NCBI GenBank assembly: GCA_035644115.1
Contig: DASQPE010000099.1
Coordinates: 319-64,318, forward strand
Reading direction: 5' to 3'
Source of the DNA: Gemmatimonadales bacterium
GTDB taxonomy: Bacteria > Gemmatimonadota > Gemmatimonadetes > Gemmatimonadales > GWC2-71-9
Length of the DNA stretch: 64,000 nucleotides
Shown piece by piece: positions 1-64,000 of this stretch. Each line of letters starts with the position of its first letter. Positions within the stretch are counted from its first letter, which is position 1. The translations under genes and the position numbers were made by a program. The notes under the pieces are model-generated. The model saw only the letters and a list, made by a program, of their open reading frames with translations. It searched no databases and was not told the origin of the DNA.

Positions 1-432
1 GGCATCGTCAACGCTTACTACGACGTGATCAACGGCCCGCCGGGTGCTCCCCGGCAATGGCGGCGGGACAGCACCCTCTACATGCCCGCCGCGACTTTCG
101 TCAGCATGGGGGAGCGCGACGGGAAGCCGGTCGTCTCGGTGATGACCCCCGAGGAGTACCGCCGGGCGACCAACGCCTCGTTCGTAGAAAAGGGATTCTT
201 CGAGACCGAGATCGGCCACCGGATCGAGCGCTTCGGCAACGTTGCCCAGGTACGCAGCGTGTACGAGACGCGGCATGTGGCCAAGGGGCCGCTGCTGGGT
301 CGCGGGGTGAACTATCTGATGCTGTATTGGGACGGCGCTCGCTGGTGGATTTCCGGGGCGGTCTGGGATGACGAACGGCCGGGGACCCGGCTCCCCGCTT
401 CCTGGGTCGGGCGGAACGAGCGCGCGCCCTGA
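1..432 (+). CDS. NTF2-like (SnoaL/DUF4440-like) protein, 5' end cut by window edge
   Basis: Frame 1 is open from base 1 (GIVNAYYDVINGPP...) into track ORF 25..432. GC-rich third positions. The fold call rests only on my recognition of an NTF2-like sequence pattern. Confidence 0.45.
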   Translation, partial: GIVNAYYDVINGPPGAPRQWRRDSTLYMPAATFVSMGERDGKPVVSVMTPEEYRRATNASFVEKGFFETEIGHRIERFGNVAQVRSVYETRHVAKGPLLGRGVNYLMLYWDGARWWISGAVWDDERPGTRLPASWVGRNERAP

Positions 433-926
433 TGGGACCCGGCGGCGTGGGAGAGCCCCTGAGCTCCACGCGGCGCTGGGCGGCTCCGGTCCTGCTCGCG
501 ATGGCCATTCCGGGGTGCCACGCGCCGAGCGGCGGGCAAGCCCGCGCTGGTGACTTGACGGTGAGCCATGCGGTCGCGACGACGGCTCCCGGGCCCGGCT
601 CCCAGGCCTCGGCGTTCCTGGTCGTCGATAACCGTGGCGAAACGACGGTGACCCTCGTTGGGGTCCGCTCCCCGGCAGCCCGGACGGCCCAGCTTCACGC
701 CATCACCGGCGGCCGAATGCAGCCGGTCTCCCAGATCGCCGTGCCGGCGCGGGGCCGGCTCCTGCTGGTTCCGGGCCGGTATCACCTGATGCTCGACAGT
801 CTGATTCGCCCGCTGGCCCTGGGCGACAGCGTGCCGCTCGAATTGCAGTTCCAGCCCGCCGCGACCCTGAGCGTCCGGGCACCCGTCCTCCGCTACGGCG
901 ATGCCGTGAAGGATCTCCCCCAATGA
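432..926 (+). CDS. copper chaperone PCu(A)C (DUF461) family protein
   Basis: Track ORF with a signal-like N-terminus (WAAPVLLAMAIPGC). His/Met-rich PCu(A)C pattern LHAITGGRMQPV...PGRYHLMLDSL...GDSVPLELQF. The true start may lie downstream of 432. Confidence 0.8.
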   Translation: MGPGGVGEPLSSTRRWAAPVLLAMAIPGCHAPSGGQARAGDLTVSHAVATTAPGPGSQASAFLVVDNRGETTVTLVGVRSPAARTAQLHAITGGRMQPVSQIAVPARGRLLLVPGRYHLMLDSLIRPLALGDSVPLELQFQPAATLSVRAPVLRYGDAVKDLPQ

Positions 927-1063
927 GCTTCCGCAGTCTCGTGATACTCCTCGCGATCATCGGCGGCCTGCTCTGGTACTTCGGCAAGCCGCAGCAATGG
1001 TGGGAGTCGATGCAGCGGGCGGCCGGCCAGGTCCATGCGGCGCCCGCGGACTCGACTCCGTAA
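923..1063 (+). CDS. small single-helix membrane protein (46 aa)
   Basis: ORF below the track size cut-off, read by eye. ATG 923 overlaps the upstream stop (ATGA). Encodes MSFRSLVILLAIIGGLLWYFGKPQQWW..., ending at TAA 1061-1063. Confidence 0.35.
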   Translation: MSFRSLVILLAIIGGLLWYFGKPQQWWESMQRAAGQVHAAPADSTP

Positions 1064-1095
1064 GCCGGCGCCGGCCCGCACGCATGACCTGAAGG

Positions 1096-1584
1096 ATGTC
1101 ACTCGCTGGGGAGCTGCTGGTGGCCGCCGCCGTCCTGGGTCTGGGCGTTCCGTTCGCCCTCTCCGTTCTGCGCTTTCGGGCGGCATGGCAGGCCGTTGCT
1201 GCACACTATCCCTCCACCGATCGCCAGTCCCCCCTCAAACCCTCCGACCGGGTGCCCAACACCTACTGCGAGGTGCACATCGGCGCGCGCACGGCTGCCG
1301 CGCCGGGCTTCACGGTCGACGGTACGCCCGGCGGGTTCGCCCTGGCGCCTGGCCGGTGGCACGGCCCGCTGCCTACCTTGTGGATCCCATGGCCGGCGGT
1401 GACGCAGTGCGAGCTCAGTACCCGCACGGTGGGTCGCTTGATCGTGCATTGCGTCCGATTGCGGTTGGCGGAGGACCAGGAGTGGTGCCTGGTCGATTCG
1501 CCGGCAGGGGAGCGGCTCTACCGCTTCTGGCGCTCCGCCGGGACCGACGGGCCACGCAGACCACACCAGGAGAAATCGCCATGA
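1096..1584 (+). CDS. hypothetical membrane-anchored protein
   Basis: Track ORF with GC-rich third positions and an N-terminal hydrophobic helix (LLVAAAVLGLGVPFALSVL). Its stop overlaps the next start (ATGA at 1581-1584). Confidence 0.5.
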   Translation: MSLAGELLVAAAVLGLGVPFALSVLRFRAAWQAVAAHYPSTDRQSPLKPSDRVPNTYCEVHIGARTAAAPGFTVDGTPGGFALAPGRWHGPLPTLWIPWPAVTQCELSTRTVGRLIVHCVRLRLAEDQEWCLVDSPAGERLYRFWRSAGTDGPRRPHQEKSP

Positions 1585-1979
1585 TCACCGGCGCTCACTT
1601 CCTGCTCTACAGCAAGGACCCGGACGCGGACCGGGAGTTCTTTCGGGATGTGCTGGGCTTTCGCACTGTCGATGCGGGCGGAGGATGGCTGATTTTTGCC
1701 CTGCCCCCATCGGAGCTCGGCGTGCACCCGGCCACCGAGAGCTTCATACAACGCCACGCCGAGCACGATCTCCTGGGTACGGTGCTGTATCTGATGTGCG
1801 ACGATCTCCCGGCGACCGTAAAGACACTCGAGGCCAGGAGCATTCGCTGCACCGAGATTCTGAAGGCGGAATGGGGAATCACCACGACCGTTCGCTTGCC
1901 GAGCGGCGGACAGATCGGTCTTTACCAGCCAGGTCACCCGACCGCACTGGAGCTCCCCCGAACGCCCCTCAAACCGTGA
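1581..1979 (+). CDS. VOC (glyoxalase/bleomycin-resistance/dioxygenase) family protein
   Basis: C-terminal 132 aa of track ORF 1035..1979, starting at ATG 1581. MITGAHFLLYSKDPDADREFFRDVLGF...GGWLIF...GQIGLYQP is typical of the VOC fold. Confidence 0.8.
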   Translation: MITGAHFLLYSKDPDADREFFRDVLGFRTVDAGGGWLIFALPPSELGVHPATESFIQRHAEHDLLGTVLYLMCDDLPATVKTLEARSIRCTEILKAEWGITTTVRLPSGGQIGLYQPGHPTALELPRTPLKP

Positions 1980-1999
1980 TCGAGTCCTAGAGGCACCCC

Positions 2000-2473
2000 A
2001 TGCTCCGTTTCGTGTCGCGAGCCGAACAGCTCGTCGTCCGCGTGCTCATGGTGCTGCTCCTGATCGCCATCGTGCTCGGCACATTCGCGCTCGGCCGGGT
2101 GCTGTTTCTCGAGATCATCGAGCCCCCGCTATTGCTGCTCGAGGTCGACAAACTGTTCGAGGCGTTCGGCCTGTTTGTCGTCGTGCTGATCGGCCTCGAG
2201 CTGCTGAAGTCGATGGCGCTGTTCATCATCGAGGAGCGAGTCGAGCCGAGGCTGGTGGTCGAGGTGGCGATCATCGCGCTGTGCAACAAGGTGATCACGC
2301 TCGACCTGAAGCACACCGACGGCGTCTCTCTGGTGGGGATCGCCGCAATATTTGTCGGCCTGGCGGCGACCTATTTCGTGGTCCAGCGAGCCGACCGCAC
2401 GATCGCGGAATACGAGCAGCGACGCACCGCCGAATGGCGGGCCACCCAAGCCGCGAAGAAACCCGGCTCCTGA
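2000..2473 (+). CDS. PsiE-family (phosphate-starvation-inducible E-like) membrane protein
   Basis: Track ORF with four hydrophobic segments. The pattern ...LFEAFGLFVVVLIGLELLKS...VVEVAIIALCNKVI... resembles the PsiE family. Confidence 0.65.
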   Translation: MLRFVSRAEQLVVRVLMVLLLIAIVLGTFALGRVLFLEIIEPPLLLLEVDKLFEAFGLFVVVLIGLELLKSMALFIIEERVEPRLVVEVAIIALCNKVITLDLKHTDGVSLVGIAAIFVGLAATYFVVQRADRTIAEYEQRRTAEWRATQAAKKPGS

Positions 2474-2492
2474 CGCCCGCCGAGACCGCCCT

Positions 2493-3047
2493 GTGCCGTC
2501 CGCCTTCTCCCACGCTGTCGCCGCCCTTGGCATCGGGGCCTGCTTCTACCGGCCCGAAGTTCCCAAACGGGTGTGGGTATTGGGGGCCGCGTGCGCCGCG
2601 CTCCCGGACCTCGACGTGATCGGGTTTCGATTTGGCATCGCGTACGGCGACATGCTGGGCCACCGCGGACTCAGCCACTCCTTGGCATTTGCCGCCGCGC
2701 TCGCCGCTGCCGTGGTCGGGCTCGGCTTTCGTCGCGGCGTGCCCGGACTGCGGGCCCGAACGCTCTGGGCGTATTTCTTTCTGGCCACCGCATCCCACGG
2801 GTTTCTCGACGCGTTCACCGATGGAGGCATGGGCGTAGCCTTCTTCGCCCCGATCGACAACACCCGCTACTTCTTTCCGATCCGCCCCATCCACGTGTCG
2901 CCGCTCATGCCCCGCTACTTCCTGAGCGCGCGCGGCTGGGCCGCGCTCAGGAGCGAGCTCCCCTGGGTCTGGCTGCCGTCGGCGGTCCTGGCCATGCTTG
3001 CCTTCGCATGGCGCCGAATCCGCCGGCCGGGGCTGAGCGGCGCGTGA
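2493..3047 (+). CDS. membrane-bound metal-dependent hydrolase, YdjM/DUF457 family
   Basis: GTG 2493 is in frame with track ORF 2352..3047. Motifs FSHAV, LPDLDV, GHRGLSHSL and HGFLDAFTDGG are typical of this family. Confidence 0.75.
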   Translation: MPSAFSHAVAALGIGACFYRPEVPKRVWVLGAACAALPDLDVIGFRFGIAYGDMLGHRGLSHSLAFAAALAAAVVGLGFRRGVPGLRARTLWAYFFLATASHGFLDAFTDGGMGVAFFAPIDNTRYFFPIRPIHVSPLMPRYFLSARGWAALRSELPWVWLPSAVLAMLAFAWRRIRRPGLSGA

Positions 3048-3113
3048 GTGCCCCATTTTGCCATTGCACCGTCCCATCTCTAGATTTCCGGGAACGTCGT
3101 CGCGAGCTATCCG

Positions 3114-3299
3114 ATGAAGGGCAAGATCTCCACTCGACTGGAACTGATTCTGAGGGACGAAGACGCCCGGTCCCAGCTGCGCAAGCAGCTCATTCTGGGA
3201 CGGGACGGCGAGATCCGGGTCAATGGCCGGGTCTTTCGCCTTCGGCTCGACAATGCGACGCCAACCAGGAAGGGTGCTCTCCCGAGGATGATCGCGTGA
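3114..3299 (+). CDS. hypothetical small protein (61 aa)
   Basis: Track ORF with mostly G/C third positions and no recognisable domain. It sits 10 nt upstream of the next gene. Confidence 0.4.
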   Translation: MKGKISTRLELILRDEDARSQLRKQLILGRDGEIRVNGRVFRLRLDNATPTRKGALPRMIA

Positions 3300-3309
3300 A
3301 GTAGGGCCG

Positions 3310-4116
3310 ATGAACTTTGCGTTCCCGGCTCTCCTCGCGTTTCTCCTGCTCCTCCCCGGAATCATTCTCCGCTACACCTACGCTCGCGGCGCGTGGGGCT
3401 GGGCCAGCCCGACCTCTCTGCGGCGCATCACTGACGAGCTGGCCTACGGCGTCATCTTTTCCATCCCACTGCACACCGGCTGGCTCGAGCTCGCGGCGGC
3501 CCTCGGGTTTCCGGCCGACGTCCGCGCTCCGCTCGCGCTGCTGGCGGGCAATTTCGGACAGGGTAACTCCCTCCTCGCGCCGAGCCTCCGGGCGATCTCT
3601 GAGCACTACCCATCAGTCGCCGCTTATTTCATCTCTCTGTACGGCGCCTCCGCCGTTCTGGGCAACCTTGCCCACCGGACCGTCCGGAAGCTCAGACTCG
3701 ACCACCGGACCAAGACCTTTCGCTTCGACAACTACTGGTACTACATGCTCACCGGCGAGGTCCTCCGGTTCCGTGAGAACGCCGAGGGTGAGGAGCCCGA
3801 CGGCGTGTACCTCTCCGCCGTGGTTGCCCATTCGGGCGTGAGCTATCTGTATCGCGGCATCGTGACCGATTTCACCTTTGATGGCGACGGAGCGCTCGAC
3901 ACGGTCGTGCTCAGCGACGCCCACCGGCGCGCGCTGTCGGACGATCGCGCGGCGTCAGAGGAGCCGGTCCCGTCCTACCAGGAAGACCCCCGCTATTACA
4001 ACGTGCGCGGCGACTTCCTCATCCTGCGCTACGCCGAGATGCAGACGCTCAACCTGGATTATTTCTGGCTGGGCGAAGCCGACGGGGAGGCTGCGCCCGA
4101 ACTGGCCCAGGAATGA
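3310..4116 (+). CDS. hypothetical membrane protein with soluble C-terminal domain
   Basis: Track ORF. N-terminal hydrophobic segments (FAFPALLAFLLLLPGIIL; VAAYFISLYGASAVLGNL) are followed by a charged, aromatic-rich domain (FRFDNYWYYMLTGE...). I do not recognise the family. Confidence 0.6.
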   Translation: MNFAFPALLAFLLLLPGIILRYTYARGAWGWASPTSLRRITDELAYGVIFSIPLHTGWLELAAALGFPADVRAPLALLAGNFGQGNSLLAPSLRAISEHYPSVAAYFISLYGASAVLGNLAHRTVRKLRLDHRTKTFRFDNYWYYMLTGEVLRFRENAEGEEPDGVYLSAVVAHSGVSYLYRGIVTDFTFDGDGALDTVVLSDAHRRALSDDRAASEEPVPSYQEDPRYYNVRGDFLILRYAEMQTLNLDYFWLGEADGEAAPELAQE

Positions 4117-4574
4117 ACCGACTCGATGCGCTGAGCCGGGTCCTCGCGGCCGAGCTTCCAGTGACCCAGCACCTCGGGATCGTGGTCGAGAGCGAGGACG
4201 AGCATGGGCTGGTGTTGGGCCTGCCACTCGGACCCAACCGGAATCACCAGGGTGGGATTTTCGCGGGCAGCCTCAACGCCGCGGCGACGCTCACGGGTTG
4301 GGCCGTCCTCTGGCTGGCGCTGCGTCGGACTGACATGGAGGCGGTCGTGGTGATCCAGGACAGCACGATCGAGTACCTGAGGCCGGTCGCGGAGGATTGC
4401 CAGGCCCGCTGCGACTGGCCCGAAGCGAACGCGCTCGACCGGTTTCTGGAGACCCTGAAGCGCCATCACCGGGCGCGCTTGTCCCTGGTCGTGGAAGTCG
4501 TGGCCGCCGGCCGCCTGGTCGCCAGCTTTGCCGGTCGCTATGTCGCCCTCCGCCCGCGACCGGCGCCCTCCTGA
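4113..4574 (+). CDS. YiiD C-terminal-type putative thioesterase (hotdog fold)
   Basis: Track ORF with an ATGA overlap with the upstream stop. LGLPLGPNRNHQGGIFAGSLNAAATLTGWAVLWLAL matches the YiiD_C/DUF4442-like pattern. Confidence 0.7.
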   Translation: MNRLDALSRVLAAELPVTQHLGIVVESEDEHGLVLGLPLGPNRNHQGGIFAGSLNAAATLTGWAVLWLALRRTDMEAVVVIQDSTIEYLRPVAEDCQARCDWPEANALDRFLETLKRHHRARLSLVVEVVAAGRLVASFAGRYVALRPRPAPS

Positions 4575-5452
4575 TGCAAGTCGAGCTGCTCCTCGTTCCC
4601 TACGACTCGGCCCGCCGGGGCGAGCGCCTGGGCGCGGGACCCGAGCACCTGCTTGCCGGTGGGCTGGGTGCTGAGCTGGCGCGGGCGGGCCATCCCGTCG
4701 TCCGCACGGTTCTGGTCGAGCCGCCTCCGGGTTGGGTAGCCGAGATTCGCACCGCCTTCGGGTTGATCAGCGCGCTCGCGGTTGCCGTGCGGACCGCTCG
4801 CGCGGCCGGACATTTCCCGCTGGTCCTGGCCGGTAACTGCAACACCTGCGTCGGAACTGTCGCCGGGCTTGGCGGCGGCGGGCGGACCGGCGTCCTGTGG
4901 TTCGACGCGCACGGCGACTTCAACACACCTGAGACGACCACGAGCGGGTTTCTGGACGGAATGGGCCTGGCCACGCTCACCGGCCGGTGCTGGAACGCGA
5001 TGGCGCGCGCGGTGCCCGGCTTCATCCCGGTCCCCGAATCGGCGGCCTGCCTGCTCGGCGCGCGGGATATCGATCCGTTGGAAGCTGACGAGATTGCCCG
5101 CTCCGAGTTGCGCACGCTCGCGCCGGCGAGGATCGCGTCGGACCTCCCCGCCGTGTTGGGAGCGATGCGCGCTCAGGTCACCCGCGCGTACCTGCACCTC
5201 GATCTTGATGTGCTGGACCCGGGCGAAGGCCGCGCCAACGAGCTCGCGGTGGACGGCGGCCTTTCTCTCCCGGCGCTCCAGCAGGCGATCGGCGACATCG
5301 GCCGAGCGCTACCGATCGAGGCGGCCGCGATCACGGCTTACGACCCGGCGTTCGATGGCGACGGCCGGATCCGGGCAGCCGCGATTGCGCTCGCGCAGAC
5401 CATCGTCAGCGCAGCCGCCCGGCAGCCCAGTCAGGCGCCCGGTTTGTTGTAG
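4574..5452 (+). CDS. arginase/agmatinase/formiminoglutamase (ureohydrolase) family protein
   Basis: ATG 4574 is in frame with track ORF 4397..5452. Motifs FDAHGDFNTPETTTSGFLDGM and LHLDLDVLDP are the Mn-binding signatures of this family. The substrate cannot be assigned. Confidence 0.85.
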   Translation: MQVELLLVPYDSARRGERLGAGPEHLLAGGLGAELARAGHPVVRTVLVEPPPGWVAEIRTAFGLISALAVAVRTARAAGHFPLVLAGNCNTCVGTVAGLGGGGRTGVLWFDAHGDFNTPETTTSGFLDGMGLATLTGRCWNAMARAVPGFIPVPESAACLLGARDIDPLEADEIARSELRTLAPARIASDLPAVLGAMRAQVTRAYLHLDLDVLDPGEGRANELAVDGGLSLPALQQAIGDIGRALPIEAAAITAYDPAFDGDGRIRAAAIALAQTIVSAAARQPSQAPGLL

Positions 5453-5826
5453 TAGAACTGCTCGTGGACGATCTTCCCGTCCTTCACCGTGTACAGCGCC
5501 ATTTCGGTCATCTGGAACCGCTGCCCGGTGGGCTTGAACGTCGTGTCGTAGCTGTAGTGCACCGCAAACTGGCCGCCCTCCCCGACGAACGGGCCGTTCA
5601 CCTCGGCGGCATGCACCTCGTTGTTCTCGAACCACCACTCGTTCTTGCCCTTGATGGCGTCGATGCCGTTCATCTCGGCCGGCATGCTCTCGTCGCCTAC
5701 CGGTTCGATACTGACGATTTTAGGCGAATAGAGCCGGCTGATGGCGTCGAGGTTCCGCCCGGCGCGACATAGCGCGACGAGCTCCTGTGCGAGAGCGGCG
5801 GTGGTTGCAGGGGCGGCGGTAGCCAT
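5431..5826 (-). CDS. SnoaL-like / NTF2 family protein
   Basis: Track ORF. AAGGAG-like sequence lies upstream of the ATG (forward ...ctccttgg at 5833-5840). Shows an NTF2-like beta-sheet pattern (MALYTVKDGKIVHEQFYY). Confidence 0.7.
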   Translation of the reverse strand: MATAAPATTAALAQELVALCRAGRNLDAISRLYSPKIVSIEPVGDESMPAEMNGIDAIKGKNEWWFENNEVHAAEVNGPFVGEGGQFAVHYSYDTTFKPTGQRFQMTEMALYTVKDGKIVHEQFYYNKPGA

Positions 5827-5922
5827 ACGTATCTCCTTGGTTGGGTAGCCTGCTTCATATTAGCGCGGCCTCCCCGATATGCCACGCCACACTTTGGTAA
5901 CGGGAGCCGGTGCAGCGCCCTC

Positions 5923-6798
5923 ATGGAGGTCTCGATTCGCAACTACGGAGCGTGGCACCGGCTCTCCGAGCAGGTGCAGCGGATCCTGATGCCGACCGAT
6001 TGGCCGGCCCGCCTCGCGGTCGCGCTCGGCGCACGCACCGACGTCCAAGTGGAGCGCCACGACCTCACCCTGAGCGATCCGCTGGGGGATGGGTCCACGC
6101 TCCGCATCGCCTTCGCCGCCGACTTCCACGCCGGACCGACCACCTCCTCTGAGGTGCTGCGGAGCGCGGCGCGGGCATTGGAGGCGGAAGCGGCGGATCT
6201 GCTCCTGCTGGGGGGCGACTTCGTGTCCCTGCGCCCCGAGCACGTGGACCGGGTAGCTCCCCTGCTGGCCGGGATCCCCGCTCCACTGGGCCGCTATGCC
6301 GTTCTGGGCAATCATGATTACTGGGCAGGCGCCGACCGGGTCGCCAACGGCTTGAGCGCCGCCGGCATCGAGGTGCTCACCAATCGCTGCGTCCGGCTGC
6401 CGGCTCCGTTCGGCGGGGTGAGCCTGTGCGGGCTGGATGATCACGGTTCGGGTCGGCCCGACGCCGCCGCCGCGCTCTCGGGCGCCGGCCCGGTGAAGCT
6501 GGTCCTGATGCACGCTCCCTCGAGCTTGCTCGACCTCGGCCCGCGGCCCTTCTCGGTCGCCTTCTGCGGCCACACTCACGGCGGACAGATCGCACTGCCC
6601 GGCGGGCGCCCCCTCGTCGTCGCCCATGGCGCCCTTTCCCGTCGCTACAGTCAAGGGCGACACGATCTTGCGCCAGGCAGGACTCTGCTGGTGAGCCGCG
6701 GAATCGGCTGCACGGCGATTCCCCTTCGGCTCAACTCGCCCTCCGCCATCCTCGTGTGCACCTTGCGGGGCGCGATCGCCGGCGGCAAGGGTGCGTAG
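5923..6798 (+). CDS. metallophosphoesterase (YaeI-like)
   Basis: Track ORF with the calcineurin-like phosphoesterase motifs DFHAG, GGDF, GNHDYW and GHTHGGQ. Confidence 0.85.
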   Translation: MEVSIRNYGAWHRLSEQVQRILMPTDWPARLAVALGARTDVQVERHDLTLSDPLGDGSTLRIAFAADFHAGPTTSSEVLRSAARALEAEAADLLLLGGDFVSLRPEHVDRVAPLLAGIPAPLGRYAVLGNHDYWAGADRVANGLSAAGIEVLTNRCVRLPAPFGGVSLCGLDDHGSGRPDAAAALSGAGPVKLVLMHAPSSLLDLGPRPFSVAFCGHTHGGQIALPGGRPLVVAHGALSRRYSQGRHDLAPGRTLLVSRGIGCTAIPLRLNSPSAILVCTLRGAIAGGKGA

Positions 6799-6901
6799 CC
6801 CGACCCCACTGCTGGTGACCGATGGCCAGTGTCGGCCGCTCTGGCATCCGCCGCCAGGCGCTCCGATATTTGCCTTTCCTGCTCGCGGCTCGGAGGAAGT
6901 G

Positions 6902-7666
6902 ATGCGCCTCACCAAGGTCCTGGGTGTTTTATGCGTTGCCGCCGCGCTCGCGTTCACCGCAGCGGACGCCCCGGCGCTGATTCAGGATCCGAGCGGCGCG
7001 TCGCTTCAGCAACCCGCTATCGAACGCAGCTCGCCCGAGCACGGGCCCACCCCGTGGCGCGACCTGATCGGGCTCCCCGTCGCCGCGGCGCTGGGCGCGG
7101 CGCTCGCCTTCCGACCGGTGCGCCGGGGAACGCCGGCCCGCGACCCTGCCGTGATTCAAACCCAGATCGTGCTGGCGGTGGTCGGTGCGTTGATCATGAT
7201 GGTGGTCGGCGCCAGCCTCGCGAGAGCGTTCGGCATTCTCGGCGCAGCCAACCTGGTCCGCTATCGAGCCAAGATCGGCGATCCGAAGGATGCCGCCGTC
7301 ATGCTGGTCGCCCTGGCGGTCGGCCTCGCGTCGGGCATCGGCCTGTATTACCCCGCCGCGGTGGCCACGGCGTTCATCCTGCTTCTTCTGTGGGCGCTCG
7401 AGTCGATCGAGCCGGCCCCGGTCAAGATCTTCGAGCTGAAGGTCAAGGGCGACGCGGTCGCCGACATCCGGTCCCGGGTCGAACAGCTGCTGCGCGACCA
7501 GCATCTCAGCTACGACCTTCGCACGACGGGCCAGGAGGAGCTGAGCTATCAGATCACCTTCCCGGCCCGGCGACGGACCAATCGGCTCGCAGCCGCCGTT
7601 CTCGCGCTCGACCCGGATCGCCAGGTCACGGTCGAGCTCGACCCGGTGAAGAAAAAGAAGTCGTAG
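6902..7666 (+). CDS. DUF4956 (MgtC-like) membrane protein with C-terminal soluble domain
   Basis: ATG 6902 is in frame with track ORF 6791..7666. Signal-like start MRLTKVLGVLCVAAALAF. Core VRYRAKIGDPKDAAVMLVALAVGLASGIG resembles DUF4956. Confidence 0.7.
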   Translation: MRLTKVLGVLCVAAALAFTAADAPALIQDPSGASLQQPAIERSSPEHGPTPWRDLIGLPVAAALGAALAFRPVRRGTPARDPAVIQTQIVLAVVGALIMMVVGASLARAFGILGAANLVRYRAKIGDPKDAAVMLVALAVGLASGIGLYYPAAVATAFILLLLWALESIEPAPVKIFELKVKGDAVADIRSRVEQLLRDQHLSYDLRTTGQEELSYQITFPARRRTNRLAAAVLALDPDRQVTVELDPVKKKKS

Positions 7667-7681
7667 GAACTGGGCGGAGCC

Positions 7682-8200
7682 GTGCCGCTGAACCCGCGCC
7701 GGGAATTACCCCGGCCCGCGATCTACCTCGACTCATCCGTGATCCGGAGTGCCGTGTCGGGTGACATGCGCCCGCGCGATCGGGCAGCCGTGTGCCGGCT
7801 CGCCGCGATGGTGAGCGAGAACCTGATGACGTTCTATGCGGCGGCTGGTGCGAGGGATGAGATCGATCGGATCCCGCCGCGGTGCCGGGCGGAATATCCC
7901 CGGGAGTACGCCGCGCTCCAGATCTTTGGGGCGGCGCCGTCCGGGTGGTTGGACGCCGAGCTGGTTGCGCCCCTGGGCGAGAGCCCGGAGTATGTCACCC
8001 TGCGGCGCATTCTGGGCGAGGGGTGCGATGCCCCGTCGCTGTTCCGCGCGCGAGTCGCAGGGGTGCGCGACGTGGTCGCGGCCGAGTCGAGCATAGTGCT
8101 CGAGCGGGCCCGCGAGCTCGGGGCACAGCTGGAGCTCCGGGTGTTCCGCCCCGCCGACTATCTCTCACGCTGGTCAACCCAATTGCAGCTGCCCGGCTGA
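7682..8200 (+). CDS. hypothetical protein, possibly PIN-like
   Basis: Track ORF with a GTG start. The N-terminal strand AIYLDSSVI plus later acidic residues (ARDEID) is reminiscent of PIN nucleases. This is a weak, unverified resemblance. Confidence 0.4.
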   Translation: MPLNPRRELPRPAIYLDSSVIRSAVSGDMRPRDRAAVCRLAAMVSENLMTFYAAAGARDEIDRIPPRCRAEYPREYAALQIFGAAPSGWLDAELVAPLGESPEYVTLRRILGEGCDAPSLFRARVAGVRDVVAAESSIVLERARELGAQLELRVFRPADYLSRWSTQLQLPG

Positions 8201-8275
8201 GCCGCCGGGGGGCGGAGCTGGGACCCACTAGTGCTGCGGCATGCGCAGCACGCCAGTGGGCCCCCGCCGTCGTGA

Positions 8276-8476
8276 CTAGTGCTTTTTGCTGGTGTCTGCT
8301 GGGTTGGCGCCCTGCATCTTGGTCGTGTCCATTGGCGCCATTTGTGGGGTCGCGGCGCTATCCGCGCTCGCCTTGGAGCCGGTTTCCACATCGGCGCCGC
8401 CGGGGGCTCCCGCGGTCCGCCGCTGACACGCTGCCATTACCATGACCAGTGCAAGGCCTGCTACGAGCATCCTCAT
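8276..8476 (-). CDS. small lipoprotein (66 aa)
   Basis: Track ORF with a GGAGG 6 nt upstream of the ATG. Signal peptide plus lipobox MRMLVAGLALVMVMAAC. Confidence 0.5.
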   Translation of the reverse strand: MRMLVAGLALVMVMAACQRRTAGAPGGADVETGSKASADSAATPQMAPMDTTKMQGANPADTSKKH

Positions 8477-8621
8477 ACGAACCTCCGGGTCTGGGCCCAG
8501 TACGCTCTGCCAGAGCTCGGTCAGAAGTCAAAAAAACACCGCGCATGCCCCCCAATCGTCGGGGTTGAGGTAACCACGGTGCGGTGACGCGTCTCACGCG
8601 GCGCCGTCTCTGGGCGGATGC

Positions 8622-9782
8622 TTAACCCAGGGACGACCTTCCCATAGGCCCCAGGTCATAGCCTGGCTCCGACGCCGCCTCCAGAAACCGCAAGAGGGTG
8701 GATTCTTCCTGGCTCATCCCGGGTTTGCGCCGTCCCTCGGCGCTCCTGGTCCACAGGTCGCGCAACACCGGGTCCTGGTAGGCGCCCAGCACTGCCGGGT
8801 GGATGTAGGACTTCCGGCAGACGGCAACGGTGTTGCCCAGCTCACGGGCGACCAGCTCGATGGCGGCCACGACCGCCGACTTGCCCGCCCGCTTCGCCTT
8901 GGCGGCGTGCGCCTGGGTCAGGCCACGCACCGCGACCAGCGTTCCGCCCCAGGTGCGGAAATCCTTCGCCGTGAAGTCATCGTCCGACGTGCGCCGCAGA
9001 TACTGGTTGACGTCCGCCGATTCGATCGGCTGCGGCTCGTCCTGGTCGTCCAGGTATTGGAACAGCTCCTGGCCCGGGAGATCCCGGCATCGCTTCACCA
9101 TGCGAGCCAGTCGCCGATCGGTCACCTGGATCGCGTGGACCTTCCCCCCTTTGCCCCGGAAGTTGAGCCGGACCCTCGCACCCTCGATCTCGACGTGCCG
9201 CCCCCGCAGCGTGGTGAGCCCGAAGGAGCCGTTGGCTCGAGCGTATTCCTCGTTGCCTACCCGAATGAACGTGGTTTCCAGCAGGCGGACGATCATGGCC
9301 AGCAGCTTGTCGCGGGGCAGGCCCGCAAGCGCGAGGTCGTCCTTGACGCGAGCCCGAATCCGGGGCAACGTGCTGCCGAACAGGACCATTCGACCGTACT
9401 TGTTTTCGTCGCGAACCTCGCGCCACCGGCGGTGGTACCGGTACTGCTTCCGCCCCCGGGCATCGCGCCCGGTCGCCTGGAGATGACCGGCGGCGAGCGG
9501 GCTGATCCAGACGTCGGTCCATGCCGGAGGGACAGCGAGTGCCCGTATTCGGGTGAGAGTGGGACGGTCCCGGACCCACTGGCCGTCGGGCCCGAGATAG
9601 GCGAAACCCTGGCCGGCGCGGCGCCGCCGAATGCCTGGCCGGGCGTCGCTCACGTATCGAAGCGATGCGGCCTTGGCGGCCTCGGACGGCTCCGAGTAGC
9701 GTCCGATCGTGTTTGCCTTGCTGGTTCGTCGCTTCCTCGTGACCGTTGCCATGGCGATATGTCCACCGCTCCTCTGCCACAT
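8622..9782 (-). CDS. DNA topoisomerase IB
   Basis: Track ORF. Bacterial TopIB pattern: PPAWTDVWI, QATGRDARGRKQYRYH, FRGKGGK and DFTAKDFRTWGGT. An alternative start is ATG at 9752 (MATVTRKRR). Confidence 0.9.
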   Translation of the reverse strand: MWQRSGGHIAMATVTRKRRTSKANTIGRYSEPSEAAKAASLRYVSDARPGIRRRRAGQGFAYLGPDGQWVRDRPTLTRIRALAVPPAWTDVWISPLAAGHLQATGRDARGRKQYRYHRRWREVRDENKYGRMVLFGSTLPRIRARVKDDLALAGLPRDKLLAMIVRLLETTFIRVGNEEYARANGSFGLTTLRGRHVEIEGARVRLNFRGKGGKVHAIQVTDRRLARMVKRCRDLPGQELFQYLDDQDEPQPIESADVNQYLRRTSDDDFTAKDFRTWGGTLVAVRGLTQAHAAKAKRAGKSAVVAAIELVARELGNTVAVCRKSYIHPAVLGAYQDPVLRDLWTRSAEGRRKPGMSQEESTLLRFLEAASEPGYDLGPMGRSSLG

Positions 9783-9805
9783 GGGATCTTGCGAGCCTGA
9801 GCCTG

Positions 9806-10165
9806 ATGCGTGAACAACTGGTCTTCGCCGGAATCGGCCTCCTGTCGGTGGTGGTCGGCGCGCCCCTGGTGGGCCGACGCATTCCGCGGAACCGCTGGTA
9901 TGGCTTACGGATACCGGCGACGCTCGCGGACGACCAGGTATGGTACGAGGCCAACGCGGCCACCGGCCGTGATCTGATCGTGGTTGGCGGCGTGCTCCTG
10001 GTCGTGGCCCTCGCGCTGCCCCGCATGGGATTTACCGACCCCCCAACGTATAGCGCTGTGTGCGGAGTGGTGTTTGCCGCCGGCTCCATCGTCGCGACGG
10101 TACGGGGTTGGCGACTGGCCAATCGCCTGCTGCGGGAGCGTCGATCGGCCGGGAGCGGCCACTGA
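9806..10165 (+). CDS. SdpI/YhfL-family membrane protein
   Basis: ATG 9806 is in frame with track ORF 9746..10165. IPRNRWYGLRIPATLADDQVWYEAN is the SdpI-family signature, flanked by TM helices. Confidence 0.7.
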   Translation: MREQLVFAGIGLLSVVVGAPLVGRRIPRNRWYGLRIPATLADDQVWYEANAATGRDLIVVGGVLLVVALALPRMGFTDPPTYSAVCGVVFAAGSIVATVRGWRLANRLLRERRSAGSGH

Positions 10166-10177
10166 GCCCGCTCCGTG

Positions 10178-10217
10178 CTCGCCTGACGCTGCCCTTGCTC
10201 GCCTGACGCTGCCCTTG
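10178..10217. repeat. perfect 20-bp tandem duplication (CTCGCCTGACGCTGCCCTTG x2)
   Basis: Read directly in the intergenic DNA downstream of the SdpI-like gene stop. Confidence 0.9.
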
Positions 10218-10268
10218 CGCCAGGCCCCTGACGGCGCAACTTAGGCGTCCTCCACTGCGGAGACCTGC

Positions 10269-10670
10269 TTGGCGAACGAGGTGGTCGCGCGCTACATCGA
10301 CGGTCGCCTGGTCAAGGGCACCTGTCTGGATGTGGACCCCGGCCGTCCGACCTGTCACATCAAGCCGGCGGCACCGGGCAAGATGGTCGAGGTGAAGCTG
10401 GCTGACCTCAAGGCGCTCTTCTTCGTCAAGGACTTCGCCGGCGACTCGGCCCACAAGGAGGGCAACGCCGTCGACCCCGGAGACGACCGCACGCTCGGCT
10501 TTGCCGCCATCGAGCTTCAGTTCAAGGATGGCGAGAAGATCGTCGGGCTGACGGCCCGGTTTCCCCCGGTCCGGCCGTTCTTCTTCGTGCTCCCGGCCGA
10601 CTCCGCCAGCAATAACATCCGGATCCTGGTCAACCGGGCCGCGGTGGTCAGTCTCAGCCAGCCCCGGTGA
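10269..10670 (+). CDS. hypothetical protein
   Basis: Track ORF with a TTG start preceded by GGAG and GC-rich third positions. Its stop overlaps the next GTG start. I cannot name a family with confidence. Confidence 0.55.
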   Translation: MANEVVARYIDGRLVKGTCLDVDPGRPTCHIKPAAPGKMVEVKLADLKALFFVKDFAGDSAHKEGNAVDPGDDRTLGFAAIELQFKDGEKIVGLTARFPPVRPFFFVLPADSASNNIRILVNRAAVVSLSQPR

Positions 10671-11122
10671 CCCGGTCACGCATCTACTCGAAGCAGTTCG
10701 CGGTGCCGGTCGACGCGATCGACGTCAACGGGCACGTGAACAATCTCGCCTACGTGGAGTGGATGCAGCAGATCGCGATCGAGCACTCGGCGGCCGCCGG
10801 GTGGCCGATGGCGCGATATCTCGAGCTCGGCGTGGGCTGGGTGGTCCGGTCGCACTTCATCGAGTATCTGCGGCCTGCGTTCGAGGGCGAGCTGCTGAGC
10901 GTACACACCTGGGTACCGCGGTTCGACCAGCGCGCCACGCCGAGGCGATACCTCTTCGTACGCGACGCCGACCGGCGCATCCTGGCTCAGGCCGAGACCC
11001 ACTGGGTCTTCGTGGATCTCGGAAGCGGTCGGCGCAGACCCCTTCCACCGGAGTTGATCGCCGGCTTCGACGTGGTCGCCGATGACGCCGAAGTTCGCCG
11101 AGCGCTCGGCCTCGGGGCGTGA
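10667..11122 (+). CDS. acyl-CoA thioesterase, YbgC/4HBT family
   Basis: Track ORF. VDAIDVNGHVNNLAYVEWMQ... is the canonical 4HBT hotdog motif. Confidence 0.85.
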   Translation: MTRSRIYSKQFAVPVDAIDVNGHVNNLAYVEWMQQIAIEHSAAAGWPMARYLELGVGWVVRSHFIEYLRPAFEGELLSVHTWVPRFDQRATPRRYLFVRDADRRILAQAETHWVFVDLGSGRRRPLPPELIAGFDVVADDAEVRRALGLGA

Positions 11123-11203
11123 GTGTCCCGCGCCGGCGCCCCTCTTCTGCTCTACCCGTTCCGCTGGCATTTTAGTCCGAGCCGCTTCTGGAGGGGTGCC
11201 GGG

Positions 11204-11674
11204 ATGACTCTGATCGATCTTCGTACCGTCGCGGTGTTTCACCGTGTCGAAGTCGAACCCGCCCCTGCCGGGGTGACCCCGGCCGACGGCTCGCTGGTTC
11301 GTTGGCTGCTTGAGCAGCTGCGGCGCAGAGCCGACTTTCAGGTCGACGAACCGGTTCACGTGGAACGAGGCGCGTTCATCCCGGTGCGCCACGGTCGGGC
11401 CGAATATCGTTTGAGCGTGGTCAAAGAAGAGCCACCCAGCTCCGCCTGGGTGCTGGAGGTCCAGGATCCTCCCCGCTTTCTCGCCGGCCGCTGGGAGCGT
11501 CGCGAGCCTCAAGCCCATCGCGAATTGATCGAGCTGGTCCATGACGCGTTGCGCGGCGGCACCGGCATTCGCGACCTCGCCTGGCACTACCGGCCCGCGT
11601 ACGAACGCGGCGACCCCTCGACCAGCGCCCCCACGCCGGCCGGACAGGGGGCCGCAGCAGCACATCCCCACTAA
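11204..11674 (+). CDS. hypothetical protein (156 aa)
   Basis: ATG 11204 is in frame with track ORF 11123..11674 and is preceded by GGAGGGG. No recognisable domain. Confidence 0.5.
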   Translation: MTLIDLRTVAVFHRVEVEPAPAGVTPADGSLVRWLLEQLRRRADFQVDEPVHVERGAFIPVRHGRAEYRLSVVKEEPPSSAWVLEVQDPPRFLAGRWERREPQAHRELIELVHDALRGGTGIRDLAWHYRPAYERGDPSTSAPTPAGQGAAAAHPH

Positions 11675-11696
11675 TAGCGCATCCCAGGGAGGCCGC

Positions 11697-12122
11697 ATGG
11701 GATCTTCAGTTGATAGCGCGGGCAGTCCCCAGTTGCAGTGGATCAAGACCGGTCTGAAAGCCGCCGAGACTCACGTGCGCCGCCTCCGCAAGGCGGATAC
11801 GTGGGCTATCGTCGTCGGCACGGGCGCGAGCTCGATGGCGGCATTCATTGCCGGCGTGACTGCGGTGCAACAGCGCCCTCTGGTCACCGGCACCTGGGCG
11901 TCCACCTGCGCTGTGGCGGCCGGGCTGAGCCTCGCGGCAGCCCTGTCAACCGGGTTGCACAAGGGGCTGGGCATCTCCGACCGGTTGACGAAGGCTTCCG
12001 CCTGCACCGGCAAGCTGCGGGCGCTGGACATCGCCGCGACGATGAGCGGCCAGGCGCCCCCGGACCTCGCCCGCGAGTGCGAGCAGGTTGCCGCCGAGTA
12101 TCCCGACTTTCTGACGACCTGA
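11697..12122 (+). CDS. two-TM hypothetical protein, SLATT/DUF4231-like topology
   Basis: ATG 11697 is in frame with track ORF 11541..12122 and is preceded by GGGAGG. Layout is an N-terminal helix, two hydrophobic helices (WAIVVGTGASSMAAFIAGV; WASTCAVAAGLSLAAALSTGL) and a C-terminal helical tail. Confidence 0.5.
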   Translation: MGSSVDSAGSPQLQWIKTGLKAAETHVRRLRKADTWAIVVGTGASSMAAFIAGVTAVQQRPLVTGTWASTCAVAAGLSLAAALSTGLHKGLGISDRLTKASACTGKLRALDIAATMSGQAPPDLARECEQVAAEYPDFLTT

Positions 12123-12137
12123 CCGACCGCGGACGCG

Positions 12138-12608
12138 ATGCGACCCACCCCTCGACCGATGGGCGCGGCTGCCCTGCTCCTGCTGCTCGGGCTCTGGGGC
12201 CGACCGGCATCGGCACAGCGGGCGGCCTTCCCGGACGACTTCCTCGGGCTGACCCGGTGCGAGGCGGGGCGCCCCGTGACCCGGCTGCGGCCCGACGTGC
12301 GGGACTCCCTGCTGCGGGAGCAGCTCGAGGTGCACGAAGCGGTCCATCGGCGGCAGTCGGACCAGTTCGGCAGCTGCGAGGCGTTCATGGCGAGCCTCGG
12401 CTCCGCCCGACGGATCATCGAAGTCGAGCTACCGGCCTACTGCGCGCAATGGCGAGTCGCGGTCCGACAAGGCGCCGACTCCTCGGCCACGCGGCGGGAC
12501 TTTGCCTGGCGCATCGCCGCCCAATCCGGCGCGATGGAAAATCGCCTCGAGATCCTGCAGCGGCTGGAGCGCGAGTGCCCGGTGCGCCCTGATCAGCCGC
12601 CGCCGTGA
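12138..12608 (+). CDS. small secreted protein with HExxH motif
   Basis: Track ORF with signal peptide MGAAALLLLLGLWGRPASAQ. Contains HEAVH (LEVHEAVHRRQ) and four Cys residues. Confidence 0.55.
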   Translation: MRPTPRPMGAAALLLLLGLWGRPASAQRAAFPDDFLGLTRCEAGRPVTRLRPDVRDSLLREQLEVHEAVHRRQSDQFGSCEAFMASLGSARRIIEVELPAYCAQWRVAVRQGADSSATRRDFAWRIAAQSGAMENRLEILQRLERECPVRPDQPPP

Positions 12609-12626
12609 AAAGCAGCGCGAACCGCC

Positions 12627-12995
12627 TCAGCCCTCCGGCGGACTGGTCGTCGGGCTGCGGGGAGGCGCGTACGCCCCACTATCCGACGACGGCGGCGCGT
12701 AGGTTCCGCTGTCCGACCGCGGCGGCGCGTAGCTGCCACTGTCCGGCGGAGCGTACATCCCGCTGTCCGAGCGCGGGGGAGCGTAGCTGCTGGTGGTGTC
12801 GGCCGGCATCACCTGGCCGCTCTCGATGCCGCCGGATGTGTCGGCAGCGGTAGAGCTATCCTTCTGGCTGGACACCGCTCCTGTGTCGCTGGCGGTCGGA
12901 CTGGGCTGCTGCTGGGCCCGGACCACCTGCGTCGCACTCAGGGCCAGGAGGCCGAGGGCGACGCCGACAATCGCGGGTCGAGTATTGATGCGCAT
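12627..12995 (-). CDS. secreted low-complexity repeat protein
   Basis: ATG 12995 is in frame with track ORF 12627..13130 and is preceded by AAGGAGG. Signal peptide MRINTRPAIVGVALGLLALSATQVVRAQ. The C-terminus holds five YAPP(R/S/D)SDSG-type repeats. Confidence 0.6.
   Translation of the reverse strand: MRINTRPAIVGVALGLLALSATQVVRAQQQPSPTASDTGAVSSQKDSSTAADTSGGIESGQVMPADTTSSYAPPRSDSGMYAPPDSGSYAPPRSDSGTYAPPSSDSGAYAPPRSPTTSPPEG
12654..12788 (-). repeat. tandem ~30-nt (10-codon) coding repeats, about 5 copies
   Basis: SYAPPRSDSG / MYAPPDSG / SYAPPRSDSG / TYAPPSSDSG / AYAPPRS read from the translation. The periodicity is also visible in the DNA. Confidence 0.8.
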
Positions 12996-13093
12996 GATTG
13001 GTAGCCTCCTTGGGAATTCGACGAGACGCGCGGTCATTCGCGAGACATCGGTCCGTTGCTTCCCTAGCCTAGGGGGCGTGACAGGGGGCCGCT

Positions 13094-13615
13094 GTGACCC
13101 GACACTGGTCGACACCCCGAACTGGCTCACATGATCCCCGCGCGCTGGAATTGATCACTCTGCTGGGGCTCGCCCCGCATCCGGAGGGGGGCTATTTCCG
13201 GGAGGTCTTTCGAGCGCGGGCAACGGTCGAGCCGGCCGACGGCCGCGGCAGCCGGTCGGCTCTGACCGCGATCTATTTTCTGCTGCCCGGCGGTGCGGTG
13301 AGCCGCTGGCACCGGGTCCGTTCGGATGAAGTGTGGCACCATTCGGAGGGCGCCCCATTGGAGCTGCTCCAGCTGTCCGCCGACGGAGCTCGGCTGGATC
13401 GGATGCGACTGGGTCCCTATCAGCCGGACCAGAAGCCGGCTCACTGCGTCCCTGCCGGGATCTGGCAAGCCGCGCGATCGCTCGGCCGGTACACACTGGT
13501 CGTCTGTACCGTGGGACCGGGCTTCGAGTACGCCGATTTCGAGCTGCTGGCCGACCGGCCGGACCTCGCCGGCCGGCTCAGCCGGATCCACCCCGACGTG
13601 CGCGCGTTTCTGTGA
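13094..13615 (+). CDS. cupin domain protein (DUF985 family)
   Basis: Track ORF. LGLAPHPEGGYFREVFR...SAIYFLL...SRWHRVRSDEVWHHSEG is the DUF985 cupin signature. The start codon is uncertain. Confidence 0.8.
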   Translation: MTRHWSTPRTGSHDPRALELITLLGLAPHPEGGYFREVFRARATVEPADGRGSRSALTAIYFLLPGGAVSRWHRVRSDEVWHHSEGAPLELLQLSADGARLDRMRLGPYQPDQKPAHCVPAGIWQAARSLGRYTLVVCTVGPGFEYADFELLADRPDLAGRLSRIHPDVRAFL

Positions 13616-14007
13616 GAATCCTGTCCTGGCTCGCGCGAGCTCTGAGCTTGGGGGCAAGCGTCGGCCTAGGCGCCTGCGTAGACAATCTCGCGATCTGCGT
13701 AGACTCCGGCTCGGAAGCCGCTATCGTGGTGCAGATCAGCGATGCGATCACTGGTGCACCGCTCGGCGCCGGTGCGCGGGGGGTGATCACCGACGGCGGC
13801 TATGTCGATTCCCTCCGGCCGCAGAGCCCTGATGCGTCCGGTCGCGCTCCCGCGCTCGTGGCCGGCGTGGGCCGGCCCGGAACCTACGATGTGACGGTAT
13901 TCCACTCCGGATACCGGAGCTGGCGGGCAACCAATGTCGTGGTGGGCACCAACAGCTGTGGCCTGGCCGGCAGGATCCTGCACGCCAACCTCGAGGCGCA
14001 GCCCTGA
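13612..14007 (+). CDS. lipoprotein with carboxypeptidase-regulatory-like (Ig-like) domain
   Basis: GTG 13612 overlaps the upstream stop (GTGA). Lipobox LGAC. Beta-rich sequence (IVVQISDAITGAPL...GTYDVTVFHSGYRSW). Confidence 0.55.
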   Translation: MRILSWLARALSLGASVGLGACVDNLAICVDSGSEAAIVVQISDAITGAPLGAGARGVITDGGYVDSLRPQSPDASGRAPALVAGVGRPGTYDVTVFHSGYRSWRATNVVVGTNSCGLAGRILHANLEAQP

Positions 14008-14179
14008 ATCGCGTCGGCTCAGGTCGCCGAACGGCACACGGCTCTTTTCAACCTTCGCCGCCTTACCCAGCTTGTCGGATCGACGTCTCGCAGGGAGGCA
14101 AACCCATGTCTACCGGCGCCGGCCGCAAACCCGAGCAGCGGCCCGAAGCTTGAACCCGGACCCGCGGAGGCTCGCGGCC

Positions 14180-14614
14180 ATGCGAGAACCGGCAGAGCAC
14201 ACGGCCGAAGACGCCACCCCCGGCGAGCTCTGGCGGGCGAGTCTCCGGCTGCTGCTCATGCTCGCCGCGCTGGCGCTCCTGGTGGTACCGGTGATTCGCG
14301 ACCTTCCGCTGGGCCAGACCACGCGAACCGGCATGCTGGCCTGGCTGCTCGTGGCACTATCGCTGTACTGGCTATGGGGCGGAATGGGATACCGGCCGCT
14401 GCTTCTGCTTCAGTTGCTGGTCTTCTCGGGCGCCGCCGCGCTGCTCAGCCTGAAGCTGCTGCTCGTCGTCGTGGACGTGCACCGGTTGAGCGTGTTGCAG
14501 CGGGTAGCGCGCGCGCTCATCCTGGTTGGCGCCGCGTTCGCCGGGCTCAACCTGAGTGCGATGCTGGTTGCGTTGCTTCGACGATGGAGCCGACGGTCTG
14601 CCCAGCGGCAATGA
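14180..14614 (+). CDS. hypothetical polytopic membrane protein
   Basis: ATG 14180 is in frame with track ORF 13934..14614. Four Leu-rich hydrophobic segments. Confidence 0.5.
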   Translation: MREPAEHTAEDATPGELWRASLRLLLMLAALALLVVPVIRDLPLGQTTRTGMLAWLLVALSLYWLWGGMGYRPLLLLQLLVFSGAAALLSLKLLLVVVDVHRLSVLQRVARALILVGAAFAGLNLSAMLVALLRRWSRRSAQRQ

Positions 14615-14626
14615 TGAGCCAGCCTG

Positions 14627-15091
14627 ATGCCCAAAGCCGCTGCGGGACTCCTGCTCTATCGCCGTCGCCCGGCCGGGCTCGAGGTTCTGCTGGCCCATCC
14701 GGGAGGCCCGTTCTGGTCCCGTAAGGATCTCGGCGCATGGTCGATCCCGAAAGGCGAGATCGACCCGGGCGAGGATCCGGTCGCCGCCGCCCGGCGGGAA
14801 TTCCGGGAGGAGATCGGGCTCGACGTCACCGGGCCGCTCCACCCGCTGGGACAGCGCAAGCAGGCCAGCGGAAAGCTGGTTCAGATCTGGGCCGCCGAGG
14901 GAGACTTCGATCCGGCCCAGTTGCAAAGCAACCTGTTCGAGCTGGAATGGCCTAAGAGCTCCGGTCGGATCCAGGCGTTCCCCGAGGTGGATCGGGCCGC
15001 GTGGTTCGAGCTGGATGAGGCCCGGCGCCGGATTCTCCCGGGCCAGGCGCCGTTTCTGGACGCGTTGGCCGCCTTCGTGGATCAGCCGTAG
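14627..15091 (+). CDS. NUDIX hydrolase
   Basis: Track ORF with Nudix box GEIDPGEDPVAAARREFREEIGL. Confidence 0.85.
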   Translation: MPKAAAGLLLYRRRPAGLEVLLAHPGGPFWSRKDLGAWSIPKGEIDPGEDPVAAARREFREEIGLDVTGPLHPLGQRKQASGKLVQIWAAEGDFDPAQLQSNLFELEWPKSSGRIQAFPEVDRAAWFELDEARRRILPGQAPFLDALAAFVDQP

Positions 15092-15129
15092 ATTGCACGG
15101 CGAACGGCCTTTGTGTGGGAGGTGGCCCT

Positions 15130-15282
15130 ATGATCCGGAAACTCTCCACCGGCGTATATCGGCTTTACTCGAGGAAGAAGGATCCCAAGACCGGACGCCG
15201 GAGGAATCTCGGCACGTTCAGGAGCCGGCGGGCCGCCGAGCAGCACGAGCGAGCCGTGCAGTTATTCAAGCAGCGCGGCTGA
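15130..15282 (+). CDS. small basic protein (50 aa)
   Basis: Below the track cut-off, read by eye. GGGAGG upstream of ATG 15130. MIRKLSTGVYRLYSRKKDPKTGRRRNLGTFRSRRAAEQHERAVQLFKQRG resembles a widespread small conserved protein. Confidence 0.5.
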   Translation: MIRKLSTGVYRLYSRKKDPKTGRRRNLGTFRSRRAAEQHERAVQLFKQRG

Positions 15283-15293
15283 GCGGCCCGGCG

Positions 15294-15617
15294 ATGGAGC
15301 GGATCGGACGAGTCGAAGCCGGGACGGCAATCTGCGCCTTGTGCCACGAAGCCATTCAGCCGGGCGCGGACGCAGTCGTGACGCCCGACTTCCTCGCCGA
15401 CGAGGCCGACCCGTTCTTTCCCTTCTCAGACGCCAGCATGCATCGCGCCTGCTTTGACCTGTGGGACCAGCGGAAGATGTTCGTGGCTCACTTCAACCAC
15501 ATCGCGCGGTTCTTCCGCGCCGAAGACGGGACCTATCTGCAGATGACCGCCGAGGGCGAGCTGGTCCAGCGTCAGGGCGATGCGCCGGCACGGGGCGACG
15601 GCCCCGCGCTGGCGTGA
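15294..15617 (+). CDS. hypothetical Cys/His-containing protein
   Basis: ATG 15294 is in frame with track ORF 15015..15617. CALCHEAI...MHRAC suggests a small metal-binding knuckle. No family recognised. Confidence 0.45.
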   Translation: MERIGRVEAGTAICALCHEAIQPGADAVVTPDFLADEADPFFPFSDASMHRACFDLWDQRKMFVAHFNHIARFFRAEDGTYLQMTAEGELVQRQGDAPARGDGPALA

Positions 15618-15624
15618 GCCCGGC

Positions 15625-16029
15625 ATGAGAGGCGTCGGAGGCACGCCGGGAGGCCTCCCCCCTTTTCTCGCCGGGGCCGCCATGGTCGTCGCCGGGGGCT
15701 ACCTGCTGCTCGTCCGGGTTACCGTGACCAGCGGCTACTGGGCCTTCTGGGGCTACAATGCGTTTGGCCTGTCCCTGGTGCCTCTCCTCGCCGGGATCGG
15801 CGTGCTGTTCTTCAACGGCCGGTCGCTGCTCGGCTGGACCCTCACCGCCGCGGGCGCCCTGATCATCCTGGCCGGCATCGTCGCCAACCTCCACATCTAT
15901 TTCCAACCGACCTCCCTCTTCGACACCCTCCTCATGCTCGGCCTCCTGGCAGGCGGACTCGGCCTGGTGGCGCGCTCGCTCCGGCCGCAGGGTCCCGACG
16001 TGGCCCGCGACGATTCCTGGACCGCCTGA
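15625..16029 (+). CDS. hypothetical polytopic membrane protein
   Basis: ATG 15625 is in frame with track ORF 15580..16029. Four hydrophobic helices. Confidence 0.55.
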   Translation: MRGVGGTPGGLPPFLAGAAMVVAGGYLLLVRVTVTSGYWAFWGYNAFGLSLVPLLAGIGVLFFNGRSLLGWTLTAAGALIILAGIVANLHIYFQPTSLFDTLLMLGLLAGGLGLVARSLRPQGPDVARDDSWTA

Positions 16030-16167
16030 GGACGCGGGTTGAAACGCTCCTCGCGGGGATTGCGTTGTCATCGCGCGAAGTGAACCATGGAGCAGCCGGC
16101 CGGAGCCCACGCTCTGTGATCTGTGCCGCGCCCGCGGACCAACGCTGCACCAGGAGAGCTCGTCCTT

Positions 16168-16626
16168 ATGTCGCCCAAAGTCAGCCCGATTCCTCCGGGC
16201 CGCCCCCAGCTCAACCCCTATCTCATCGTCAAGAGCGCCGCTGACGCTATCGAGTTCTATCGCAAGGCGTTCGGCGCGACCGAACTGACCCGCTTCGTCG
16301 ATACCGGCGGCAGGATTGGACACGCCGAGCTCGAGATCGGCGATTCCCGCGTCATGCTGTCGGACGAGTATCCCGAGATGGGCATCCTGAGCCCCCTCAG
16401 TCTGGGCGGCTCGCCGGTTTTCATCCATCTCTACGTAGACAACGTGGACACGGTCGCGCGGCAGGCCATCGCCGGCGGCGCCATCGTTGTGCGCCCGGTC
16501 GAGAACCAGTTTTACGGTGACCGCGGCGGCAAGCTGCAGGACCCTTTCGGTCACATCTGGTGGATTGCCAGCCGGGTCGAGGAGGTCTCGCCGGAAGAAT
16601 CCCAGCGGCGGGCCGCCGCGCTGTGA
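16168..16626 (+). CDS. VOC family protein (PhnB-like)
   Basis: ATG 16168 is in frame with track ORF 16123..16626. LNPYLIVKSAADAIEFYRKAFGA...HAELEIGDSRVMLSDE...FYGDRGGKLQDPFGHIWWI is the PhnB-like pattern. Confidence 0.85.
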   Translation: MSPKVSPIPPGRPQLNPYLIVKSAADAIEFYRKAFGATELTRFVDTGGRIGHAELEIGDSRVMLSDEYPEMGILSPLSLGGSPVFIHLYVDNVDTVARQAIAGGAIVVRPVENQFYGDRGGKLQDPFGHIWWIASRVEEVSPEESQRRAAAL

Positions 16627-16639
16627 GGGAGGTCCCCGC

Positions 16640-17002
16640 ATGCTCGAGGTCATCATCAAGCGCTTCGAACAGCCGGACGAGGTTCGGGAGATGGAGAAGG
16701 GCCGCTTCGAGCTGGTGCAGGTCGGCGGCCTGACCATCGGGCGGGCGACCTACGAACCCGGTTGGCGCTGGTCGGAGCATGTGGGGCCCCTGGTCGGCGC
16801 GGATCGCTGCACCGTCGAGCACGTGGGCCTGGTCCTGGAAGGCACGGTGGCCGTGTCGTTCGACGACCGGGTCATTGCCCTCCGCGCGGGCGAGCTGTTT
16901 CACATCCCTGCCGTGCCGCATGACAGCTGGGTGGTCGGGCGCGAGCCATACGTCTCGCTCCATTTCATGGGCGCGGAGCGCTACGCGACCACGACCGCAT
17001 GA
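16640..17002 (+). CDS. cupin domain protein
   Basis: ATG 16640 is in frame with track ORF 16487..17002 and is preceded by GGGAGG. Cupin-like beta pattern (HVGLVLEGTVAV...AGELFHIP). Confidence 0.7.
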   Translation: MLEVIIKRFEQPDEVREMEKGRFELVQVGGLTIGRATYEPGWRWSEHVGPLVGADRCTVEHVGLVLEGTVAVSFDDRVIALRAGELFHIPAVPHDSWVVGREPYVSLHFMGAERYATTTA

Positions 17003-17661
17003 GCTGTCTGATCTTCGACCTCGACGGCACCCTGATCGATACGGTGTATGCCCACGTCTTTGCCTGGCAGCAGGCGCTGTCGGAGGCCGGGCTCGCCATC
17101 GACGGCTGGCGGATTCACCGGCGCATCGGGATGAGCGGCGGCCTCTTTACCCGCGCCGTGGCCCGCGAGCTCGGACGGAGCCTCACCCCGGACGAGGCCG
17201 AAGCCCTGCAGCGGCGACATGGCGAGCTGTTCCGGGAGCTGCTGCCGGTGCGCCGCCCGCTGCCCGGGGCCAAGGAGCTGCTCCAGGATCTGCGCGAGCG
17301 CCACATCACCCACGGCATCGCCACGTCGGGCCGTCGCCCCGAGATCGACGCCTCCCTCGCCGCCCTCGGCGTGACCGCCGACACCGTCGTGGTCGATCGG
17401 GGGGATGTGTTGCGTGCAAAGCCCGCCCCGGACCTGTTCCTGGAGTGTCAACACCGGCTCGGCGGCGCGCCGGGCGACTGCTACGTGGTAGGTGACGCGG
17501 TGTGGGATCTCCTCGCCGCGCGCAGAGCCGGCATGCTCAGCGTCGGGCTGCTCAGCGGCGGCTATGGCGAGGACGAGCTGGTGCGGGCTGGCGCGTTCCG
17601 GGTGTACCAGGACCCGGCCGACCTTCGCGCGTCCCTCGACGAATTAGGCGTCCTTCCGTGA
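16999..17661 (+). CDS. HAD-superfamily hydrolase (phosphoglycolate-phosphatase-like)
   Basis: Track ORF with an ATGA overlap. HAD motif I FDLDGTLIDT, plus a later VVGDAVWD motif. Confidence 0.85.
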   Translation: MSCLIFDLDGTLIDTVYAHVFAWQQALSEAGLAIDGWRIHRRIGMSGGLFTRAVARELGRSLTPDEAEALQRRHGELFRELLPVRRPLPGAKELLQDLRERHITHGIATSGRRPEIDASLAALGVTADTVVVDRGDVLRAKPAPDLFLECQHRLGGAPGDCYVVGDAVWDLLAARRAGMLSVGLLSGGYGEDELVRAGAFRVYQDPADLRASLDELGVLP

Positions 17662-17764
17662 CCAACCGGAGAGCGTCCGACGCCCACCCTGGACGCGCCA
17701 GCCGGCCGGTCCTACGTTCTGAACCGGGGGCCTCACTTTTGATTTCGGCCAGGAGGCGGTTCAC

Positions 17765-17929
17765 ATGCCCGTATACCAATATCATTGCCGCAGCTGCGGT
17801 CACGATTTCCAGCACAGCGAGCCCATTCGCGAACATGGTCACAGCCGCACCCGGTGTACCAAGTGTAAGAGCACGCAGGTGGAGCAGGTGCTGAGCCGGT
17901 TTTTCGCGAAGACGGCGCGCAAGGCCTGA
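17765..17929 (+). CDS. FmdB-family zinc-ribbon protein (54 aa)
   Basis: Below the track cut-off. AGGAGG upstream. MPVYQYHCRSCGHDF...CTKCKS is the CxxC...CxxC FmdB signature. Confidence 0.75.
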   Translation: MPVYQYHCRSCGHDFQHSEPIREHGHSRTRCTKCKSTQVEQVLSRFFAKTARKA

Positions 17930-17932
17930 CCT

Positions 17933-18136
17933 ATGCACATGACCCTCACGGATCATGAGACCGACGTCCTGCGGGATCTGCTGCACGACTACCTGCCCGA
18001 TCTCAGGCGGGAGGTCGCGCGCACCGATCAGCACGAGATGCGGCACCTGTACGAGGAGCGGCAGGATCTGGTGGAGCGGCTGATCGAAAAACTCGAGCCG
18101 GCCGCCCCGCAAGACAGCCGACCGGCTACCCGGTAA
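17933..18136 (+). CDS. hypothetical helical protein (67 aa)
   Basis: Track ORF 3 nt after the FmdB-like stop. Charged, helical composition. Confidence 0.45.
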   Translation: MHMTLTDHETDVLRDLLHDYLPDLRREVARTDQHEMRHLYEERQDLVERLIEKLEPAAPQDSRPATR

Positions 18137-18206
18137 CCTCGATCACTGTCACGAGGTTGGCCCGGTTCGCACCTTGGGAACGAATGGCCCAGCCCAAGGA
18201 GGCGTT

Positions 18207-18455
18207 ATGGCCAAGAAGCGCGCGTCCAAGCGCGGCTCGAAGCGGAAATACAGCCCAGCCGCCGGCAAGAGCGTGGCGAGTGCGGTCCGGCGGCAGAAAA
18301 AAGGGACGCTCCGAAGCGGAAGGCGCGGCCGCGCCGGCCGGGTGAAGAGCCGGAAGCAAGCCATCGCGATAGGCCTGTCGGAAGCCAGGAAGAAGGGGGC
18401 CAAGGTCCCGGCCCGGCGCAAAAAGTCGAGCTCCCGAAAGCGCTCGCCGAGCTGA
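18207..18455 (+). CDS. small Lys/Arg-rich protein (DUF6496-like)
   Basis: ATG 18207 is preceded by AAGGAGG. SRKQAIAIGLSEARKKGAKVP matches a small conserved basic-protein family as I recall it. Confidence 0.6.
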   Translation: MAKKRASKRGSKRKYSPAAGKSVASAVRRQKKGTLRSGRRGRAGRVKSRKQAIAIGLSEARKKGAKVPARRKKSSSRKRSPS

Positions 18456-18504
18456 CCGTCCGCTCGGAACGCCGGAACGGGGGCCTCGAACTGCGGGGGG
18501 TGAG

Positions 18505-18900
18505 ATGGTCAGCACGTATGGGTTGACTCATATCGCTCTCGCAGTGCGAGACGCCGAGCGGGCGTTCCAGTTTTACCAGCGCGTGTTCGGCGCCGTCGCC
18601 GTGTACCGCCAGCCCGGATTCATTCAAGCGCAGACGCCGGGCAGCCGGGACGTGCTGGTGTTCGAGGAAAAGAGCTCGCTCGCGTCCGGGACGGGGGGAA
18701 TCGCGCACTTCGGCTTTCGGCTGATCGACCCCGCCGACATAGGTAGCGCCGTGACGGCCGTGGAGCAGGCCGGCGGCAAGATCGTCGATCAGGGCGAGTT
18801 CTGCCCCGGCGAGCCGTACTTGTTCTTCACCGATCCCGACGGCTACCAGGTCGAGATCTGGCATGAGTTGGCCACGCCGGTCGACCCCGCGCCGGCGTGA
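18505..18900 (+). CDS. VOC (glyoxalase) family protein
   Basis: Track ORF. LTHIALAVRDAERAFQFYQRVFG...IAHFGFRL...FFTDPDGYQVEIW. Confidence 0.85.
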   Translation: MVSTYGLTHIALAVRDAERAFQFYQRVFGAVAVYRQPGFIQAQTPGSRDVLVFEEKSSLASGTGGIAHFGFRLIDPADIGSAVTAVEQAGGKIVDQGEFCPGEPYLFFTDPDGYQVEIWHELATPVDPAPA

Positions 18901-19427
18901 CCCGTTCACTGGTACCGGCCATGGGCTCGTGGTGTACGGTCCCGCTCGTCTGCCTTGTCGCGCTCGCCGGGCTGAGCGGCGCCGCGCGCCTCGACGCCCA
19001 GACAGTCATCCGCGACAGCGCCCCACCAATCCGAAGCGACAGCGGCGCGCGGGCCCGAACCGACACCGCCGCCAGGGCGGGAGGCACTGACAGCGCGGCC
19101 AAGCCTGCCCCGGCCCCGGCTCCGGCTCCGTCGCCGCCGGCGAGCCCACTCCCCAAGGGCGCGTGCTCCGAGGCCGACGCGGGCGGCCCCGCGACCGACC
19201 TGTTGCTGGTCACATTCCGCTCCCGCTCCGCTCCAGCCGAGCGCGAAGCCGCGCTCAAGACGGTGAAGGGAACGCTGGTCACACCCGACCCCTCTGACGC
19301 CGCAGCGTGGTTCGTCCGAGTGCCAAGCGACGGAAACGAGTTCGTCCTCCGCGGCATCGCCGACCGCCTGATTCGCGCACCGGTCGTGAAGGAAGTCGGG
19401 CCGGTGCAATGCCCGGCTCGACCGTGA
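18897..19427 (+). CDS. secreted hypothetical protein with Pro/Ala linker
   Basis: Track ORF with a GTGA overlap. Signal-like CTVPLVCLVALAGLSGAARLDAQ and a PAPAPAPAPSPP linker. Confidence 0.5.
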   Translation: MTRSLVPAMGSWCTVPLVCLVALAGLSGAARLDAQTVIRDSAPPIRSDSGARARTDTAARAGGTDSAAKPAPAPAPAPSPPASPLPKGACSEADAGGPATDLLLVTFRSRSAPAEREAALKTVKGTLVTPDPSDAAAWFVRVPSDGNEFVLRGIADRLIRAPVVKEVGPVQCPARP

Positions 19428-20086
19428 CCCGCACGCTCGAGCTCGCGTCCGCCGCCGCCGAGCGTACCACTGCCGCGACCGATGCCCTGCTGGCACTTAC
19501 CGTGTCGGGCGGGCTGATCCAGCTTCGGCGCGCGACACCCGCAAGCTGGCGCCGGACCGTCTGGATGGCGGCGCTCGCGACCTTCGCGGCGTCGGCCCTG
19601 CTCGGCACCGTGGTGCACGGCATCGCCTTCCCACCCCAGGTCAGCGATGCCCTCTGGCAGCCGCTCTATCTCCTGCTCGGCGTCGCGGTCGCCCTGTTCG
19701 CTACCGGTGCGCTGGCCGACTGGCGAGGCGAGCGGGCTGGCCGCGCCAGTCTCCCTGCCCTGATTGCGTTGGCAGGCGGCTTCTATTTCGCCGCCCGGTT
19801 GAGCGGCGGAGACTTCCGCGTGTTCCTCCTGTTCGAGGCGGCCGCGCTACTCTTCGCGCTGTGCGTCTACGGACGGCTCGCCCGGCTGGAACGACCCGGG
19901 GCCGGGACCATGGCCGTGGCGCTCGCGGTGAGCCTGGCGGCTGGAGCAGTTCAGGCGGCCGAGGGGCTCTCGATCCAGGTGATCTGGGTTTTCGACCACA
20001 ACGGCTTGTTCCATCTGGTGCAGCTCGCGGGGGTGGTCCTGCTGGTTCGCGGGCTCATGCTGAGCTTGCAACCGGTCCGCACCTGA
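19409..20086 (+). CDS. hypothetical polytopic membrane protein
   Basis: ATG 19409 is in frame with track ORF 19307..20086. Six or seven hydrophobic segments. Confidence 0.55.
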   Translation: MPGSTVTRTLELASAAAERTTAATDALLALTVSGGLIQLRRATPASWRRTVWMAALATFAASALLGTVVHGIAFPPQVSDALWQPLYLLLGVAVALFATGALADWRGERAGRASLPALIALAGGFYFAARLSGGDFRVFLLFEAAALLFALCVYGRLARLERPGAGTMAVALAVSLAAGAVQAAEGLSIQVIWVFDHNGLFHLVQLAGVVLLVRGLMLSLQPVRT

Positions 20087-20126
20087 AGGTTGCAGCGACG
20101 GTGGGTCCGGCCGACTCTGGGGCGGA

Positions 20127-20582
20127 ATGACGCCACTCATCCAGGTACCGGCGGACACCGGCGTAAGCGCCGTAGCGCACGTCATCCAGTTGTCCGTCGC
20201 GCCCGTGTTCCTGCTCTCGGGCGTGGGTACGATACTCGTCGTCCTGACCAATCGGCTGGCCCGCATCGTGGATCGCACCCGGGTTCTCGAGCACGCGGTC
20301 GCGGACCCGGCGAACCCGGACTCAACGGTCGAGCAGAACCTCGAGCGGCTGCATCAGCGGGCCCACCTGATCAACTGGGCGCTGACCCTCGCCACGTTCT
20401 GCGCGCTGCTCATCTGCGGAGTCATCGGCGCGCTGTTCGTGGGTGCGTTTCTGCGAGTCAATGTCGCCCGGGTGGTCGCGATCGCGTTCGTGATCGCGAT
20501 GGCGGCGCTGGTCGGCGCGCTGCTCAACTTCCTGCGCGAGATCTTTCTGGCCACCAGCGGGCTCCGCCGGGCGCGCCTGTGA
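20127..20582 (+). CDS. DUF2721 membrane protein
   Basis: Track ORF. VIQLSVAPVFLLSGVGTILVVLTNRLARIVDRTR is the DUF2721 signature. Confidence 0.7.
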   Translation: MTPLIQVPADTGVSAVAHVIQLSVAPVFLLSGVGTILVVLTNRLARIVDRTRVLEHAVADPANPDSTVEQNLERLHQRAHLINWALTLATFCALLICGVIGALFVGAFLRVNVARVVAIAFVIAMAALVGALLNFLREIFLATSGLRRARL

Positions 20583-21085
20583 TCCGCGCCGGCCGATCGG
20601 ACGACCTGCCCGCCCTGCTGGCTCTAGCCGGTCGCCTCGCGGAATTTGCCATTCCACCCTGGCGTACCGGAGCGCAGGTGATCGAGGCCGAGCGCCGCAC
20701 GCTTGCCCGCGCCCTGCAGGCCGCCTCTCCTCACGCTCCGGTGTTCGTCGCGGAAGACGGTGCGGGCCTCCCGCTCGGCTTTATGTACCTGGAAACGATG
20801 GTCGATTATTTCACCGGCCGCCCCCATGCGCACGTCTCGATCCTGGTGGTCGCGGCGGCGGCCGAGGGTCGCGGCGTCGGTCGAGCGTTGCTGGGGGCCG
20901 CGGACGACTGGGCCCGGGAGCGCGGCCATCCATTCGTCACGCTCAACGTCTTCGCCCAGAACGCCCGGGCCCGGGCCGTGTACGAACGGCTGGGTTACGG
21001 CGCTGAGACGCTGCGCTACGTCAAGCCGCTGGACCCGCGATCGGGTCCTCCACCAGCTGGAACGGATCGATCGGGGGCCTCGTAG
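20579..21085 (+). CDS. GNAT family N-acetyltransferase
   Basis: GTG 20579 (GTGA overlap) is in frame with track ORF 20090..21085. Acetyl-CoA motif AAEGRGVGRALLGAADDWARERG...ARAVYERLGY. Confidence 0.85.
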   Translation: MIRAGRSDDLPALLALAGRLAEFAIPPWRTGAQVIEAERRTLARALQAASPHAPVFVAEDGAGLPLGFMYLETMVDYFTGRPHAHVSILVVAAAAEGRGVGRALLGAADDWARERGHPFVTLNVFAQNARARAVYERLGYGAETLRYVKPLDPRSGPPPAGTDRSGAS

Positions 21086-21090
21086 AGAGC

Positions 21091-21618
21091 ATGATGCCTT
21101 TTGCCCTGAAGGACGCGATTCCCGTTCTCCGCCGGACCCCGGGAGCGCTCCGCGCCCTGCTGGCCGACCTGCCGGAATCCTGGCTGTACGGCGCCGAAGG
21201 GCCCGACACCTGGAGCCCCTTCGACGTGCTGGGACATCTAATCGACGGCGAGGAGACCGACTGGATCCCGCGGTCCCGGATCATTCTTGCAGGAGGGCCC
21301 AACCCGGCGTTCGAGCCGTTCGATCGATTCCGCCACTTCCGGCTCAACCGGGGCAAGCCGTTGATCGACCTGCTCGACCGGTTCGCTCGGCTCCGCGGGG
21401 AGAATGTGGCGACGTTGGAGGGATTCCGGCTCAGCGACGCCGACCTTGCGCGCGAGGGGCTTCACCCCGAGCTCGGCCGGGTGACGTTGCGCCAGCTGCT
21501 CGCGACCTGGGTGGCGCACGACCTGGGGCACGTGGCCCAGGTCGCGCGGGTGATGGCCAAGCAGTATGCGGAAGAGGTGGGACCCTGGCGCGCGTACCTG
21601 CCGGTACTGACGCGCTGA
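21091..21618 (+). CDS. DinB family protein
   Basis: Track ORF. DVLGHLIDGE...ATWVAHDLGHVAQV carries the DinB_2 His triad. Confidence 0.8.
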   Translation: MMPFALKDAIPVLRRTPGALRALLADLPESWLYGAEGPDTWSPFDVLGHLIDGEETDWIPRSRIILAGGPNPAFEPFDRFRHFRLNRGKPLIDLLDRFARLRGENVATLEGFRLSDADLAREGLHPELGRVTLRQLLATWVAHDLGHVAQVARVMAKQYAEEVGPWRAYLPVLTR

Positions 21619-21636
21619 CGGCAGTGCGGTGGGGCG

Positions 21637-22374
21637 CTAGCGCCGGAGCTTTCTCAGGAGCCTGAGCATCTCCAGGTACAACCAGACCAGCGTCACGACC
21701 AGCCCGAACGCCGCGTACCACTCCATGTAAGCCGGCGCACGCCCCGCGCCCTGCTCGATCAGGTCGAAATCGAGAATCAGGTTGAACGCGGCGAGCCCGG
21801 TGACGAAGAGGCTGAAGCCGATCCCGATCGGTCCGCCCTCGTGGAGAAACGGGATGTAGAGGCCGAACATCGCCATCACCAGCGCGATCGCATAAAATGC
21901 CGCGATGGCAAAGGTGCAGGAGATGACGACGGTCTTGAACCGTTCCGTCGCGCGGATGACGCCGACCCGGTAGGCCACCAGCATCACGCCGAGGGTCGCC
22001 ACCGTGAGCATCACCGCCTGCATCGGCAGGCCGCGATACCGGAGATTGAGCATCGCCGAGAGCGCGCCCAGCAACAGGCCTTCGAGAGCGGCATAGATCG
22101 GCGCGGTGACCGGGGCGTGCTGAGGGCGAAAGACCGTGTAAAGTGCCACACCGAAGCCGCCCACGATCCCGACCAGAAACAGGGTGCCGAGCTTGTCGGG
22201 CTCGGCCAGGCCGGCGCCCGTCTGCAACCAGGCGAACGTAGCGGTGACCGTCAGAATCCCCAGCAACACCAATGTCTTGCCGATCGTCCCGCTCACCGTC
22301 ATCGGGGCTGCGCCGGTCTCGGCCACCGTCGCGAAGTTCGCGCGGGAGAGGACCGGATTCGACGTCGTGGCCAT
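21637..22374 (-). CDS. Bax inhibitor-1/YccA family membrane protein
   Basis: ATG 22374 is preceded by AAGGAG and is in frame with track ORF 21637..22440. Seven TM segments, and a family-typical N-terminus MATTSNPVLSR. Confidence 0.85.
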   Translation of the reverse strand: MATTSNPVLSRANFATVAETGAAPMTVSGTIGKTLVLLGILTVTATFAWLQTGAGLAEPDKLGTLFLVGIVGGFGVALYTVFRPQHAPVTAPIYAALEGLLLGALSAMLNLRYRGLPMQAVMLTVATLGVMLVAYRVGVIRATERFKTVVISCTFAIAAFYAIALVMAMFGLYIPFLHEGGPIGIGFSLFVTGLAAFNLILDFDLIEQGAGRAPAYMEWYAAFGLVVTLVWLYLEMLRLLRKLRR

Positions 22375-22500
22375 CGAGGCTCCTTGCTGGTCTGGAAGGC
22401 GGCGGCCGGGGAAGCTGCAGAAACGATGCCCGCGCGTCAACGGTTGCGCGGGATCGCCGCCGGTGCAAAGCGTTGCAGAGCCTGGATCGCGGACGGCGAG

Positions 22501-23265
22501 CTAGTCGGCGATGCTGCGTATCGCCACGGCCGGGACGATGATGCCGTCCTCGGCGGCCAGCGCGAGAAGCTCGCGACGGACGCTTGCGGCGGTGGCGAGC
22601 ACCCGCGCAGGATACCGCGCGCAGCGCGGCGTCACGGTCCCGCGGACGCAGCCATTATAGCGGCGCAGCGCGACTCGCAGCGACGGGCTTCGCACCACGT
22701 AGAGGCGCAGGAGCCGCGCGCCGTGGCAGATATTGGTATCGAGCTCCCTGAGCTCCGTATGGGCGCAGCCGTAGCTGCCGGCGTGGATCGGCATGACCTG
22801 CATCAGCCCCACGGCCCCCTGGCTGCTCACCGCGGCGGTATCCAGCGCGCGGTTCTCGATCAGGAGCACTGCCGCGAGCAGGCTGGGGCTCAGGTTGAGC
22901 CGCCGGCTCTCCCGAATCACCGCGATAGCGGCCCGCTCCGCCACCTCCGGCCGTCGGGTCCGCCGCGCCAGCACTGCCGCGAGCGGCCGGTGGCCCAGGC
23001 GAGTCGTGACCGCGCGCTCGAGCAGCGTGCTGTCCGCCCAGCGAATCCGGGGGCGCGGCGCCGGCCGAGGGCGCGGTGTGGCCTTCACCACCGCGACAGA
23101 GGAGTCCGCGGGAGTCGCAGCCTCAGCGGGCGCCGGCCCAAGCCTGGGCTCGACGCCCGGCGAGCGGTCGGCCGCGGGTCCGCCCGACGAGCAGGCGGAT
23201 GCGGCGAGCACCAGCACCACGGCATACGGATTGAGCGTCCGGCTGTACCTCAGTCGGTCGGCCAC
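22501..23265 (-). CDS. lytic transglycosylase (SLT domain) lipoprotein
   Basis: Track ORF with lipobox LAASAC. SLT core LLIENRALDTAAVSSQGAVGLMQVMP...ALRRYNG. Confidence 0.8.
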   Translation of the reverse strand: MADRLRYSRTLNPYAVVLVLAASACSSGGPAADRSPGVEPRLGPAPAEAATPADSSVAVVKATPRPRPAPRPRIRWADSTLLERAVTTRLGHRPLAAVLARRTRRPEVAERAAIAVIRESRRLNLSPSLLAAVLLIENRALDTAAVSSQGAVGLMQVMPIHAGSYGCAHTELRELDTNICHGARLLRLYVVRSPSLRVALRRYNGCVRGTVTPRCARYPARVLATAASVRRELLALAAEDGIIVPAVAIRSIAD

Positions 23266-23582
23266 GAGTCCTCCCTGTGCGAGCGAGTCGCCCTGTTCGA
23301 GCGTGCCGCGCAGTATCGGGACCGGCCCGAGGCTGTCTCAAGTGTTCCGAAACTGGTGGTGAGCGAAAACCGGACGAATGCGCCGGTCCGAGCGAGGTGG
23401 GCGTCGCCTGCAAGTCGGGCCCGGGAAAGTGGTCGCGCGCCCCGGCGGGCCCATACTGCAACTCTTGGCGCGGCCGGTGAGCCGGCCGCATTGTTACATT
23501 CCCTCGGCCCCGACCCCACCGGCCGTGCTACGGTCCCGGTGCGGCTTCCGGCCTCCAGTCTCTCTTCTCGCGAGGGTCCCCG

Positions 23583-24056
23583 ATGCGCCTCGGTCGCTGG
23601 CTAACCCCTGCTCTGGCCCTTCTGTCTGCCGCGGCCCCAGCCGGCGCGCAGGATCCGCCCCCAGATCGGGCCGCGGTGCTCGCGGTGGTACAGCGCCTGT
23701 TCGACGGCATGCGCGCCGGGGACAGCGGGGCCGTGCGCGCGACGTTTCACCCCCAGGCGTTGCTCGCCACGACCGTGAGCCGGGACGGCGCCGCGACCGT
23801 CCGGATCGACACCGTTGACGCGTTCGTACGCGCGGTCGGCACGCCCCACCCCGAGATGTGGGATGAGCGGGTCGGGAAGACCCGGGTGGAGCTGGACGGT
23901 CCCCTGGCGTCGGTGTGGGCCGAGTATTCCTTTTATGCCGGGGCCAAGTTCAGCCACTGCGGTATCGATGCGTTTCAGATTGCGCGCGACGGTAATGCGT
24001 GGCGCATCGTCGCCCTCATGGATACCCGTCGCCGCGACGGGTGCCCCGACCGGTAG
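23583..24056 (+). CDS. secreted NTF2-like (DUF4440-like) protein
   Basis: Track ORF with signal peptide LALLSAAAPAGAQ. NTF2-like pattern (VLAVVQRLFDGMRAGD...FQIARDGNAWRIV). Confidence 0.7.
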   Translation: MRLGRWLTPALALLSAAAPAGAQDPPPDRAAVLAVVQRLFDGMRAGDSGAVRATFHPQALLATTVSRDGAATVRIDTVDAFVRAVGTPHPEMWDERVGKTRVELDGPLASVWAEYSFYAGAKFSHCGIDAFQIARDGNAWRIVALMDTRRRDGCPDR

Positions 24057-24063
24057 CCGATCG

Positions 24064-24363
24064 ATGTACCGGATCGTCTGGCAGTTCGACGTCGAGCCGG
24101 CTCGGGTCGCGGAGTTCGAGCGGGAGTACGGAGTGGAGGGAGGCTGGGTCCGTTTCTTTCGTGGCGGCGAAGGCTATCTCGGAACCGACCTGTTCCGAAG
24201 CCATCACGAGCCGATGCGCTATCTCACCGTGGACCGCTGGACCTCGCGTGCCGCGTACGACGCGTTTCGCGCGGCTCGTCGGCAGGAATACGCCGCGCTG
24301 GACACCCAATGCGCCGCGTTCACCCGAGCGGAGCAGCTCGTCGCTCAGGGAGAGGAGCCGTGA
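24064..24363 (+). CDS. antibiotic-biosynthesis-monooxygenase (ABM)-like protein
   Basis: ATG 24064 is in frame with track ORF 23815..24363. Ferredoxin-like ABM pattern (YRIVWQFDV...RYLTVDRWTSRAAYDAF). Confidence 0.65.
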   Translation: MYRIVWQFDVEPARVAEFEREYGVEGGWVRFFRGGEGYLGTDLFRSHHEPMRYLTVDRWTSRAAYDAFRAARRQEYAALDTQCAAFTRAEQLVAQGEEP

Positions 24364-24364
24364 G

Positions 24365-24889
24365 GTGAGCGCCTGGACTCCAAAAGCAAAGGCGTTCTGG
24401 TCGCTGCTCGCGGTGCTGGTACTCGCCGATTGCAGTACCAAGCGCCTCGCAGTGGCCCACCTGTCGCCGCCCTACATCCCGCACGAAGTCGTGGGGGACT
24501 GGTTCCGCTTCACGCTGGCGTACAACCCCGGCGCGGCGATGGGCCTCTTTCTGGGCGCCTACTCGCGGGTGGGCCTGGCCGTGGTGGCGGTCGTGGCGCT
24601 CGCGGTCCTGGGCACTCTCTATCGCCGCAGTCCTTCGGGCGACGGCTGGCGGGCGGCCGCCCTGGCGCTGGTCGCCGGCGGCGCGGTCGGCAATCTGCTC
24701 GACCGGCTTCGCTCGGCCCGAGGCGTCGTAGACTTCATCGACGTCGGCATCGGCGACGTCCGGTTCTGGACTTTCAACATGGCGGATCTCGGCATCACCT
24801 GCGGAGCCCTGCTCCTTGCGCTCCTGCTCGCCCAGCAGCAGCCGGGGGAGCAGCCGACGGTGACCGACGAACCGAAGGAGACCTCATGA
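24365..24889 (+). CDS. lspA: signal peptidase II (lipoprotein signal peptidase)
   Basis: GTG 24365 is in frame with track ORF 23999..24889. LspA motifs ADCSTK, FTLAYNPGAAMG, GNLLDRL, VVDFID and FNMAD. Confidence 0.85.
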   Translation: MSAWTPKAKAFWSLLAVLVLADCSTKRLAVAHLSPPYIPHEVVGDWFRFTLAYNPGAAMGLFLGAYSRVGLAVVAVVALAVLGTLYRRSPSGDGWRAAALALVAGGAVGNLLDRLRSARGVVDFIDVGIGDVRFWTFNMADLGITCGALLLALLLAQQQPGEQPTVTDEPKETS

Positions 24890-25347
24890 TCTCACGCCGC
24901 GAGTTTCTCGCGGGGACCGCCGGCCTGGCCGCGGTGAGTGCCGCTGCCCGGCCCCTCCTCGCCCTCTCGGCAGGCTCCGTCGTCACGGTCTACAAGACCG
25001 CCAGCTGTGAGTGTTGCGCGCACTGGGTCGAGCACTTGAAGCTCAATGGCTTCCGCCCCGAGACCCACGATCTGGATTCGGTCGATCCGATGAAGGATCG
25101 CTATGGCGTGCCGAAGCCGCTCCGTTCGTGTCACACGGCGCTGGTGGACGGCTACGTGATCGAGGGTCACGTTCCGGCCGACGATATTCAGAGCCTGCTC
25201 GAGGACCGGCCCAAGGTCGTCGGCCTCGCGGTGCCGGGCATGCCGGCGAGCGCGCCGGGGATGTATCAGCCCGGCGACGCGAAGGTCCCATACCAGGTGC
25301 TCGCGTTCCAGAAGTCCGGCGCCACCACCACCTACGCGAAGCACTAA
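24886..25347 (+). CDS. DUF411 (CopG-like) periplasmic metal-binding protein
   Basis: ATG 24886 (ATGA overlap with lspA). Tat-like signal SRREFLAG. Motifs CECCAHWVEHL, SCHTALVDGYVIEGHVP and PGMPASAPGM. Confidence 0.8.
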   Translation: MISRREFLAGTAGLAAVSAAARPLLALSAGSVVTVYKTASCECCAHWVEHLKLNGFRPETHDLDSVDPMKDRYGVPKPLRSCHTALVDGYVIEGHVPADDIQSLLEDRPKVVGLAVPGMPASAPGMYQPGDAKVPYQVLAFQKSGATTTYAKH

Positions 25348-25359
25348 ACCCTCGAAGCG

Positions 25360-27840
25360 CTAAACTCTCCGGCGGCGGGTCGGCTCGGCCCGGAGCGGGT
25401 CGTCGGGCCAGTAGTGCTTCGGGTAGCGCCCCTTCAGGTCCTTCCGCACGTCGAAGTACGTCGTCCGCCAGAAGCTCGCCAGGTCGCGCGTTACTTGAAC
25501 CGGTCGCTGCGCCGGCGAGAGCAGGTGCAGGGTAAGCGGCACTGCGCCGCCGCCCACTCGCGGGGTTTCCGCCCAACCGAACACTTCCTGCAGCCGCACC
25601 GCGAGCGCCGGAGCATCGGGGTCGCTGTAGTCCACGGCGATCCTCGAGCCGCTCGGCACCTCGATATGGGTGGGGGCGAGCCGGTCCAGCGCGGCCCGCT
25701 GCTCGCCAGACAAAAGCCCGAGCAGCAGCTGGCCCAGGTCCAGCCGTCGCAGGCCGTCTCGCTTCGTGATGCCGCCCAGCGCGGGGCCCAGCCACTCGGC
25801 CAGAGAGCCGAGCAGCGCCGCGTCCGAGACATCGGGCCAGCGGGAGTCGAGCCGATGTCCGAACCCGATCCTGGCCCGCGTCCGCAAAGCTCCCTCGGTC
25901 CACGGCAGGCCGCCCGGCCCGTCGCGCCGCAGCCGGTCGAGCAGAGCGGCGGTGACCGCGCCCGGGTCGGGGTCGCGGATTGTCAGCTCGCGCAGCACGA
26001 TGGCCCCCAGTCTCTCGTGCCGCCGCGCGACCACGGCGTCCGCGCCATCGTCCCACGCGACACTCTCCTCGCGGACGACCTGGTCCCCCAGCTCCCGCTC
26101 CAGATCGTCGAGCGCGAGCGGCGCCCCCAGATAGATCCGGCTCTCCTGCGGCTTGCCGTCGAGCTCGGCGGCGACCACATAGTCCTCCCGGCCGAGCGGA
26201 TCGCTCGGGTCCACGAAGGCACCGGCTCCATTTCGGAGCAGAAAGCGCGTGCTCCCCTGACGCCGCTGGCCGATCCGATCCGGGTACGCCAGCGCCAGCA
26301 GCAGTCCCACCTCCGACGGCGCGGGATCGCGTTCGGACTGGTCGGCCACGCCCAGGCGCCGGCGGATGAGCCGGGCCTCGGCCTGGATCCGACGCAGCGC
26401 GGCCGGGCTCGCTGACGGATGCCCTCGGCGCAGCGCATCGAGGCGGAGCGAAAGGTCGGCCCCGGTCTCACCTTCGCCGCGAAAGGGGTCGCGCTCGCTG
26501 AGTAGCGCGGCGAGATCCGCCGCCGGTCCCGAGAGCCCCAGACTCCCCGCCCGGAGCAGCATGTGCGCGAGGCGAGGGTGAATGGCGAGCTGCGCCATGC
26601 GGCGGCCATGGGCGGTGACTCTGCCGGTTCCATCGAGCGCACCGAGCTCGCCGAGCAGCTCCCGGGCCTGCTGAAGCGCGGCGGCCGGCGGGGCATCCAG
26701 CCACCTGAGCTCGCCTGGATCGGTCACACCGGCGTCCGCGAGATCGAGCGCGAGCGGCGCGAGGTCGGCCCCGAGAATCTCCGGGGTATCGAACGGCCGC
26801 AGCTCCGTCATCGCGGCCTCCGGCCAGAGGCGCCAACAGATACCCGGCCCGGTACGGCCGGCGCGGCCCCGCCGCTGGTCCGCCGCCGCCCGAGACACCC
26901 GGACCGTCTCGAGCCGGGTCATGCCCGTGCGGGGTGAAAAGCGCGGCACCCGGGCGAGGCCGGCGTCGATCACGACCCGAACGCCTTCGATTGTGAGGCT
27001 GGTTTCCGCGATCGAAGTCGCGAGCACGACCTTGCGGCTACCCGCGGGACTCGGCGCGATCGCTGCCTCCTGCGCTTCGGGACCGAGATCGCCGGACAGC
27101 GGGTGCACTCGGATCGTGGGGTCGAGTCCCCCGGTTGCCAGCAGGGTCGCGGTGCGTCGGATCTCGCCCGCGCCAGGCAGAAACACCAGCACATCGCCGG
27201 GCTCCGCCTGCAGCGCGTCGTGCACCGCAGCGGCCGCCGCGACGTGGACTGGAGCATCCGCACGGGCCCGCACATAGCGGGTTTCGATCGGGTATTGGCG
27301 TCCTTCGGTCGTCACGATCGGCGCCCCGTCGAGCAGAGCCGCTACCCGCTCGCCCTCGAGCGTCGCCGACATGACCAGTATCCGAAGGTCCTCGCGCATA
27401 AGCCCGCGGCTATGCAGCGTGAGGGCCAGGCCGAGATCGCCGTGAAGGCTCCGCTCGTGGAACTCGTCGAAGATGACGAGTCCGATGCCCTCGAGGCCCG
27501 GATCCGCCGAGAGCAGTCGGGTCAGGACGCCCTCGGTGACGACCTCGATCCGGGTGGCCGGCCCTACCCGGGTATCGCGGCGAATCCGGTAGCCCACGGT
27601 GGCCCCAACCGGTTGCTGGAGCAGGCGAGCCATCCAACCCGCCGCGGCCCGAGCTGCCAGCCGGCGCGGCTCCAGCATCACGATACGCCCGCTCAGCCAG
27701 GGCTCGTCGAGCAGCGCGAGCGGCACCCGGGTGGTCTTACCCGAGCCGGGAGGCGCCTGCAACACCGCTGCCCGCCGCTCGCGAAGCGCGCCGCGGAGCG
27801 CGGGCAGCGCGCCGTCGATAGGAAGAGGGGCCGCCGTCAT
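25360..27840 (-). CDS. hrpB: ATP-dependent RNA helicase HrpB (DEAH box)
   Basis: Track ORF of 826 aa. Motifs GSGKTT and DEFHERS, helicase C and HA2 domains, and the HrpB-specific C-terminal domain (YPKHYWPDDP). Confidence 0.9.
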   Translation of the reverse strand: MTAAPLPIDGALPALRGALRERRAAVLQAPPGSGKTTRVPLALLDEPWLSGRIVMLEPRRLAARAAAGWMARLLQQPVGATVGYRIRRDTRVGPATRIEVVTEGVLTRLLSADPGLEGIGLVIFDEFHERSLHGDLGLALTLHSRGLMREDLRILVMSATLEGERVAALLDGAPIVTTEGRQYPIETRYVRARADAPVHVAAAAAVHDALQAEPGDVLVFLPGAGEIRRTATLLATGGLDPTIRVHPLSGDLGPEAQEAAIAPSPAGSRKVVLATSIAETSLTIEGVRVVIDAGLARVPRFSPRTGMTRLETVRVSRAAADQRRGRAGRTGPGICWRLWPEAAMTELRPFDTPEILGADLAPLALDLADAGVTDPGELRWLDAPPAAALQQARELLGELGALDGTGRVTAHGRRMAQLAIHPRLAHMLLRAGSLGLSGPAADLAALLSERDPFRGEGETGADLSLRLDALRRGHPSASPAALRRIQAEARLIRRRLGVADQSERDPAPSEVGLLLALAYPDRIGQRRQGSTRFLLRNGAGAFVDPSDPLGREDYVVAAELDGKPQESRIYLGAPLALDDLERELGDQVVREESVAWDDGADAVVARRHERLGAIVLRELTIRDPDPGAVTAALLDRLRRDGPGGLPWTEGALRTRARIGFGHRLDSRWPDVSDAALLGSLAEWLGPALGGITKRDGLRRLDLGQLLLGLLSGEQRAALDRLAPTHIEVPSGSRIAVDYSDPDAPALAVRLQEVFGWAETPRVGGGAVPLTLHLLSPAQRPVQVTRDLASFWRTTYFDVRKDLKGRYPKHYWPDDPLRAEPTRRRRV

Positions 27841-27905
27841 CGCCCGAAACTTACCGCCGCGCTCTACCGTCTTCGGGTGAGACGCGATAGTCTATAGCGC
27901 ACTCT

Positions 27906-28400
27906 ATGTCACCCGCCGACCTGCTCGACCTTTTCGCGTGGGATGCCTGGGCCAACCGCGAGACGCTGCATTCCGTGCGTCCGGCTGCTGCCGACGCACC
28001 CAGAACCGTCAAGCTGCTGGCCCACATAGCCGCCACCGAGATCCTGTGGCTGTCACGCATCCATGCGAGGCCGTCGCCGGTCGCGGTCTGGCCCGACCTC
28101 CCGATCGAGGAGTGTACCCGGTTGTTGGTCGACGCGGCCGACCAGTGGCTCGCCTGCCTCCAGGGCCTCGGCCCCGAAGATGGGTCCCGGCCGGTGGCCT
28201 ACGTCAATTCCAAGGGGGAGTCGTTTCGAAGCTCGGTCATCGATATCGCCACCCACGTCGTGTTCCACTCGCATTACCACCGGGGCCAGATCGCCGCCCT
28301 GGTCCGCGCCGCCGGCCACGAGCCGGCCTACACCGACCTGATCCACGCAATCCGCACCAACGCTGTGGCACCCAAGGAGGTCGTCCGTGACCGAGACTGA
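27906..28400 (+). CDS. DinB family protein
   Basis: Track ORF. WDAWANRETL...HIAATEILW...HSHYHRGQIA. Confidence 0.8.
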   Translation: MSPADLLDLFAWDAWANRETLHSVRPAAADAPRTVKLLAHIAATEILWLSRIHARPSPVAVWPDLPIEECTRLLVDAADQWLACLQGLGPEDGSRPVAYVNSKGESFRSSVIDIATHVVFHSHYHRGQIAALVRAAGHEPAYTDLIHAIRTNAVAPKEVVRDRD

Positions 28401-28629
28401 GTTCGACGTGCGGCGCCGCGCCGCCGCACGGGCGAAGCAGGTGCTGGAAGGGACCCTCAGCCCCGAGGCTCTCCGGGCAGAGTTCGCCGACGTGGAGGAC
28501 CGTGCCGTCGCCTCGCTGCTCGACCTGCTGGAGCATGCGCCGGTGCACGGAGTGCTGGGCGGGGGCGAGGGAGCCTGGCAGAACTACCAGCAGTCGCTGC
28601 GGGACGTCATCGCAGGCCTAACGACCTGA
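28387..28629 (+). CDS. hypothetical protein (80 aa)
   Basis: Track ORF with a GTG start overlapping the DinB gene by 14 nt. No domain recognised. Confidence 0.4.
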   Translation: MTETEFDVRRRAAARAKQVLEGTLSPEALRAEFADVEDRAVASLLDLLEHAPVHGVLGGGEGAWQNYQQSLRDVIAGLTT

Positions 28630-28631
28630 CC

Positions 28632-28973
28632 ATGTCGGGCCGGTTCACCGTCGAGCAGGCCGTCAGCGCGCTTCCCGAGCCCCCTGCCGAGCAATACGCC
28701 GAGCTGTTCCAGCACGGGACCCTGCGGGTCGGCCTCTATGCCCCGCGAGATCACGATCCACAGGAGCCGCACACTCAGGACGAGGTCTACCTGGTGTTGG
28801 CGGGCGCCGGCTGGTTCGTGAACGGGCCGGCCCGCGATCGCTTCGGCCCTGGCGATCTGCTCTTCGTTCCGGCGGGCACCCTCCATCGCTTCGAGGATTT
28901 TACCGACGATTTTCGGGTGTGGGTGATCTTCTACGGTCCACCCGGGGGCGAGCGGCCGGTGCGCGATGGCTGA
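28632..28973 (+). CDS. cupin domain protein
   Basis: Track ORF. PHTQDEVYLVLAGAGWF...GDLLFVPAGTLHRF. Confidence 0.75.
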   Translation: MSGRFTVEQAVSALPEPPAEQYAELFQHGTLRVGLYAPRDHDPQEPHTQDEVYLVLAGAGWFVNGPARDRFGPGDLLFVPAGTLHRFEDFTDDFRVWVIFYGPPGGERPVRDG

Positions 28974-29196
28974 CGCGCGGGGGGAGATGGGGCGCCAGCT
29001 GCTGCGCATGATCGCGCTGGTGGCGGCGGTTGACGCGGTCGCGATCGCGGCGTGGTTCCTCGCCGGCATCCGCGGCCGGAGCGAGGGCGTGCAGGTGCTG
29101 TATGCGATCGGGTGGACCCTGGCGACGCTGGGGGTGGTGGTTGTCTCTATGCGGAAGATCAGAGACGCCAGAAAAAGCGTGAAAAGTGAAAAATGA
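28966..29196 (+). CDS. small two-helix membrane protein (76 aa)
   Basis: Track ORF with two hydrophobic helices. The last codons (..SVKSEK) and the stop lie inside the left arm of hairpin A. Confidence 0.45.
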   Translation: MADARGEMGRQLLRMIALVAAVDAVAIAAWFLAGIRGRSEGVQVLYAIGWTLATLGVVVVSMRKIRDARKSVKSEK

Positions 29197-29282
29197 AAAG
29201 TGAAAAGGGGCGCCGATCACGCACGGAGCCCCCTTTTCACTGTTCACTGTTCACTTTTCACTTTCACTTTCACTTTTCACGC
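29177..29282. repeat. hairpin A: inverted repeat whose arms are tandem heptamers, (TGAAAAG)x4 versus (CTTTTCA-like)x7
   Basis: Read directly. Positions 29179-29210 pair with 29230-29261 (32 positions, 3 mismatches) around a 19-nt loop. It lies between convergent stop codons at 29196 and 29277. Confidence 0.9.
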
Positions 29283-30071
29283 AGTTTCAGTCTTGGCCCC
29301 CGTGGCGCTGGTGATCGCCGGCGTCTCCCCGGTCGGCTGGTCCACCGCGTCGATTCGCACCACAATGGCCGTGATGTTGTCGAGGCCGCCCCGACGGTTC
29401 GCTTCGGTGATCATCTTGTCCACCCACGCCTGCGGGTCCCCCTCCGACGACAGGATCTTGACCAGCAGCTCGTCTTCCAGCATTCCCGTGAGCCCGTCCG
29501 ACCCCAGCAGCACGATGTCGCCTGTCTTGAGCGAGCCGAAGTAGAGATCCGGCACCACGTCCACGCTGGCCCCGACGCAGCGGGTGATGACGTTGCTGTA
29601 GGGATGGACCCGTGCCTGCTCAGCCGTGAGCAGCCCGGCGTCCACCTGCTCCTGCACGTAGGAATGATCTTTGGTGAGTTGGGTGAAGTAGCCGTCCCGG
29701 AGCAGGTAGGCCCGACTGTCTCCCACCTGGCCGATCAGGTACCGCCCCCGCATGAGCACCAGCACGGTGGCGGTGGTCCCCATACCCCGCTTGTCGTGTT
29801 CGGCCAGCGTGCGCTCGAAGATCGCGTCGTTGGCCTCCCGGATCGAGGCCCGGACCCGCTCGGCAACCTGCTGCTCGGTCAGCCCGCGCAGCGAGCCGAT
29901 CTCGCGCGAGGCGATGCGGACCGCCATCTCACTGGCCACCTCGCCGGCCGCATGCCCGCCCATCCCATCCGCGACGATGAAAATGCCGCGATCGGAGAGC
30001 ATGAGGTAGTTGTCTTCGTTGCCCGACCGGACGACACCTACGTCGGTGCGGGCTGCACAGGTGAAGTGCAC
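29277..30071 (-). CDS. PP2C-family Ser/Thr protein phosphatase
   Basis: Track ORF. RSGNEDN, VADGMGGHAAGEVAS and LLGSDGL motifs. Confidence 0.9.
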   Translation of the reverse strand: MHFTCAARTDVGVVRSGNEDNYLMLSDRGIFIVADGMGGHAAGEVASEMAVRIASREIGSLRGLTEQQVAERVRASIREANDAIFERTLAEHDKRGMGTTATVLVLMRGRYLIGQVGDSRAYLLRDGYFTQLTKDHSYVQEQVDAGLLTAEQARVHPYSNVITRCVGASVDVVPDLYFGSLKTGDIVLLGSDGLTGMLEDELLVKILSSEGDPQAWVDKMITEANRRGGLDNITAIVVRIDAVDQPTGETPAITSATGAKTETA

Positions 30072-30081
30072 GGGGCTCCGT

Positions 30082-31404
30082 TTATTTCAACAGCATGAAC
30101 GCGATGACGCCTGCGACCACGAGAACGGCGGCTACGATCAGCCACCGCGGCAGTCCCTGAGGCTCGGGTGCAGCGGCGCGGACCGGCCTCCGCGGGGAAG
30201 CGGCTTCCCGTTCGGGCGGCGTGCGCAGCCCTTCGACCATGCGGGTTCCCACCCGCTGCTGGATGCCGGTCGTATCATCCGTCGATTCGAACAGCGTCGC
30301 GACCTCGCCGAATCGAATGGTGGCACCGGGTCCGAGCGGAGTCTCCTCCGTGAGTCGCTCGCCGTCCACGAAGGTTCCGTTGGTAGACCCCAGATCGGTC
30401 AACACCCAGATCCCTTCGCGCCGCTGCAGCTTCGCGTGCGACGCGCTCACGCTCGGCTCCGGGATCACCAGGTCGTTGTAGTCGCCCCGGCCGATGTTCA
30501 CCACCGGGTTCCGCACCGTGAGCCGTTTCCCCTTGAGACTGCCACTCCGCACCAGCAGTGACGCAATCGGGGCCTCGACGGCCGTGATCGGCGTGACCGG
30601 CCCCGCCAGCGGTGGGCCGGGCGGACCGCCGAACATGGTGTCGAACAGGCGTTGCTGCGCCCCGGTCGGCGGCGGCTCGGCACCGGTCGCGGCGACCGCG
30701 GGGGCCGGCGGCGGGGTCGGCGCGCTACCGGCTTCGCCGTAGAACCGGAATTCATCCGCGCCGACCCGGATGACATCGGCCCGGTGCAGCACGCGGGAGC
30801 CCTCCACCCGGTGCCCGTTCACGAAGGTGCCGTTGGTGCTGGTGTCCACCAGCACGAAACCCTGCTCCGTCGCGACGATCTGCGCGTGCCGTCGCGACAC
30901 CTCGTTTCCCGGGACCACGACGTCCGCGCTCGCGTCCCGCCCGATGACCACCGCGGCTCCCACCTGGTATTCGCGCCCGTCGGTGAGACACACCAGCCGC
31001 CCACCGGTAACCACGGCCGGTGGCGGCGGCTTGGAGCCGCTGGACGGCGTGAACTTTTCGAAGGCGGACGAATCGAAGAACTTGGTGTGGCCTCCCCGGC
31101 TGGGATCGACCACCAGGAGCTCGTGCGGACCGATCCTGATCTTGTCGCCGTGCAGCACCGGGGTCGGATCGTCGCCCTGCCGAACCCCGTTCACCAGGAT
31201 CTCGGCCCCCGGCGAGCCTCGGCGGATGGCGGCCGATCCGTCCGGCAGCCCCTGCACGACGGCATGACGCGGCTGAACACCCTCCCCGCTGAGGGGCAGA
31301 GCGCAATCGGCGTCGGATCCGACCACCGTTTCGCCGGCGGCGATGGGGTATCGCAAGCCGCCGACTTCAAGTTGCATCATGGAGCCTGGTGCAGGGTGGG
31401 TCAT
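30082..31404 (-). CDS. triple-FHA-domain protein with C-terminal TM anchor
   Basis: Track ORF with three FHA cores: GSDADCALPL...RHAVV; IGRDASADVVV..VSRRHAQI...STNGTFVNG; IGRGDYNDLVI..VSASHAKL..STNGTFVDG. C-terminal helix WLIVAAVLVVAGVIAFMLL. The start could be 31380. Confidence 0.85.
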   Translation of the reverse strand: MTHPAPGSMMQLEVGGLRYPIAAGETVVGSDADCALPLSGEGVQPRHAVVQGLPDGSAAIRRGSPGAEILVNGVRQGDDPTPVLHGDKIRIGPHELLVVDPSRGGHTKFFDSSAFEKFTPSSGSKPPPPAVVTGGRLVCLTDGREYQVGAAVVIGRDASADVVVPGNEVSRRHAQIVATEQGFVLVDTSTNGTFVNGHRVEGSRVLHRADVIRVGADEFRFYGEAGSAPTPPPAPAVAATGAEPPPTGAQQRLFDTMFGGPPGPPLAGPVTPITAVEAPIASLLVRSGSLKGKRLTVRNPVVNIGRGDYNDLVIPEPSVSASHAKLQRREGIWVLTDLGSTNGTFVDGERLTEETPLGPGATIRFGEVATLFESTDDTTGIQQRVGTRMVEGLRTPPEREAASPRRPVRAAAPEPQGLPRWLIVAAVLVVAGVIAFMLLK

Positions 31405-31433
31405 GGAGTGCCAGACAACCTACCCGTGGGGTC

Positions 31434-33257
31434 CTAACCACGCAAGCCAGCGTGGGTTACCGCGCTGGCCGACTCCGGCGGGGCTTGCCCGCGAAGCTGC
31501 AGCTGATAAAGCCGCTCATACAGCCCGTGCTGGGTCAGCAGCTCGCGGTGGCTCCCGCGCTCCCGGATCTCTCCGTGATGCACGACGAGGATCTCGTCGG
31601 CGTGAAGGATCGTGCTCAGTCGATGGGCCACTACCAGGCTCGTTCGGCCGGCCATCAGCTCCTCGATCGCGCGCTGAATCTGCGCTTCCGTCTCTGCGTC
31701 CACCGAACTGGTCGCTTCGTCCAGCACCAGGATTTTGGGGTCGCGCGCCAACGCGCGAGCAAAGCTCAATAGCTGCCGCTCGCCCACGCTCAGGTTCCGC
31801 CCCCGCTCGCCCAGAACGTGGCTATAGCCCTGCGGCAACCGATCGACGAACCGGTCGGCCCCCACTCGCCGCGCCGCCTCGTGCGCCCCCGCCGGGGGGA
31901 TGGGGGCATCCAGCGTGAGATTGTGCAGGATGTCCCCAGTGAAGAGGAAGAGATCCTGTTGTACGAACCCGATGAGTCCCCGAAGTTCAGCCACCGTCAG
32001 CTCGCGGATGTCGACGCCATCGATCGTGATGCGGCCGCGCTGGGGATCATAGAAGCGAAGCAGCAGGCTCACGACGGTGGTCTTCCCGGCGCCGGTGTGC
32101 CCCACCAGCGCCACCGTCTCCCCCGGGCGGGCGGTGAACGACACGTCCTCGAGCACCCACGGACCGCTCTCCGAGTACCGGAACCAGACTCCCTCGAAGG
32201 CGACCTCGCCCCGTACCGGCTCCGGCAGCTGCCGCGGCGCCGTCGCCTCCGGCACCGTGACCGGCTCGTCCAGCAGGCGGAACACCCGCTCCGACGATGC
32301 CATCGCGCCCTGGAGCAGATTGAACTTCTCGGAGAGGTCCTGCAGTGGCTGGAAGAAGCGCCGGGTGAGCTGGATGAATGCCGCCAGGACGCCTACCGTG
32401 AGCGTGCCCCCCAGGGTCCGCAGGCCCCCGTACCAGAGCAGCAACGCGAGCGCGACCGCGGTGAGCACCTCCACCACCGGGAAGAAGATCGCGTAGATCG
32501 TGATCGAGCGCAGATGGGCCTCGAGGTGCTCGGCATTGATCCGTTGGAACTCGCCCGATGCCGCCCGCTCCCGGCTGAACAGCTGCACCACCCGCATCCC
32601 GGACAGGTGCTCCTGGAGGTAGGCGTTGAGCCGCGCCAACCGCACCCGGATGTCTCGAAATGCTTCCCGCACGCTCCGGCGGAATAGCGTCACGGTCAGC
32701 CACACCAGCGGGATGACCGCGAATGCCACCAGCGCAAGCCGCCAGTCGGTGGCCAGCATCAGTACCATGATCGCGCCCAGCGTAAACACGTCGCCGAACA
32801 CGGTCACCACGCCGGAGGAGAACAGCTCGTTCAGGGTCTCGACATCCGAGGTCACCCGGGTCATCAGCCGGCCAACCGGATGGCGATCGAAGTAAGGAAT
32901 GCTCAGCCGTTGGAGGTGGCCGAAGATCTGGAGCCGCAGATCGTACATGACGCGCTGGCCGACGTAGGTCGTGAGCAGGGTCTGGCCGTACTCGAACCCG
33001 AACTCGAGCGCCAGCGCGGCCAGATACAGCACGGCCAGGCTCCCCAGGAGCGCCGTGTCGCGGTGGGGGATGGCGATGTCGAGCGCCCGCTGAGTCAGGA
33101 TCGGGCCCACCAGGGTGAGCCCGGCGCCACCCAGGAGCAGAAGCACTGCGGCGCCGACCGGCAGCCGGTACGGTCGCAGGTAGACTAGCAACCGCTTGAG
33201 CAACCCCGGGTCATACCCCCGGGCGAGCGGTTCTTCGGTCTCGGCGGGCGCAGTCAT
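31434..33257 (-). CDS. ABC transporter permease/ATP-binding protein (MsbA-like exporter)
   Basis: ATG 33257 (MTAPAETEE...) is in frame with track ORF 31434..34529 and overlaps the upstream stop (ATGA). Six-TM ABC_membrane domain, Walker A GHTGAGKTT, signature LSVGERQ and Walker B ILVLDEATS. Confidence 0.9.
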   Translation of the reverse strand: MTAPAETEEPLARGYDPGLLKRLLVYLRPYRLPVGAAVLLLLGGAGLTLVGPILTQRALDIAIPHRDTALLGSLAVLYLAALALEFGFEYGQTLLTTYVGQRVMYDLRLQIFGHLQRLSIPYFDRHPVGRLMTRVTSDVETLNELFSSGVVTVFGDVFTLGAIMVLMLATDWRLALVAFAVIPLVWLTVTLFRRSVREAFRDIRVRLARLNAYLQEHLSGMRVVQLFSRERAASGEFQRINAEHLEAHLRSITIYAIFFPVVEVLTAVALALLLWYGGLRTLGGTLTVGVLAAFIQLTRRFFQPLQDLSEKFNLLQGAMASSERVFRLLDEPVTVPEATAPRQLPEPVRGEVAFEGVWFRYSESGPWVLEDVSFTARPGETVALVGHTGAGKTTVVSLLLRFYDPQRGRITIDGVDIRELTVAELRGLIGFVQQDLFLFTGDILHNLTLDAPIPPAGAHEAARRVGADRFVDRLPQGYSHVLGERGRNLSVGERQLLSFARALARDPKILVLDEATSSVDAETEAQIQRAIEELMAGRTSLVVAHRLSTILHADEILVVHHGEIRERGSHRELLTQHGLYERLYQLQLRGQAPPESASAVTHAGLRG

Positions 33258-34330
33258 GTCGCCGCTTCCGGCAGGGCCTCGCTGTCGATCGACTTGAGGC
33301 CGCGCCGGACCCAACCGGAGAAGACCAGGAAGCCGAACCCGATGGTCAGGTAGGCCAGGATGAAACGCCAGACCAGCGTGTAGACCGGGATCAGCCCCCG
33401 CGGCACGTACGCCGACATCACCGCCGCGCTCAGTAGCTCGGCGATGCCGGACGCGCCCGGCGTCGGGGCGAAGTAGAGCAGGAACATCACCAGAGTTTGA
33501 ACCAGCAGGACATCCACGAAGTTCGCGTGGATGCCCAGCGTGCGGAGGGCCACGTAACCCGCGAGCAGCTTGTTCGCGTGAGAGGGACCCGACAGGATCC
33601 AGGCCAGGCCCAGCGCGGCCCAGCCACGCGGACTGTTGAAGGCGACGACGCTCCCGTGTGCCTCCTCGATGCCGACCGTCAGACGATCGAGGCGGTCCGC
33701 CACCCGCCGGCTGCGCCGACCCGCCAACAGCGCCAGCCGGTGGATCACATTCGCGATGAACCGTGGGAACACGACGATCGTGATGAGCACGGCGCCGATC
33801 GCAGCGACCACGCCAAGGCTGCCGCGGAAGAGATCGTACAGCGAAAGCCCCAGCAGGTTGCCCTTGGTGCCCAGCGAGCGGCCGGCACCGAACGCGATCG
33901 CGAGCGGCCCCGCGATCCCGAAGAAGGCGATCGTGGCGATGAAGCTCATGAGGGTGGCGGTAACCGCCACTGGAAGCGGGATGCCGTAGCGCCGCATGGT
34001 GTACATCGTCATCGGCCCCGCGCCGGAGTTGAGCGGGGTGACGTACGCGCCCCACGCCCCCATGCCGCCGGCGAGAATGCACCCCTTGAGCGGCGGGTGG
34101 GGGACCACATGGCGGGCAAGCACCCACAGCCGAAGACCCCCGCCGATCCAGTCCATCGATGCCAGGCACACGCCGACGAGCAGCCAGCTCCAGTTCAGCC
34201 GCCCGAGCATCGCGACCGAGGCCGAGGCGTCCTTGCCGTACAGAAAAGTGAGACCGTACCCCAGCAGGGAAGCGACCAGGAAGATCTCGAAGCCCCGGAG
34301 CAGGAGCTTGGGAGTCAGCAGGCGGGCCAT
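33254..34330 (-). CDS. UPF0104 / lysylphosphatidylglycerol-synthase-TM-region-like (flippase-like) membrane protein
   Basis: Track ORF of 358 aa, polytopic. The C-terminal motif FAPTPGASGIAELL is typical of this family. Confidence 0.75.
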   Translation of the reverse strand: MARLLTPKLLLRGFEIFLVASLLGYGLTFLYGKDASASVAMLGRLNWSWLLVGVCLASMDWIGGGLRLWVLARHVVPHPPLKGCILAGGMGAWGAYVTPLNSGAGPMTMYTMRRYGIPLPVAVTATLMSFIATIAFFGIAGPLAIAFGAGRSLGTKGNLLGLSLYDLFRGSLGVVAAIGAVLITIVVFPRFIANVIHRLALLAGRRSRRVADRLDRLTVGIEEAHGSVVAFNSPRGWAALGLAWILSGPSHANKLLAGYVALRTLGIHANFVDVLLVQTLVMFLLYFAPTPGASGIAELLSAAVMSAYVPRGLIPVYTLVWRFILAYLTIGFGFLVFSGWVRRGLKSIDSEALPEAAT

Positions 34331-34413
34331 TGGCCGGGAAAGATAGGGGGGAGACGGGAGCGGACGGGAGCGGGCCGGAGCAGGGACCGCCCGCCCCGTT
34401 ATTTTCCCTGCAC

Positions 34414-37221
34414 ATGCCCGAGTCCGTCATCCGCATCGTCAACGCCCGCCAGCATAATCTCCGGGGCGTCACGGTCGATCTTCCCCATCGTTCGTTGATC
34501 GTGATCACCGGACCGTCCGGCTCGGGCAAATCCTCCCTCGCCTTCGATACCCTCTACGCCGAGGGGCAGCGGCGCTACATCGAGTCGCTCTCCACTTATG
34601 CCAAGCAGTTTCTCGAGCGCATGCCCAAGCCGGCGGTCGACCGGCTGGAAGGGCTGGCGCCCGCGGTGGCGATCGAGCAGCGGAACCCGACGGTCTCGAG
34701 CCGCTCGACCGTGGGCACCGCGACCGAGGTCTACGACTATATGCGCCTGCTCTGGGCCCGCCTGGGAAAGACCTGGTGCCGGGCCTGCGGTGCGCCGGTG
34801 CGCCGCGATACGCCTCAGTCGGCTACCGATGACGTCCTCGCGACCCTCCCGGCGGGTACCCGGCTCCAGATCGCGTTTCCCCTACCGCTGAGCGCACGGG
34901 TGACCCACCAGGCGGTGGTCGACAACCTGCGTGCGCTTGGGTTCGTGCGCCTGGTGGCCGACGACGTGCCGCACCACCTCGACGAGCTCCCCCCCAAGCT
35001 CGACCTCACCGCTGCCACCCAGCTCCTGGTCGTCGTCGATCGAATCGTGGCTGGGCCGGAGCAGGGGTCCCGGCTGGCCGAGGCGTTCGGCACCGCCTTC
35101 GCCGAAGGCGAAGGCGTCGGCCTGGCGGTGCACGAGGCGGGCCGGTTGCGCTTCACCGAGTTCCCGGCCTGCAGCCGCTGCGACACTCCGGCGGCGACGG
35201 TCACGCCGGCGCTCTTCTCCTTCAACAATCCTCGCGGCGCCTGTTCGGCCTGCAACGGCTTCGGGGCCACCCTCGAGTATGACGAATCGCTGATCGTCCC
35301 CGATCCGGCACGCAGCCTCGCCCAGGGCGCGATCGATCCCTGGACCAAGCCCCGGTACGAGGGCCGGCGCCGGATCCTGGTCGAGCGGGCCCGCCAGCTC
35401 GACATTGATCCGGCAACGCCGTGGGCCAGGCTCCGGGCCGCGCAGAAGCGGGAGTTGCTCTACGGAAAAAAGGGGCGGTACCTCGGGATCTTCCCCTTCC
35501 TCAAGGGCCTCGAAGAGAAGCGGTACAAGCAGTACATCAGGGTGTTCCTGAGGCAGTACCAGCTCGCTCGCACCTGCGAGGCCTGCCACGGCACCCGGCT
35601 GAACCCGGACGCGCTCGGCGTCCGGATCGGCGACGACACCATCGCGGCCGTAGCGGCCCGCTCGGTGGACGATATTCACGCCTGGGTCCGCAGCCTGCCG
35701 CTTACCCCGTTCGAGCGCCAGATCGGTCAGCTCATCGTCGATCAGCTGGATGGCCGGCTCGGTTTTCTTCGCGACGTGGGCTTGGGCTATCTCACGCTGG
35801 AGCGGCAGACCCGCACGCTCTCCGGCGGCGAAGCTCAGCGCATCTCGCTGGCCAATGCGCTGGGCTCCAATCTGGTCGATTCGCTGTACGTGCTGGACGA
35901 GCCTTCGATCGGTCTCCACCCCCGCGACACCGATCGGCTGCTCGCGCTCCTGCGCCGGCTGCGCGACAACGGCAACACAGTGGTCGTGGTCGAGCACGAC
36001 CTCGCGGCCATTCAGCAGGCCGACTTCATGCTGGAGCTGGGACCCGGGTCGGGCGAGCGGGGCGGCCGGGTGGTGCACGCGGGGCCCGTGGCCGCGGCCA
36101 GCGCCTCGCTCACCGGGCAGTATCTAACCGGCGCCAAGCGGATTGCGGTGCCCAGCGTGCGGCGCCACCCGGGACCGGAGTGGCTGCGCATCCGGGGGGC
36201 GGAGCTGCACAACCTGAAGGCGGTGGACGCGGACATTCCACTCGGCGCCTTCACCGCCGTGACCGGCGTGTCCGGCTCCGGCAAGAGCACGCTGGTGTAC
36301 GACGTCCTCTACCGGAACCTCGAGGCGCGGCTCCACGGCGGCCACTCCGCAAAGTCGCATCTGGGAGAGGCAGTGGGCATGGTGCGCGGACTCACCGGCT
36401 GGGAGCACTTGGAGGACGTGCTCCTGGTAGACCAGTCCCCCATCGGCCGCTCACCCCGGTCCAACCCGGTCACCTACATCAAGGCGTTCGACGAGATCCG
36501 CGAGTTGTTCGCCCAGCAGCCGCTCGCCCGGCAGCGGCGCTACACCGCCGCGACCTTTTCCTTCAACCTCCCGGGCGGCCGCTGCGAAGCGTGCGAAGGC
36601 GCCGGACACGTCCAGGTGGAGATGGTGTTCCTGGCCGACGTGTTCGTGCCCTGCGAGATGTGCGGGGGCAGTCGCTTCAAGTCCGAAGTGCTCGAAGTCC
36701 GGATCCACGGGCACTCGATCCACGACGTCCTTCAGTGGACGGTGGACGAAGCGATCGCCCGTTTCCGCCACCAGGCAAAGCTCGGCGCCTCGCTGTGGCA
36801 TCTGCAACAGGTCGGCCTGGGCTACCTCCGGCTGGGCCAGCCGGCCACCACGCTCTCCGGTGGCGAGGCGCAGCGGCTCAAGATCGCGCGCGAGCTCTCG
36901 GGCTCCGCCAAACGCGACGGCCGCAAGCTCTATCTGCTGGATGAGCCGACCACCGGACTCCACCTCGACGACGTGCGGGTGCTCATCCAGGTGCTCGACC
37001 GTCTGGTGGACGCGGGCCACACGGTCGTGATCATCGAGCACCACCTGGACGTGATCAAGCGGGCCGACTGGATCATCGATCTCGGACCCGAAGCGGGCGA
37101 CGGCGGCGGCCAGGTGGTCGTTCAGGGAACCCCGGAAGACGTCGCGGCGGTCGAGGCCTCCCATACCGGCCGCTATCTCCGTCCCTTGCTTCTGCCGGCC
37201 GCACCAGCGCTCGCCGGATGA
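34414..37221 (+). CDS. uvrA: excinuclease ABC subunit A family ATPase (UvrA or UvrA paralog)
   Basis: ATG 34414 (MPESVIRIVNARQHNLRG) is in frame with track ORF 34330..37221. Two ABC modules (GPSGSGKSSLAFDTLYAEGQRRYIESLS; GVSGSGKSTL), two LSGGEAQR signatures and Cys-rich zinc modules. Confidence 0.85.
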   Translation: MPESVIRIVNARQHNLRGVTVDLPHRSLIVITGPSGSGKSSLAFDTLYAEGQRRYIESLSTYAKQFLERMPKPAVDRLEGLAPAVAIEQRNPTVSSRSTVGTATEVYDYMRLLWARLGKTWCRACGAPVRRDTPQSATDDVLATLPAGTRLQIAFPLPLSARVTHQAVVDNLRALGFVRLVADDVPHHLDELPPKLDLTAATQLLVVVDRIVAGPEQGSRLAEAFGTAFAEGEGVGLAVHEAGRLRFTEFPACSRCDTPAATVTPALFSFNNPRGACSACNGFGATLEYDESLIVPDPARSLAQGAIDPWTKPRYEGRRRILVERARQLDIDPATPWARLRAAQKRELLYGKKGRYLGIFPFLKGLEEKRYKQYIRVFLRQYQLARTCEACHGTRLNPDALGVRIGDDTIAAVAARSVDDIHAWVRSLPLTPFERQIGQLIVDQLDGRLGFLRDVGLGYLTLERQTRTLSGGEAQRISLANALGSNLVDSLYVLDEPSIGLHPRDTDRLLALLRRLRDNGNTVVVVEHDLAAIQQADFMLELGPGSGERGGRVVHAGPVAAASASLTGQYLTGAKRIAVPSVRRHPGPEWLRIRGAELHNLKAVDADIPLGAFTAVTGVSGSGKSTLVYDVLYRNLEARLHGGHSAKSHLGEAVGMVRGLTGWEHLEDVLLVDQSPIGRSPRSNPVTYIKAFDEIRELFAQQPLARQRRYTAATFSFNLPGGRCEACEGAGHVQVEMVFLADVFVPCEMCGGSRFKSEVLEVRIHGHSIHDVLQWTVDEAIARFRHQAKLGASLWHLQQVGLGYLRLGQPATTLSGGEAQRLKIARELSGSAKRDGRKLYLLDEPTTGLHLDDVRVLIQVLDRLVDAGHTVVIIEHHLDVIKRADWIIDLGPEAGDGGGQVVVQGTPEDVAAVEASHTGRYLRPLLLPAAPALAG

Positions 37222-38108
37222 CGCGCCGGCAGGGGATCGCCGCGCTGATCTTCATCGCAATTGTCTGGGGCTGCTGCTTTACCCTCATCAAGCAGACCCT
37301 CACGTTCGTCTCTCCCCTCGTCTTCCTCGCGATCCGTTTCCTGCTCGCCTCGGTCTTCGTGCTGCCCTGGCTCCGGGGCCTCTCCCGCCGGGAGCTCGTC
37401 GGTGGCGTGGTCCTCGGCGCGTTGTTCTGGGCCGGGTTCGTCTTTCAGACGGTTGGACTCCAGTACACGACGCCCAGCCGCTCCGGGTTCATCACCGGCC
37501 TGAGCACGCCGCTGGTGCCTATCGCGTATTTCGCGGTCTACCGCCGGCGGGCAACGCTCACCACTACCCTCGCCGTGATCGTGACCGGCATTGGCATGTA
37601 TCTCCTCACCCGGCCTGGCGGGATGAGCGCGGGCATCAATCTGGGCGACGTCCTCACCCTCGGCTGTGCCGTGCTCTTTGCGTTCCAGATCGTCGCCGCG
37701 GGTCACTACACGCGGATCGCCCGGCCGGAACGGTTGCTGGCGATCGAGCTGGCGATGACGGGCCTGTTGTCGGCCCTGGTCGCCCCGGTGCTCGAGTCGC
37801 CCCGGCTCGCCCTGGTCCCGTCGGTCGCGCTCGCCATCGCGTTCCTGAGCCTGACCGCGGCGGTGACGTTCTACCTGCAGCTGGGAGCCCAAAAGGTGGT
37901 GAGCCCGGCGCTCACGGCGATCATCTTCACGCTCGAGGCGCTGGCGGCCGCGGCTACCAGCTGGATCGTCCTGGGCGAGACACTGACCGTCGGCCAGTGG
38001 ATCGGTGGCACACTCATTCTGGCGGGCGCAGCCCTGCCATTTGTGCGAACGCCTGGTTGGCGCGCATCAGCGGCGTTCCCGGGCGCGAAGGTCGAGTCCG
38101 AGCGATAA
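37218..38108 (+). CDS. EamA/DMT-superfamily transporter
   Basis: Track ORF with an ATGA overlap with the uvrA-family stop. Ten TM segments and two EamA repeats. Confidence 0.85.
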   Translation: MTRRQGIAALIFIAIVWGCCFTLIKQTLTFVSPLVFLAIRFLLASVFVLPWLRGLSRRELVGGVVLGALFWAGFVFQTVGLQYTTPSRSGFITGLSTPLVPIAYFAVYRRRATLTTTLAVIVTGIGMYLLTRPGGMSAGINLGDVLTLGCAVLFAFQIVAAGHYTRIARPERLLAIELAMTGLLSALVAPVLESPRLALVPSVALAIAFLSLTAAVTFYLQLGAQKVVSPALTAIIFTLEALAAAATSWIVLGETLTVGQWIGGTLILAGAALPFVRTPGWRASAAFPGAKVESER

Positions 38109-38123
38109 CGCTCAGCTACCTGT

Positions 38124-38318
38124 CTAACGTGACCTTGTCAAAGTGCTGAGCGGTTGACTGGACGCGACCTCGGTCGTGTCGGTCAAGGCCCGCAGGAACG
38201 CAATCAAGGCGCCCTTTTCCTTGGCTGAGAGATGCAGCGAGTCGGAAGGCAGGGTCTGGTTGGGCAGATCGAGACCGCTGCCAACCGCACCACCGCGATC
38301 GTAGAAGTAACGGATTCG
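38124..38318 (-). pseudogene. 3' remnant of a cytochrome-c-peroxidase/MauG-like gene (64 codons, no start)
   Basis: Read by eye. Directly after, and in frame with, the decarboxylase stop (38319-38321), the minus strand reads RIRYFYDRGGAVGSGLDLPNQTLPSDSLHLSAKEKGALIAFLRALTD... then TAG. It resembles the CCP-family C-terminus (..FY.RGG......L..L.LS..EK..L.AFL..LT). Confidence 0.45.
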
Positions 38319-39746
38319 CTACGGCTCTCGCGTTGCGTGAGCCGCGTCACGAACTAACCGCCAAGCGTCCTCCACCTGCGCCCGCTCGGTACAGCGTTGG
38401 CCGATCGCGAGCCGGATGGCGTACTGGCCGCCCAACGTCGTGTGGGTCAGAAAGACCCGGCCGCTGGCGTTGACCCGCGCAAGCAGCTCACGGTTCAGCT
38501 GCGTGAGCCGCGGATCATCCGCCGAGACCGCTGGTGGACGGTAACGGAAGCAGACCAGGCCGAGCGGGGCCGGCGCCATCAGCTCGAACCCCGGCGTCGC
38601 CTCGATCCATCCCGCCAGCTCCTGGCCCAGCCCCACGTGTCGCCGGAGCATTGCCCGCAGCCCGTCGACGCCGTAGCTCCGGATCACGAACCAGAGCTTG
38701 AGCGCGCGAAATCGCCGGCCCAGCTGGATGCCCCAGTCGCGGAAGTTGACGACGTCGGAGTCGTGAGCGGTCCGGAGATACTCCGGCGTGATGGTGAACG
38801 TCCGAAGCAGTGTGGCCACGTCGCGCACGAAATAGGCGCTGCAGTCGAAGTTGACCAGCAGCCACTTGTGCGGATTGAACACCAGGCTGTCCGCCTGTTC
38901 CACGCCGTCCAGGATCCACCGTAGCTCCGGCAGGATGGCCGCCGACCCCGCCCAGGCCGCGTCCACGTGGAGCCAGGCGCCGTGCCGGCGGCAGAGTTTT
39001 GCGATCGCCGGGACTGGGTCGATCGCCGTGGACGACGTAGTGCCGACCGTGGCGACCACACACGCAGGCACCAGCCCCGCCGCCGCATCGCGGGCCATCG
39101 CGTCCTCCAGCAGGTCGGCTCGAAGCACATAACGCTCGTCCACCGGGATCGATCGCAGGGCCTCTGCACCGTAGCCGGCCAGCTTGACCCCCTTGAGCAC
39201 CGACGAATGCGCCTCCGCCGACGCGTACACCCGGAGTCGCTGGCCCGACTCGGCACCCAGCCGCTCGCCCGCGAAGCCGCTGGCCCGCTCCCGGGCTGAC
39301 AGCAGCGCGACCAGCGTCGCCGTCGATGCGGTGTCCTGGATGACCCCGGTAAATCCCTCCGGCAGCGCGAGCATCTGCGCCAGCCACGCCATGGTCACCT
39401 GTTCCAGCTCGGTGGCCGCCGGCGACGTCTGCCAGGACATGCATTGAGCGGCCAGGGTCGCGGTGAGCATTTCCGCCAGAATCGACGGCGGGCTGTTGTT
39501 CGCCGCGAAGTAGGCGAACCAGCCGGGATGGCTCCAGTGGCTCATGCCCGGCACGATCAGCTGCTCGAAATCGGCGACGATGCGTTCGAACGGCTCGCCC
39601 TCGTCCGGCGGCCCCGGCGGAAGCGAGCGCCGGACGTCGCCCGGCTTCACCTCGGGCACGATCCGCCGCCCGCCGACGTCGCGGAGATAGTCGGCCATCC
39701 AGTCCACGAGCCTATGCCCGTGGGCGCGGAATTCTTCGGGAGTCAT
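38319..39746 (-). CDS. group II PLP-dependent decarboxylase (aromatic-L-amino-acid decarboxylase-like)
   Basis: Track ORF of 475 aa. HWSHPGWFAYFAANNSPPSILAEML, TSTATLVAL, and the PLP-lysine motif FNPHKWLLVNFDCS. Confidence 0.9.
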   Translation of the reverse strand: MTPEEFRAHGHRLVDWMADYLRDVGGRRIVPEVKPGDVRRSLPPGPPDEGEPFERIVADFEQLIVPGMSHWSHPGWFAYFAANNSPPSILAEMLTATLAAQCMSWQTSPAATELEQVTMAWLAQMLALPEGFTGVIQDTASTATLVALLSARERASGFAGERLGAESGQRLRVYASAEAHSSVLKGVKLAGYGAEALRSIPVDERYVLRADLLEDAMARDAAAGLVPACVVATVGTTSSTAIDPVPAIAKLCRRHGAWLHVDAAWAGSAAILPELRWILDGVEQADSLVFNPHKWLLVNFDCSAYFVRDVATLLRTFTITPEYLRTAHDSDVVNFRDWGIQLGRRFRALKLWFVIRSYGVDGLRAMLRRHVGLGQELAGWIEATPGFELMAPAPLGLVCFRYRPPAVSADDPRLTQLNRELLARVNASGRVFLTHTTLGGQYAIRLAIGQRCTERAQVEDAWRLVRDAAHATREP

Positions 39747-39779
39747 GGAACGGGAAGATAAGACGGCGGGAAGAACAGC

Positions 39780-39863
39780 GTGAACGGTAAACGGTGAACG
39801 GTGAACGGGGGAATCCGACGGTCAGCAGACGTCCCTGTTTACTGTTTACTGTTGACTGTTTAC
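39780..39863 (+). repeat. hairpin B: (TGAACGG/TAAACGG)x4 - 22-nt loop - (TGTTTAC/TGTTGAC)x4
   Basis: Read directly. Positions 39780-39810 pair with 39833-39863 over 31 positions: 23 Watson-Crick, 7 G:T and 1 mismatch. The G:T positions pair only in plus-strand RNA. Confidence 0.9.
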
Positions 39864-39893
39864 CGTTGGGTCTTTCTGGGGACTCGGGACGCT

Positions 39894-40547
39894 GTGAAAG
39901 CCACCACGACGGCGCGGCGGGACGGGCTGTGTTTTGACCCCCTCGAAGCCGTGCGCTACCTCGTCGCCGCGGACTCCCGCCTCCGCGGGATCGTCGAAGG
40001 CTCGGGGCCGTTCGACTTTCGACCGGAGCGGACCCAGAGCCTGTTCGCCGCGCTGCTCGAGGCCATCGTGTACCAGCAGCTGACCGGCAAGGCGGCGGAG
40101 ACGATTCTCGGCCGCGTCCTCGCCCTGTTCAGGCCGCGTCGCTACCCAACACCCAACGACCTCCTGCTTCTGCCCGAAGCTCGCCTCCGCTCGGCCGGCC
40201 TGTCGCGGAACAAGACTCTGGCCCTCCAGGACCTCGCCCGCCGCGTGCTCGACGGCACGGTTCCGTCCCTCGCGGCCGCGCGCCGGATGAGCGACGAGGA
40301 GCTGATACAGCGGCTCACGGCGGTGCGCGGGGTCGGTCGGTGGACGGTCGAGATGCTGCTGATCTTCCGGCTGGGCCGCGCCGACGTGCTGCCGGTCAGC
40401 GATCTCGGCATACGCAAGGGGTTCCAGAAAACGTTCGGCATGCGCCGGCTGCCGGCTGCCGTCACCATGACCCGTCGGGCCGAGCGCTGGCGTCCGTACC
40501 GCAGCGTGGCGAGCTGGTTTCTTTGGCGGGCGGCGGAGCTGGACTAG
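39894..40547 (+). CDS. DNA-3-methyladenine glycosylase II family (AlkA-like, HhH-GPD)
   Basis: GTG 39894 is in frame with track ORF 39801..40547; the track start lies inside hairpin B. HhH-GPD pattern LRSAGLSRNKTLALQDLA...VRGVGRWTVEMLLIF...PVSDLGIRKG. Confidence 0.8.
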   Translation: MKATTTARRDGLCFDPLEAVRYLVAADSRLRGIVEGSGPFDFRPERTQSLFAALLEAIVYQQLTGKAAETILGRVLALFRPRRYPTPNDLLLLPEARLRSAGLSRNKTLALQDLARRVLDGTVPSLAAARRMSDEELIQRLTAVRGVGRWTVEMLLIFRLGRADVLPVSDLGIRKGFQKTFGMRRLPAAVTMTRRAERWRPYRSVASWFLWRAAELD

Positions 40548-40548
40548 G

Positions 40549-42597
40549 CTAGCCCGGGCTGGCTAGGAGTCGCCGCGCCTGCGCGATCGCGTCGTGGCTC
40601 CCCGACAACGCCAGAAGATCGCCCTCCAGCAGTAAGGTCTCTGCCGTCGGCAACACGATGGCCTCGTCGCCCCCCCGCGAGAGCGCCACCGCGGTGGCGC
40701 CGGTCCGCCCCCGCAGGTTCAGCTCGGCCAGGGTCGCGCCCGCCGCCGCGCTCCCCGCGTCCACCCGCACCGCGACGAGTGTCCCCAGGCCGGGCAGCAG
40801 ATGCTGGACCTGCTCCAACGTTTCCGACTCGGCGCCCCGGTGCCTGGGACCCAACGCCTCCGCCATCATCTCCGCACCAGCCCGCATGTGCCCCTGGAGA
40901 TTGGTCGCGGTCCGCCAGAATACCATGCCCAGTACGGCCAGGGCCACCACCACCAGGATGGCCCCCTGATACAGGGGCAGGAACGGTTGGGTCACGGCCA
41001 CCAGCGGTATTCCTACCATCAACACGACCGCGATCTGCAGCACCACCACAAAGGCCCGTCTCGGAGCGTCCGCCGGGTCCATCTTGCTGGTGCCCCGGCT
41101 CGGCAGCGCCAGATCGGCAAGCGCGTTGCCCAGTCGGCGCGACGACCGGACCATCCCGACGGCAAACGGCGCCGCGCACACGGCAGCCCCGGCCACGACC
41201 ACCCAGCGCGCCGACCCCTCGGCCATCCCCGCCCGTTCCTGCAGCGTGTCGAGCAGGCGGGGGAGGTTGACCGACGCCCCGATGATGATGCCCCCCAGCA
41301 GCGCCGCGTCCACCGCCACGAACTGCACCGCGCGCCGGATCGGCGTCCAGGGTGTGCTCCGGCCCGGTGCGCCGCGCAGCAGCTCGATCCAGGACCCGTA
41401 GAGGGTGGCAAACGTTTGGAGCGGCCGGGGCAGCCGGCGATCAACGTAGAGCGCCAGCGGCTCGGAGGCGCGGACCAGCCAGGGGCTGGCGAACGCCGTG
41501 ACCACCGATACCGCCGCCGCGACGTGCGGCAGCGCGGCGGCCGATCCCCCTAGGCCGGCGCCGATACCGGCGATGATGAACGCGAACTCCCCTGTGTGGG
41601 CTACGCTCATGCCGGCCCGAACGCTCAGTCGCGTGCCGTGGCCGGTGAGAAACGCCCCGGCGCTCACGCCCACGATCTTGCCGACGATCAGCACGGTCAC
41701 CAGCGCCGCAATGAGCCGCCAGTTCGCCGCGGCGATGGCCGGATCGAGCAGCATGCCCACCGCGACGAAGAAGATCGCGCCGAACATGTCCCGCAGCGGC
41801 CGCACCAGCTGCTCGACCGTTCGGCCCGCCCCCGACTCGTATACCAGGGAGCCTGCGAGAAACGCCCCCAGCGCAACCGAGTACCCGGCCGAGCGGGCGA
41901 GCAGGGCGGCTGCGAAGCAGAGGCCCACGCTCGCCACCAGCGTCGTTTCGGGGCGGCGGAGCCGGGCCACTGCGCGCATCGAAGGCGGCACGACCAGCAG
42001 GCCCAGCGCGAGTGCACCGGCGAGGAAGGCGAGCAAGCGGGCACCGGTGCGTGCGAGATCCGCGCCTGTCAACCCGCCGCCGGAAGCCAGGGCCGTCGCC
42101 ACGGCGATGAGTAGAATCGCCGCCACGTCCTCGAACACGGTGATCGAAAGCACCAGCTCCCGGAGCGGTCCCTCGACCCGGACATCGCCGAGCACGCTTG
42201 CCGCGATCATGGTGCTCGACACCGCTACCACCGCCCCCGCCAGCACGCTTGCCTCCGGGCTCCAGCCGAACAGCCGGCCGACCAGGGTGCCCGACGCCAG
42301 GAGCAGACCCACCTCGAGCAGCACGACCAGCGCTACCCGTGGGCCCATCCGGATGAGGCGCCGGAGACTGAACTCGAGCCCAATCGAGAACATGAGCAAC
42401 ACCACGCCGAGCTCGGCGAGCGTTCGCACCGTCCCGACGTCCGCGACCAGCGGCAGCGGCACGTGCGGGCCGACCACCAGGCCGGCGACGATATAGCCGG
42501 GAACGGCGGGCAGATGAAGTCGCTGGAACCCCACGGACGTCACGGCCGCGACACACAAGACGAGCGCCAGGTCCGTCAGGAAGGCTTGGGCGTCCAT
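40549..42597 (-). CDS. cation:proton antiporter (CPA2/Kef-type) with C-terminal TrkA-C (RCK_C) domain
   Basis: Track ORF of 682 aa. Na+/H+ exchanger TM domain (GYIVAGLVVGP...LMFSIGLEFS) and a C-terminal RCK_C-like segment (LAELNLRGRTGATAVALSRGGDEAIVLP). Confidence 0.85.
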   Translation of the reverse strand: MDAQAFLTDLALVLCVAAVTSVGFQRLHLPAVPGYIVAGLVVGPHVPLPLVADVGTVRTLAELGVVLLMFSIGLEFSLRRLIRMGPRVALVVLLEVGLLLASGTLVGRLFGWSPEASVLAGAVVAVSSTMIAASVLGDVRVEGPLRELVLSITVFEDVAAILLIAVATALASGGGLTGADLARTGARLLAFLAGALALGLLVVPPSMRAVARLRRPETTLVASVGLCFAAALLARSAGYSVALGAFLAGSLVYESGAGRTVEQLVRPLRDMFGAIFFVAVGMLLDPAIAAANWRLIAALVTVLIVGKIVGVSAGAFLTGHGTRLSVRAGMSVAHTGEFAFIIAGIGAGLGGSAAALPHVAAAVSVVTAFASPWLVRASEPLALYVDRRLPRPLQTFATLYGSWIELLRGAPGRSTPWTPIRRAVQFVAVDAALLGGIIIGASVNLPRLLDTLQERAGMAEGSARWVVVAGAAVCAAPFAVGMVRSSRRLGNALADLALPSRGTSKMDPADAPRRAFVVVLQIAVVLMVGIPLVAVTQPFLPLYQGAILVVVALAVLGMVFWRTATNLQGHMRAGAEMMAEALGPRHRGAESETLEQVQHLLPGLGTLVAVRVDAGSAAAGATLAELNLRGRTGATAVALSRGGDEAIVLPTAETLLLEGDLLALSGSHDAIAQARRLLASPG

Positions 42598-42685
42598 CGT
42601 CGCTCGGGAGGGGGAGAACGGGGCCGGTGACCCTGCGCCATCCGGCCCGGCAGATGTAGTTTACGGCATTCGAGGAGGGCACGAC

Positions 42686-43165
42686 ATGATGGCACGGGCG
42701 AATGCAGCGCCGGCCCTGGAACCCAGCCCCGAAGCGGTGCAGGCGGCGCGCGAGCGCCTCCGCGAACGAGGGATCAACGCGACCGAGGAGATCGTCCGGG
42801 AGGCGCTGCGGAGCGTGCTCGCGATCGAGGGCGCGCGCCTCGATCGCCGGGCGCGAGAGGCGGCGGCGGCCTGTCTGCTCCGAATCCAGGAGGCGACCCG
42901 CGAGGCTCTCGCCGCACTGGTGCAGCCGAACGCCCCGACGGCTCCGATTCCGGCTGTTCCCGGGGTCGCACACCCGGCCAAGTCGGCGCCGCCGCTCAAA
43001 CGGGACACTCCGGTCAACCTGGCCGAGATCGTTCGCCGTCGACTCGGCGATGAGCTGCCACCCGCACCGCCGGAGCGCCCGCTCGCCTCGCCTACCCCTC
43101 CACCATCCCCTGCCCGCTCGGCCGAGCCCCGCCGCCCCGTCTTCAAGCGACCTCGCGGGCGCTGA
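42686..43165 (+). CDS. hypothetical Ala/Pro/Arg-rich protein
   Basis: Track ORF with GC-rich third positions. N-terminal helical part, Pro-rich tail, no domain recognised. Confidence 0.4.
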   Translation: MMARANAAPALEPSPEAVQAARERLRERGINATEEIVREALRSVLAIEGARLDRRAREAAAACLLRIQEATREALAALVQPNAPTAPIPAVPGVAHPAKSAPPLKRDTPVNLAEIVRRRLGDELPPAPPERPLASPTPPPSPARSAEPRRPVFKRPRGR

Positions 43166-43288
43166 CCGCCGCATTCACCCGTCGGGCCTGCTTCGGCTTG
43201 CGGTCCGGCGGGACCGCACCCCATGTTGGAGCCACGGGGGTTCCTCCCCCAGCCGTCGTCGTCACCTTGAGCGCAGGAGGATCGCGCC

Positions 43289-43552
43289 ATGGAAGGACTC
43301 ATTATTTCGACGGGCCTCTATCTCTGCTTCGCCCTGATCGTCGTAGGTGCCTGCCTCGCGTTCCCGTCCCGGCCCAGGGTGGTCCAGCGGCATTGGGCCG
43401 GCGTGCTCCCCGGCGACACCGTGGTGGTTCACGGGGAATCGCGGCAGGTAGTCGAGATCGATTTCGACCATGATAGCGTGCGGGTGGATCACCCGTTCGA
43501 TCTCGCACCCCAGCCCGGCGACTGGGTGGTCGTTCGGCACGCGCCGGCCTGA
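43289..43552 (+). CDS. hypothetical small membrane-anchored protein (87 aa)
   Basis: Track ORF with AGGAGG upstream and an N-terminal TM helix LIISTGLYLCFALIVVGACLAF. Confidence 0.45.
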   Translation: MEGLIISTGLYLCFALIVVGACLAFPSRPRVVQRHWAGVLPGDTVVVHGESRQVVEIDFDHDSVRVDHPFDLAPQPGDWVVVRHAPA

Positions 43553-43558
43553 CCGCGC

Positions 43559-45091
43559 CTAGTGAGGGCAAGGCAGCGAGTCGTACAGCAGCACCCTCAC
43601 GTGGACGTATCGTCGCTCCTCCACCCGGCAGACCGTCCCCTCGAGCTGAGCGGGGTACCACGCTGCCTGGGGCTCCCGCTTGCCCGCCTGCTCGTGACTG
43701 ACCACCACCCAGATCCGGCGCGATCCGGTCCGATGTGCTGCGAGCCATGAATCGAGTGTCTGGGTGAACTGCGGGTCGAACGGGTCGATCGCGCCCCAAG
43801 GCATGGAGGGGAACAGCGGTTCGGCCACGGAGCCGCCCCCGCGCTGGTCCACGTAATAGTCGAACGGCCAGCGTACGTACGGCGCCTCGAACAGGACTGC
43901 GTCATTTGGACGCGCGCGCTTGAGCAGCTCCCACGTTGCAGCCCGCCATCCTTCTTTCGGGTTACGGCCGGTATACCAGTGGACCAGCCCGCGGCCGGCG
44001 AAGCCGAGCAGCACCACCAATGCGCCGGCCCTGAGCGCTGCCGGCCGGAGGCCCGCCACGCCCGCCGCGGCGAGGAGCGCAAACGCGGGCAGGGCGACGA
44101 TCAGGTACCTGGATATGAAGATCGGCTTGAGCAGCAAGGAGAACAGGAAGCTCCCCAGCACCGGGACCAGCAACCAGGCGAGCAGAAACAGTTGGCCCCA
44201 TCGCACCGAACGGCCGCCGGCCGGCTGCCGCGCATTCCGGAAGGTCACGAGGCCGGCGCAGCAAGCGACGGCGTAGGCGATCGTCAGACCCCGTCCGCCC
44301 CGCCCGGCGAGATCGTCGAACACGTCGATCAGCGTCCCGAAGGAGGGCCGCTGTACCCACCAGAGGTTGTTACCCGAGATCATGCCGGGAATGAGCGGAC
44401 TCACGAGCAGCCCGATGCCGGCGGTGGCGGCAAGGACGTAGCGGCGCAGCCCGGTAGACCGCGGCAGCAGGAGGCCCGACACGAAGTGAGCCGCGAGTAC
44501 CAGCGCGCCGAAGAAGTGGGTGTACATGGCCGCGGCACCCACGACGGCGTATGCCGCCCAGTTCGCCGCGGTAGGACGGTCGAGGGCGCGGACAAAGAGG
44601 TATGAAGAGGTTGTCGCCAGGAACAGCACCAGCGCATAGCCGCGGGCCTCTTGCGCGCCCTGGGCCACGGCGAACGCGTTCACGGCGAACAGGAGGGCGG
44701 CGAGCGTTCCGGTGGGCTGCCCGAACAGGCGGCGGCCCAGAGCATAGATCGGCAGGACCGTAGCCGCCGCCAGAAGGGCCGAGAGCGACCGCACCGCGAG
44801 CTCGCTGGTCCCCAGGCGTACCCACCAGTGCAGCAGCACGTGATAGGGAGCCATGTTCCGCTGGGAGGAGAGCAGGAGGGTCTGGAGGTCGGCCCACTTC
44901 AGCCGGGCCATGCCCACGCTGAACGCCTCGTCCAGCCAGAGGCTCTGCGCGCCGATCCGGTAGAGGTCCAACGACGCCGCGATCGCGAGTGGGATCAGCA
45001 GACCGGCCAGCTCGAGCCAGCGCCTCCGTTGCGCCTCGGGCCCGGGGAGCGCTTGGACCCCATCCTCCACCCCGATCCCGAGCTTCGTCAC
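43559..45091 (-). CDS. glycosyltransferase family 39 (ArnT/PMT-like) membrane protein
   Basis: Track ORF of 510 aa. N-terminal motif SLWLDEAFS, many TM segments, typical GT39/PMT_2 layout. Confidence 0.8.
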   Translation of the reverse strand: MTKLGIGVEDGVQALPGPEAQRRRWLELAGLLIPLAIAASLDLYRIGAQSLWLDEAFSVGMARLKWADLQTLLLSSQRNMAPYHVLLHWWVRLGTSELAVRSLSALLAAATVLPIYALGRRLFGQPTGTLAALLFAVNAFAVAQGAQEARGYALVLFLATTSSYLFVRALDRPTAANWAAYAVVGAAAMYTHFFGALVLAAHFVSGLLLPRSTGLRRYVLAATAGIGLLVSPLIPGMISGNNLWWVQRPSFGTLIDVFDDLAGRGGRGLTIAYAVACCAGLVTFRNARQPAGGRSVRWGQLFLLAWLLVPVLGSFLFSLLLKPIFISRYLIVALPAFALLAAAGVAGLRPAALRAGALVVLLGFAGRGLVHWYTGRNPKEGWRAATWELLKRARPNDAVLFEAPYVRWPFDYYVDQRGGGSVAEPLFPSMPWGAIDPFDPQFTQTLDSWLAAHRTGSRRIWVVVSHEQAGKREPQAAWYPAQLEGTVCRVEERRYVHVRVLLYDSLPCPH

Positions 45092-45232
45092 GCGAGCGTC
45101 CCGCTCCGGCCGAAAGACCAGGGGTTGATTCGAGTCAGCCGTGAGCAGCCGGCCGGTTCACTGCTCACGAATTGGCGTGGCGACGGATGGAGCGGGAGGG
45201 GGTGCCGATGGTGCTGACCTGCTGCCTCCGAG

Positions 45233-45305
45233 CTCCCGAGGAGGGATTCGAACCCCCGACCCGCTGATTAACAGTCAGCTGCTCTACCAACTGAGCTACT
45301 CGGGA
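45233..45305 (-). tRNA. tRNA-Asn (anticodon GTT)
   Basis: Folded by hand. Acceptor TCCCGAG/CTCGGGA, D arm GCTC-AGTTGGTA-GAGC, anticodon arm GCTGA-CTGTTAA-TCAGC, T arm GGGGG-TTCGAAT-CCCTC. 73 nt, CCA not encoded. Confidence 0.9.
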
Positions 45306-45485
45306 AAGGGCTTCGCGCATCGGCGAAGCCGCTGTCAAGCTAGCCCGCTGCACTGCCAGGCTCAACCCGGCCCCTGGGCAACGGAGGACGGTCAGCGTCT
45401 CCGCTTGGTGCTATGCGCCCCGGGCCCTCGCGAGAGGCCGTCCTATGACGCAACGGGCCGCTAACCGGCCGGGGTCCCTTCTCTC

Positions 45486-47018
45486 TTAGCGCGGCGGCGG
45501 CGGCCTGTCTACCGGCAGCGTATCCCCCGGCACGACCGGCCACCCCCCACCCAAGGCTTGGTAGAGCGTGACCGCGGCGGTCGCCTCCGCCCCCTGCGCC
45601 TGCGCCAGCGACAACTCCGCGCTGAACAGGCTTCGCTGCGCATCGAGCAGGTCCAGGTAGCTCGAGAGTCCCGACTCGTAGCGCCGCTGGGCGAGCGTGA
45701 GCGCACGGCGGAGTGCGTCCACCTGGGTCTGCTGCGCGGCGACCTGGTTTCGGGTCGAGCGCACGCTGGCGAACCCGTCCTCCACCTCCCGCAGCGCGGT
45801 GAGCACTGCTTGCTGGTACCCGTACCGCGCCTGATCTGCCCGGGCCCGCGCGACGTCCACTTGCTTTCCGACCACGCCGCCGGTGAAGATAGGAACGGAC
45901 ACCTCGCCGAGGATCTGGTAGATCTCGCTCCGGGACTTGAACAACCCAGACGTGTTGGGGCTGTAGGTGCCGTAGTCGCCCACGACGGTAAAGGTGGGGA
46001 AGAGGTTCGCCTCGGCGGCCCCGATCCGCGCGACGGCGGCGTGCAGCTGGGCCTTGGCGAGCCGCACGTCCGGCCGGCGGTCCAGCACACTGGATGGCAG
46101 GAATTCCGGCAGCTTGAGCGACCCGAGCACCTCGGGGAGCACGCGCCCGCGCGGGATGCCGGCCGGGTTTCGGCCGACGAGCACGCTCAACTGGTCCTCC
46201 GCCTGTACGATCTGCCCTTCGAACTGTGCGACGCTCGCCGCCGGGCTCGCCACCTCGGACTCGAACTGGCGGACGTCCAGTTCCGAAATCACGCCTTCGC
46301 TGAACCGCCGCCGGGCGAGCCGGAGCGTTTCCCGGTTCGCGTCGAGCGTCCGACGCGAGATCTCGAGTTGGAGGTCGAGCTGGCGAAGCTGGAGATACGC
46401 GCTCGCGACGCTGCCCACCAGCGAGAGCACGACCGCGCGCTGGTTCTCCTCTTGCCCCAGGAGATCGGCCCGGGCGGCTTCTGTCGCCCGGCGGATTCGG
46501 CCCCAGACGTCGAGCTCCCAGTTCAGGTTGGCGGTGAGCTGGATTTGATTGAAGGTGAACGCGCCCAGGCTGCCGAACGTGGTCTTGGTCCGACCCGCTA
46601 CGCCGTTGCCCGTGATCTGCGGGAAGAAGTTCCCCCGGGTGGACGCCAACTGGGCCCGGAACTCCAGGACCGCCGCGACCGCCACCTTGAGATCCCGGTT
46701 CTCCCGGAGTGAGGTCTCCACCAGCTTGCGGAGCTCGGGGTCGATCAGGAGATCGAACCAGGCCAGGTTGGCGGTGGTGTCCTGCACGCGCGCCGGCATC
46801 TCGCGCGTGGTGTCCGAGGACGGCGCGGGCGCGGCCGGCTCGAGCGGCTCGGTGTCCCGGTGCGCCCGTAGGGAGTCGTAAAACGGCCGGAGCGTGTCGG
46901 CCACCGCGGGCGTCGGGCGCCAGTCGGCCGGCGCCTCGGGATTCGGCTCCCGGAACGAGGGGCCGACGCATGCCGCGGCGACGAACGCGAGGGCTCCCGC
47001 GGCCACAAGGCGGCGCAT
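45486..47018 (-). CDS. RND efflux outer-membrane factor lipoprotein (NodT family)
   Basis: Track ORF of 510 aa. Lipobox FVAAAC, two OEP repeats, adjacent to the RND pump. Confidence 0.9.
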   Translation of the reverse strand: MRRLVAAGALAFVAAACVGPSFREPNPEAPADWRPTPAVADTLRPFYDSLRAHRDTEPLEPAAPAPSSDTTREMPARVQDTTANLAWFDLLIDPELRKLVETSLRENRDLKVAVAAVLEFRAQLASTRGNFFPQITGNGVAGRTKTTFGSLGAFTFNQIQLTANLNWELDVWGRIRRATEAARADLLGQEENQRAVVLSLVGSVASAYLQLRQLDLQLEISRRTLDANRETLRLARRRFSEGVISELDVRQFESEVASPAASVAQFEGQIVQAEDQLSVLVGRNPAGIPRGRVLPEVLGSLKLPEFLPSSVLDRRPDVRLAKAQLHAAVARIGAAEANLFPTFTVVGDYGTYSPNTSGLFKSRSEIYQILGEVSVPIFTGGVVGKQVDVARARADQARYGYQQAVLTALREVEDGFASVRSTRNQVAAQQTQVDALRRALTLAQRRYESGLSSYLDLLDAQRSLFSAELSLAQAQGAEATAAVTLYQALGGGWPVVPGDTLPVDRPPPPR

Positions 47019-47019
47019 C

Positions 47020-50000
47020 TCAGTGTTCGCCTTCGGAGGATGGTGTGGCGCCGGCGCCCATCGGGGCCGGAGCCACCGCGCCTCGGCGGAAGAGGCCGCG
47101 CTCGCCTAGCCCCCGGATCAGATAGAAGAAGAGCGGAATGAAGAAGATGCCGACCGTCGTGGCGAACAGCATCCCGAAGAACACCCCCGTCCCGATCGAG
47201 TGCCGGCTCTGCGCGCCGGCGCCGGTCGCGACCAGGAGCGGGGCCACACCGAGGATGAAGGCGAAAGACGTCATGAGGATGGGCCGGAATCGCTCACGCG
47301 CGGCCTCGACCGCGGCGTCCCGGAGCGACCGCCCCTGAGCCCGGAGTTCGTTCGCGAACTCCACGATCAGGATCGCGTTCTTGGCCGCGAGCCCCACCAC
47401 GACCAGCATGCCGATCTGGAAGTACACGTCGCTCGCCATTCCGCGGACCCACACGCCGAGGAACGCGCCGAGAACGCCGAACGGGATGCCGAACAGAACG
47501 GCGAACGGGATGGACCAGCTCTCGTATTGCGCGGCGAGCACGAGGAACACCATGACGATGCCGAAGACGAAGATCAGCGTGCCTTGCCCGCCCGCCGCGC
47601 GCTCCTGGTAGGATTGCCCGCTCAGCCCGTACCCGATCCCGCGCGCCGCGAACTCCGACTGGACCAGGCGATCCACAGCCGCGAGCATCTGGCCCGAGCT
47701 GTACCCCGGCTTCGGGGAGCCAGTGACGAACGCGGAGGTGAAGCCGGTGAACCGCTGCACCAGGCTCGGCCCCCCCTGGAATTGGATCTGCGTCAAGGTG
47801 GAGATGGGGATCATAGTCGTGTCCCCGCCCGGACCCCGTACGTAGAGCCGCCCGATGTCGTCCGGTCTTTGCCTGAACCGCGGCTGAGCCTCGATCTGCA
47901 CCCGGTAGGTCCTCCCATACAGGTTGAAATCGTTCACGTAGAGCGTCGAAAGCATTGCCTGAAGCGTCTGGAAGACGTCCGTGAGCGAGACGCCGAGTGA
48001 TTTCACCTTCGGCCGGTCGACCCGGACGTAGACCTGCGGCACGTTGACCCGCATCAGCGTCTGCACGCCCTGGAGCTCGGGAAGCGCGTTCGCTCGCTGG
48101 ACGAACTCGTTCACGAGCCCGGCGAACTTCCGGATATCATTGACCCCGCGGTCCTGGAGATTGAGCTCGAGTCCCGCGGTCGTCCCCAGCCCGGGGATCT
48201 CGGGCAGGTTGAAGGCGAAGCCGACTGCCTTGTCCAGGGAGAAGAGGAACCGGTTCGTTCCCATGACCACGGCGTCGATCTGGTCCTCCTTCCGGGTGCG
48301 CTCGTCCCAGGGCTTGAGGAGCACGAACATGGAGGCCGAGTTCGTCTGGTTGCTGCCGAGGATGAAGTTCAAGCCGTTGAGCGCGACGACGTACCGGACC
48401 GCGGGCTGGCGTTTCAGGTAGTTCTCGATTTGGGCCGTAACCTCCTCGGTCCGCTGCAGGGACGCGCCATCCGGCAGCTGCACCGCGAGGGCGAAGTACC
48501 CCTTGTCTTCGGTGGGGATGAACCCGCTCGGCACGCGTCGCGCGAGCACGACGATCAGCACCACGACGACCGCGAAGCACGCAAGCCACGGTCGGGGCCG
48601 GGCGATCACCCGCCCCACGCCTCCGACATAGCCATTCGTGATGTTGCCGAAGGTCCGGTTGAACCACTGGGCGGCCCGGTTGGTTGGGCGGGCGTGCTCC
48701 TCCTTGAGCAGCACGGCGCAGAGCGCCGGCGTCAGCGTGAGCGCGACGATCCCCGAGATCACCACCGAGATCACCAGGGTGATCGCGAACTGTTTGAACA
48801 TCGCGCCCGTGATCCCGCCCAGGAACGCGACCGGAATGAACACCGAGCAGAGCGACAGCACGATCGCGACCAGCGCCCCGGCCACCTGCCCCATCGCCCG
48901 GTCGGCGGCCACCGCCGGCGGCAAGTGTTCCTCGGCCATGACCCGCTCGACGTTCTCGATCACCACGATGGCGTCGTCCACTACGATTCCGATCGCGAGC
49001 ACCAGCGCGAAGAGCGTGAGCAGGTTGATGGTGAACCCGAGGAGGAGCAGCCCGAAGAAAGCTCCGACGATCGCCACCGGTACCGCGAGTAGCGGGATGA
49101 GCGTCGTGCGCCAGTTCTGGAGGAAGACGAAGACCACCAGCATGACCAGCGCCATCGCCTCGAACAGGGTCTTGACCACCTCGTCCACCGACGCGGTGAT
49201 GAACGGCGTCGTGTCGAATGGGATGTACCACGAGACCCCGGCCGGGAAATTCCGGGCGAGTTCGTTCATCCGGGCTACGACGGCATTCTTCACGTTCAGC
49301 GAGTTGGCGCCCGGCCTGAGATACACCAGAAGGTTGGCCGTGGGCACGCTGTTCACCTTGCCCAGCAGGTCGTAGCTCTGGGAACCGAGGCTGACCCGGC
49401 CGATGTCCTTTACCCGGACCAGCTGGCCTCCGGGCGCGGCCCGGACGATGATGTCCTCGAACTCCTTCGGATCCTTGAGGCGTCCGAGCGTGGTCACGGG
49501 CAGGGTGAGCTGGTTGTTCTTCGGGGCGGGCTCCCGGCCCACGCGGCCGGCCGGGTTGGTCGTGTTCTGCTCCCGCACCGCCTCCTGCACGTCTGAGACC
49601 GTGATGCCGAGCTGCGCCATTCGGTCCGGGTCGAGGCTCAGGAGCATAGAGAATTGGAGCTGCCCGAAGGTACGGGCGTCCCCCACGCCCGGAATCCGCT
49701 TCAGCTCGTCCTCGACGTAGATCTTGCTGTAGTTGCTGAGATAGCTCGCGTCGTACCGCGGGTCCTTCGAGCTGAGAGCGATCACGGCGAGGATGTCGGT
49801 CTGCGCCTTGGTCACCGTGATGCCCTGCCGGACGACCTCCTGCGGGAGCTGCGGCTGGGCCACGCTGAGCTGGTTTTGGACGTCCACCGCCGCGAGGTCG
49901 AGGTCCCGCGAGATGTCGAAGTAGACCTGGAGGCTGTACGTGCCGTCGCTCGAGCTCGATGACTTGAAGTAGAGCAAGCGGTCCAGCCCCGAGAGCTGCT

Positions 50001-50220
50001 GCTCGATCGGCGCCGCCACCGCCGCTGCCACGTCCTCCGCGGTCGCGCCCGGATAGGTGGCCGCGACCTGCACGGAGGGCGGGGTGATGGACGGGTAGCG
50101 GTTGATCGGCAGGGTGAAGAGCGCGACCAGCCCCAGCAGCACGATCACGATCGCGATCACGGCCGCGAAGATTGGTCGCCGGACGAAGAGGTACCGGATC
50201 TCTGGGGTCGTCCCGCTCAC
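47020..50220 (-). CDS. RND multidrug efflux permease (AcrB/HAE1 family)
   Basis: Track ORF of 1066 aa. FVRRPIFAAVIAIVI N-terminus and a 12-TM AcrB architecture. Confidence 0.95.
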   Translation of the reverse strand: MSGTTPEIRYLFVRRPIFAAVIAIVIVLLGLVALFTLPINRYPSITPPSVQVAATYPGATAEDVAAAVAAPIEQQLSGLDRLLYFKSSSSSDGTYSLQVYFDISRDLDLAAVDVQNQLSVAQPQLPQEVVRQGITVTKAQTDILAVIALSSKDPRYDASYLSNYSKIYVEDELKRIPGVGDARTFGQLQFSMLLSLDPDRMAQLGITVSDVQEAVREQNTTNPAGRVGREPAPKNNQLTLPVTTLGRLKDPKEFEDIIVRAAPGGQLVRVKDIGRVSLGSQSYDLLGKVNSVPTANLLVYLRPGANSLNVKNAVVARMNELARNFPAGVSWYIPFDTTPFITASVDEVVKTLFEAMALVMLVVFVFLQNWRTTLIPLLAVPVAIVGAFFGLLLLGFTINLLTLFALVLAIGIVVDDAIVVIENVERVMAEEHLPPAVAADRAMGQVAGALVAIVLSLCSVFIPVAFLGGITGAMFKQFAITLVISVVISGIVALTLTPALCAVLLKEEHARPTNRAAQWFNRTFGNITNGYVGGVGRVIARPRPWLACFAVVVVLIVVLARRVPSGFIPTEDKGYFALAVQLPDGASLQRTEEVTAQIENYLKRQPAVRYVVALNGLNFILGSNQTNSASMFVLLKPWDERTRKEDQIDAVVMGTNRFLFSLDKAVGFAFNLPEIPGLGTTAGLELNLQDRGVNDIRKFAGLVNEFVQRANALPELQGVQTLMRVNVPQVYVRVDRPKVKSLGVSLTDVFQTLQAMLSTLYVNDFNLYGRTYRVQIEAQPRFRQRPDDIGRLYVRGPGGDTTMIPISTLTQIQFQGGPSLVQRFTGFTSAFVTGSPKPGYSSGQMLAAVDRLVQSEFAARGIGYGLSGQSYQERAAGGQGTLIFVFGIVMVFLVLAAQYESWSIPFAVLFGIPFGVLGAFLGVWVRGMASDVYFQIGMLVVVGLAAKNAILIVEFANELRAQGRSLRDAAVEAARERFRPILMTSFAFILGVAPLLVATGAGAQSRHSIGTGVFFGMLFATTVGIFFIPLFFYLIRGLGERGLFRRGAVAPAPMGAGATPSSEGEH

Positions 50221-51506
50221 GGCCGGCGCCTCGGTTTCGCGGTGGTGTCCATGATCGGTGGCGCCGCCGACGGAACGGCTAGGAGGGTGCTGTCAGCCTG
50301 CTCCCGGAGCGTGGTATCCGCCTCGGGCCGGTAGGCGACCGTCCGCACCGGCTGGCCGGGCGCCATCTTCTGGGTGCCGTCCACCAGGACCTTGTCGCCG
50401 GGCCGAAGCCCGCTCTCGATGACCCACCGAGTGCCCTCCCATGACGAGGCCGCCACGTTCCGGGAGACCGGCTTGTTGCTGTCCCCTAGCACGTACACAT
50501 ACGGTCCGTTCAGGCCCTGCTGCACCGCCCGCTGCGGCACCAGGATCGCATTGTTGCGCTTGATGCCGATCACGCGGACCCGCACGTATTGCCCCGGCAG
50601 CAGGATATGGCGCGCGTTGGGGAACTCCGCCCGGAGCTGCAGCGCGCCTGTGTTCTGCGCGAGCTCGACCGCGATGAAGTTGACCCGCCCGGTGTCGGGC
50701 AGCACGCTCCCGTCGCCCAGGACGGCCTGCACCGCGAGCATGCCCGGCGGGACGGTGATGCGTCCGGTGGCGATGTCCCGCCGCCATTGGAGCACGTCCT
50801 GGTCCGACGGGTTGAAGTAGACGTAGATCGGGTCCACCCGGTCCACGGTGGTAAGCAGGTCGCTCGACCCCGACGTGAGCGCACCGAGCTGCAGGCGGGC
50901 GCGCCCGGCCCGGCCGTCGATCTCCGCCCGGACGAAGCTGTCGTCGTAGTTCTTCTTCGCCGCGGCCACCGCCGCCTCCCCGTCCCGCACCGCGGCCTGC
51001 GCCTCGTCATACGCCGCCTGGGCGTTGTCCACGTCCTGCTGGGCCACCGCCCGCTCGGAGAGCAGCGGCTTCAGGCGCTTGTAGGTACGGTCGGCGTTGG
51101 CCAGTAGGGCCCGGCTCTGGGCCAGCTTGGCCTGCGCGCTCCGCAGGTTGGCGAGATAGGTACGCGGATCGATACGATAGAGCACCGTCCCCTTCTTCAC
51201 GTCGGTGCCTTCGATGTACGGCCGCTCGACGATGATCCCGGAGACCTGCGCCCGCACCTGCGCGGTGTTCGAGGCCGCGGCCTGGCCGACCCACTCGTTC
51301 TGGGACGGCACGGTCTGCCCCGCCACGGTTAGCACGCTCACCTCCGCCATCGGTGGCGGCGTGGGCCCCTGCTTGCGGCAGCCGGCAACGAAGAGCGGCA
51401 GTGTGCTGATGAAAACGGCACATCTTGCCCACCGGCCGGTGGACCTGGTGGCTGCTGGATTCACGTCACCCCCTCGTGCGCGGCACACTCTAATTCCAGC
51501 AAGCAT
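50217..51506 (-). CDS. RND efflux periplasmic adaptor (membrane fusion protein)
   Basis: Track ORF. Lipobox FVAGC and a HlyD/AcrA-like coiled-coil hairpin. ATGA-type 4-nt overlap with the pump gene. The start may be internal. Confidence 0.9.
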   Translation of the reverse strand: MLAGIRVCRARGGDVNPAATRSTGRWARCAVFISTLPLFVAGCRKQGPTPPPMAEVSVLTVAGQTVPSQNEWVGQAAASNTAQVRAQVSGIIVERPYIEGTDVKKGTVLYRIDPRTYLANLRSAQAKLAQSRALLANADRTYKRLKPLLSERAVAQQDVDNAQAAYDEAQAAVRDGEAAVAAAKKNYDDSFVRAEIDGRAGRARLQLGALTSGSSDLLTTVDRVDPIYVYFNPSDQDVLQWRRDIATGRITVPPGMLAVQAVLGDGSVLPDTGRVNFIAVELAQNTGALQLRAEFPNARHILLPGQYVRVRVIGIKRNNAILVPQRAVQQGLNGPYVYVLGDSNKPVSRNVAASSWEGTRWVIESGLRPGDKVLVDGTQKMAPGQPVRTVAYRPEADTTLREQADSTLLAVPSAAPPIMDTTAKPRRRP

Positions 51507-51644
51507 AACGGCTACAGCATCGCGCGGCGAATCTGGTTACCCGGATGTAACTCGTCTCCGGAGTGAAACTGACGTTCTCAGCCGGTCAGGGCCGGCTCCA
51601 TCGCGACCGGTTGTATGTCCAGCTTACGGTTTGTCAGGACGCGC

Positions 51645-51905
51645 TCAACTCTCGACCAGGGCTTCATGGATGTAGCACCACGCCCACCCGCGCTCGATGG
51701 AGCGTACGATGGGGTGAGCGGTATCTCGAAAATGACCCGACGCATGCTTGCCGGGAGAAGAATCGCAGCAGCCCACGTGACCGCAGGTGAGGCAGACCCG
51801 CAACTCAACCCATCGCTGCCCCAGCGCGAGACACTCTTCACAGCCCTCGGTCCGCGGATCGACCGGCCGGGCTTCTGACAGATGGCGGCAGGATACCGCG
51901 TTCAC
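51645..51905 (-). CDS. UBP-type zinc-finger protein
   Basis: Track ORF. CEECL...RVCLTCGHVGCCDSSPGKHASGHF is the zf-UBP pattern. Confidence 0.75.
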   Translation of the reverse strand: MNAVSCRHLSEARPVDPRTEGCEECLALGQRWVELRVCLTCGHVGCCDSSPGKHASGHFRDTAHPIVRSIERGWAWCYIHEALVES

Positions 51906-51917
51906 CGGCCCGCCAGC

Positions 51918-52844
51918 TCAGTGGGAGCCGACCGGATCCGGAGCGAGCGGCCCTATATCTAGCTTCAGCACCTGCTCCGCCCCCCGCCCCTGCAGCTCGC
52001 CGCCCAACAGGTCCGCAGAGCCCCGCTTCTTGAGGTGCACCGTATAGTCGAGATATCGACCGGACTCACCTTCGGCGGAGACGACGAATTCCCAGCGTTT
52101 CGCCAGCTCATCCAGCACGGGCTCGACCGCTCGGCGGCCCAACCCCGGGTCACGCACGAACACCCGCACCCTCAAGTCGCGGACACTCTCCTTGCCGTTT
52201 GCCTGAGCGGGCACCGGGTCGGCCGGATGCGCCGACACGGTCGCGTCGGCAGGTCTCGCTTCGTCGCCGCATAGTTTGCACAGCGTCTCATCATGCCCCG
52301 CCCCAATGTCGAATTTCCACAGCGCGAGCTCGACGATGGAGAACAGGAGCGACAGCGCGAACGCGATCTCCGGCTGATGGACGCCAGTGCTGAACCCAAT
52401 GCCGAGCGCGCCGAAGATGTACACCGCGTCGCGCGACTCCTTCAGCGTGTTCCGGAACCGCACGGCGGCCACGATTCCGGCGAGGCTGAACGCCAGCGCC
52501 AGGCTGTTCTGGACGACGATCAGAATCGCGGCGACGGTGATGGGCAGGACGATCACGGTCTGCACCAGGGAGGCGTCGTACTTGTGGCGGGTACGAGTCC
52601 GGACGTAGACCAATGCGATCGGGAGGACCAGCACGAGCGCGCTGACCATCTGCAGCGCCGCGTCCGCCCAACCCGGAAATCGTCCCTCGCCTGAGCTCAT
52701 CGCAGGTGGCAGGAACGCAACCACCCGCCTCAGGGCGAAGAGCACAACCCCCGCACCCAGGTAGTACACCACGAGACGAACCAGCGTCGTTCGCCCGATG
52801 TCGCGTGACCTGGAGGCGGCCAGCGGGCTTGTCGGCTGACTCAC
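51918..52844 (-). CDS. DUF4956 (MgtC-like) membrane protein with C-terminal soluble domain
   Basis: GTG 52844 is preceded by AGGAGG and is in frame with track ORF 51918..53390. Core GIVAAVRFRNTLKESRDAVYIFGALGIGFSTG. Confidence 0.7.
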   Translation of the reverse strand: MSQPTSPLAASRSRDIGRTTLVRLVVYYLGAGVVLFALRRVVAFLPPAMSSGEGRFPGWADAALQMVSALVLVLPIALVYVRTRTRHKYDASLVQTVIVLPITVAAILIVVQNSLALAFSLAGIVAAVRFRNTLKESRDAVYIFGALGIGFSTGVHQPEIAFALSLLFSIVELALWKFDIGAGHDETLCKLCGDEARPADATVSAHPADPVPAQANGKESVRDLRVRVFVRDPGLGRRAVEPVLDELAKRWEFVVSAEGESGRYLDYTVHLKKRGSADLLGGELQGRGAEQVLKLDIGPLAPDPVGSH

Positions 52845-52903
52845 CGAACCTCCTGTTATCGCGCTGGATCGAAAGGTAATCGCCGCTCGATGCCAAACCG
52901 AGC

Positions 52904-53317
52904 TTATCGCGACGCGGCCCGAAGCTTCAGGGCGGGATCCGGTCGCACCGCCCGAACATAGGCACCCGGTGTGAGCCCCAGGTAGTACTTGAAATGACGA
53001 GTCAGATGGCTCTGGTCCGCAAAGCCGGCCGCATGCGCCGCCTCGGCGATGGGCATTCCCCCGGCGAGCAGCCCGCACGCCCGCGAGATCCGCAGGCGAA
53101 GCAGATAGGCGTGCGGCGGCAGCCCCACCTGGGTCCGGAACAACCTCACGAGGTGCGACTTGCTCAGCTGGACCGCTCGGGCCAGCGCATCCAGCGACAC
53201 CGGCCCCGCCGCCGCCTCTAGATAAGCTACCGCCCGCGAAACCGCCGGATGTTCCGGCTCGGTTCGCTGAAGCCGCCGCGGTGCTATGGCGACCACGCCT
53301 GGTGCGCTGACAGTCAT
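52904..53317 (-). CDS. AraC-family HTH transcriptional regulator (DNA-binding domain only)
   Basis: Track ORF of 137 aa. LARAVQLSKSHLVRLFR...IAEAAHAAGFADQSHLTRHFK. Confidence 0.85.
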   Translation of the reverse strand: MTVSAPGVVAIAPRRLQRTEPEHPAVSRAVAYLEAAAGPVSLDALARAVQLSKSHLVRLFRTQVGLPPHAYLLRLRISRACGLLAGGMPIAEAAHAAGFADQSHLTRHFKYYLGLTPGAYVRAVRPDPALKLRAASR

Positions 53318-53634
53318 CCTTCGGGCTCGTGTCGGGGCGACAGCTGTTACCTGACGCAGGGTGAACCCGCATCGTGGCCCGAAGGTTCACTGGAACCGAC
53401 CGAGCGGCCCGTGTCCGGCGTCACATTATTGGTCACCGCAGCTAAGCCCTGCGCGGGCAGGGCATTCGCTGTTTCTGGTCTGATGGCGACCCAACCCTTG
53501 CAGGCAGCGGCCTGCGGCACCCGACCGGAAGTTGCATCAATTGCCTGCAGAACCTGTCATATAAGTCATTGTGGAAAAAGATTTTACACCTTGAAGGCCT
53601 ACCGGAACCGGGGTCCGGACCCTAGCTTTGTGCC

Positions 53635-54735
53635 ATGCCGATGCCCCCCCTCGTCGGCCACTGGGACGCCCGTCGCCGCCTGAGCCGAGCCTTCCGGACC
53701 GGCCGGCTATCTCAGGTGTTGGTGCTCACGGGGCCTGGCGGCGTCGGCAAGCAGCGCCTCGGAATCTGGCTGGCGCAGCTTGTCCTGTGCACCGAGACCG
53801 GCGACGACCCCTGTGGCCGTTGCCCCGGCTGCCGGGCGGTTCAAGGGCTGGTGCACCCGGACCTGCACTGGTTTGTCCCGATTCCCCGGCCGAAAGCGTC
53901 CGACCGGGAAAAACAGGTCGAGGAAGCGGCGGAAGCGCTGGCCCAGGCAATGGAAGAGCGCCGGGCCGTTGGTTTGTATCCCCCGCCCGAGCCCATGGCA
54001 ATCCATGGACTTGCCAGCGTGCGGCTGCTCCAACGAAGCGCGGTGCTCACGCCGGTGCTGAGCAGCCGGAAGGTGTTCCTGATCGGTGATGCCGACCGGC
54101 TCGTGCCTCAGGAGGCGAGCCAGGAGGCAGCCAATGCTCTCCTCAAGCTGCTCGAGGAGCCGCCGGCCGACAGCGTGTTCGTGCTCACGACGGTAGATGC
54201 GCGCCGGCTGCTGCCAACGATCCGCTCGCGGGCGGTCCCGCTGCGCCTGGGCCGGCTGAGCGACGAGGAAGTCGCCGAAGTGCTGCGGGGTGGACTCAAG
54301 CCGCCCCTGCCTGACGAGGCGCTGCGCGAACGGGTGGCTCTCGCCGGAGGGTCGGTGGGAGCCGCCCTGGCCCTGGACGACGAGATCAACGCGGCGTACG
54401 ACGCCGCGCGCGAGTTGCTAGAGTCGGTGCTCGCGGGTCGGGCCGGCATGCCGGCGCGGATGGAGCGTGCGCTCCGCCAGACGCCGTGGGCCGCCCGCGG
54501 GGAGTTCACGGCCATGCTCGACGCGCTGGCCGACACCCTGAGCGAGGCGGCCCGAGCAGCGCTGGGCGAAACGCCGCGGCGGCCGCTCCCCGAAGCGCTG
54601 CGGAACCGGCGGGATGCCGCCGCGCTGGTCCGCGCCATAGAGCGCGTGGCCGGGGCGCGCGAGGCCGCGGCCGGCAACGTCAACCCCCAGATTCTGCTCG
54701 CGACTCTGGGCGAGGAGCTGGCGGAGGTTCTGTGA
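53635..54735 (+). CDS. holB: DNA polymerase III subunit delta'
   Basis: Track [14 protein letters not shown]-loop-like motif, CGRCPGC zinc module, and an SRAVPLRL sensor motif. Confidence 0.85.
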
Positions 54736-55211
54736 AGCTCTCGCACCTGGATGAGCACGGCGCGGCCCGCATGGTGGACGTTGGGGGCAAGCCGGTGACG
54801 GAGCGCACCGCAGAAGCGGAGGGCGCGGTTCGAATGTCACAGGAAGCATTTGAACTGGTGGCCGGCAATGCGGTCGCAAAAGGGGACGTACTGACGGTGG
54901 CGCAGGTCGCAGGGACCATGGCCGCAAAGCGGGCCGGCGAGTTGATCCCGCTGTGCCACCCGCTGGGGCTCGATCACCTCGCGGTGGCGACCGCGCTCGA
55001 TGCCGCGCTTCCCGGCGTACGGGTTCGGGCGACCGCGAAGCTCAGCGGCCGCACCGGAGTCGAGATGGAGGCACTCACCGCGGTCGCGGTGGCGTGCTTG
55101 ACGGTTTACGACATGGTAAAAGCCGTTGATCGAGGAATGGTTATCGAGGGCATTCGTTTGGTGAGCAAGACCGGGGGAACCCGGGGCGACTGGCACCGGC
55201 CCGCGGAGTGA
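54732..55211 (+). CDS. moaC: cyclic pyranopterin monophosphate synthase MoaC
   Basis: GTG 54732 (GTGA overlap with holB) is in frame with track ORF 54486..55211. [12 protein letters not shown]...[27 protein letters not shown]...[21 protein letters not shown]. Confidence 0.9.
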
Positions 55212-55960
55212 TGCCGGCTGGTTTCCCATACAGGAGGGCAGCGATGAGGTCAGCAACCCGTAGGAAACCCGCGCAGCGGGAGCGCACGGAGCGCCTGGTG
55301 TGGCGCGGCGCCCTGCTCGTGGCCGGAGCGCTCGCGGTCGGCGCTCTGGGCGGGTGGACCAAACGGGTCCGGGCGGCGGATCACAAGTCCGGGCTCGACC
55401 CGGGCCGGCTGGCACGTCAATTCGGCTCGCTCAGCGACGAAGTAGCCGCGGCACGAGGGGAGACCGCACTGGTGCGGGTCCAGCTCGACCGCGCCAACAA
55501 GGTCATGGACTATTCGGTCAAGTACCAGATCCCCGCGGATCTCGCCGCGGCTGTGTACGACATCGCCCTGAGCGAGGGCATCGATCCGTCGCTCGGGTTT
55601 CGCCTGGTCAAGATCGAGAGCGATTTCAAGCAGGGCGCCCATAGCCCGGCCGACGCACTGGGGTACACTCAGCTCCAGCTCCCGACGGCACGCTTCTACG
55701 ACCCGGGCATCACGGAGCAGAAGCTCCTCCAGCGCGACGTCAATCTCCGAATCGGGTTCCGGTTCCTGAAGGACCTGCTGGGGCAGTTCAACAACGACAT
55801 GCACCTCGCCCTGCTGGCGTACAATCGCGGCCCCGGAAAGGTGGCCGAGATCCTCGCCCAGGGTGGCGATCCGAAGAACGGTTACTCGGAGGCTGTGCTC
55901 AAGGGATACCGCCCGCCGAGAACCGTGGCGGGCGATGTCGCGGGGAGTAACTGGCGCTAG
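55208..55960 (+). CDS. lytic transglycosylase (SLT domain), membrane-anchored
   Basis: Track [27 protein letters not shown]...[12 protein letters not shown]. The start may be 55211 or 55244. Confidence 0.8.
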
Positions 55961-57693
55961 GCGGGAATTTTCAGGCGCAGGCCACGCTTCAGCGTGGCAT
56001 CGTTCGATAATCCGTTCGCAGCTTTCAGGGCCTGGACCGAGACACCATATCGTCTCGCCAGGCCCGCGAGCGTTTCCCCCGGCCGCACGACGTGGCTTCG
56101 GGCGGCGGCCTGCTCAGCGGCTGTCCGCGACCCGCTCGCCTTCGATGCGGTCCGGACGCTGGGCTCCGGCGGCGCGACTCGAATCCGCTGGCCGGCCCGC
56201 ACGCGAGTGGCCTTGCCCAGGCGGTTCCAGACCTGCAGCTGGTGCTGGGTGACGCCGTAGCGGCCGGCGATGAGTCGCAGGTTCTCACCCCGGCGCACCC
56301 GATGGAAATCGGCATCGGAGGGCGCCGCCGCGAGCTGTCGGGTGACCTCGGCCGGCAGCGGACCAAGGGTCGGGACGACGACGATCTGCCCGGCTCGCAG
56401 GCTTCGCCCGCGCAGGCGGGGGTTCGCGGCGATGATGTCGGCTTTGGCGACGCCGTAGCGCTTGGCCAGGCCGCCCAGGGTCTCGCCCGCACGAACCGCG
56501 TGTTCCCGGTAGCTCATCCGCTTGCTGGCAGGCAGCTCGGCATAGGCGAGCGCCGTCGTCTCGCCGCGTCCGGGTGGCAGCCGCACCAGACTCGGGGTGC
56601 CCGGCGGGGTCGTGAGTCTGAGATACTGGGGATTCAGCTCGCGGAGCGCCGCCACCGTTGTATCCGCCAGCCGCGCGATCACGTCGAGCCCGGTCTGGTC
56701 CGCCACTACGATCGAGTCGTAGGGCGTGGCCACTTCCGGCGAAGGCGGAGGGAAGCCGTACTTGAGCGGCTCCTTCGCGATCATTGCGGCCGCGATGAGC
56801 TTCGGGACGTAATCCTTGGTTTCCCGCCGGAGCAACTTCGTGTCGTAGAGCCGGAAGAACGTGGCATCCGAGGGGATCGTGTCGGTCTCGTCGTCAGGCA
56901 GGCGGTGGAGCCCGCGGGAAACCCGGCCGGCTCCGGCGTTGTAGGCCGCGGCGGCGAGATAGTACGAGCCGAACATCCCGGTCAAATCCTTGAGGTGCCG
57001 AGCGGCTGCGTCGGTCGCTTTCATCGGATCCCGTCGCTCGTCCACCCAGCGGTCGACTCGCAGGTGATACAGCAGCGCGGTGCCCTTCATGAACTGCCAC
57101 ATTCCGACCGCGCGGGCGCGGCTGGTGGCTGTGTTCGAGAACCCGCTTTCGATCAGCGCGAGATAGACCAGATCGCCCGGCAACCCTTCGGCCTGGAGCC
57201 GCCGCCGGATCATCGCCTCATAGCGCGGCATCCGCTCGAGCCAGATGCCGAGGCGCTCCCGCCCCGTCGTGCGGAAGAAGTCGAGGTAGTACTGCACCCG
57301 GTCGTGGTTGTTGAACCGCTCGATTTCGATGTCGAACGTTACGGGGGCAGTGCCCAGCGCTTTGGAGCCATCGGCACTAACGGGCGCTTCTTCGCCGGCG
57401 GGTTCTTCGCGATCGGGCGTTTCGGTATGGAGATCGGCCAGCTTGTCGAGGATGTCCTCGTCCGCGGCCGAGTCCGCCGCGATGCGAAGCTCTTCCAGCA
57501 GCTCCCGGTCGAGCACTGAATCCGCAACCGGAGCGGGAACGAGGTCGGGCTCTGGAATGGCTTGGGCTACGGTGGGTGCCGCCGCCGCGCTCGGCGCGGC
57601 CACGGCAGGGCCGGGTTCCGGGGGTGGCGCCGTATGACCGGCGCAGGCCGCGAGAACGAGCAGGGACAGGACCGACAGTCGGTGCATGAACAC
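55957..57693 (-). CDS. LysM-domain lytic transglycosylase (MltD-like)
   Basis: Track ORF of 578 aa. SLT core LALIESGFSNTATSRARAVGMWQF followed by three LysM repeats (e.g. HVVRPGETLAGLARRYGVSVQALKAANGL). Confidence 0.9.
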   Translation of the reverse strand: MFMHRLSVLSLLVLAACAGHTAPPPEPGPAVAAPSAAAAPTVAQAIPEPDLVPAPVADSVLDRELLEELRIAADSAADEDILDKLADLHTETPDREEPAGEEAPVSADGSKALGTAPVTFDIEIERFNNHDRVQYYLDFFRTTGRERLGIWLERMPRYEAMIRRRLQAEGLPGDLVYLALIESGFSNTATSRARAVGMWQFMKGTALLYHLRVDRWVDERRDPMKATDAAARHLKDLTGMFGSYYLAAAAYNAGAGRVSRGLHRLPDDETDTIPSDATFFRLYDTKLLRRETKDYVPKLIAAAMIAKEPLKYGFPPPSPEVATPYDSIVVADQTGLDVIARLADTTVAALRELNPQYLRLTTPPGTPSLVRLPPGRGETTALAYAELPASKRMSYREHAVRAGETLGGLAKRYGVAKADIIAANPRLRGRSLRAGQIVVVPTLGPLPAEVTRQLAAAPSDADFHRVRRGENLRLIAGRYGVTQHQLQVWNRLGKATRVRAGQRIRVAPPEPSVRTASKASGSRTAAEQAAARSHVVRPGETLAGLARRYGVSVQALKAANGLSNDATLKRGLRLKIPA

Positions 57694-57870
57694 ACTCCCT
57701 CGCGCGCCGGGAACGCCGGCCGCCGGTTCGGCAACAAAATCTTACGAGCGCACTAGCCGGTCGTCCACCGAGCCCCGGTGTGCTTCGGCATTTGTTCGCC
57801 AACGGACCCGCCCAGGGACGCGGCAATCCGCGGATTCAAGCCGCGATTTGACAGGGGTTGGGGCTTCCGC

Positions 57871-58491
57871 CTACCGCATGAACAACCGGTTGCCCAGCAT
57901 TCGGTTGGTGGCGTTCAAGACCGCCAAAGCGGCGCCCCGGGCTGGATCTGAGTCCGTAAGGTACGACCCCACTACACGTTGAGCCCCCTGCTCTCCGTTC
58001 GTTGCCAGCGACACGATCACCACCGTCGCATCGAACGCTCGGACCGCTTTGACTCCGAGGAGCTCGAATGTCATGGCGCCCGCCACCGCCTGGCCCAGTG
58101 CGTTGACGCAGGCCTGGGCGGCACAGCGAAGCTCGCCGGCCTGGGACGCCAGACCCTCGCACTGTCCCGCGAACTGCTCCGAGCCCCGCCAGGTCAGCCC
58201 GACCCGCGCCCGGCAGCGCCCGTTCGAGAGGCGGTCGAGCACAAACTCCGCAAACCGGAGCCGCTCATGCGCGGCCACCGGTTCGGACGAAGCTTCCGAG
58301 GCCTTGTCCGAGGTACCGAAGGAGCTGTCAGTAGGGGTCGTACCGCCTCCGCGATCGGCGCGCCGCAGCCCAACAAAAGAGCCCACGCGATGGGGAGTGG
58401 CAAGCCCTATGCCACCCAGCCCCTTAGGCTCGCTGCCCCGGTCAAGAATCCCTGAAGCGCGACGGCCACCCCGGAGGGGGTGGCCGTTCAC
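57871..58491 (-). CDS. hypothetical protein (conserved-looking C-terminal alpha/beta domain)
   Basis: Track ORF. The C-terminal about 130 aa (FAEFVLDRL...ELRCAAQACVNALGQA...VVIVSLA...AALAVLNATNRML) looks like a folded domain that I cannot name. The N-terminal extension and start are uncertain. Confidence 0.45.
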   Translation of the reverse strand: MNGHPLRGGRRASGILDRGSEPKGLGGIGLATPHRVGSFVGLRRADRGGGTTPTDSSFGTSDKASEASSEPVAAHERLRFAEFVLDRLSNGRCRARVGLTWRGSEQFAGQCEGLASQAGELRCAAQACVNALGQAVAGAMTFELLGVKAVRAFDATVVIVSLATNGEQGAQRVVGSYLTDSDPARGAALAVLNATNRMLGNRLFMR

Positions 58492-58509
58492 GGCTCCGGC
58501 AGAGCGGGG

Positions 58510-59430
58510 TCAGTCTTCGACGACGATCAGGAACTTGGAAGGCGCCCAGAACTCCTCGGGCGATTCAATCTGGAGCGCGCCATGGATCTTGCCGTCCTTG
58601 GTAACCGAGTTGGCGGCCAGATATTCCGGGCTCTGACGCGAGATGATCTTGTAATTCTTGTTGTCGTGCGGCAGCGGGATCGTCAGGTCATGGGTCTTGT
58701 CGATCCGGTTAAAAGACGCCGGGTCGAGATTACGTGCCGGCACCAGGTGGGTGCCACCGAAGAACAGGAACTTGGAGCCTTCCTTGGCGAGCACGCCCTT
58801 CTCCATCAGCTCCTTCTTGGTCCCCACGGCGTAGTACACCGTGTTCTTGTAGGTGGTGAGCTGCGAGACCGTGTCGGTAAGCGCCACCTTGGCGACTGTG
58901 AGCTGCTGGTTTTCGGCGCTGACCGTATCGACTTTGCTGTTGAGCGAGGCGATCTCGACCTTCTGCTGTTCGATGGTGGCGGTGTACTCCTGCTCCTGCC
59001 GCTCGGCGGCCGCCTTGAGATCTGCGACCGTCTGCTTGGCCGACTCCAACTGGGCGAGGAGCCGCTGGTTCCGGCTGCTGGACCGCTTGAGCCGCGTGGT
59101 CGCTGCGTCCAGCTTCTGTTCGCTCTCGTTCAGTCGGCCGATCACTTCCTTGATCTTGCCCAGGACAGCGACCCGGTCCTGAGTCGCTCCCGAGGCGGTC
59201 TTTTCGCTGGCCGGCACCGGGGCGACCCCGACGCTCTTGACCTGCGCCAGCTCGGCATTGAGATCGTTGACGAACTTCGTGGTCTCGAGGACTTCGTTCA
59301 GCAGGCTGTCCTTCTCCGCGGCAGTCTGCTTCGCCTCGGCCAGCGCCGCGTTGAGCTTCTCACGATCGGCGCAACCTGTAGAGCCAGCGGCGAGAGCGAC
59401 CGGCAGAAGAAGCCAAGCGAACCTCCGCAT
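58510..59430 (-). CDS. coiled-coil lipoprotein
   Basis: Track ORF with lipobox LAAGSTGC. About 170 aa of heptad-rich sequence, then a beta-rich C-terminal domain (NTVYYAVGTKKELMEKGVL...). Visibly less GC-rich than its neighbours. Confidence 0.7.
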   Translation of the reverse strand: MRRFAWLLLPVALAAGSTGCADREKLNAALAEAKQTAAEKDSLLNEVLETTKFVNDLNAELAQVKSVGVAPVPASEKTASGATQDRVAVLGKIKEVIGRLNESEQKLDAATTRLKRSSSRNQRLLAQLESAKQTVADLKAAAERQEQEYTATIEQQKVEIASLNSKVDTVSAENQQLTVAKVALTDTVSQLTTYKNTVYYAVGTKKELMEKGVLAKEGSKFLFFGGTHLVPARNLDPASFNRIDKTHDLTIPLPHDNKNYKIISRQSPEYLAANSVTKDGKIHGALQIESPEEFWAPSKFLIVVED

Positions 59431-59674
59431 ACGACCCCCTTCAGATCAGAACGGATGGACACGTCTGCGACCCTGCGCGACGATCGCAGCTAACCCCAAC
59501 GCAGGCCGCACCCAACTGGGGCGGTCCCTCTTGATTCGCGATTCTCGTATCGACAACAAGTGGAAGTTTACCTGCGACATGGGGGAAAGGCCAGAGACCG
59601 CAGTCAAGTCGAAGCCGAGTCGGCAGTTGCCAGCGCCCTCGCGCAAGCAATCCGCCAGCAGTTACCTTAGCCAG

Positions 59675-59747
59675 TGAGGGCGGTGGGAATCGAACCCACG
59701 ACCTAGGGATTAAAAGTCCCTTGCTCTACCAATTGAGCTACGCCCTC
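59675..59747 (-). tRNA. tRNA-Lys (anticodon TTT)
   Basis: Folded by hand. Acceptor GAGGGCG/CGCCCTC, D arm GCTC-AATTGGTA-GAGC, anticodon arm AGGGA-CTTTTAA-TCCCT, T arm GTGGG-TTCGATT-CCCAC. 73 nt, CCA not encoded. Confidence 0.9.
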
Positions 59748-59804
59748 GGCTCCCCAAACGTGACCGGACCCCACCGGAAACTCAAGAGAGCATTTGAGCG
59801 CACT

Positions 59805-60197
59805 ATGCGACTCGGCATCCCCTTGTGGCTGGTCATGCTGCTGCCGGCCGTGCCGTGCGCCGGCCAGGCGGGACATGACTCCGATCGTTGGCAGATCACG
59901 CTGGGCGAAGGACAGGTGCTCTGGGACGTGCGCCTGGTGAAGCTGGCGGGCGACTCGCTCCAGGTCCGGCGAGCCGACTCGCTCACCGTCGTGCCCGTTG
60001 CGAAGATCACCGAGCTCAGGTTGATCAGGAAATCGGAGATCCAGCCGGGCAATCCCACCGCCGGCACAATGGCCGCCCTCATGGGCAGCGACGACGAGGT
60101 GTATGATCTCACCCCGCTCGAGTTCCCCGATCGGCTCCGGGCGGTGCAGAAGATCTTCCTTTACCATCCGCCGGACTCCACCGCGGCCGGCCCGTGA
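59805..60197 (+). CDS. secreted hypothetical protein (130 aa)
   Basis: ATG 59805 is in frame with track ORF 59721..60197; the track start lies inside the tRNA. Signal peptide MRLGIPLWLVMLLPAVPCAGQ. Confidence 0.5.
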   Translation: MRLGIPLWLVMLLPAVPCAGQAGHDSDRWQITLGEGQVLWDVRLVKLAGDSLQVRRADSLTVVPVAKITELRLIRKSEIQPGNPTAGTMAALMGSDDEVYDLTPLEFPDRLRAVQKIFLYHPPDSTAAGP

Positions 60198-60236
60198 ACC
60201 GCCGACGGGAGGTCAATAACCGCTAGCTTCCAGGCC

Positions 60237-60905
60237 ATGCCCCGACCACCCACGGTTCTCATTACCGGCACCGATACCGGCGTCGGCAAGACCTGGGTGG
60301 CTTGCGCGCTGGCCGGCGCGCTGCGGCGCGCCGGCCGCGCGGTCGCCGCGGTGAAGCCGGTGGAGACGGGGTACGGCGATGAGGCTGCGCCAATGGAGGA
60401 CGGGGCCCGGCTTGCCGGGGCTACCGGGCAACGGGAACCGACCCGGGCGCTGCGTCGGTTCCGCGCCCCGGTCGCTCCGGCGCTGGCCGCGGAGCTCGAG
60501 GGCGGCGCCATCGACCTCGACGATCTCGCGGCCGAGATCGAATCACTCACGGGGCATGCGGATCTACTGCTGCTAGAGGGCACCGGCGGTCTGCTGGTGC
60601 CCTTCGGTTGGGACTGGACTGTGGTGGACCTGGCTCAGGTGTTCGAAGCCACGGCGCTCGTAGTGGCGAGCGATCGGCTCGACGGCATCAATCACACCTT
60701 GCTCACCCTCGGGGCGCTCGACTTCGCGGGCTTGCGAGTCGCCGGGGTCCTGCTCAACACCCCGCCCCGACCCGACGCGACGACCGGGTCGAACGCGGCG
60801 GCCATCGCGCGCCTGTCCGGCATCGATCGGGTCCGCTCGATACCCCGCGTGCACGACCCCAATGAAGCGAGCCCCTGGCTGGCGGAGGTTTCAGGATGGC
60901 TGTGA
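60237..60905 (+). CDS. bioD: dethiobiotin synthase
   Basis: Track ORF. ITGTDTGVGKT P-loop, KPVETG, EGTGGLLVP. Confidence 0.85.
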   Translation: MPRPPTVLITGTDTGVGKTWVACALAGALRRAGRAVAAVKPVETGYGDEAAPMEDGARLAGATGQREPTRALRRFRAPVAPALAAELEGGAIDLDDLAAEIESLTGHADLLLLEGTGGLLVPFGWDWTVVDLAQVFEATALVVASDRLDGINHTLLTLGALDFAGLRVAGVLLNTPPRPDATTGSNAAAIARLSGIDRVRSIPRVHDPNEASPWLAEVSGWL

Positions 60906-61657
60906 GATGGATCGGGCTCGCGGTGCTGCTCAGCTCGGGGCCCGCCACCGCCCAGGCCCCGAAGACCATCACGTTCCCTTCGACCGACAGCTTGCCAATC
61001 ACCGCCGACGTCTATGCGCCGTTGCCACCGTCGGCGCCGTTCATCGTCCTGTTCCATCGGGCGGGGGCGAGCCGCGGCGAGTATCGGCAGATCGCGCCCC
61101 GGCTGGTCGCGATGGGCTTCAACTGTATGGCGGTGGACCAGCGGTCCGGCGATGCCGTGAACGGCGTCCCCAACCAGACCGCCCGCGAGGCCAAGCATAG
61201 CCCTCAACCGGTGTCGATGATCTCCGCCCGGCAGGATCTCGAGGCCTCGCTCCGATACGCCCGGGCACATTACGCGCGCGGCAAGTTGCTGGCGTGGGGC
61301 AGCTCCTACTCCGCGGCGCTCGTGCTGGTGGTGGCAGGAGAGGATCGGGGCCTGGTCGACGGCGTGCTTGCTTTCTCGCCCGGAGAATATTTCCCCGTAG
61401 CGCCGGGCCGGCCGACCCTCGTGACCGATGCCGCGCGAGCGATTCGGGTGCCCGTGTTCATCACGTCGGCCCGTTCCGAGTCGAATGACTGGCAGCCCAT
61501 TTTCGCCGCGCTGGCGCCGTCGCTGCGGCGGGCGTACGTCCCCGACGCGGAAGGGCGCCATGGCTCCGGCGCTCTCTGGAAAGAGGCGCCGGGTCAGGAA
61601 GGTTACTGGCAGGCCGTGCGGGGCTTCTTGAACCTTCGCTTTCCGCGGACCAAGTAA
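60896..61657 (+). CDS. secreted alpha/beta hydrolase (dienelactone-hydrolase-like)
   Basis: Track ORF with signal LLSSGPATAQA. Nucleophile-elbow-like GSSYS. Overlaps bioD by 10 nt. Confidence 0.7.
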   Translation: MAVRWIGLAVLLSSGPATAQAPKTITFPSTDSLPITADVYAPLPPSAPFIVLFHRAGASRGEYRQIAPRLVAMGFNCMAVDQRSGDAVNGVPNQTAREAKHSPQPVSMISARQDLEASLRYARAHYARGKLLAWGSSYSAALVLVVAGEDRGLVDGVLAFSPGEYFPVAPGRPTLVTDAARAIRVPVFITSARSESNDWQPIFAALAPSLRRAYVPDAEGRHGSGALWKEAPGQEGYWQAVRGFLNLRFPRTK

Positions 61658-61658
61658 A

Positions 61659-61754
61659 CTGCGAACCACGGAAGCACGGAAGCACGGAGCCACAGAAAAA
61701 ACACATCGAAGGCATTTCTTCCGTGGCTCCGTGGCTTTCAGTTGTGGTTTTCAG
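61659..61754 (+). repeat. hairpin C: (CACGGAAG-like)x4 - loop - (GTGGCTCC-like)x4-5
   Basis: Read directly. 61683-61693 pairs with 61723-61733 (11 perfect bp). 61694-61698 pairs with 61715-61719. The outer stem 61659-61671 with 61742-61754 has 13 positions, 1 mismatch and 3 G:T. It fills the whole gap between two convergent stop codons. Confidence 0.85.
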
Positions 61755-62272
61755 TACATGATCGACACAGCCAACACGGCGCCGGCCGCGCCGAGCACCT
61801 GTCCGGCGACCACATCGCTGGGATAGTGGACCCGCAGGTAGACCCGCGACGCCCCGACGATAAAAGCGAGCAGAAGGGCCGGTAACCCGACCGCACCACC
61901 CACCACCAGGCAGGGAAGCGCGACCGCCATCGCAGCCGCGGCGTGGCCCGAGGGGAAGGAGAACGCGTCGGGAATGGCGCCGAGCGCGAGGGGTCCTCCC
62001 GGCAACAGGTGGGGCCGTCGCCGGACCACTGTGCGCTTCAGAAGCTGAACGCAGGCGTGGGACGTCGCGTTCGCGAGGAGCAGAGTCGCGCCGAACGTGC
62101 GGGAGGGTCGCCAGGGAAGCAGCAGAATAGGGAGCGACGCGGTCAGCGTAGCACCCCCAGCGTACGTCACCAGCCGGAACGACCTATCCACCCAGCCCGG
62201 CGCCCGCCGCGCTGCAAGGCGCGCCAACCAGGCCTGGTCCAGTGCGCCCAGCCGCTCCACGATCGGCCGCAT
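61751..62272 (-). CDS. PAP2-family phosphatase
   Basis: Track ORF. KRTVVRRRP ... PSGH ... SRVYLRVHYPSDV are the three PAP2 motifs. Confidence 0.85.
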   Translation of the reverse strand: MRPIVERLGALDQAWLARLAARRAPGWVDRSFRLVTYAGGATLTASLPILLLPWRPSRTFGATLLLANATSHACVQLLKRTVVRRRPHLLPGGPLALGAIPDAFSFPSGHAAAAMAVALPCLVVGGAVGLPALLLAFIVGASRVYLRVHYPSDVVAGQVLGAAGAVLAVSIMY

Positions 62273-62358
62273 CGCGTGTCCTGGAATCCGACACCGTAGC
62301 CTACCGGGGTCGAGTCACGACACGGGGACGCGCCGGTCACGATCCGTTCACGCCGCGC

Positions 62359-64000
62359 TTATTGCCCCGACCGGGCCGCGGCTCCTGCCGGCGTGAACCT
62401 GGCCTGCCGTAGCGCCTCGTCCACCCACTGGCGCACCCAGGCGCGCTGGTCCCGGCGGTGGCGTTCCAGCACCTGGCTCGCCTCGACACTGCCGTGGGCG
62501 CCGAACCAGGCGAGCACGATCGCGACCAGGGGCTGGTCGCCCAGCCGCTCCTCCAGCGTGGGAACCAGCGTGACGTCTCCGGTGCGGAGCGCGGCCGCGA
62601 GCGCGGCGGTCTGCACCATGGCCCGGTACGACTGGGTTGCGAGCGCTCTGGCGATGACATCGCGGGCTCCGGCCGAGTCGAGCTGCGCGACGGTGGCGAC
62701 CGCCGCGGCACGGACCGCATAGCTCGAGTCTCCATCGAAAGCGGCCCGCGCCAGTGCCAGTGCGTGGGGGTCCCTGACCGCCGCGAGCGCTGCGATGGCG
62801 GATTCGCGAGCGACAGCCGCGGTGTCGCGGGCCGCCGCCTCGAGCCCGGGAAGCGCGATCGCTGGGGGAAATCGACTCAGCGCCTGCGCAGCGGTGCCGC
62901 GAACCGTGGCGTCACCGCCCTCGCGCGCGGCCGCCACCAGCGCGGCACCAGCCTCCGGATCGGGCGCGCGCAGGGCGAGCTGCTCGACCGCCCAGACCCG
63001 GTTCCACAGGTTCGGCGCCCGGACGGCCTCGGCGGCGAGCCATGCGGTAGGCTGGTCGAAGTGCAGGGTCTTGAGCATCCGGTTGTCGTCGTCGAAAACG
63101 ACCATGGTCGGCGGGCCGGGCAGGTCGGCCACGGTCAGCGTCTCCGCCCGCTGACGCAGGGTGAGCCCCCGCACCAGGTCGCCGGCCGCGGTGCCCACCC
63201 GGACGGTGACCCGACCCTGGAACACGGTCGGCACACTGTAGCGGAGCCCGGTGGAGTCGGCCCGCATCGTGTCCTGCTGGGTCTGGGCTATGATGAGCGT
63301 GAGGTTGCGGGCGGCACTGTCGTAGACCGCGGCCACGGCGAAATCCGGATGGCCCGCCTTGTAGACCCACTGGTCGAAGAACCAGGAGAGATTGTCGCCG
63401 GTTGCCTCCAGAATCGCACGCTGGAGATCGGCGCTGGTCGCGTTAGCGAAGGCGTGGCGCTCGAGATAGCGTCGAACCCCGGCCCAGAAGCGCTGGTCGC
63501 CGAGCTCGAGCCGAAGCATCCGCAGCACCAGCGAGCCCTTGGGATAGATGTTGTTGGATCCCAGCGCGGCGAGCGGCATCCGCCGGCGAGCGTCATCGTC
63601 CAGGTACTGGGCGTAGTCGCTCAGGTAGGCTTCCTCGCCGGCGGTCTCACCCGCGGTGACCCGCCAGTACTGCCCCACCATGAACTGAGCGAAGCCTTCG
63701 TTCAGCCAGTAGCCCGCCCAGTTTGCCGTGGTCACGTAGTTGCCAAACCAGTTGTGGGCGACCTCGTGGGGGATCAGGATCTGGGTATACCACGGCCGGT
63801 CCAACAAGGCCAGCCGGTCCGGGATCCAGTCGGCCATGGTGGTCGCGCTGACGTTTTCCATTCCCCCGAAGTAGTCGGCAACGGTCACCTGGGCGTACTT
63901 GGCCCAGGGAAACGGAACGCCGAGCAGCTGCTCGTACACCTCCAGCACCCGAGGGGCCATGGCGAAGACCGCACGGGCACGAGCGCTGTCGGCCGCCGCG
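62359..64000 (-). CDS. M1-family aminopeptidase with C-terminal HEAT-like repeats, N-terminus beyond window
   Basis: Track ORF 62359..63960; the frame stays open to the window edge. HEVAHNWFGN...WLNEGFAQF is the HExxH-18-E zinc site. The C-terminus has Ala-rich HEAT-like repeats. Confidence 0.85.
   Translation of the reverse strand, partial: AAADSARARAVFAMAPRVLEVYEQLLGVPFPWAKYAQVTVADYFGGMENVSATTMADWIPDRLALLDRPWYTQILIPHEVAHNWFGNYVTTANWAGYWLNEGFAQFMVGQYWRVTAGETAGEEAYLSDYAQYLDDDARRRMPLAALGSNNIYPKGSLVLRMLRLELGDQRFWAGVRRYLERHAFANATSADLQRAILEATGDNLSWFFDQWVYKAGHPDFAVAAVYDSAARNLTLIIAQTQQDTMRADSTGLRYSVPTVFQGRVTVRVGTAAGDLVRGLTLRQRAETLTVADLPGPPTMVVFDDDNRMLKTLHFDQPTAWLAAEAVRAPNLWNRVWAVEQLALRAPDPEAGAALVAAAREGGDATVRGTAAQALSRFPPAIALPGLEAAARDTAAVARESAIAALAAVRDPHALALARAAFDGDSSYAVRAAAVATVAQLDSAGARDVIARALATQSYRAMVQTAALAAALRTGDVTLVPTLEERLGDQPLVAIVLAWFGAHGSVEASQVLERHRRDQRAWVRQWVDEALRQARFTPAGAAARSGQ

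Follow-up and report, generated by a model that had tools for sequence, protein, structure and literature searches.

The stretch of DNA analysed here, 64,000 nucleotides long and called the window below, holds three long hairpins whose arms are built from short tandem repeats: H1 (29170..29288), H2 (39770..39876) and H3 (61667..61739), none of them assigned to a strand. A preliminary description had reported these hairpins, and they are present at the positions it gave according to Tandem Repeats Finder, an inverted-repeat scan and folding. In H1, Tandem Repeats Finder places a left array at 29179-29207 (period 7, 4.1 copies of GTGAAAA) and a right array at 29233-29280 (period 7, 7.1 copies of CTTTTCA). 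The arrays of H2 lie at 39780-39808 (period 7, 4.1 copies of GTGAACG) and 39835-39867 (period 7, 4.7 copies of CTGTTTA), and those of H3 at 61663-61688 (period 8, 3.2 copies of GAAGCACG) and 61720-61736 (period 8, 2.1 copies). The hairpin arms are among the longest found in the window by the inverted-repeat scan (I1, 32 nt at 91%; I5, 26 nt at 81%; I7, 24 nt at 83%). The unit counts given earlier hold in part. The seven units of the H1 right arm are confirmed, and two of them are 6-mers (TTTCAC), whereas the four to five units ascribed to the H3 right arm come down to about two 8-nt units and a 13-nt near-duplication that extends into the flank. With a period of 7-8 nt and units set head to tail these are not CRISPR arrays, in which repeats of 24-48 nt alternate with unique spacers of like size, and the stems of at least 30 pairs are far longer than a minimal terminator; on both points the first account was right.

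Folded as RNA, H1 reaches -50.5 kcal/mol on the plus strand and -55.5 on the minus strand, H2 reaches -59.0 and -28.1, and H3 reaches -45.0 and -54.5. The z-scores of these folds lie between -4.6 and -6.7, with none of 200 shuffles equally stable, except for the minus strand of H2 (z = -1.5). In a GC-corrected sliding fold of 120 nt over the whole window, the three hairpins rank first to third among the outliers (z of -5.6, -4.9 and -4.7), and the next stands at -3.7. H2 folds on the plus strand only (-59 vs -28 kcal/mol) because of G-U pairs. A strand-specific RNA reading of H2 was considered and dropped: members of the family described below are oriented at random to the upstream gene (13 vs 10) and their arms hold both G.T and A.C mismatches (34 vs 21), therefore the asymmetry is not taken as an RNA-strand signal. 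A search of the window with Rfam 15 at the gathering threshold returned two tRNAs and no hairpin match, and a permissive search gave only sub-threshold matches to generic long hairpins, mostly eukaryotic microRNA precursor models.

H1 is adjoined by convergent genes. It is made up of the A-tract AGAAAAAGC on the upstream side, a left arm of four heptads (29179-29206), the core GGGGCGCCGATCACGCACGGAGCCCC (29207-29233), a right arm of seven units (29234-29280) and GCAGTTTC on the downstream side, and we place it in a GTGAAAA subfamily. A small membrane-protein-like ORF on the plus strand (28966..29196) has its final codons and TGA stop (29194-29196) within the left arm, and a gene of 69-75 aa is called at the same position in L205 and L206. 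On the minus strand the PP2C phosphatase gene (29277..30071) stops on a TGA (plus strand 29277-29279) that is the TGA of the outermost right-arm heptad; its ancestral TAA is now GAA, and the protein has 264 aa against 261 aa in homologues. Orthologues of the H1 site carry other units, GTGAACG/CGTTCAC in L205 and GTGAACA/TGTTCAC in L206, compared with GTGAAAA/TTTTCAC and 7/4 units in the window, and unit counts across these orthologues are 4/4 vs 7/4. The PP2C site is without a tandem-arm element in most relatives. The 3′ end of the gene has a plain GC hairpin in L033, L036, L043 and L080, a canonical T-tailed terminator in L003, and in L028 a tandem-arm hairpin with a different unit, AGCTAAG, which includes the local stop codon.

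H2, of a GTGAACG subfamily, lies between divergent genes, a place where a terminator is not needed, and its position speaks against such a role. It consists of GAAGAACAGC, a left arm of four heptads (39780-39807), the core GGGGAATCCGACGGTCAGCAGACGTCCC (39808-39835), a right arm of four heptads (39836-39863) and CGTTGGGTCTTTC. On one side is a PLP-dependent decarboxylase of the aromatic amino acid type (38319..39746, minus strand), with a conserved TATCTT box (plus strand AAGATA, 39755-39760) 8 nt upstream of its ATG; H2 starts 9 nt past this box. On the other side is an HhH-GPD DNA glycosylase (39894..40547, plus strand), whose GTG start at 39894 agrees with the 221-aa gene called in L081/L082. 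Orthologues of H2 have 2+2 units in L081/L082 and 4+4 units in L083 and L037, and H2 is probably flipped relative to these. The sites of both H1 and H2 remain occupied in relatives with flanking proteins 86-95% identical.

H3 is an inserted element of 72-73 nt and, judged by its 8-nt unit CACGGAGR, belongs to a second family; relatives sharing this unit occur in L128 (8641-8708) and L151 (5536-5600). It lies in a spacer (61655..61755) between a hydrolase gene (stop TAA, 61655-61657) and a convergent PAP2 gene (stop 61751-61753). Its parts are (CACGGAAG)2 CACGGAG, an A-run and loop, and TTCCGTGG CTCCGTGG CTTTC. The corresponding DNA of L209 has a clean gap of 72-73 nt that is exactly H3, and the sequences to either side of the gap match the window at 98.4% and 97.8% identity. 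The empty site in L209 reads ...ACTGCGAAC|AGTTGTGG..., and the site is also empty in the outgroups L210 and L211. The pre-existing flanks ACTGCGAAC and AGTTGTGGTTTTCAGT now make an outer stem that encloses H3. The filled and empty sites show no target-site duplication of the kind expected of a MITE, with at most 1 nt common to the junctions. H3 was therefore gained as one block without a target-site duplication, and local expansion, one of the origins proposed in the preliminary description, does not account for it. The lack of a target duplication points to a single-strand transposase of the HUH type (REPIN-like or like derivatives of IS200/IS605) or to templated repair, either of which could be the mobilising activity.

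H1 and H2 align end to end with each other and with the elements in L037 and L081, and the match between H1 and H2 includes the flanks AGCG...CACGC and the G-run and core. By this alignment they are paralogous copies of one dispersed family, referred to here as the GTGAA family. Within the window, GTGAAMRGTGAAMR with at most two mismatches has 16 matches vs 1.5 expected, 13 of the 16 falling within H1 and H2, and at least 120 matching stretches were found in a metagenome scan for GTGAAMRGTGAAMRGGGG. We have catalogued at least 58 two-armed members with differing flanks from Gemmatimonadales MAGs and high-GC metagenome contigs; the 58 were gathered by means of a single sequence pattern, and their inner heptads are biased as a result. 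The family consensus is AAMAGC-(GTRAACR)~4-GGGG(CTCCG)-variable loop-(CGGAG)CCCC-(YGTTYAC)~4-GCKKTT. Two copies are found in the 64 kb window and two each in the genome fragments L120, L155 and L197. These results overturn the earlier statements that the unit differs at each locus and that the hairpins are not copies of one REP/MITE consensus: H1 and H2 match over their whole length, and 58 two-armed copies sit in differing contexts. The modal arm has four units (left 37/58, right 27/58), therefore the four-unit layout is mostly inherited from the family consensus and was not built independently at each locus, as had been supposed. The arms are conserved, with invariant unit positions GT.AA, and the loop at the centre can be as short as about 12 nt or exceed 50 nt. 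The arms are tandem GTRAACR heptads that are not self-complementary, and the only palindrome is at the centre of the element.

The pairing of the two arms is maintained across the family. Arm cells are paired in 94.7% of cases vs 90.8% in shuffles, changes on both sides are seen in 45 arm cells vs 18.8 in shuffles, and none of 500 shuffles reaches the observed value in either comparison. The flank consensus AAMAGC|...|GCKKTT is common to the whole family rather than specific to a locus, and the two flanks are related as inverted rather than direct repeats. Of 54 copies, 20 are followed by a T-tract and 20 are preceded by an A-tract, against a background of 1.8%; at least one side has a tract in 32/54. 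Insertion of the GTGAA family into locus-specific pre-existing palindromes was rejected. Flanks are complementary to their own partner at 4.5 of 12 positions and to a foreign partner at 4.2, therefore the flanks are part of the element consensus.

In the 2.1 Mb of DNA that was compared there are 98 tandem-arm hairpins, 36 of which have other units. At unbiased loci, 719 kb from Gemmatimonadales holds 24 short-period arrays that have a partner arm complementary to them and make up about a dozen hairpins, vs 4 such arrays, in 3 hairpins, for 554 kb from other sources. The elements are widespread in soil Gemmatimonadales, about 70-120 nt long and non-coding. The hairpins are a recurrent class, as had been suspected, with many further instances and with H1 and H2 sites that are occupied in relatives. 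A lack of other instances and of conservation, named in the first account as what would refute it, is thus not what is seen.

At occupied sites each arm gains, loses and homogenises its units, and the complementarity of the two arms is kept. At the H2 site L081 has 2/2 units, and the window and L037 have 4/4; the H1 site has different unit variants in L205, L206 and the window. A change of units in one arm with a concerted change in the other had been proposed, and this part of the proposal is borne out. Arm-wise gain and homogenisation took place only after insertion. It could still be argued that slippage expands a locus-specific unit in place and the other arm follows, with no copying between loci. 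The changes of count and unit at a site (2/2 vs 4/4 at H2, 4/4 vs 7/4 at H1) would be expected in that case, as would the strongly asymmetric arrays of L038 (11 vs 3.9 and 6.1 vs 15.7 copies), the local stop codon in the AGCTAAG unit of L028 and the unpaired 7-9 nt tandem arrays that are frequent in these genomes. However, 58 unrelated loci have their units, core, flanks and position-specific variants in common, H3 is one 72-73 nt block in otherwise 98% identical sequence, and a modal count of four characterises the family as a whole. We regard building in place as extremely unlikely, and for H1, H2 and H3 an in-place origin is contradicted.

With gene context taken from a crude GC3-based gene caller, 43 of the 45 classifiable GTGAA-family members touch the 3′ end of a gene. 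Their junctions are co-directional in 26 cases, convergent in 17 and divergent in 2, against a background on the same contigs of 378, 169 and 127. H1 and H3 conform to this downstream location, both lying between convergent genes, and H2 is the exception. Non-GTGAA families show no depletion of divergent sites (6/21). Among the genes that face a GTGAA-family element, 37/69 have their stop codon, TGA or TAA, within the heptads, at offsets of +1, +8 or +15. Stop codons as a general feature of tandem-arm hairpins were rejected, only about half of the other unit families having an inward-read stop (by eye); the feature is reported here for the GTGAA family only. A transcription-factor operator or one of the LexA type, an idea prompted by GAAC/GTTC motifs and by the DNA glycosylase gene next door, was dropped because 43/45 copies are at 3′ ends beside unrelated genes. 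The units could also be arrays of protein-binding sites, on DNA or RNA, at a 7-8 nt period, for example a BIME-like nucleoid or gyrase site or the target of a HutP/TRAP-like RNA binder, with the hairpin secondary. This would suit the regular period and the retention of a modal four units, and the invariant GT.AA positions could be contacts, but the conserved feature is the complementarity of the arms. Furthermore, many unrelated units share the architecture in one lineage, therefore no single sequence-specific binder fits, and we think such arrays very unlikely.

The reading we favour, with moderate confidence, is that the hairpins are REPIN/MITE-like mobile palindromes, common in Gemmatimonadales, whose probable role is that of portable bidirectional terminators. 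In the GTGAA family each element combines a short GC-rich central hairpin (GGGG-CTCCG...CGGAG-CCCC) and its variable loop with about four heptads per side and its own A- and T-tract ends. The hairpins would be tolerated, and are probably useful, at the 3′ ends of genes because they have a complete bidirectional intrinsic-terminator layout of A-tract, long GC-clamped stem and T-tract. Each GTGAA-family heptad holds a TGA or TAA, and 7 is coprime to 3, therefore three units could supply a stop in all frames from either side. The long arms may let the core hairpin fold while a ribosome halts within or just before the element.

Ordinary intrinsic terminators that have come to look alike through convergent selection, with no mobility, would equally be located after genes, have A- and T-tracts and swap with plain hairpins in relatives. 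This is hardly credible when the common loop and core sequence and the asymmetric unit variants suggest shared descent, the block insertion of H3 favours copying, H2 is between divergent genes and the stems of at least 30 pairs exceed what termination needs. Counting against the terminator role in the reading we favour, a consensus terminator scanner passed over both H1 and H2. The same scan put terminator-like sites of the window at or below the shuffle expectation, with no excess of canonical ones, and found no promoter-like sites there.

A rather unlikely view, in our estimation, is that the elements are purely selfish mobile palindromes with no host function, found at 3′ ends as the least harmful place and helped by their built-in stops. 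H3 is present in one strain and absent from another at about 98% nucleotide identity, most relatives have no such element at the PP2C site, H2 is in a divergent promoter region, and orientation to the upstream gene is random (13 vs 10), all of which a selfish element would readily show. It would have less reason to come equipped with A- and T-tracts around a GC-clamped core, arranged exactly as in a bidirectional terminator, to keep its base pairing through compensatory change, or to persist at the H1 and H2 sites in relatives whose flanking proteins are 86-95% identical. The ORFs between paired copies (L155, L197, L185, L120, L151) are housekeeping-like by eye, with no transposase seen among them.

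The mobile terminator-like palindromes that we favour resemble several known systems. MITEs, such as the Correia/NEMIS and ERIC elements, and PATEs, which are derived from IS200/IS605, are likewise small non-autonomous intergenic repeats, and some of them influence transcription or provide the ends of genes. A classical MITE has terminal inverted repeats and a target-site duplication, and the H3 comparison shows no such duplication; PATEs are also without a target duplication, but the elements here are not known to have an IS200/IS605 partner. REPINs are hairpin-forming REP doublets that RAYT transposases mobilise (Bertels & Rainey 2011, PMC3116915). A genome with REPINs has many dispersed copies and a single-copy RAYT gene of the Y1/HUH type, usually with REPs on its flanks. 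Like the window elements they are 70-110 nt, non-coding and extragenic, with conserved inverted ends, a variable spacer and a long predicted hairpin, and both have common compensatory changes, many contexts and no target-site duplication. The window elements have the conserved inverted arms, variable spacer and one long hairpin by which a REPIN is recognised. However, their arms are tandem 7-8 nt units, whereas REP itself is a short imperfect palindrome with a 5′ GTAG-type tetranucleotide, which the heptad arms are not. The elements here also overlap stop codons, carry A- and T-tract ends and belong to a different phylum, the Gemmatimonadota. A tblastn search with E. coli RayT of the window and the 2.1 Mb of compared DNA, a weak test on fragments of many genomes, gave no match below E = 2.

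In layout the elements seem comparable with bidirectional Rho-independent terminators, whose GC-rich stem-loop stands between an A-tract and a T-tract, and like these they are located between convergent or co-directional genes. The elements differ from such terminators in having stems of at least 30 pairs, a dispersed sequence family, presence or absence between strains and, in H2, a divergent position.

Inverted heptamers have been reported before. The GGGAATC heptamer repeats of Xanthomonas form 70-75 convergent inverted pairs per genome, with one array per strand, and are capable of forming a stem-loop (Rehm et al. 2015, PMC4692102). They mostly have four units, follow the upstream ORF at a mean distance of 28 nt, seldom lie between divergent genes and are not kept at the same genes between species, and their single G-rich unit was read as a G-quadruplex former (PMC4692102). 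They share with the window elements intergenic tandem 7-nt units, about four in number, on both strands and convergent. In contrast, several unit families coexist here, and GTGAAAA, GTGAACG and CACGGAAG are without G3 tracts and not G4-prone, a quadruplex needing at least four G-tracts; the sole G-run is one GGGG at the loop base. A central GC hairpin, A/T-tract ends and mobility are not described for the Xanthomonas heptamers (PMC4692102). TAACTGA heptamer direct repeats occur in Beggiatoaceae and cyanobacteria (MacGregor 2015, PMC4679880), and three tandemly repeated heptanucleotides of Calothrix PCC7601 are cited in a passage of Rehm et al. 2015 (PMC4692102). The heptamer direct repeats resemble the window elements in their period of 7, unit stop codons in three frames, suspected mobility and overlap with ORF ends by at most a few units. 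They differ in being direct, mostly upstream of starts, with an inverted pair in 1/170 sets and no hairpin. The Calothrix heptanucleotides are known as the cyanobacterial STRR sequences.

A bolder proposal, which we offer tentatively as a possibility, is that Gemmatimonadales, and perhaps further phyla, carry mobile two-way terminators of a class not yet described, in which a specific process makes and renews the central GC hairpin with its four or so tandem 7-8 nt units per arm. Heptad slippage would alter the arms and hairpin-templated symmetrisation would restore their match. New unit families would keep arising from existing terminators and then spread by a single-strand mechanism, HUH-type or template-switch, without a target duplication. 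The heptad period would itself be functional, giving stops in three frames on both sides and a terminator core buffered from ribosomes, and genes could pack against, or end within, the element.

If these ideas are correct, the small mobile families of an abundant but understudied soil phylum deliver a ready two-way transcription stop together with stops in every frame. This would help to explain termination in high-GC genomes where canonical terminators are no commoner than chance. It would also explain the remodelling of gene ends, as in the PP2C gene, which now stops on a codon supplied by the element, and would give reports of inverted heptamers, e.g. those of Xanthomonas, a testable interpretation. 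The elements are a tractable natural system for the growth and symmetry of palindromes, and they account for odd C-terminal extensions in annotation. They are also likely assembly breakpoints, several contigs terminating within a copy.

The three hairpins in this window are best read as mobile palindromes of a REPIN/MITE-like kind, with arms made of heptads or octads, and these palindromes probably serve as portable bidirectional terminators. The preliminary description had reported three hairpins with tandem-unit arms, and this observation stands on direct reading, Tandem Repeats Finder, an inverted-repeat scan and folding. Period-7 arrays are found by Tandem Repeats Finder at 29179-29207 and 29233-29280 in the first hairpin (H1, 29170-29288) and at 39780-39808 and 39835-39867 in the second (H2, 39770-39876), and period-8 arrays at 61663-61688 and 61720-61736 in the third (H3, 61667-61739). 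The arms of the three (I1, I5 and I7 in the inverted-repeat scan) are among the longest in the window, which has a GC content of ~68%. Their folding energies lie at z-scores of -4.6 to -6.7 against shuffled controls, with the exception of the H2 minus strand, and when the window is folded along its entire length in sliding 120-nt segments, their sites come out as the top three GC-corrected outliers. H1, H2 and H3 are real and non-random, and they are members of a lineage-wide class; the placement of the window in the Gemmatimonadales rests on its proteins.

H1 and H2 are, on their end-to-end alignment, two copies of one family. Their plus strands, aligned with the elements of two relative loci (L037 and L081), have in common the outer AGCG...CACGC and the G-run; their second units show the same GTAAAC variant, and their cores are related. 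At least 120 stretches matched GTGAAMRGTGAAMRGGGG in a metagenome scan, and among the matches listed at least 58 are elements with both arms, in different flanks, on contigs mostly of 63-71% GC. The consensus of this GTGAA family is AAMAGC-(GTRAACR)4-GGGG(CTCCG)-variable loop-(CGGAG)CCCC-(YGTTYAC)4-GCKKTT, and the modal unit count of the members among the matches listed is four in either arm. The A-rich and T-rich ends belong to the family-wide consensus and are not locus-specific; A/T tracts occur at these elements at ~20 times the background frequency. When 37 copies were aligned over the inner three heptads and the G/C runs, 94.7% of the aligned cells were paired, and double-sided changes (at unit position 6 from C-G to A-U, at position 7 from A-U to G-C) exceeded all 500 shuffles, an excess that in part reflects subfamily structure. 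Several metagenome contigs start or end within a copy (L083 at position 1, L134, L137, L155 and L161), and the repeats appear to disrupt short-read assemblies. Locus L152 (1139-1232) has a different heptad, AGGTGAG/GTGAGAG, and a core, GGGGCGCTGCCGACGCACGGAGCC, that is close to the H1 core GGGGCGCCGATCACGCACGGAGCCCC (window 29207-29233). The closeness of the two cores suggests that point changes, together with homogenisation, set one unit family apart from another.

How widespread is the architecture? Loci fetched around decarboxylase orthologues serve as an unbiased sample for these hairpins. In 719 kb of Gemmatimonadales DNA, 24 short-period arrays have a complementary partner arm, giving about a dozen hairpins, and in 554 kb from other phyla there are 4 such arrays and ~3 hairpins. 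In all 2.1 Mb of fetched DNA, 98 tandem-arm hairpins were detected. Other units are carried by 36 of these 98, including AGGTGAG, CGCTATC, GTTAGCC, TAGGGAGC, AGGCGGTA, CGGAACGG and AGCTAAG, and several of these are found at more than one locus. Three long tandem-arm hairpins lie inside 1.6 kb of L115 (OBLI01000395.1, 50% GC, taxon not assigned), at 6967-7151, 7753-7913 and 8416-8575, with the units AAAATC, ATCCGTGAG and TAGTCAT; because of these hairpins on a mid-GC contig, the architecture is not restricted to the Gemmatimonadales.

Short-period arrays as such number 128 in 719 kb of Gemmatimonadales loci and 53 in 554 kb of outgroup loci, roughly a twofold difference in density. At the site equivalent to that of H2, within the 260 nt upstream of the decarboxylase gene, five relatives (L006, L010, L013, L014 and L036) carry unpaired 6-9 nt tandem arrays, e.g. 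(GGGAAGGAC)4 and (CCCGCCCAT)5. One Gemmatimonadales MAG (L038) has tandem-arm hairpins with different units on either side of the decarboxylase (1052-1176 and 2559-2727). Their arms are very unequal, AGGTCGC x11 against x3.9, and GAGCTGC x6.1 against AGCTCAT x15.7.

H3, which lies between convergent hydrolase (left) and PAP2 (right) genes, belongs to a second family with the 8-nt unit CACGGAGR. By comparison with its relatives it is a recent block insertion. The hydrolase of relative locus L209 is 99% identical to that of the window, and nucleotide identity is 98.4% up to 61666 and 97.8% from 61739 on, and L209 lacks exactly the 72-73 nt that form H3. L210 and L211, which are less closely related, have a gap of only 6-12 nt between hydrolase and PAP2. 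Since L209, L210 and L211 are all without H3, the empty site is ancestral. In the comparison with L209 the junctions repeat no more than 1 nt; H3 is therefore not a classical MITE, as a target-site duplication is absent. The same 8-nt unit occurs in other contexts at L128 8641-8708 and L151 5536-5600.

Elements of the GTGAA family have also evolved in place. At the H1 site, where the flanks are conserved, relative locus L205 has 4/4 units in its two arms (GTGAACG/CGTTCAC), L206 has 4/4 (GTGAACA/TGTTCAC, with one TTTTCAC unit) and the window 7/4 (GTGAAAA/TTTTCAC). At the H2 site the counts are 2/2 in L081 and L082 (decarboxylase 93% identical), at least 2/3 in L083, and 4/4 in L037 and the window. 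Within an arm, units thus come and go and become homogenised, with the two arms changing in concert. The earlier proposal of arm-wise unit change matched in the other arm is correct in this respect; what changes, however, is an element that was inherited. Alignments of H2 with L081 1548-1610, L083 1-70 and L037 9884-9986 score better in the opposite orientation, for the core and for the whole element. The H2 of the window has probably been flipped relative to the decarboxylase gene, and the inversion suggests either a palindrome flip or an independent re-insertion at the same site.

Of the gene junctions that hold a GTGAA-family element, 26 are co-directional, 17 convergent and 2 divergent, compared with 378, 169 and 127 for background junctions on the same contigs, counts that rest on a crude gene tiling. 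With respect to the upstream gene, the elements are oriented at random (13 versus 10). The stop codon falls within the arm in 37 of 69 genes whose 3' end faces an element, at offsets +1, +8 or +15, which correspond to the TGA or TAA in heptad one, two or three. As 7 and 3 have no common factor, a run of three heptads places a stop in all frames, whichever side is read from, a property that has been described for the TAACTGA repeats of Beggiatoa (PMC4679880). H1 lies between convergent genes: on the left a small ORF, with its TGA within the left arm, and on the right a PP2C gene, for which the right arm's outermost heptad provides the TGA. The original TAA of PP2C is GAA in the window, and the reading frame stays open for three more codons, up to the TGA in the first H1 heptad (29277-29288, compared with L205 1587-1600). 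The product has 264 aa, compared with 261 aa in nearly all homologues.

In its layout the GTGAA-family element matches a bidirectional intrinsic terminator, and from this layout we infer a putative role in termination. Elsewhere in the Gemmatimonadales the 3' end of the PP2C gene either carries no such structure or has a plain GC hairpin, a T-tailed terminator of the canonical kind or a hairpin whose tandem arms use another unit, and this variety is what interchangeability of these structures would predict. A terminator scan found no excess of canonical terminators in the window over chance or shuffles. In a published reporter study, the ribosome was found to repress a terminator that follows a stop codon by a few bases (PMC4824070). 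We speculate that long arms with built-in stops might leave the core hairpin free to fold.

The hairpins match no Rfam family, our literature search turned up no account of elements like these in Gemmatimonadota, and a RAYT search, which is a weak test, detected none. REPINs resemble them in overall architecture and in being without target-site duplication (PMC3116915). The GGGAATC pairs of Xanthomonas are likewise inverted arrays of heptamers, with four units as the mode, and likewise sit directly behind ORFs, but they are interpreted as G-quadruplex formers, and the units here cannot form such structures (PMC4692102).

As H2 shows, copies can also persist at places that need no terminator. 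H2 lies between divergent PLP-decarboxylase (left) and HhH-GPD glycosylase (right) genes, occupies most of their 147-nt spacer, and adjoins a conserved TATCTT box that is itself 8 nt upstream of the decarboxylase ATG. This box (39755-39760, AAGATA on the plus strand) has (T)ATCTT counterparts 6-9 nt upstream of the decarboxylase start in relatives L001-L005, L021, L030, L035-L038, L081 and L083, whose decarboxylase proteins are only 64-93% identical. There is no Shine–Dalgarno-like sequence near the start, and the box resembles the -10 element expected for a leaderless mRNA. The stops of the glycosylase (plus strand) and a Na+/H+ exchanger (minus strand) converge one base apart without a hairpin (40547-40549). 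Directly downstream of a tRNA gene (45233-45305, minus strand) lies a short hairpin, CGTGAGCAG-CCGGCCGGTTCA-CTGCTCACG (45138-45168), whose arm, GTGAGCAGTGAAC on the minus strand, resembles a single unit, or a pair of units, from the GTGAA/GTGAG families.

What the first reader, a model, noticed from the sequence alone, without database searches (positions are those of the whole stretch)
38124..39863. The decarboxylase gene abuts an in-frame cytochrome-c-peroxidase-like gene remnant, a probable insertion or replacement scar
Seen. The stop codon of the group II PLP decarboxylase (38319-38321, minus strand) is followed immediately, in the same frame, by 64 sense codons and a TAG at 38124-38126. 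These codons read RIRYFYDRGGAVGSGLDLPNQTLPSDSLHLSAKEKGALIAFLRALTDTTEVASS... There is no start codon and no upstream part of such a gene.

Established knowledge: the extreme C-terminus of di-haem cytochrome c peroxidase/MauG-family proteins typically reads ..FY.RGG......L.LS..EK.DLVAFL..LT.

Inference: a ccp-like gene was truncated when the decarboxylase gene arrived, or by a deletion that fused the two. The other flank of the decarboxylase gene is hairpin B, so the segment 38319-39780 may be an acquired single-gene insertion. A bacterial aromatic-amino-acid-decarboxylase-like enzyme would make a biogenic amine such as tyramine, tryptamine or phenethylamine. It lies tail to tail with an EamA exporter.
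Basis: partly seen in the sequence, partly recalled or inferred. Interest (0 to 1): 0.6.

Follow-up and report, generated by a model that had tools for sequence, protein, structure and literature searches.

The report
Dead peroxidase gene stub beside decarboxylase
The 64 codons after the decarboxylase stop codon are the leftover tail of a destroyed di-haem peroxidase gene, but the decarboxylase is an old resident of this site, so this is ordinary gene decay in a variable slot and not a newly acquired amine-making gene.

Summary
The decarboxylase gene (38319-39746, minus strand) ends in TAG. It is followed in frame by 64 sense codons and a second TAG at 38124-38126.

The fragment is a true homologue of the last ~50 residues of ~630-aa proteins that fuse an imelysin-like domain to a di-haem cytochrome c peroxidase domain (E 1e-11 against 1.8 billion proteins). 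It has no haem motifs and no ATG or GTG start. No other part of such a gene lies in the window. Against a 99.3%-identical strain it evolves at the neutral rate, with pN about equal to pS. It is a pseudogene remnant.

The interpretation that the decarboxylase arrived by insertion is refuted. In 43 of 43 related Gemmatimonadales loci the decarboxylase lies tail to tail with uvrA, and its GC3 matches its neighbours. "Hairpin B" is a repeat element upstream of the gene that close relatives also carry.

The variable part is the slot between uvrA and the decarboxylase. It is empty in most relatives. Elsewhere it holds EamA, a PhoX-like gene, a phosphoesterase gene, or peroxidase remnants with different break points. 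Here the remnant is inverted relative to those other remnants, and this orientation is not explained.

Interest is low.

The parts
38127..38318 (-). 64 sense codons: the 3'-terminal remnant (pseudogene fragment) of an imelysin-domain/di-haem cytochrome c peroxidase gene
   Evidence: Translation. phmmer against 1.84e9 proteins matches the last ~50 aa of ~620-650-aa proteins. Those proteins carry Pfam CCP_MauG, and two of the three full-length ones scanned also match Peptidase_M75, one above and one just below its cutoff. NCBIfam TIGR04039 (MbnH family) matches at positions 285-329/336, E 1e-3. pN 0.021 is about equal to pS 0.019 against strain L084.
38172..38306 (-). Core of the remnant with detectable homology (FYDRGG...LTDT); equivalent to residues 583-627 of the 632-aa protein P0010
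   Evidence: tblastn gives 73% identity over 45 aa, E 8e-15. The DNA alignment shows that homology to intact genes starts at TTCTACGAT, 12-15 nt after the TAG.
38124..38126 (-). TAG that ends the remnant's reading frame; 15 nt from the EamA stop codon on the other strand
38319..38321 (-). TAG stop of the decarboxylase. The rearrangement junction lies within about 36 nt around it (38303-38340).
   Evidence: The decarboxylase tail HATREP* diverges from the nearest relatives (HDLARRPASDEAAG*) after the conserved AAH. ccp homology starts at 38306.
38319..39746 (-). Group II PLP-dependent (aromatic-amino-acid-type) decarboxylase; intact and resident at this locus
   Evidence: Pfam PF00282 at 4e-107 over the full profile. 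PDB 7xin at 6.5e-146. The NPHK PLP-lysine motif is present. Synteny holds in 43/43 relatives. GC3 is 0.861.
37218..38108 (+). EamA/DMT transporter gene. Its start overlaps the uvrA stop by 4 nt. It is present in the slot in all nine close relatives examined (decarboxylase identity 80% or more).
   Evidence: Pfam EamA at 8e-26
34330..37221 (+). uvrA, the conserved outer boundary of the variable slot
39780..39867 (.). 'Hairpin B': two arrays of 7-nt repeats that form a long hairpin in the divergent intergenic region between the decarboxylase and the HhH-GPD gene. It is not an insertion boundary.
   Evidence: TRF finds GTGAACG x4.1 and CTGTTTA x4.7. The fold is -52.2 kcal/mol, z -6.6. Comparable arrays lie upstream of the decarboxylase gene in L084, L040 and L167, with one arm in L171. 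There is a 7-nt copy-number difference against L084.

Best explanation

The decarboxylase is an old, vertically inherited resident. In Gemmatimonadales it lies tail to tail with uvrA. The space between these two gene ends is a variable slot. It has carried an accessory cassette (EamA transporter, PhoX-like protein, PF04185 phosphoesterase, imelysin-CCP) that is being removed piecemeal by deletions in different lineages.

In this genome a rearrangement removed about 90% of the peroxidase gene. One break point lies within a few codons of the decarboxylase stop codon, and the other lies at about peroxidase codon 578-582. The stub has no start codon, no haem-binding motif and no signal peptide. 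It now drifts neutrally as the spacer and 3' untranslated region between the convergent decarboxylase and EamA genes.

Shown: the homology, the truncation, the synteny, the neutral substitution pattern and the variable slot. Inferred: that a deletion, not an insertion, made the junction, and that the in-frame position is coincidental. Unresolved: why the stub lies on the decarboxylase strand, when the three other ccp remnants found in this slot lie on the uvrA strand. An extra inversion, or a ccp copy that sat in the opposite orientation in this sub-lineage, is required.
For: Homology
- The fragment matches the C-terminal ends of ~620-650-aa proteins. These proteins carry CCP_MauG, and some also match Peptidase_M75.
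- The di-haem domain of P0010 aligns with PDB 6e1c through to the same C-terminal LS..EK.DL.AFL..LTD segment.
- Only residues 583-627 are present in the window.

Loss of function
- The fragment has no Cys, no Met, and no ATG or GTG.
- Against the same-species contig L084 (99.3% nt identity over 7.9 kb) the fragment has 4 substitutions in 195 nt, with pN 0.021 and pS 0.019. The pooled flanking genes have pN 0.0021 and pS 0.0151.

The decarboxylase is resident
- In 43/43 loci the decarboxylase and uvrA are convergent. In 24 of them the gap is 200 nt or less.
- Its GC3 is 0.861, against 0.87-0.88 for the neighbours.
- Its C-terminal core is intact and its tail length is within the range seen in relatives.

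Variable slot
- EamA only: L004, L167-169, L171, L172.
- EamA plus a PhoX-like pseudogene plus a phosphoesterase: L166.
- EamA plus a phosphoesterase: L164.
- PhoX-like only: L009, and L032 (contig ends before uvrA).
- PhoX-like plus a ccp remnant covering residues 34-145 and 471-566: L029.
- A PhoX N-terminus fused in frame to the ccp C-terminus: L100.
- A ccp C-terminal remnant starting 17 nt after the uvrA stop: L098.

Other support
- L098 and L100 share a 97.5%-identical ccp C-terminal remnant plus decarboxylase segment but have different deletion end points.
- A PhoX-like or phosphoesterase gene sits beside the imelysin-CCP gene in many metagenome loci.
Against: - No relative with an intact ccp gene in this slot was found, so the ancestral state is reconstructed from remnants.
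- The stub here, in L084 and in the P0001 contig is on the decarboxylase strand. In L029, L098 and L100 the remnant is on the uvrA strand. A simple deletion from the arrangement seen in those relatives cannot produce it.
- The P0001 contig has an EamA only 77% identical but carries a 72-75%-identical stub in the same place and orientation. That is too similar for a remnant that has drifted neutrally since the two lineages split. Either ccp was intact in both until recently, or the region was exchanged by recombination, or the stub is constrained.
- All four substitutions against L084 lie in the 27-nt stretch 38144-38170 of the tail. None lies in the ~148-nt CCP-homologous core (P about 0.11 under neutrality). 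The neutrality test therefore has little power for the core.
Confidence: 0.82

Rival explanations
1. One reading: the decarboxylase gene (38319-39780) is a recently acquired single-gene insertion that landed in and truncated a resident ccp gene, with hairpin B as its other boundary.
For: The remnant abuts the decarboxylase stop codon. A strong hairpin lies on the other flank.
Against: The decarboxylase occupies the same position between HhH-GPD and uvrA in 43/43 related loci at 62-99% identity. Its GC3 is the same as that of its neighbours. No tRNA gene lies within 2 kb on either side, and the genes flanking it are HhH-GPD, EamA and uvrA, not mobility genes. The 7-mer-array hairpin is also present upstream of the decarboxylase in L040, L084 and L167. 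No 5' part of ccp lies on the other side of the decarboxylase.
Confidence: 0.02
2. The stub is retained because it is functional. It could act as a C-terminal extension of the decarboxylase through TAG read-through, as a small peptide, or as a selected 3'-UTR, terminator or spacer element shared by the convergent decarboxylase and EamA genes.
For: It is in frame with the decarboxylase. A 72-75%-identical stub with an ATG start and no frame disruption sits in the same place in a lineage whose EamA is only 77% identical. C-terminal ccp stubs recur in at least five contexts: the window, L001, L003, L098 and L100. No substitutions are seen in the CCP-homologous core against L084.
Against: The stub has no ATG or GTG start here. 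pN/pS is about 1, and pN is ten times that of the flanking genes. The scans find no terminator-like site and no Rfam match. The fold energy of the region is not exceptional (z -1.8). Six close relatives join EamA and the decarboxylase directly with gaps of about 10 nt or an overlap, so no spacer is needed. The recurrence of C-terminal stubs is largely an ascertainment effect of searching with a C-terminal query. A 50-aa piece without haem ligands has no plausible peroxidase activity (inference).
Confidence: 0.07
3. A sub-variant of the main explanation. The stub is the 3' end of an ancestral ccp gene that was convergent on the decarboxylase, as in L029, L098 and L100. That 3' end was inverted in place, and the rest of the cassette was then deleted back to the EamA stop codon.
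For: The three other ccp remnants found in this slot are on the uvrA strand, with the ccp stop 8 nt from the decarboxylase stop. After inversion of just that 3' piece, the broken end would abut the decarboxylase stop and the ccp stop would face EamA. This is exactly what is seen.
Against: No inverted repeats of note flank the stub. The model requires two events with tightly placed break points. The stub is closer in sequence to L003, L089 and P0001 (75-86%) than to L098 and L100 (55-62%), although 50 aa gives little resolution.
Confidence: 0.25

Closest known systems
MbnH-type / MauG-like di-haem enzymes of the bacterial CCP_MauG superfamily (PDB 6e1c 'Di-heme enzyme'; NCBIfam TIGR04039 'MbnH family di-heme enzyme'; Pfam PF03150)
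   Same: The fragment aligns with the extreme C-terminal segment of this group. TIGR04039 matches at positions 285-329 of 336 (E 1e-3), and 6e1c matches at residues 341-367 of 388. Full-length relatives of the fragment align with 6e1c over the whole di-haem domain, including ...L(S/T)A.EK.DL.AFL.TLTD (2e-38).
   Different: Only the last ~50 residues are present. Both CXXCH motifs, the PYMHNG methionine-ligand motif, the signal peptide and the start codon are missing. The parent family also carries a ~300-aa N-terminal region with weak matches to the imelysin profile, and the 388-aa chain of 6e1c has no counterpart to that region.
Imelysin-like domain fused to a peroxidase domain (noted in Xu et al. 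2011, PMC3143127)
   Same: Two of the three ~620-640-aa full-length relatives scanned combine an N-terminal match to the imelysin profile (Pfam Peptidase_M75, one above and one just below its cutoff) with a C-terminal di-haem peroxidase domain. [quoted passage not shown]
   Different: The paper describes fusions to an 'EfeB-like' domain. Here the partner is a CCP_MauG domain. The link to PhoX-like and phosphoesterase neighbours is my observation, and I did not look for it in the literature.
Ordinary bacterial pseudogene remnants left by deletion between conserved genes
   Same: The fragment is truncated, has no start codon, has pN/pS of about 1, lies between two conserved genes, and differs in extent between related genomes.
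   Different: It is inverted relative to the other remnants of the same gene in the same slot. It is also unusually well preserved compared with a stub in a lineage with 77% EamA identity.
Aromatic-L-amino-acid / DOPA decarboxylases (group II PLP decarboxylases)
   Same: The neighbouring intact gene aligns end to end with PDB 7xin DOPA decarboxylase (6.5e-146) and with plant and animal AADC/TyDC enzymes. It matches Pfam PF00282 in full.
   Different: The substrate is unknown, and no NCBIfam equivalog threshold is reached. It is a conserved chromosomal gene of Gemmatimonadales, not an acquired one.

Membership tests
Bacterial di-haem cytochrome c peroxidase / MauG / MbnH superfamily (functional member) | Two c-type haem-binding CXXCH motifs | tested here: not met
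   The 64-aa translation contains no cysteine. tblastn with full-length P0010 finds no other part of the gene in the window.
Bacterial di-haem cytochrome c peroxidase / MauG / MbnH superfamily (functional member) | Conserved PYMHNG segment (the methionine in it is, from my own knowledge of the family, a haem ligand) upstream of the C-terminal helices | tested here: not met
   Homology begins at FYDRGG. The longer remnants and intact genes (L001, L098, L089) have ...APYMHNG... before it, and the window does not.
Bacterial di-haem cytochrome c peroxidase / MauG / MbnH superfamily (functional member) | Complete ORF with a start codon and an export signal | tested here: not met
   There is no ATG or GTG in the frame, and the frame opens directly after the decarboxylase TAG.
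Bacterial di-haem cytochrome c peroxidase / MauG / MbnH superfamily (descent from the family) | Significant sequence similarity to the family, in register with the C-terminus | tested here: met
   456 hits at E<=1e-3. Full-length hits match at residues ~565-630 of ~620-650 aa. Those proteins carry PF03150. TIGR04039 matches at E 1e-3 at the profile's C-terminal end. The Pfam PF03150 model itself does not cover this segment, so it gives no direct Pfam hit.
Group II PLP-dependent decarboxylase (Pfam PF00282), AADC-like | Full-length match to the family profile, and the PLP-binding lysine motif (NPHK) | tested here: met
   PF00282 matches 1-375/375 at E 4e-107. ...VFNPHKWLLV... is in the translation. 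The best PDB hit is 7xin at 6.5e-146.
Group II PLP-dependent decarboxylase (Pfam PF00282), AADC-like | Substrate (tyrosine, tryptophan, phenylalanine or DOPA) | not testable with these tools
   No NCBIfam equivalog cutoff is reached.
Recently acquired gene / genomic islet (claimed for the decarboxylase) | Absent from the same site in related genomes | tested here: not met
   It is present between HhH-GPD and uvrA in 43/43 related loci.
Recently acquired gene / genomic islet (claimed for the decarboxylase) | Atypical base composition or codon usage | tested here: not met
   GC3 is 0.861, against 0.873 for uvrA, 0.872 for EamA, 0.882 for HhH-GPD, and a window background of 0.835 +/- 0.04.
Recently acquired gene / genomic islet (claimed for the decarboxylase) | Boundary features such as a tRNA gene, an integrase or flanking repeats | tested here: not met
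   There is no tRNA gene in 36000-42000. No meaningful repeats lie around the junction. Hairpin B is shared with relatives.
Pseudogene remnant | Relaxed selective constraint relative to the flanking genes | tested here: met
   Against L084 the fragment has pN 0.021 and pS 0.019. The flanks have pN 0.0021 and pS 0.0151. Only four substitutions are involved, all in the tail, so the power is low.

The most novel reading that the evidence does not exclude
The C-terminal stubs of the imelysin-CCP gene may not be mere debris. On this reading they are repeatedly retained under selection. They are found abutting the stop codon of an upstream gene (the window, L003, L098) or fused in frame to another ORF (L100). 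One is preserved at 72-75% amino-acid identity in a lineage whose EamA is only 77% identical. They might act, for example, as a 3'-end element for the convergent genes or as a translated peptide or extension. More broadly, the uvrA/decarboxylase junction of Gemmatimonadales would be a recombination hot spot, where a phosphate- or iron-related periplasmic cassette is exchanged and eroded.
Probability: 0.08. Interest if true: 0.4.

Novelty: already known. Interest (0 to 1): 0.15.

Why it matters
The finding matters mainly as a correction. The appealing reading, a horizontally acquired biogenic-amine gene that disrupted a peroxidase gene, is wrong. The decarboxylase is a conserved core-like gene of Gemmatimonadales, paired with uvrA and a DNA glycosylase gene. 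Anyone annotating this genome should mark 38124-38318 as a pseudogene fragment and should not infer recent transfer of the decarboxylase.

A secondary, modest point concerns the uvrA-decarboxylase slot. It gives a clear small-scale example of stepwise erosion of an accessory cassette (EamA, PhoX-like, phosphoesterase, imelysin-CCP). Different deletion end points are seen in near-identical DNA. The example could be useful for studies of deletion bias and of recombination junctions in uncultured soil bacteria.

Tried and rejected
- A Pfam scan of the 64-aa fragment gave no CCP hit. This is because PF03150 covers only the N-terminal haem domain, so it is not evidence against homology.
- The PDB phmmer search with the fragment was dominated by spurious polyubiquitin repeat hits. 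The only relevant hit, 6e1c, was weak (E 0.32).
- The word-indexed protein search returned only five short proteins. This at first suggested a conserved mini-ORF. Their contigs showed that they are remnants or pieces of frameshifted or N-containing genes.
- The P0001 contig would show what lies upstream of the stub in a diverged relative. It has no retrievable DNA, and it was not in the metagenome collection that was scanned.
- L170, the relative with the closest EamA (88%), ends 22 nt after EamA.
- The terminator and promoter scan, the Rfam scan, the tRNA scan and the repeat search around the junction found nothing that marks an insertion or a functional RNA.
- The fragment's GC3 (0.70) is lower than that of its neighbours. 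However, the last 50 codons of the intact L089 gene have the same value, so this does not discriminate decay from origin.
- I considered and rejected chance similarity (E 1e-11 in 1.8e9 sequences) and any significance of the shared frame (1 in 3).
Full report
**Observation**

On the minus strand the 475-codon ORF 38319-39746 ends in TAG at 38319-38321. The same frame continues for 64 sense codons (RIRYFYDRGGAVGSGLDLPNQTLPSDSLHLSAKEKGALIAFLRALTDTTEVASSQPLSTLTRSR) to a TAG at 38124-38126.

The ORF is a group II PLP-dependent decarboxylase. It matches Pfam PF00282 over the whole profile (E 4e-107). Its best solved relative is a DOPA decarboxylase, PDB 7xin, at 6.5e-146, followed by other aromatic-amino-acid decarboxylases.

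On the plus strand uvrA (34330-37221) is followed by an EamA/DMT transporter gene (37218-38108). The EamA stop lies 15 nt from the second TAG.

The fragment has no ATG or GTG. Neither the open frame (probability about 0.26 at this GC content, my calculation) nor the shared frame (1 in 3) is remarkable by itself.

**What the fragment is**

A full HMMER scan of 1.84 billion representative proteins gave 456 hits at E<=1e-3. The full-length hits are ~620-650 aa and are matched at their very end. For example, P0010 (632 aa) matches at E 1e-11 with 69% identity, fragment residues 4-52 aligning to its residues 582-630.

These proteins carry the Pfam di-haem peroxidase domain CCP_MauG in their second half. 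Two of the three scanned also match the imelysin profile (Peptidase_M75) in their first half, one above and one just below its cutoff. The di-haem half of P0010 aligns with PDB 6e1c ('Di-heme enzyme') right through the C-terminal ...LSAAEKRDLVAFLGTLTDT segment (2e-38). The fragment itself hits NCBIfam TIGR04039 (MbnH family) at profile positions 285-329 of 336 (E 1e-3).

Imelysin-like proteins that are encoded next to peroxidases, or fused to them, have been described (PMC3143127).

tblastn with P0010 finds only 38306-38172 in the whole 64-kb window. A DNA alignment with intact genes shows that homology starts at TTCTACGAT, 12-15 nt after the decarboxylase TAG. The fragment therefore lacks both CXXCH motifs, the PYMHNG motif, the N-terminal 90% of the gene and any start. 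It descends from the family but cannot be a working member.

**Is it decaying?**

A metagenome contig of the same species, L084, is 99.3% identical over 7.9 kb and has the identical arrangement. The table compares the fragment with the pooled uvrA, EamA and decarboxylase genes.

| Region | pN | pS | Substitutions |
|---|---|---|---|
| Flanking genes, pooled | 0.0021 | 0.0151 | 29 (8 non-synonymous, 21 synonymous) |
| Fragment (195 nt) | 0.021 | 0.019 | 4 |

The fragment changes at the synonymous rate, and its non-synonymous rate is ten times that of the flanking genes. This is what a pseudogene should show.

There is a caveat. All four changes lie in the non-conserved tail (38144-38170). Zero changes in the ~148-nt core is only weakly unexpected under neutrality (P about 0.11).

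No terminator-like site, Rfam family or exceptional fold was found in the fragment.

**Is the decarboxylase the newcomer?**

No. A scan of one genome per species returned 80 loci. Further contigs came from the metagenome scan with the fragment and from lookups of EamA homologues.

In all 43 loci that contain both gene ends, the decarboxylase (62-99% identical) is convergent on uvrA. In most of them HhH-GPD, and often the KefB-like gene, lies on its other side, as in the window. Nearly all of the records that carry a title are titled Gemmatimonadales, Gemmatimonadota or Gemmatimonas MAGs.

The decarboxylase GC3 is 0.861. That compares with 0.873 (uvrA), 0.872 (EamA) and 0.882 (HhH-GPD). Its conserved C-terminal core (...AWRLVRDAA) is intact. 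Its short tail is within the length range of relatives, though it diverges from the nearest ones after AAH. This places the junction within about 36 nt around the TAG. No tRNA gene is nearby.

'Hairpin B' (39780-39867) consists of two arrays of 7-nt repeats that fold into a -52 kcal/mol hairpin. It lies in the divergent intergenic region. Comparable arrays precede the decarboxylase gene in L084, L040 and L167. It is a lineage feature of the 5' region and not an insertion boundary.

**What varies is the slot between uvrA and the decarboxylase**

In 24 of the 43 loci the two stop codons are 200 nt or less apart. All nine close relatives (decarboxylase identity 80% or more) have EamA in the slot. 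The occupied states are as follows.

| Slot content | Loci |
|---|---|
| EamA only, joined to the decarboxylase with ~10-nt gaps or an overlap | L004, L167-169, L171, L172 |
| EamA, a split PhoX-like gene and a PF04185 phosphoesterase | L166 |
| EamA and the phosphoesterase | L164 |
| PhoX-like gene only | L009, and L032 (contig ends before uvrA) |
| PhoX-like gene plus a ccp remnant (residues 34-145 and 471-566) running into the decarboxylase end | L029 |
| N-terminal 165 codons of the PhoX-like gene fused in frame to the last 66 ccp codons | L100 |
| ccp remnant from residue ~553, starting 17 nt after the uvrA stop | L098 |
| GDSL lipase | L037 |

L098 and L100 share 97.5%-identical DNA across the stub and the decarboxylase end, but they have different deletion end points. 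Their uvrA parts are only 83.5% identical. This points to recent independent deletions, and to recombination or chimeric assembly at this junction.

In metagenomes at large, the imelysin-CCP gene often sits next to a co-directional PhoX-like or phosphoesterase gene. L089 carries an intact phosphoesterase followed by a 634-aa CCP gene whose tail is 79% identical to the fragment.

The simplest reading is that an accessory cassette (EamA, PhoX-like, phosphoesterase, imelysin-CCP) once sat between uvrA and the decarboxylase and is being deleted piecemeal. The window holds one late stage of that process.

**What is not explained**

In L029, L098 and L100 the ccp remnant lies on the uvrA strand, convergent on the decarboxylase. 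In the window, in L084 and in the contig carrying P0001 it lies on the decarboxylase strand. Either the 3' end of ccp was inverted before the rest was lost, or this sub-lineage carried ccp in the other orientation and a single deletion ran from the decarboxylase tail to about ccp codon 580. No inverted repeats mark the ends.

The P0001 stub also raises a question. It is 71 aa with an ATG start, is 72-75% identical, and shows some tail similarity. It sits beside an EamA that is only 77% identical. That is more similar than neutral drift since the split would allow. Recent independent truncation, recombination of the region, or some constraint on the stub would each explain it. Its DNA could not be retrieved.

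**Comparison with known things, and verdict**

The parent gene belongs to the CCP/MauG/MbnH di-haem superfamily, in the form fused to an imelysin-like N-terminal region. The stub fails every functional criterion of that family and meets only the criterion of descent.

The decarboxylase is an AADC-type enzyme of unknown substrate, conserved in the order. The proposed history, that the decarboxylase arrived as an insertion, is contradicted. The alternative of a deletion or rearrangement is the supported one.

This is an ordinary pseudogene remnant in a variable intergenic slot, so interest is low. The residual novel possibility is that such C-terminal stubs are retained for a reason, or that the slot is a recombination hot spot. 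I put this at about 8%.

Noticed in passing
window 39780-39867 (and L084 ~135-215, L040 ~5893-5975, L167 ~2820-2880 on the minus strand): Two arrays of 7-nt repeats (GTGAACG x4, CTGTTTA x4.7) form a long hairpin (-52 kcal/mol, z -6.6) about 35 nt upstream of the decarboxylase ATG. Comparable arrays occur in some close relatives, only one arm occurs in L171, and none occurs in L004, L005, L166 or L172. L084 has one unit fewer. A TATCTT-like box lies 11-16 nt before the ATG in all of them, which suggests a very short or absent leader and a repeat-based regulatory site.
   Followed up: partly
window 39801-39896: The mechanical HhH-GPD ORF starts at GTG 39801 and runs through hairpin B. Relatives align only from about residue 32-43, so the real start is probably the in-frame GTG at 39894. 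That makes the decarboxylase/HhH-GPD intergenic region 147 nt long.
   Followed up: partly
L100 1069-1755: An in-frame chimeric ORF. It joins the N-terminal ~165 aa of the PhoX-like protein, which begins with a hydrophobic stretch ending ...LTLAAC that looks like a lipoprotein signal, directly to the last 66 aa of the imelysin-CCP protein (...EGFTDGW|LHNGVYRTLEQVVDFYDRGG...).
   Followed up: partly
L098 vs L100: Mosaic identity. The uvrA parts are 83.5% identical in DNA, whereas the ccp stub plus the decarboxylase 3' end are 97.5% identical. The two contigs also have different deletion end points. This reflects either recombination at the slot or a chimeric metagenome assembly.
   Followed up: partly
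L003 340-551: Another ccp C-terminal stub (HNGAFETLAQVVEFYDRGG...) begins 2-3 nt after the TAG of an upstream co-directional gene whose C-terminus I read as pirin-like (not scanned). Its genomic context is different, with what looks like an SGNH-type hydrolase gene downstream (not scanned).
   Followed up: no
L089 3783-3974 (minus strand): Directly downstream of the intact phosphoesterase and imelysin-CCP pair lies an ORF whose end (...WRRDYNEVRPHGSLGNLTPAEF...) I read, from its sequence alone, as the C-terminus of an IS3-type transposase. This would hint that the cassette can sit next to mobile DNA.
   Followed up: no
L086-L163 (about 35 of 80 metagenome loci): The imelysin/di-haem peroxidase gene is very often directly preceded or followed by a co-directional PhoX-like (PF05787) or PF04185 phosphoesterase gene. 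This suggests a conserved functional pairing of periplasmic phosphoesterases with this peroxidase.
   Followed up: partly
L166 5949-7182: The PhoX-like gene in this close relative is split over two reading frames and lacks its last ~100 codons. It is a second decaying cassette gene in the same slot.
   Followed up: no
window 37218-37221: The EamA start codon overlaps the uvrA stop by 4 nt (ATGA). The same overlap is seen in the P0001 contig, L164, L166 and L167, so EamA is transcriptionally coupled to uvrA in this clade.
   Followed up: no
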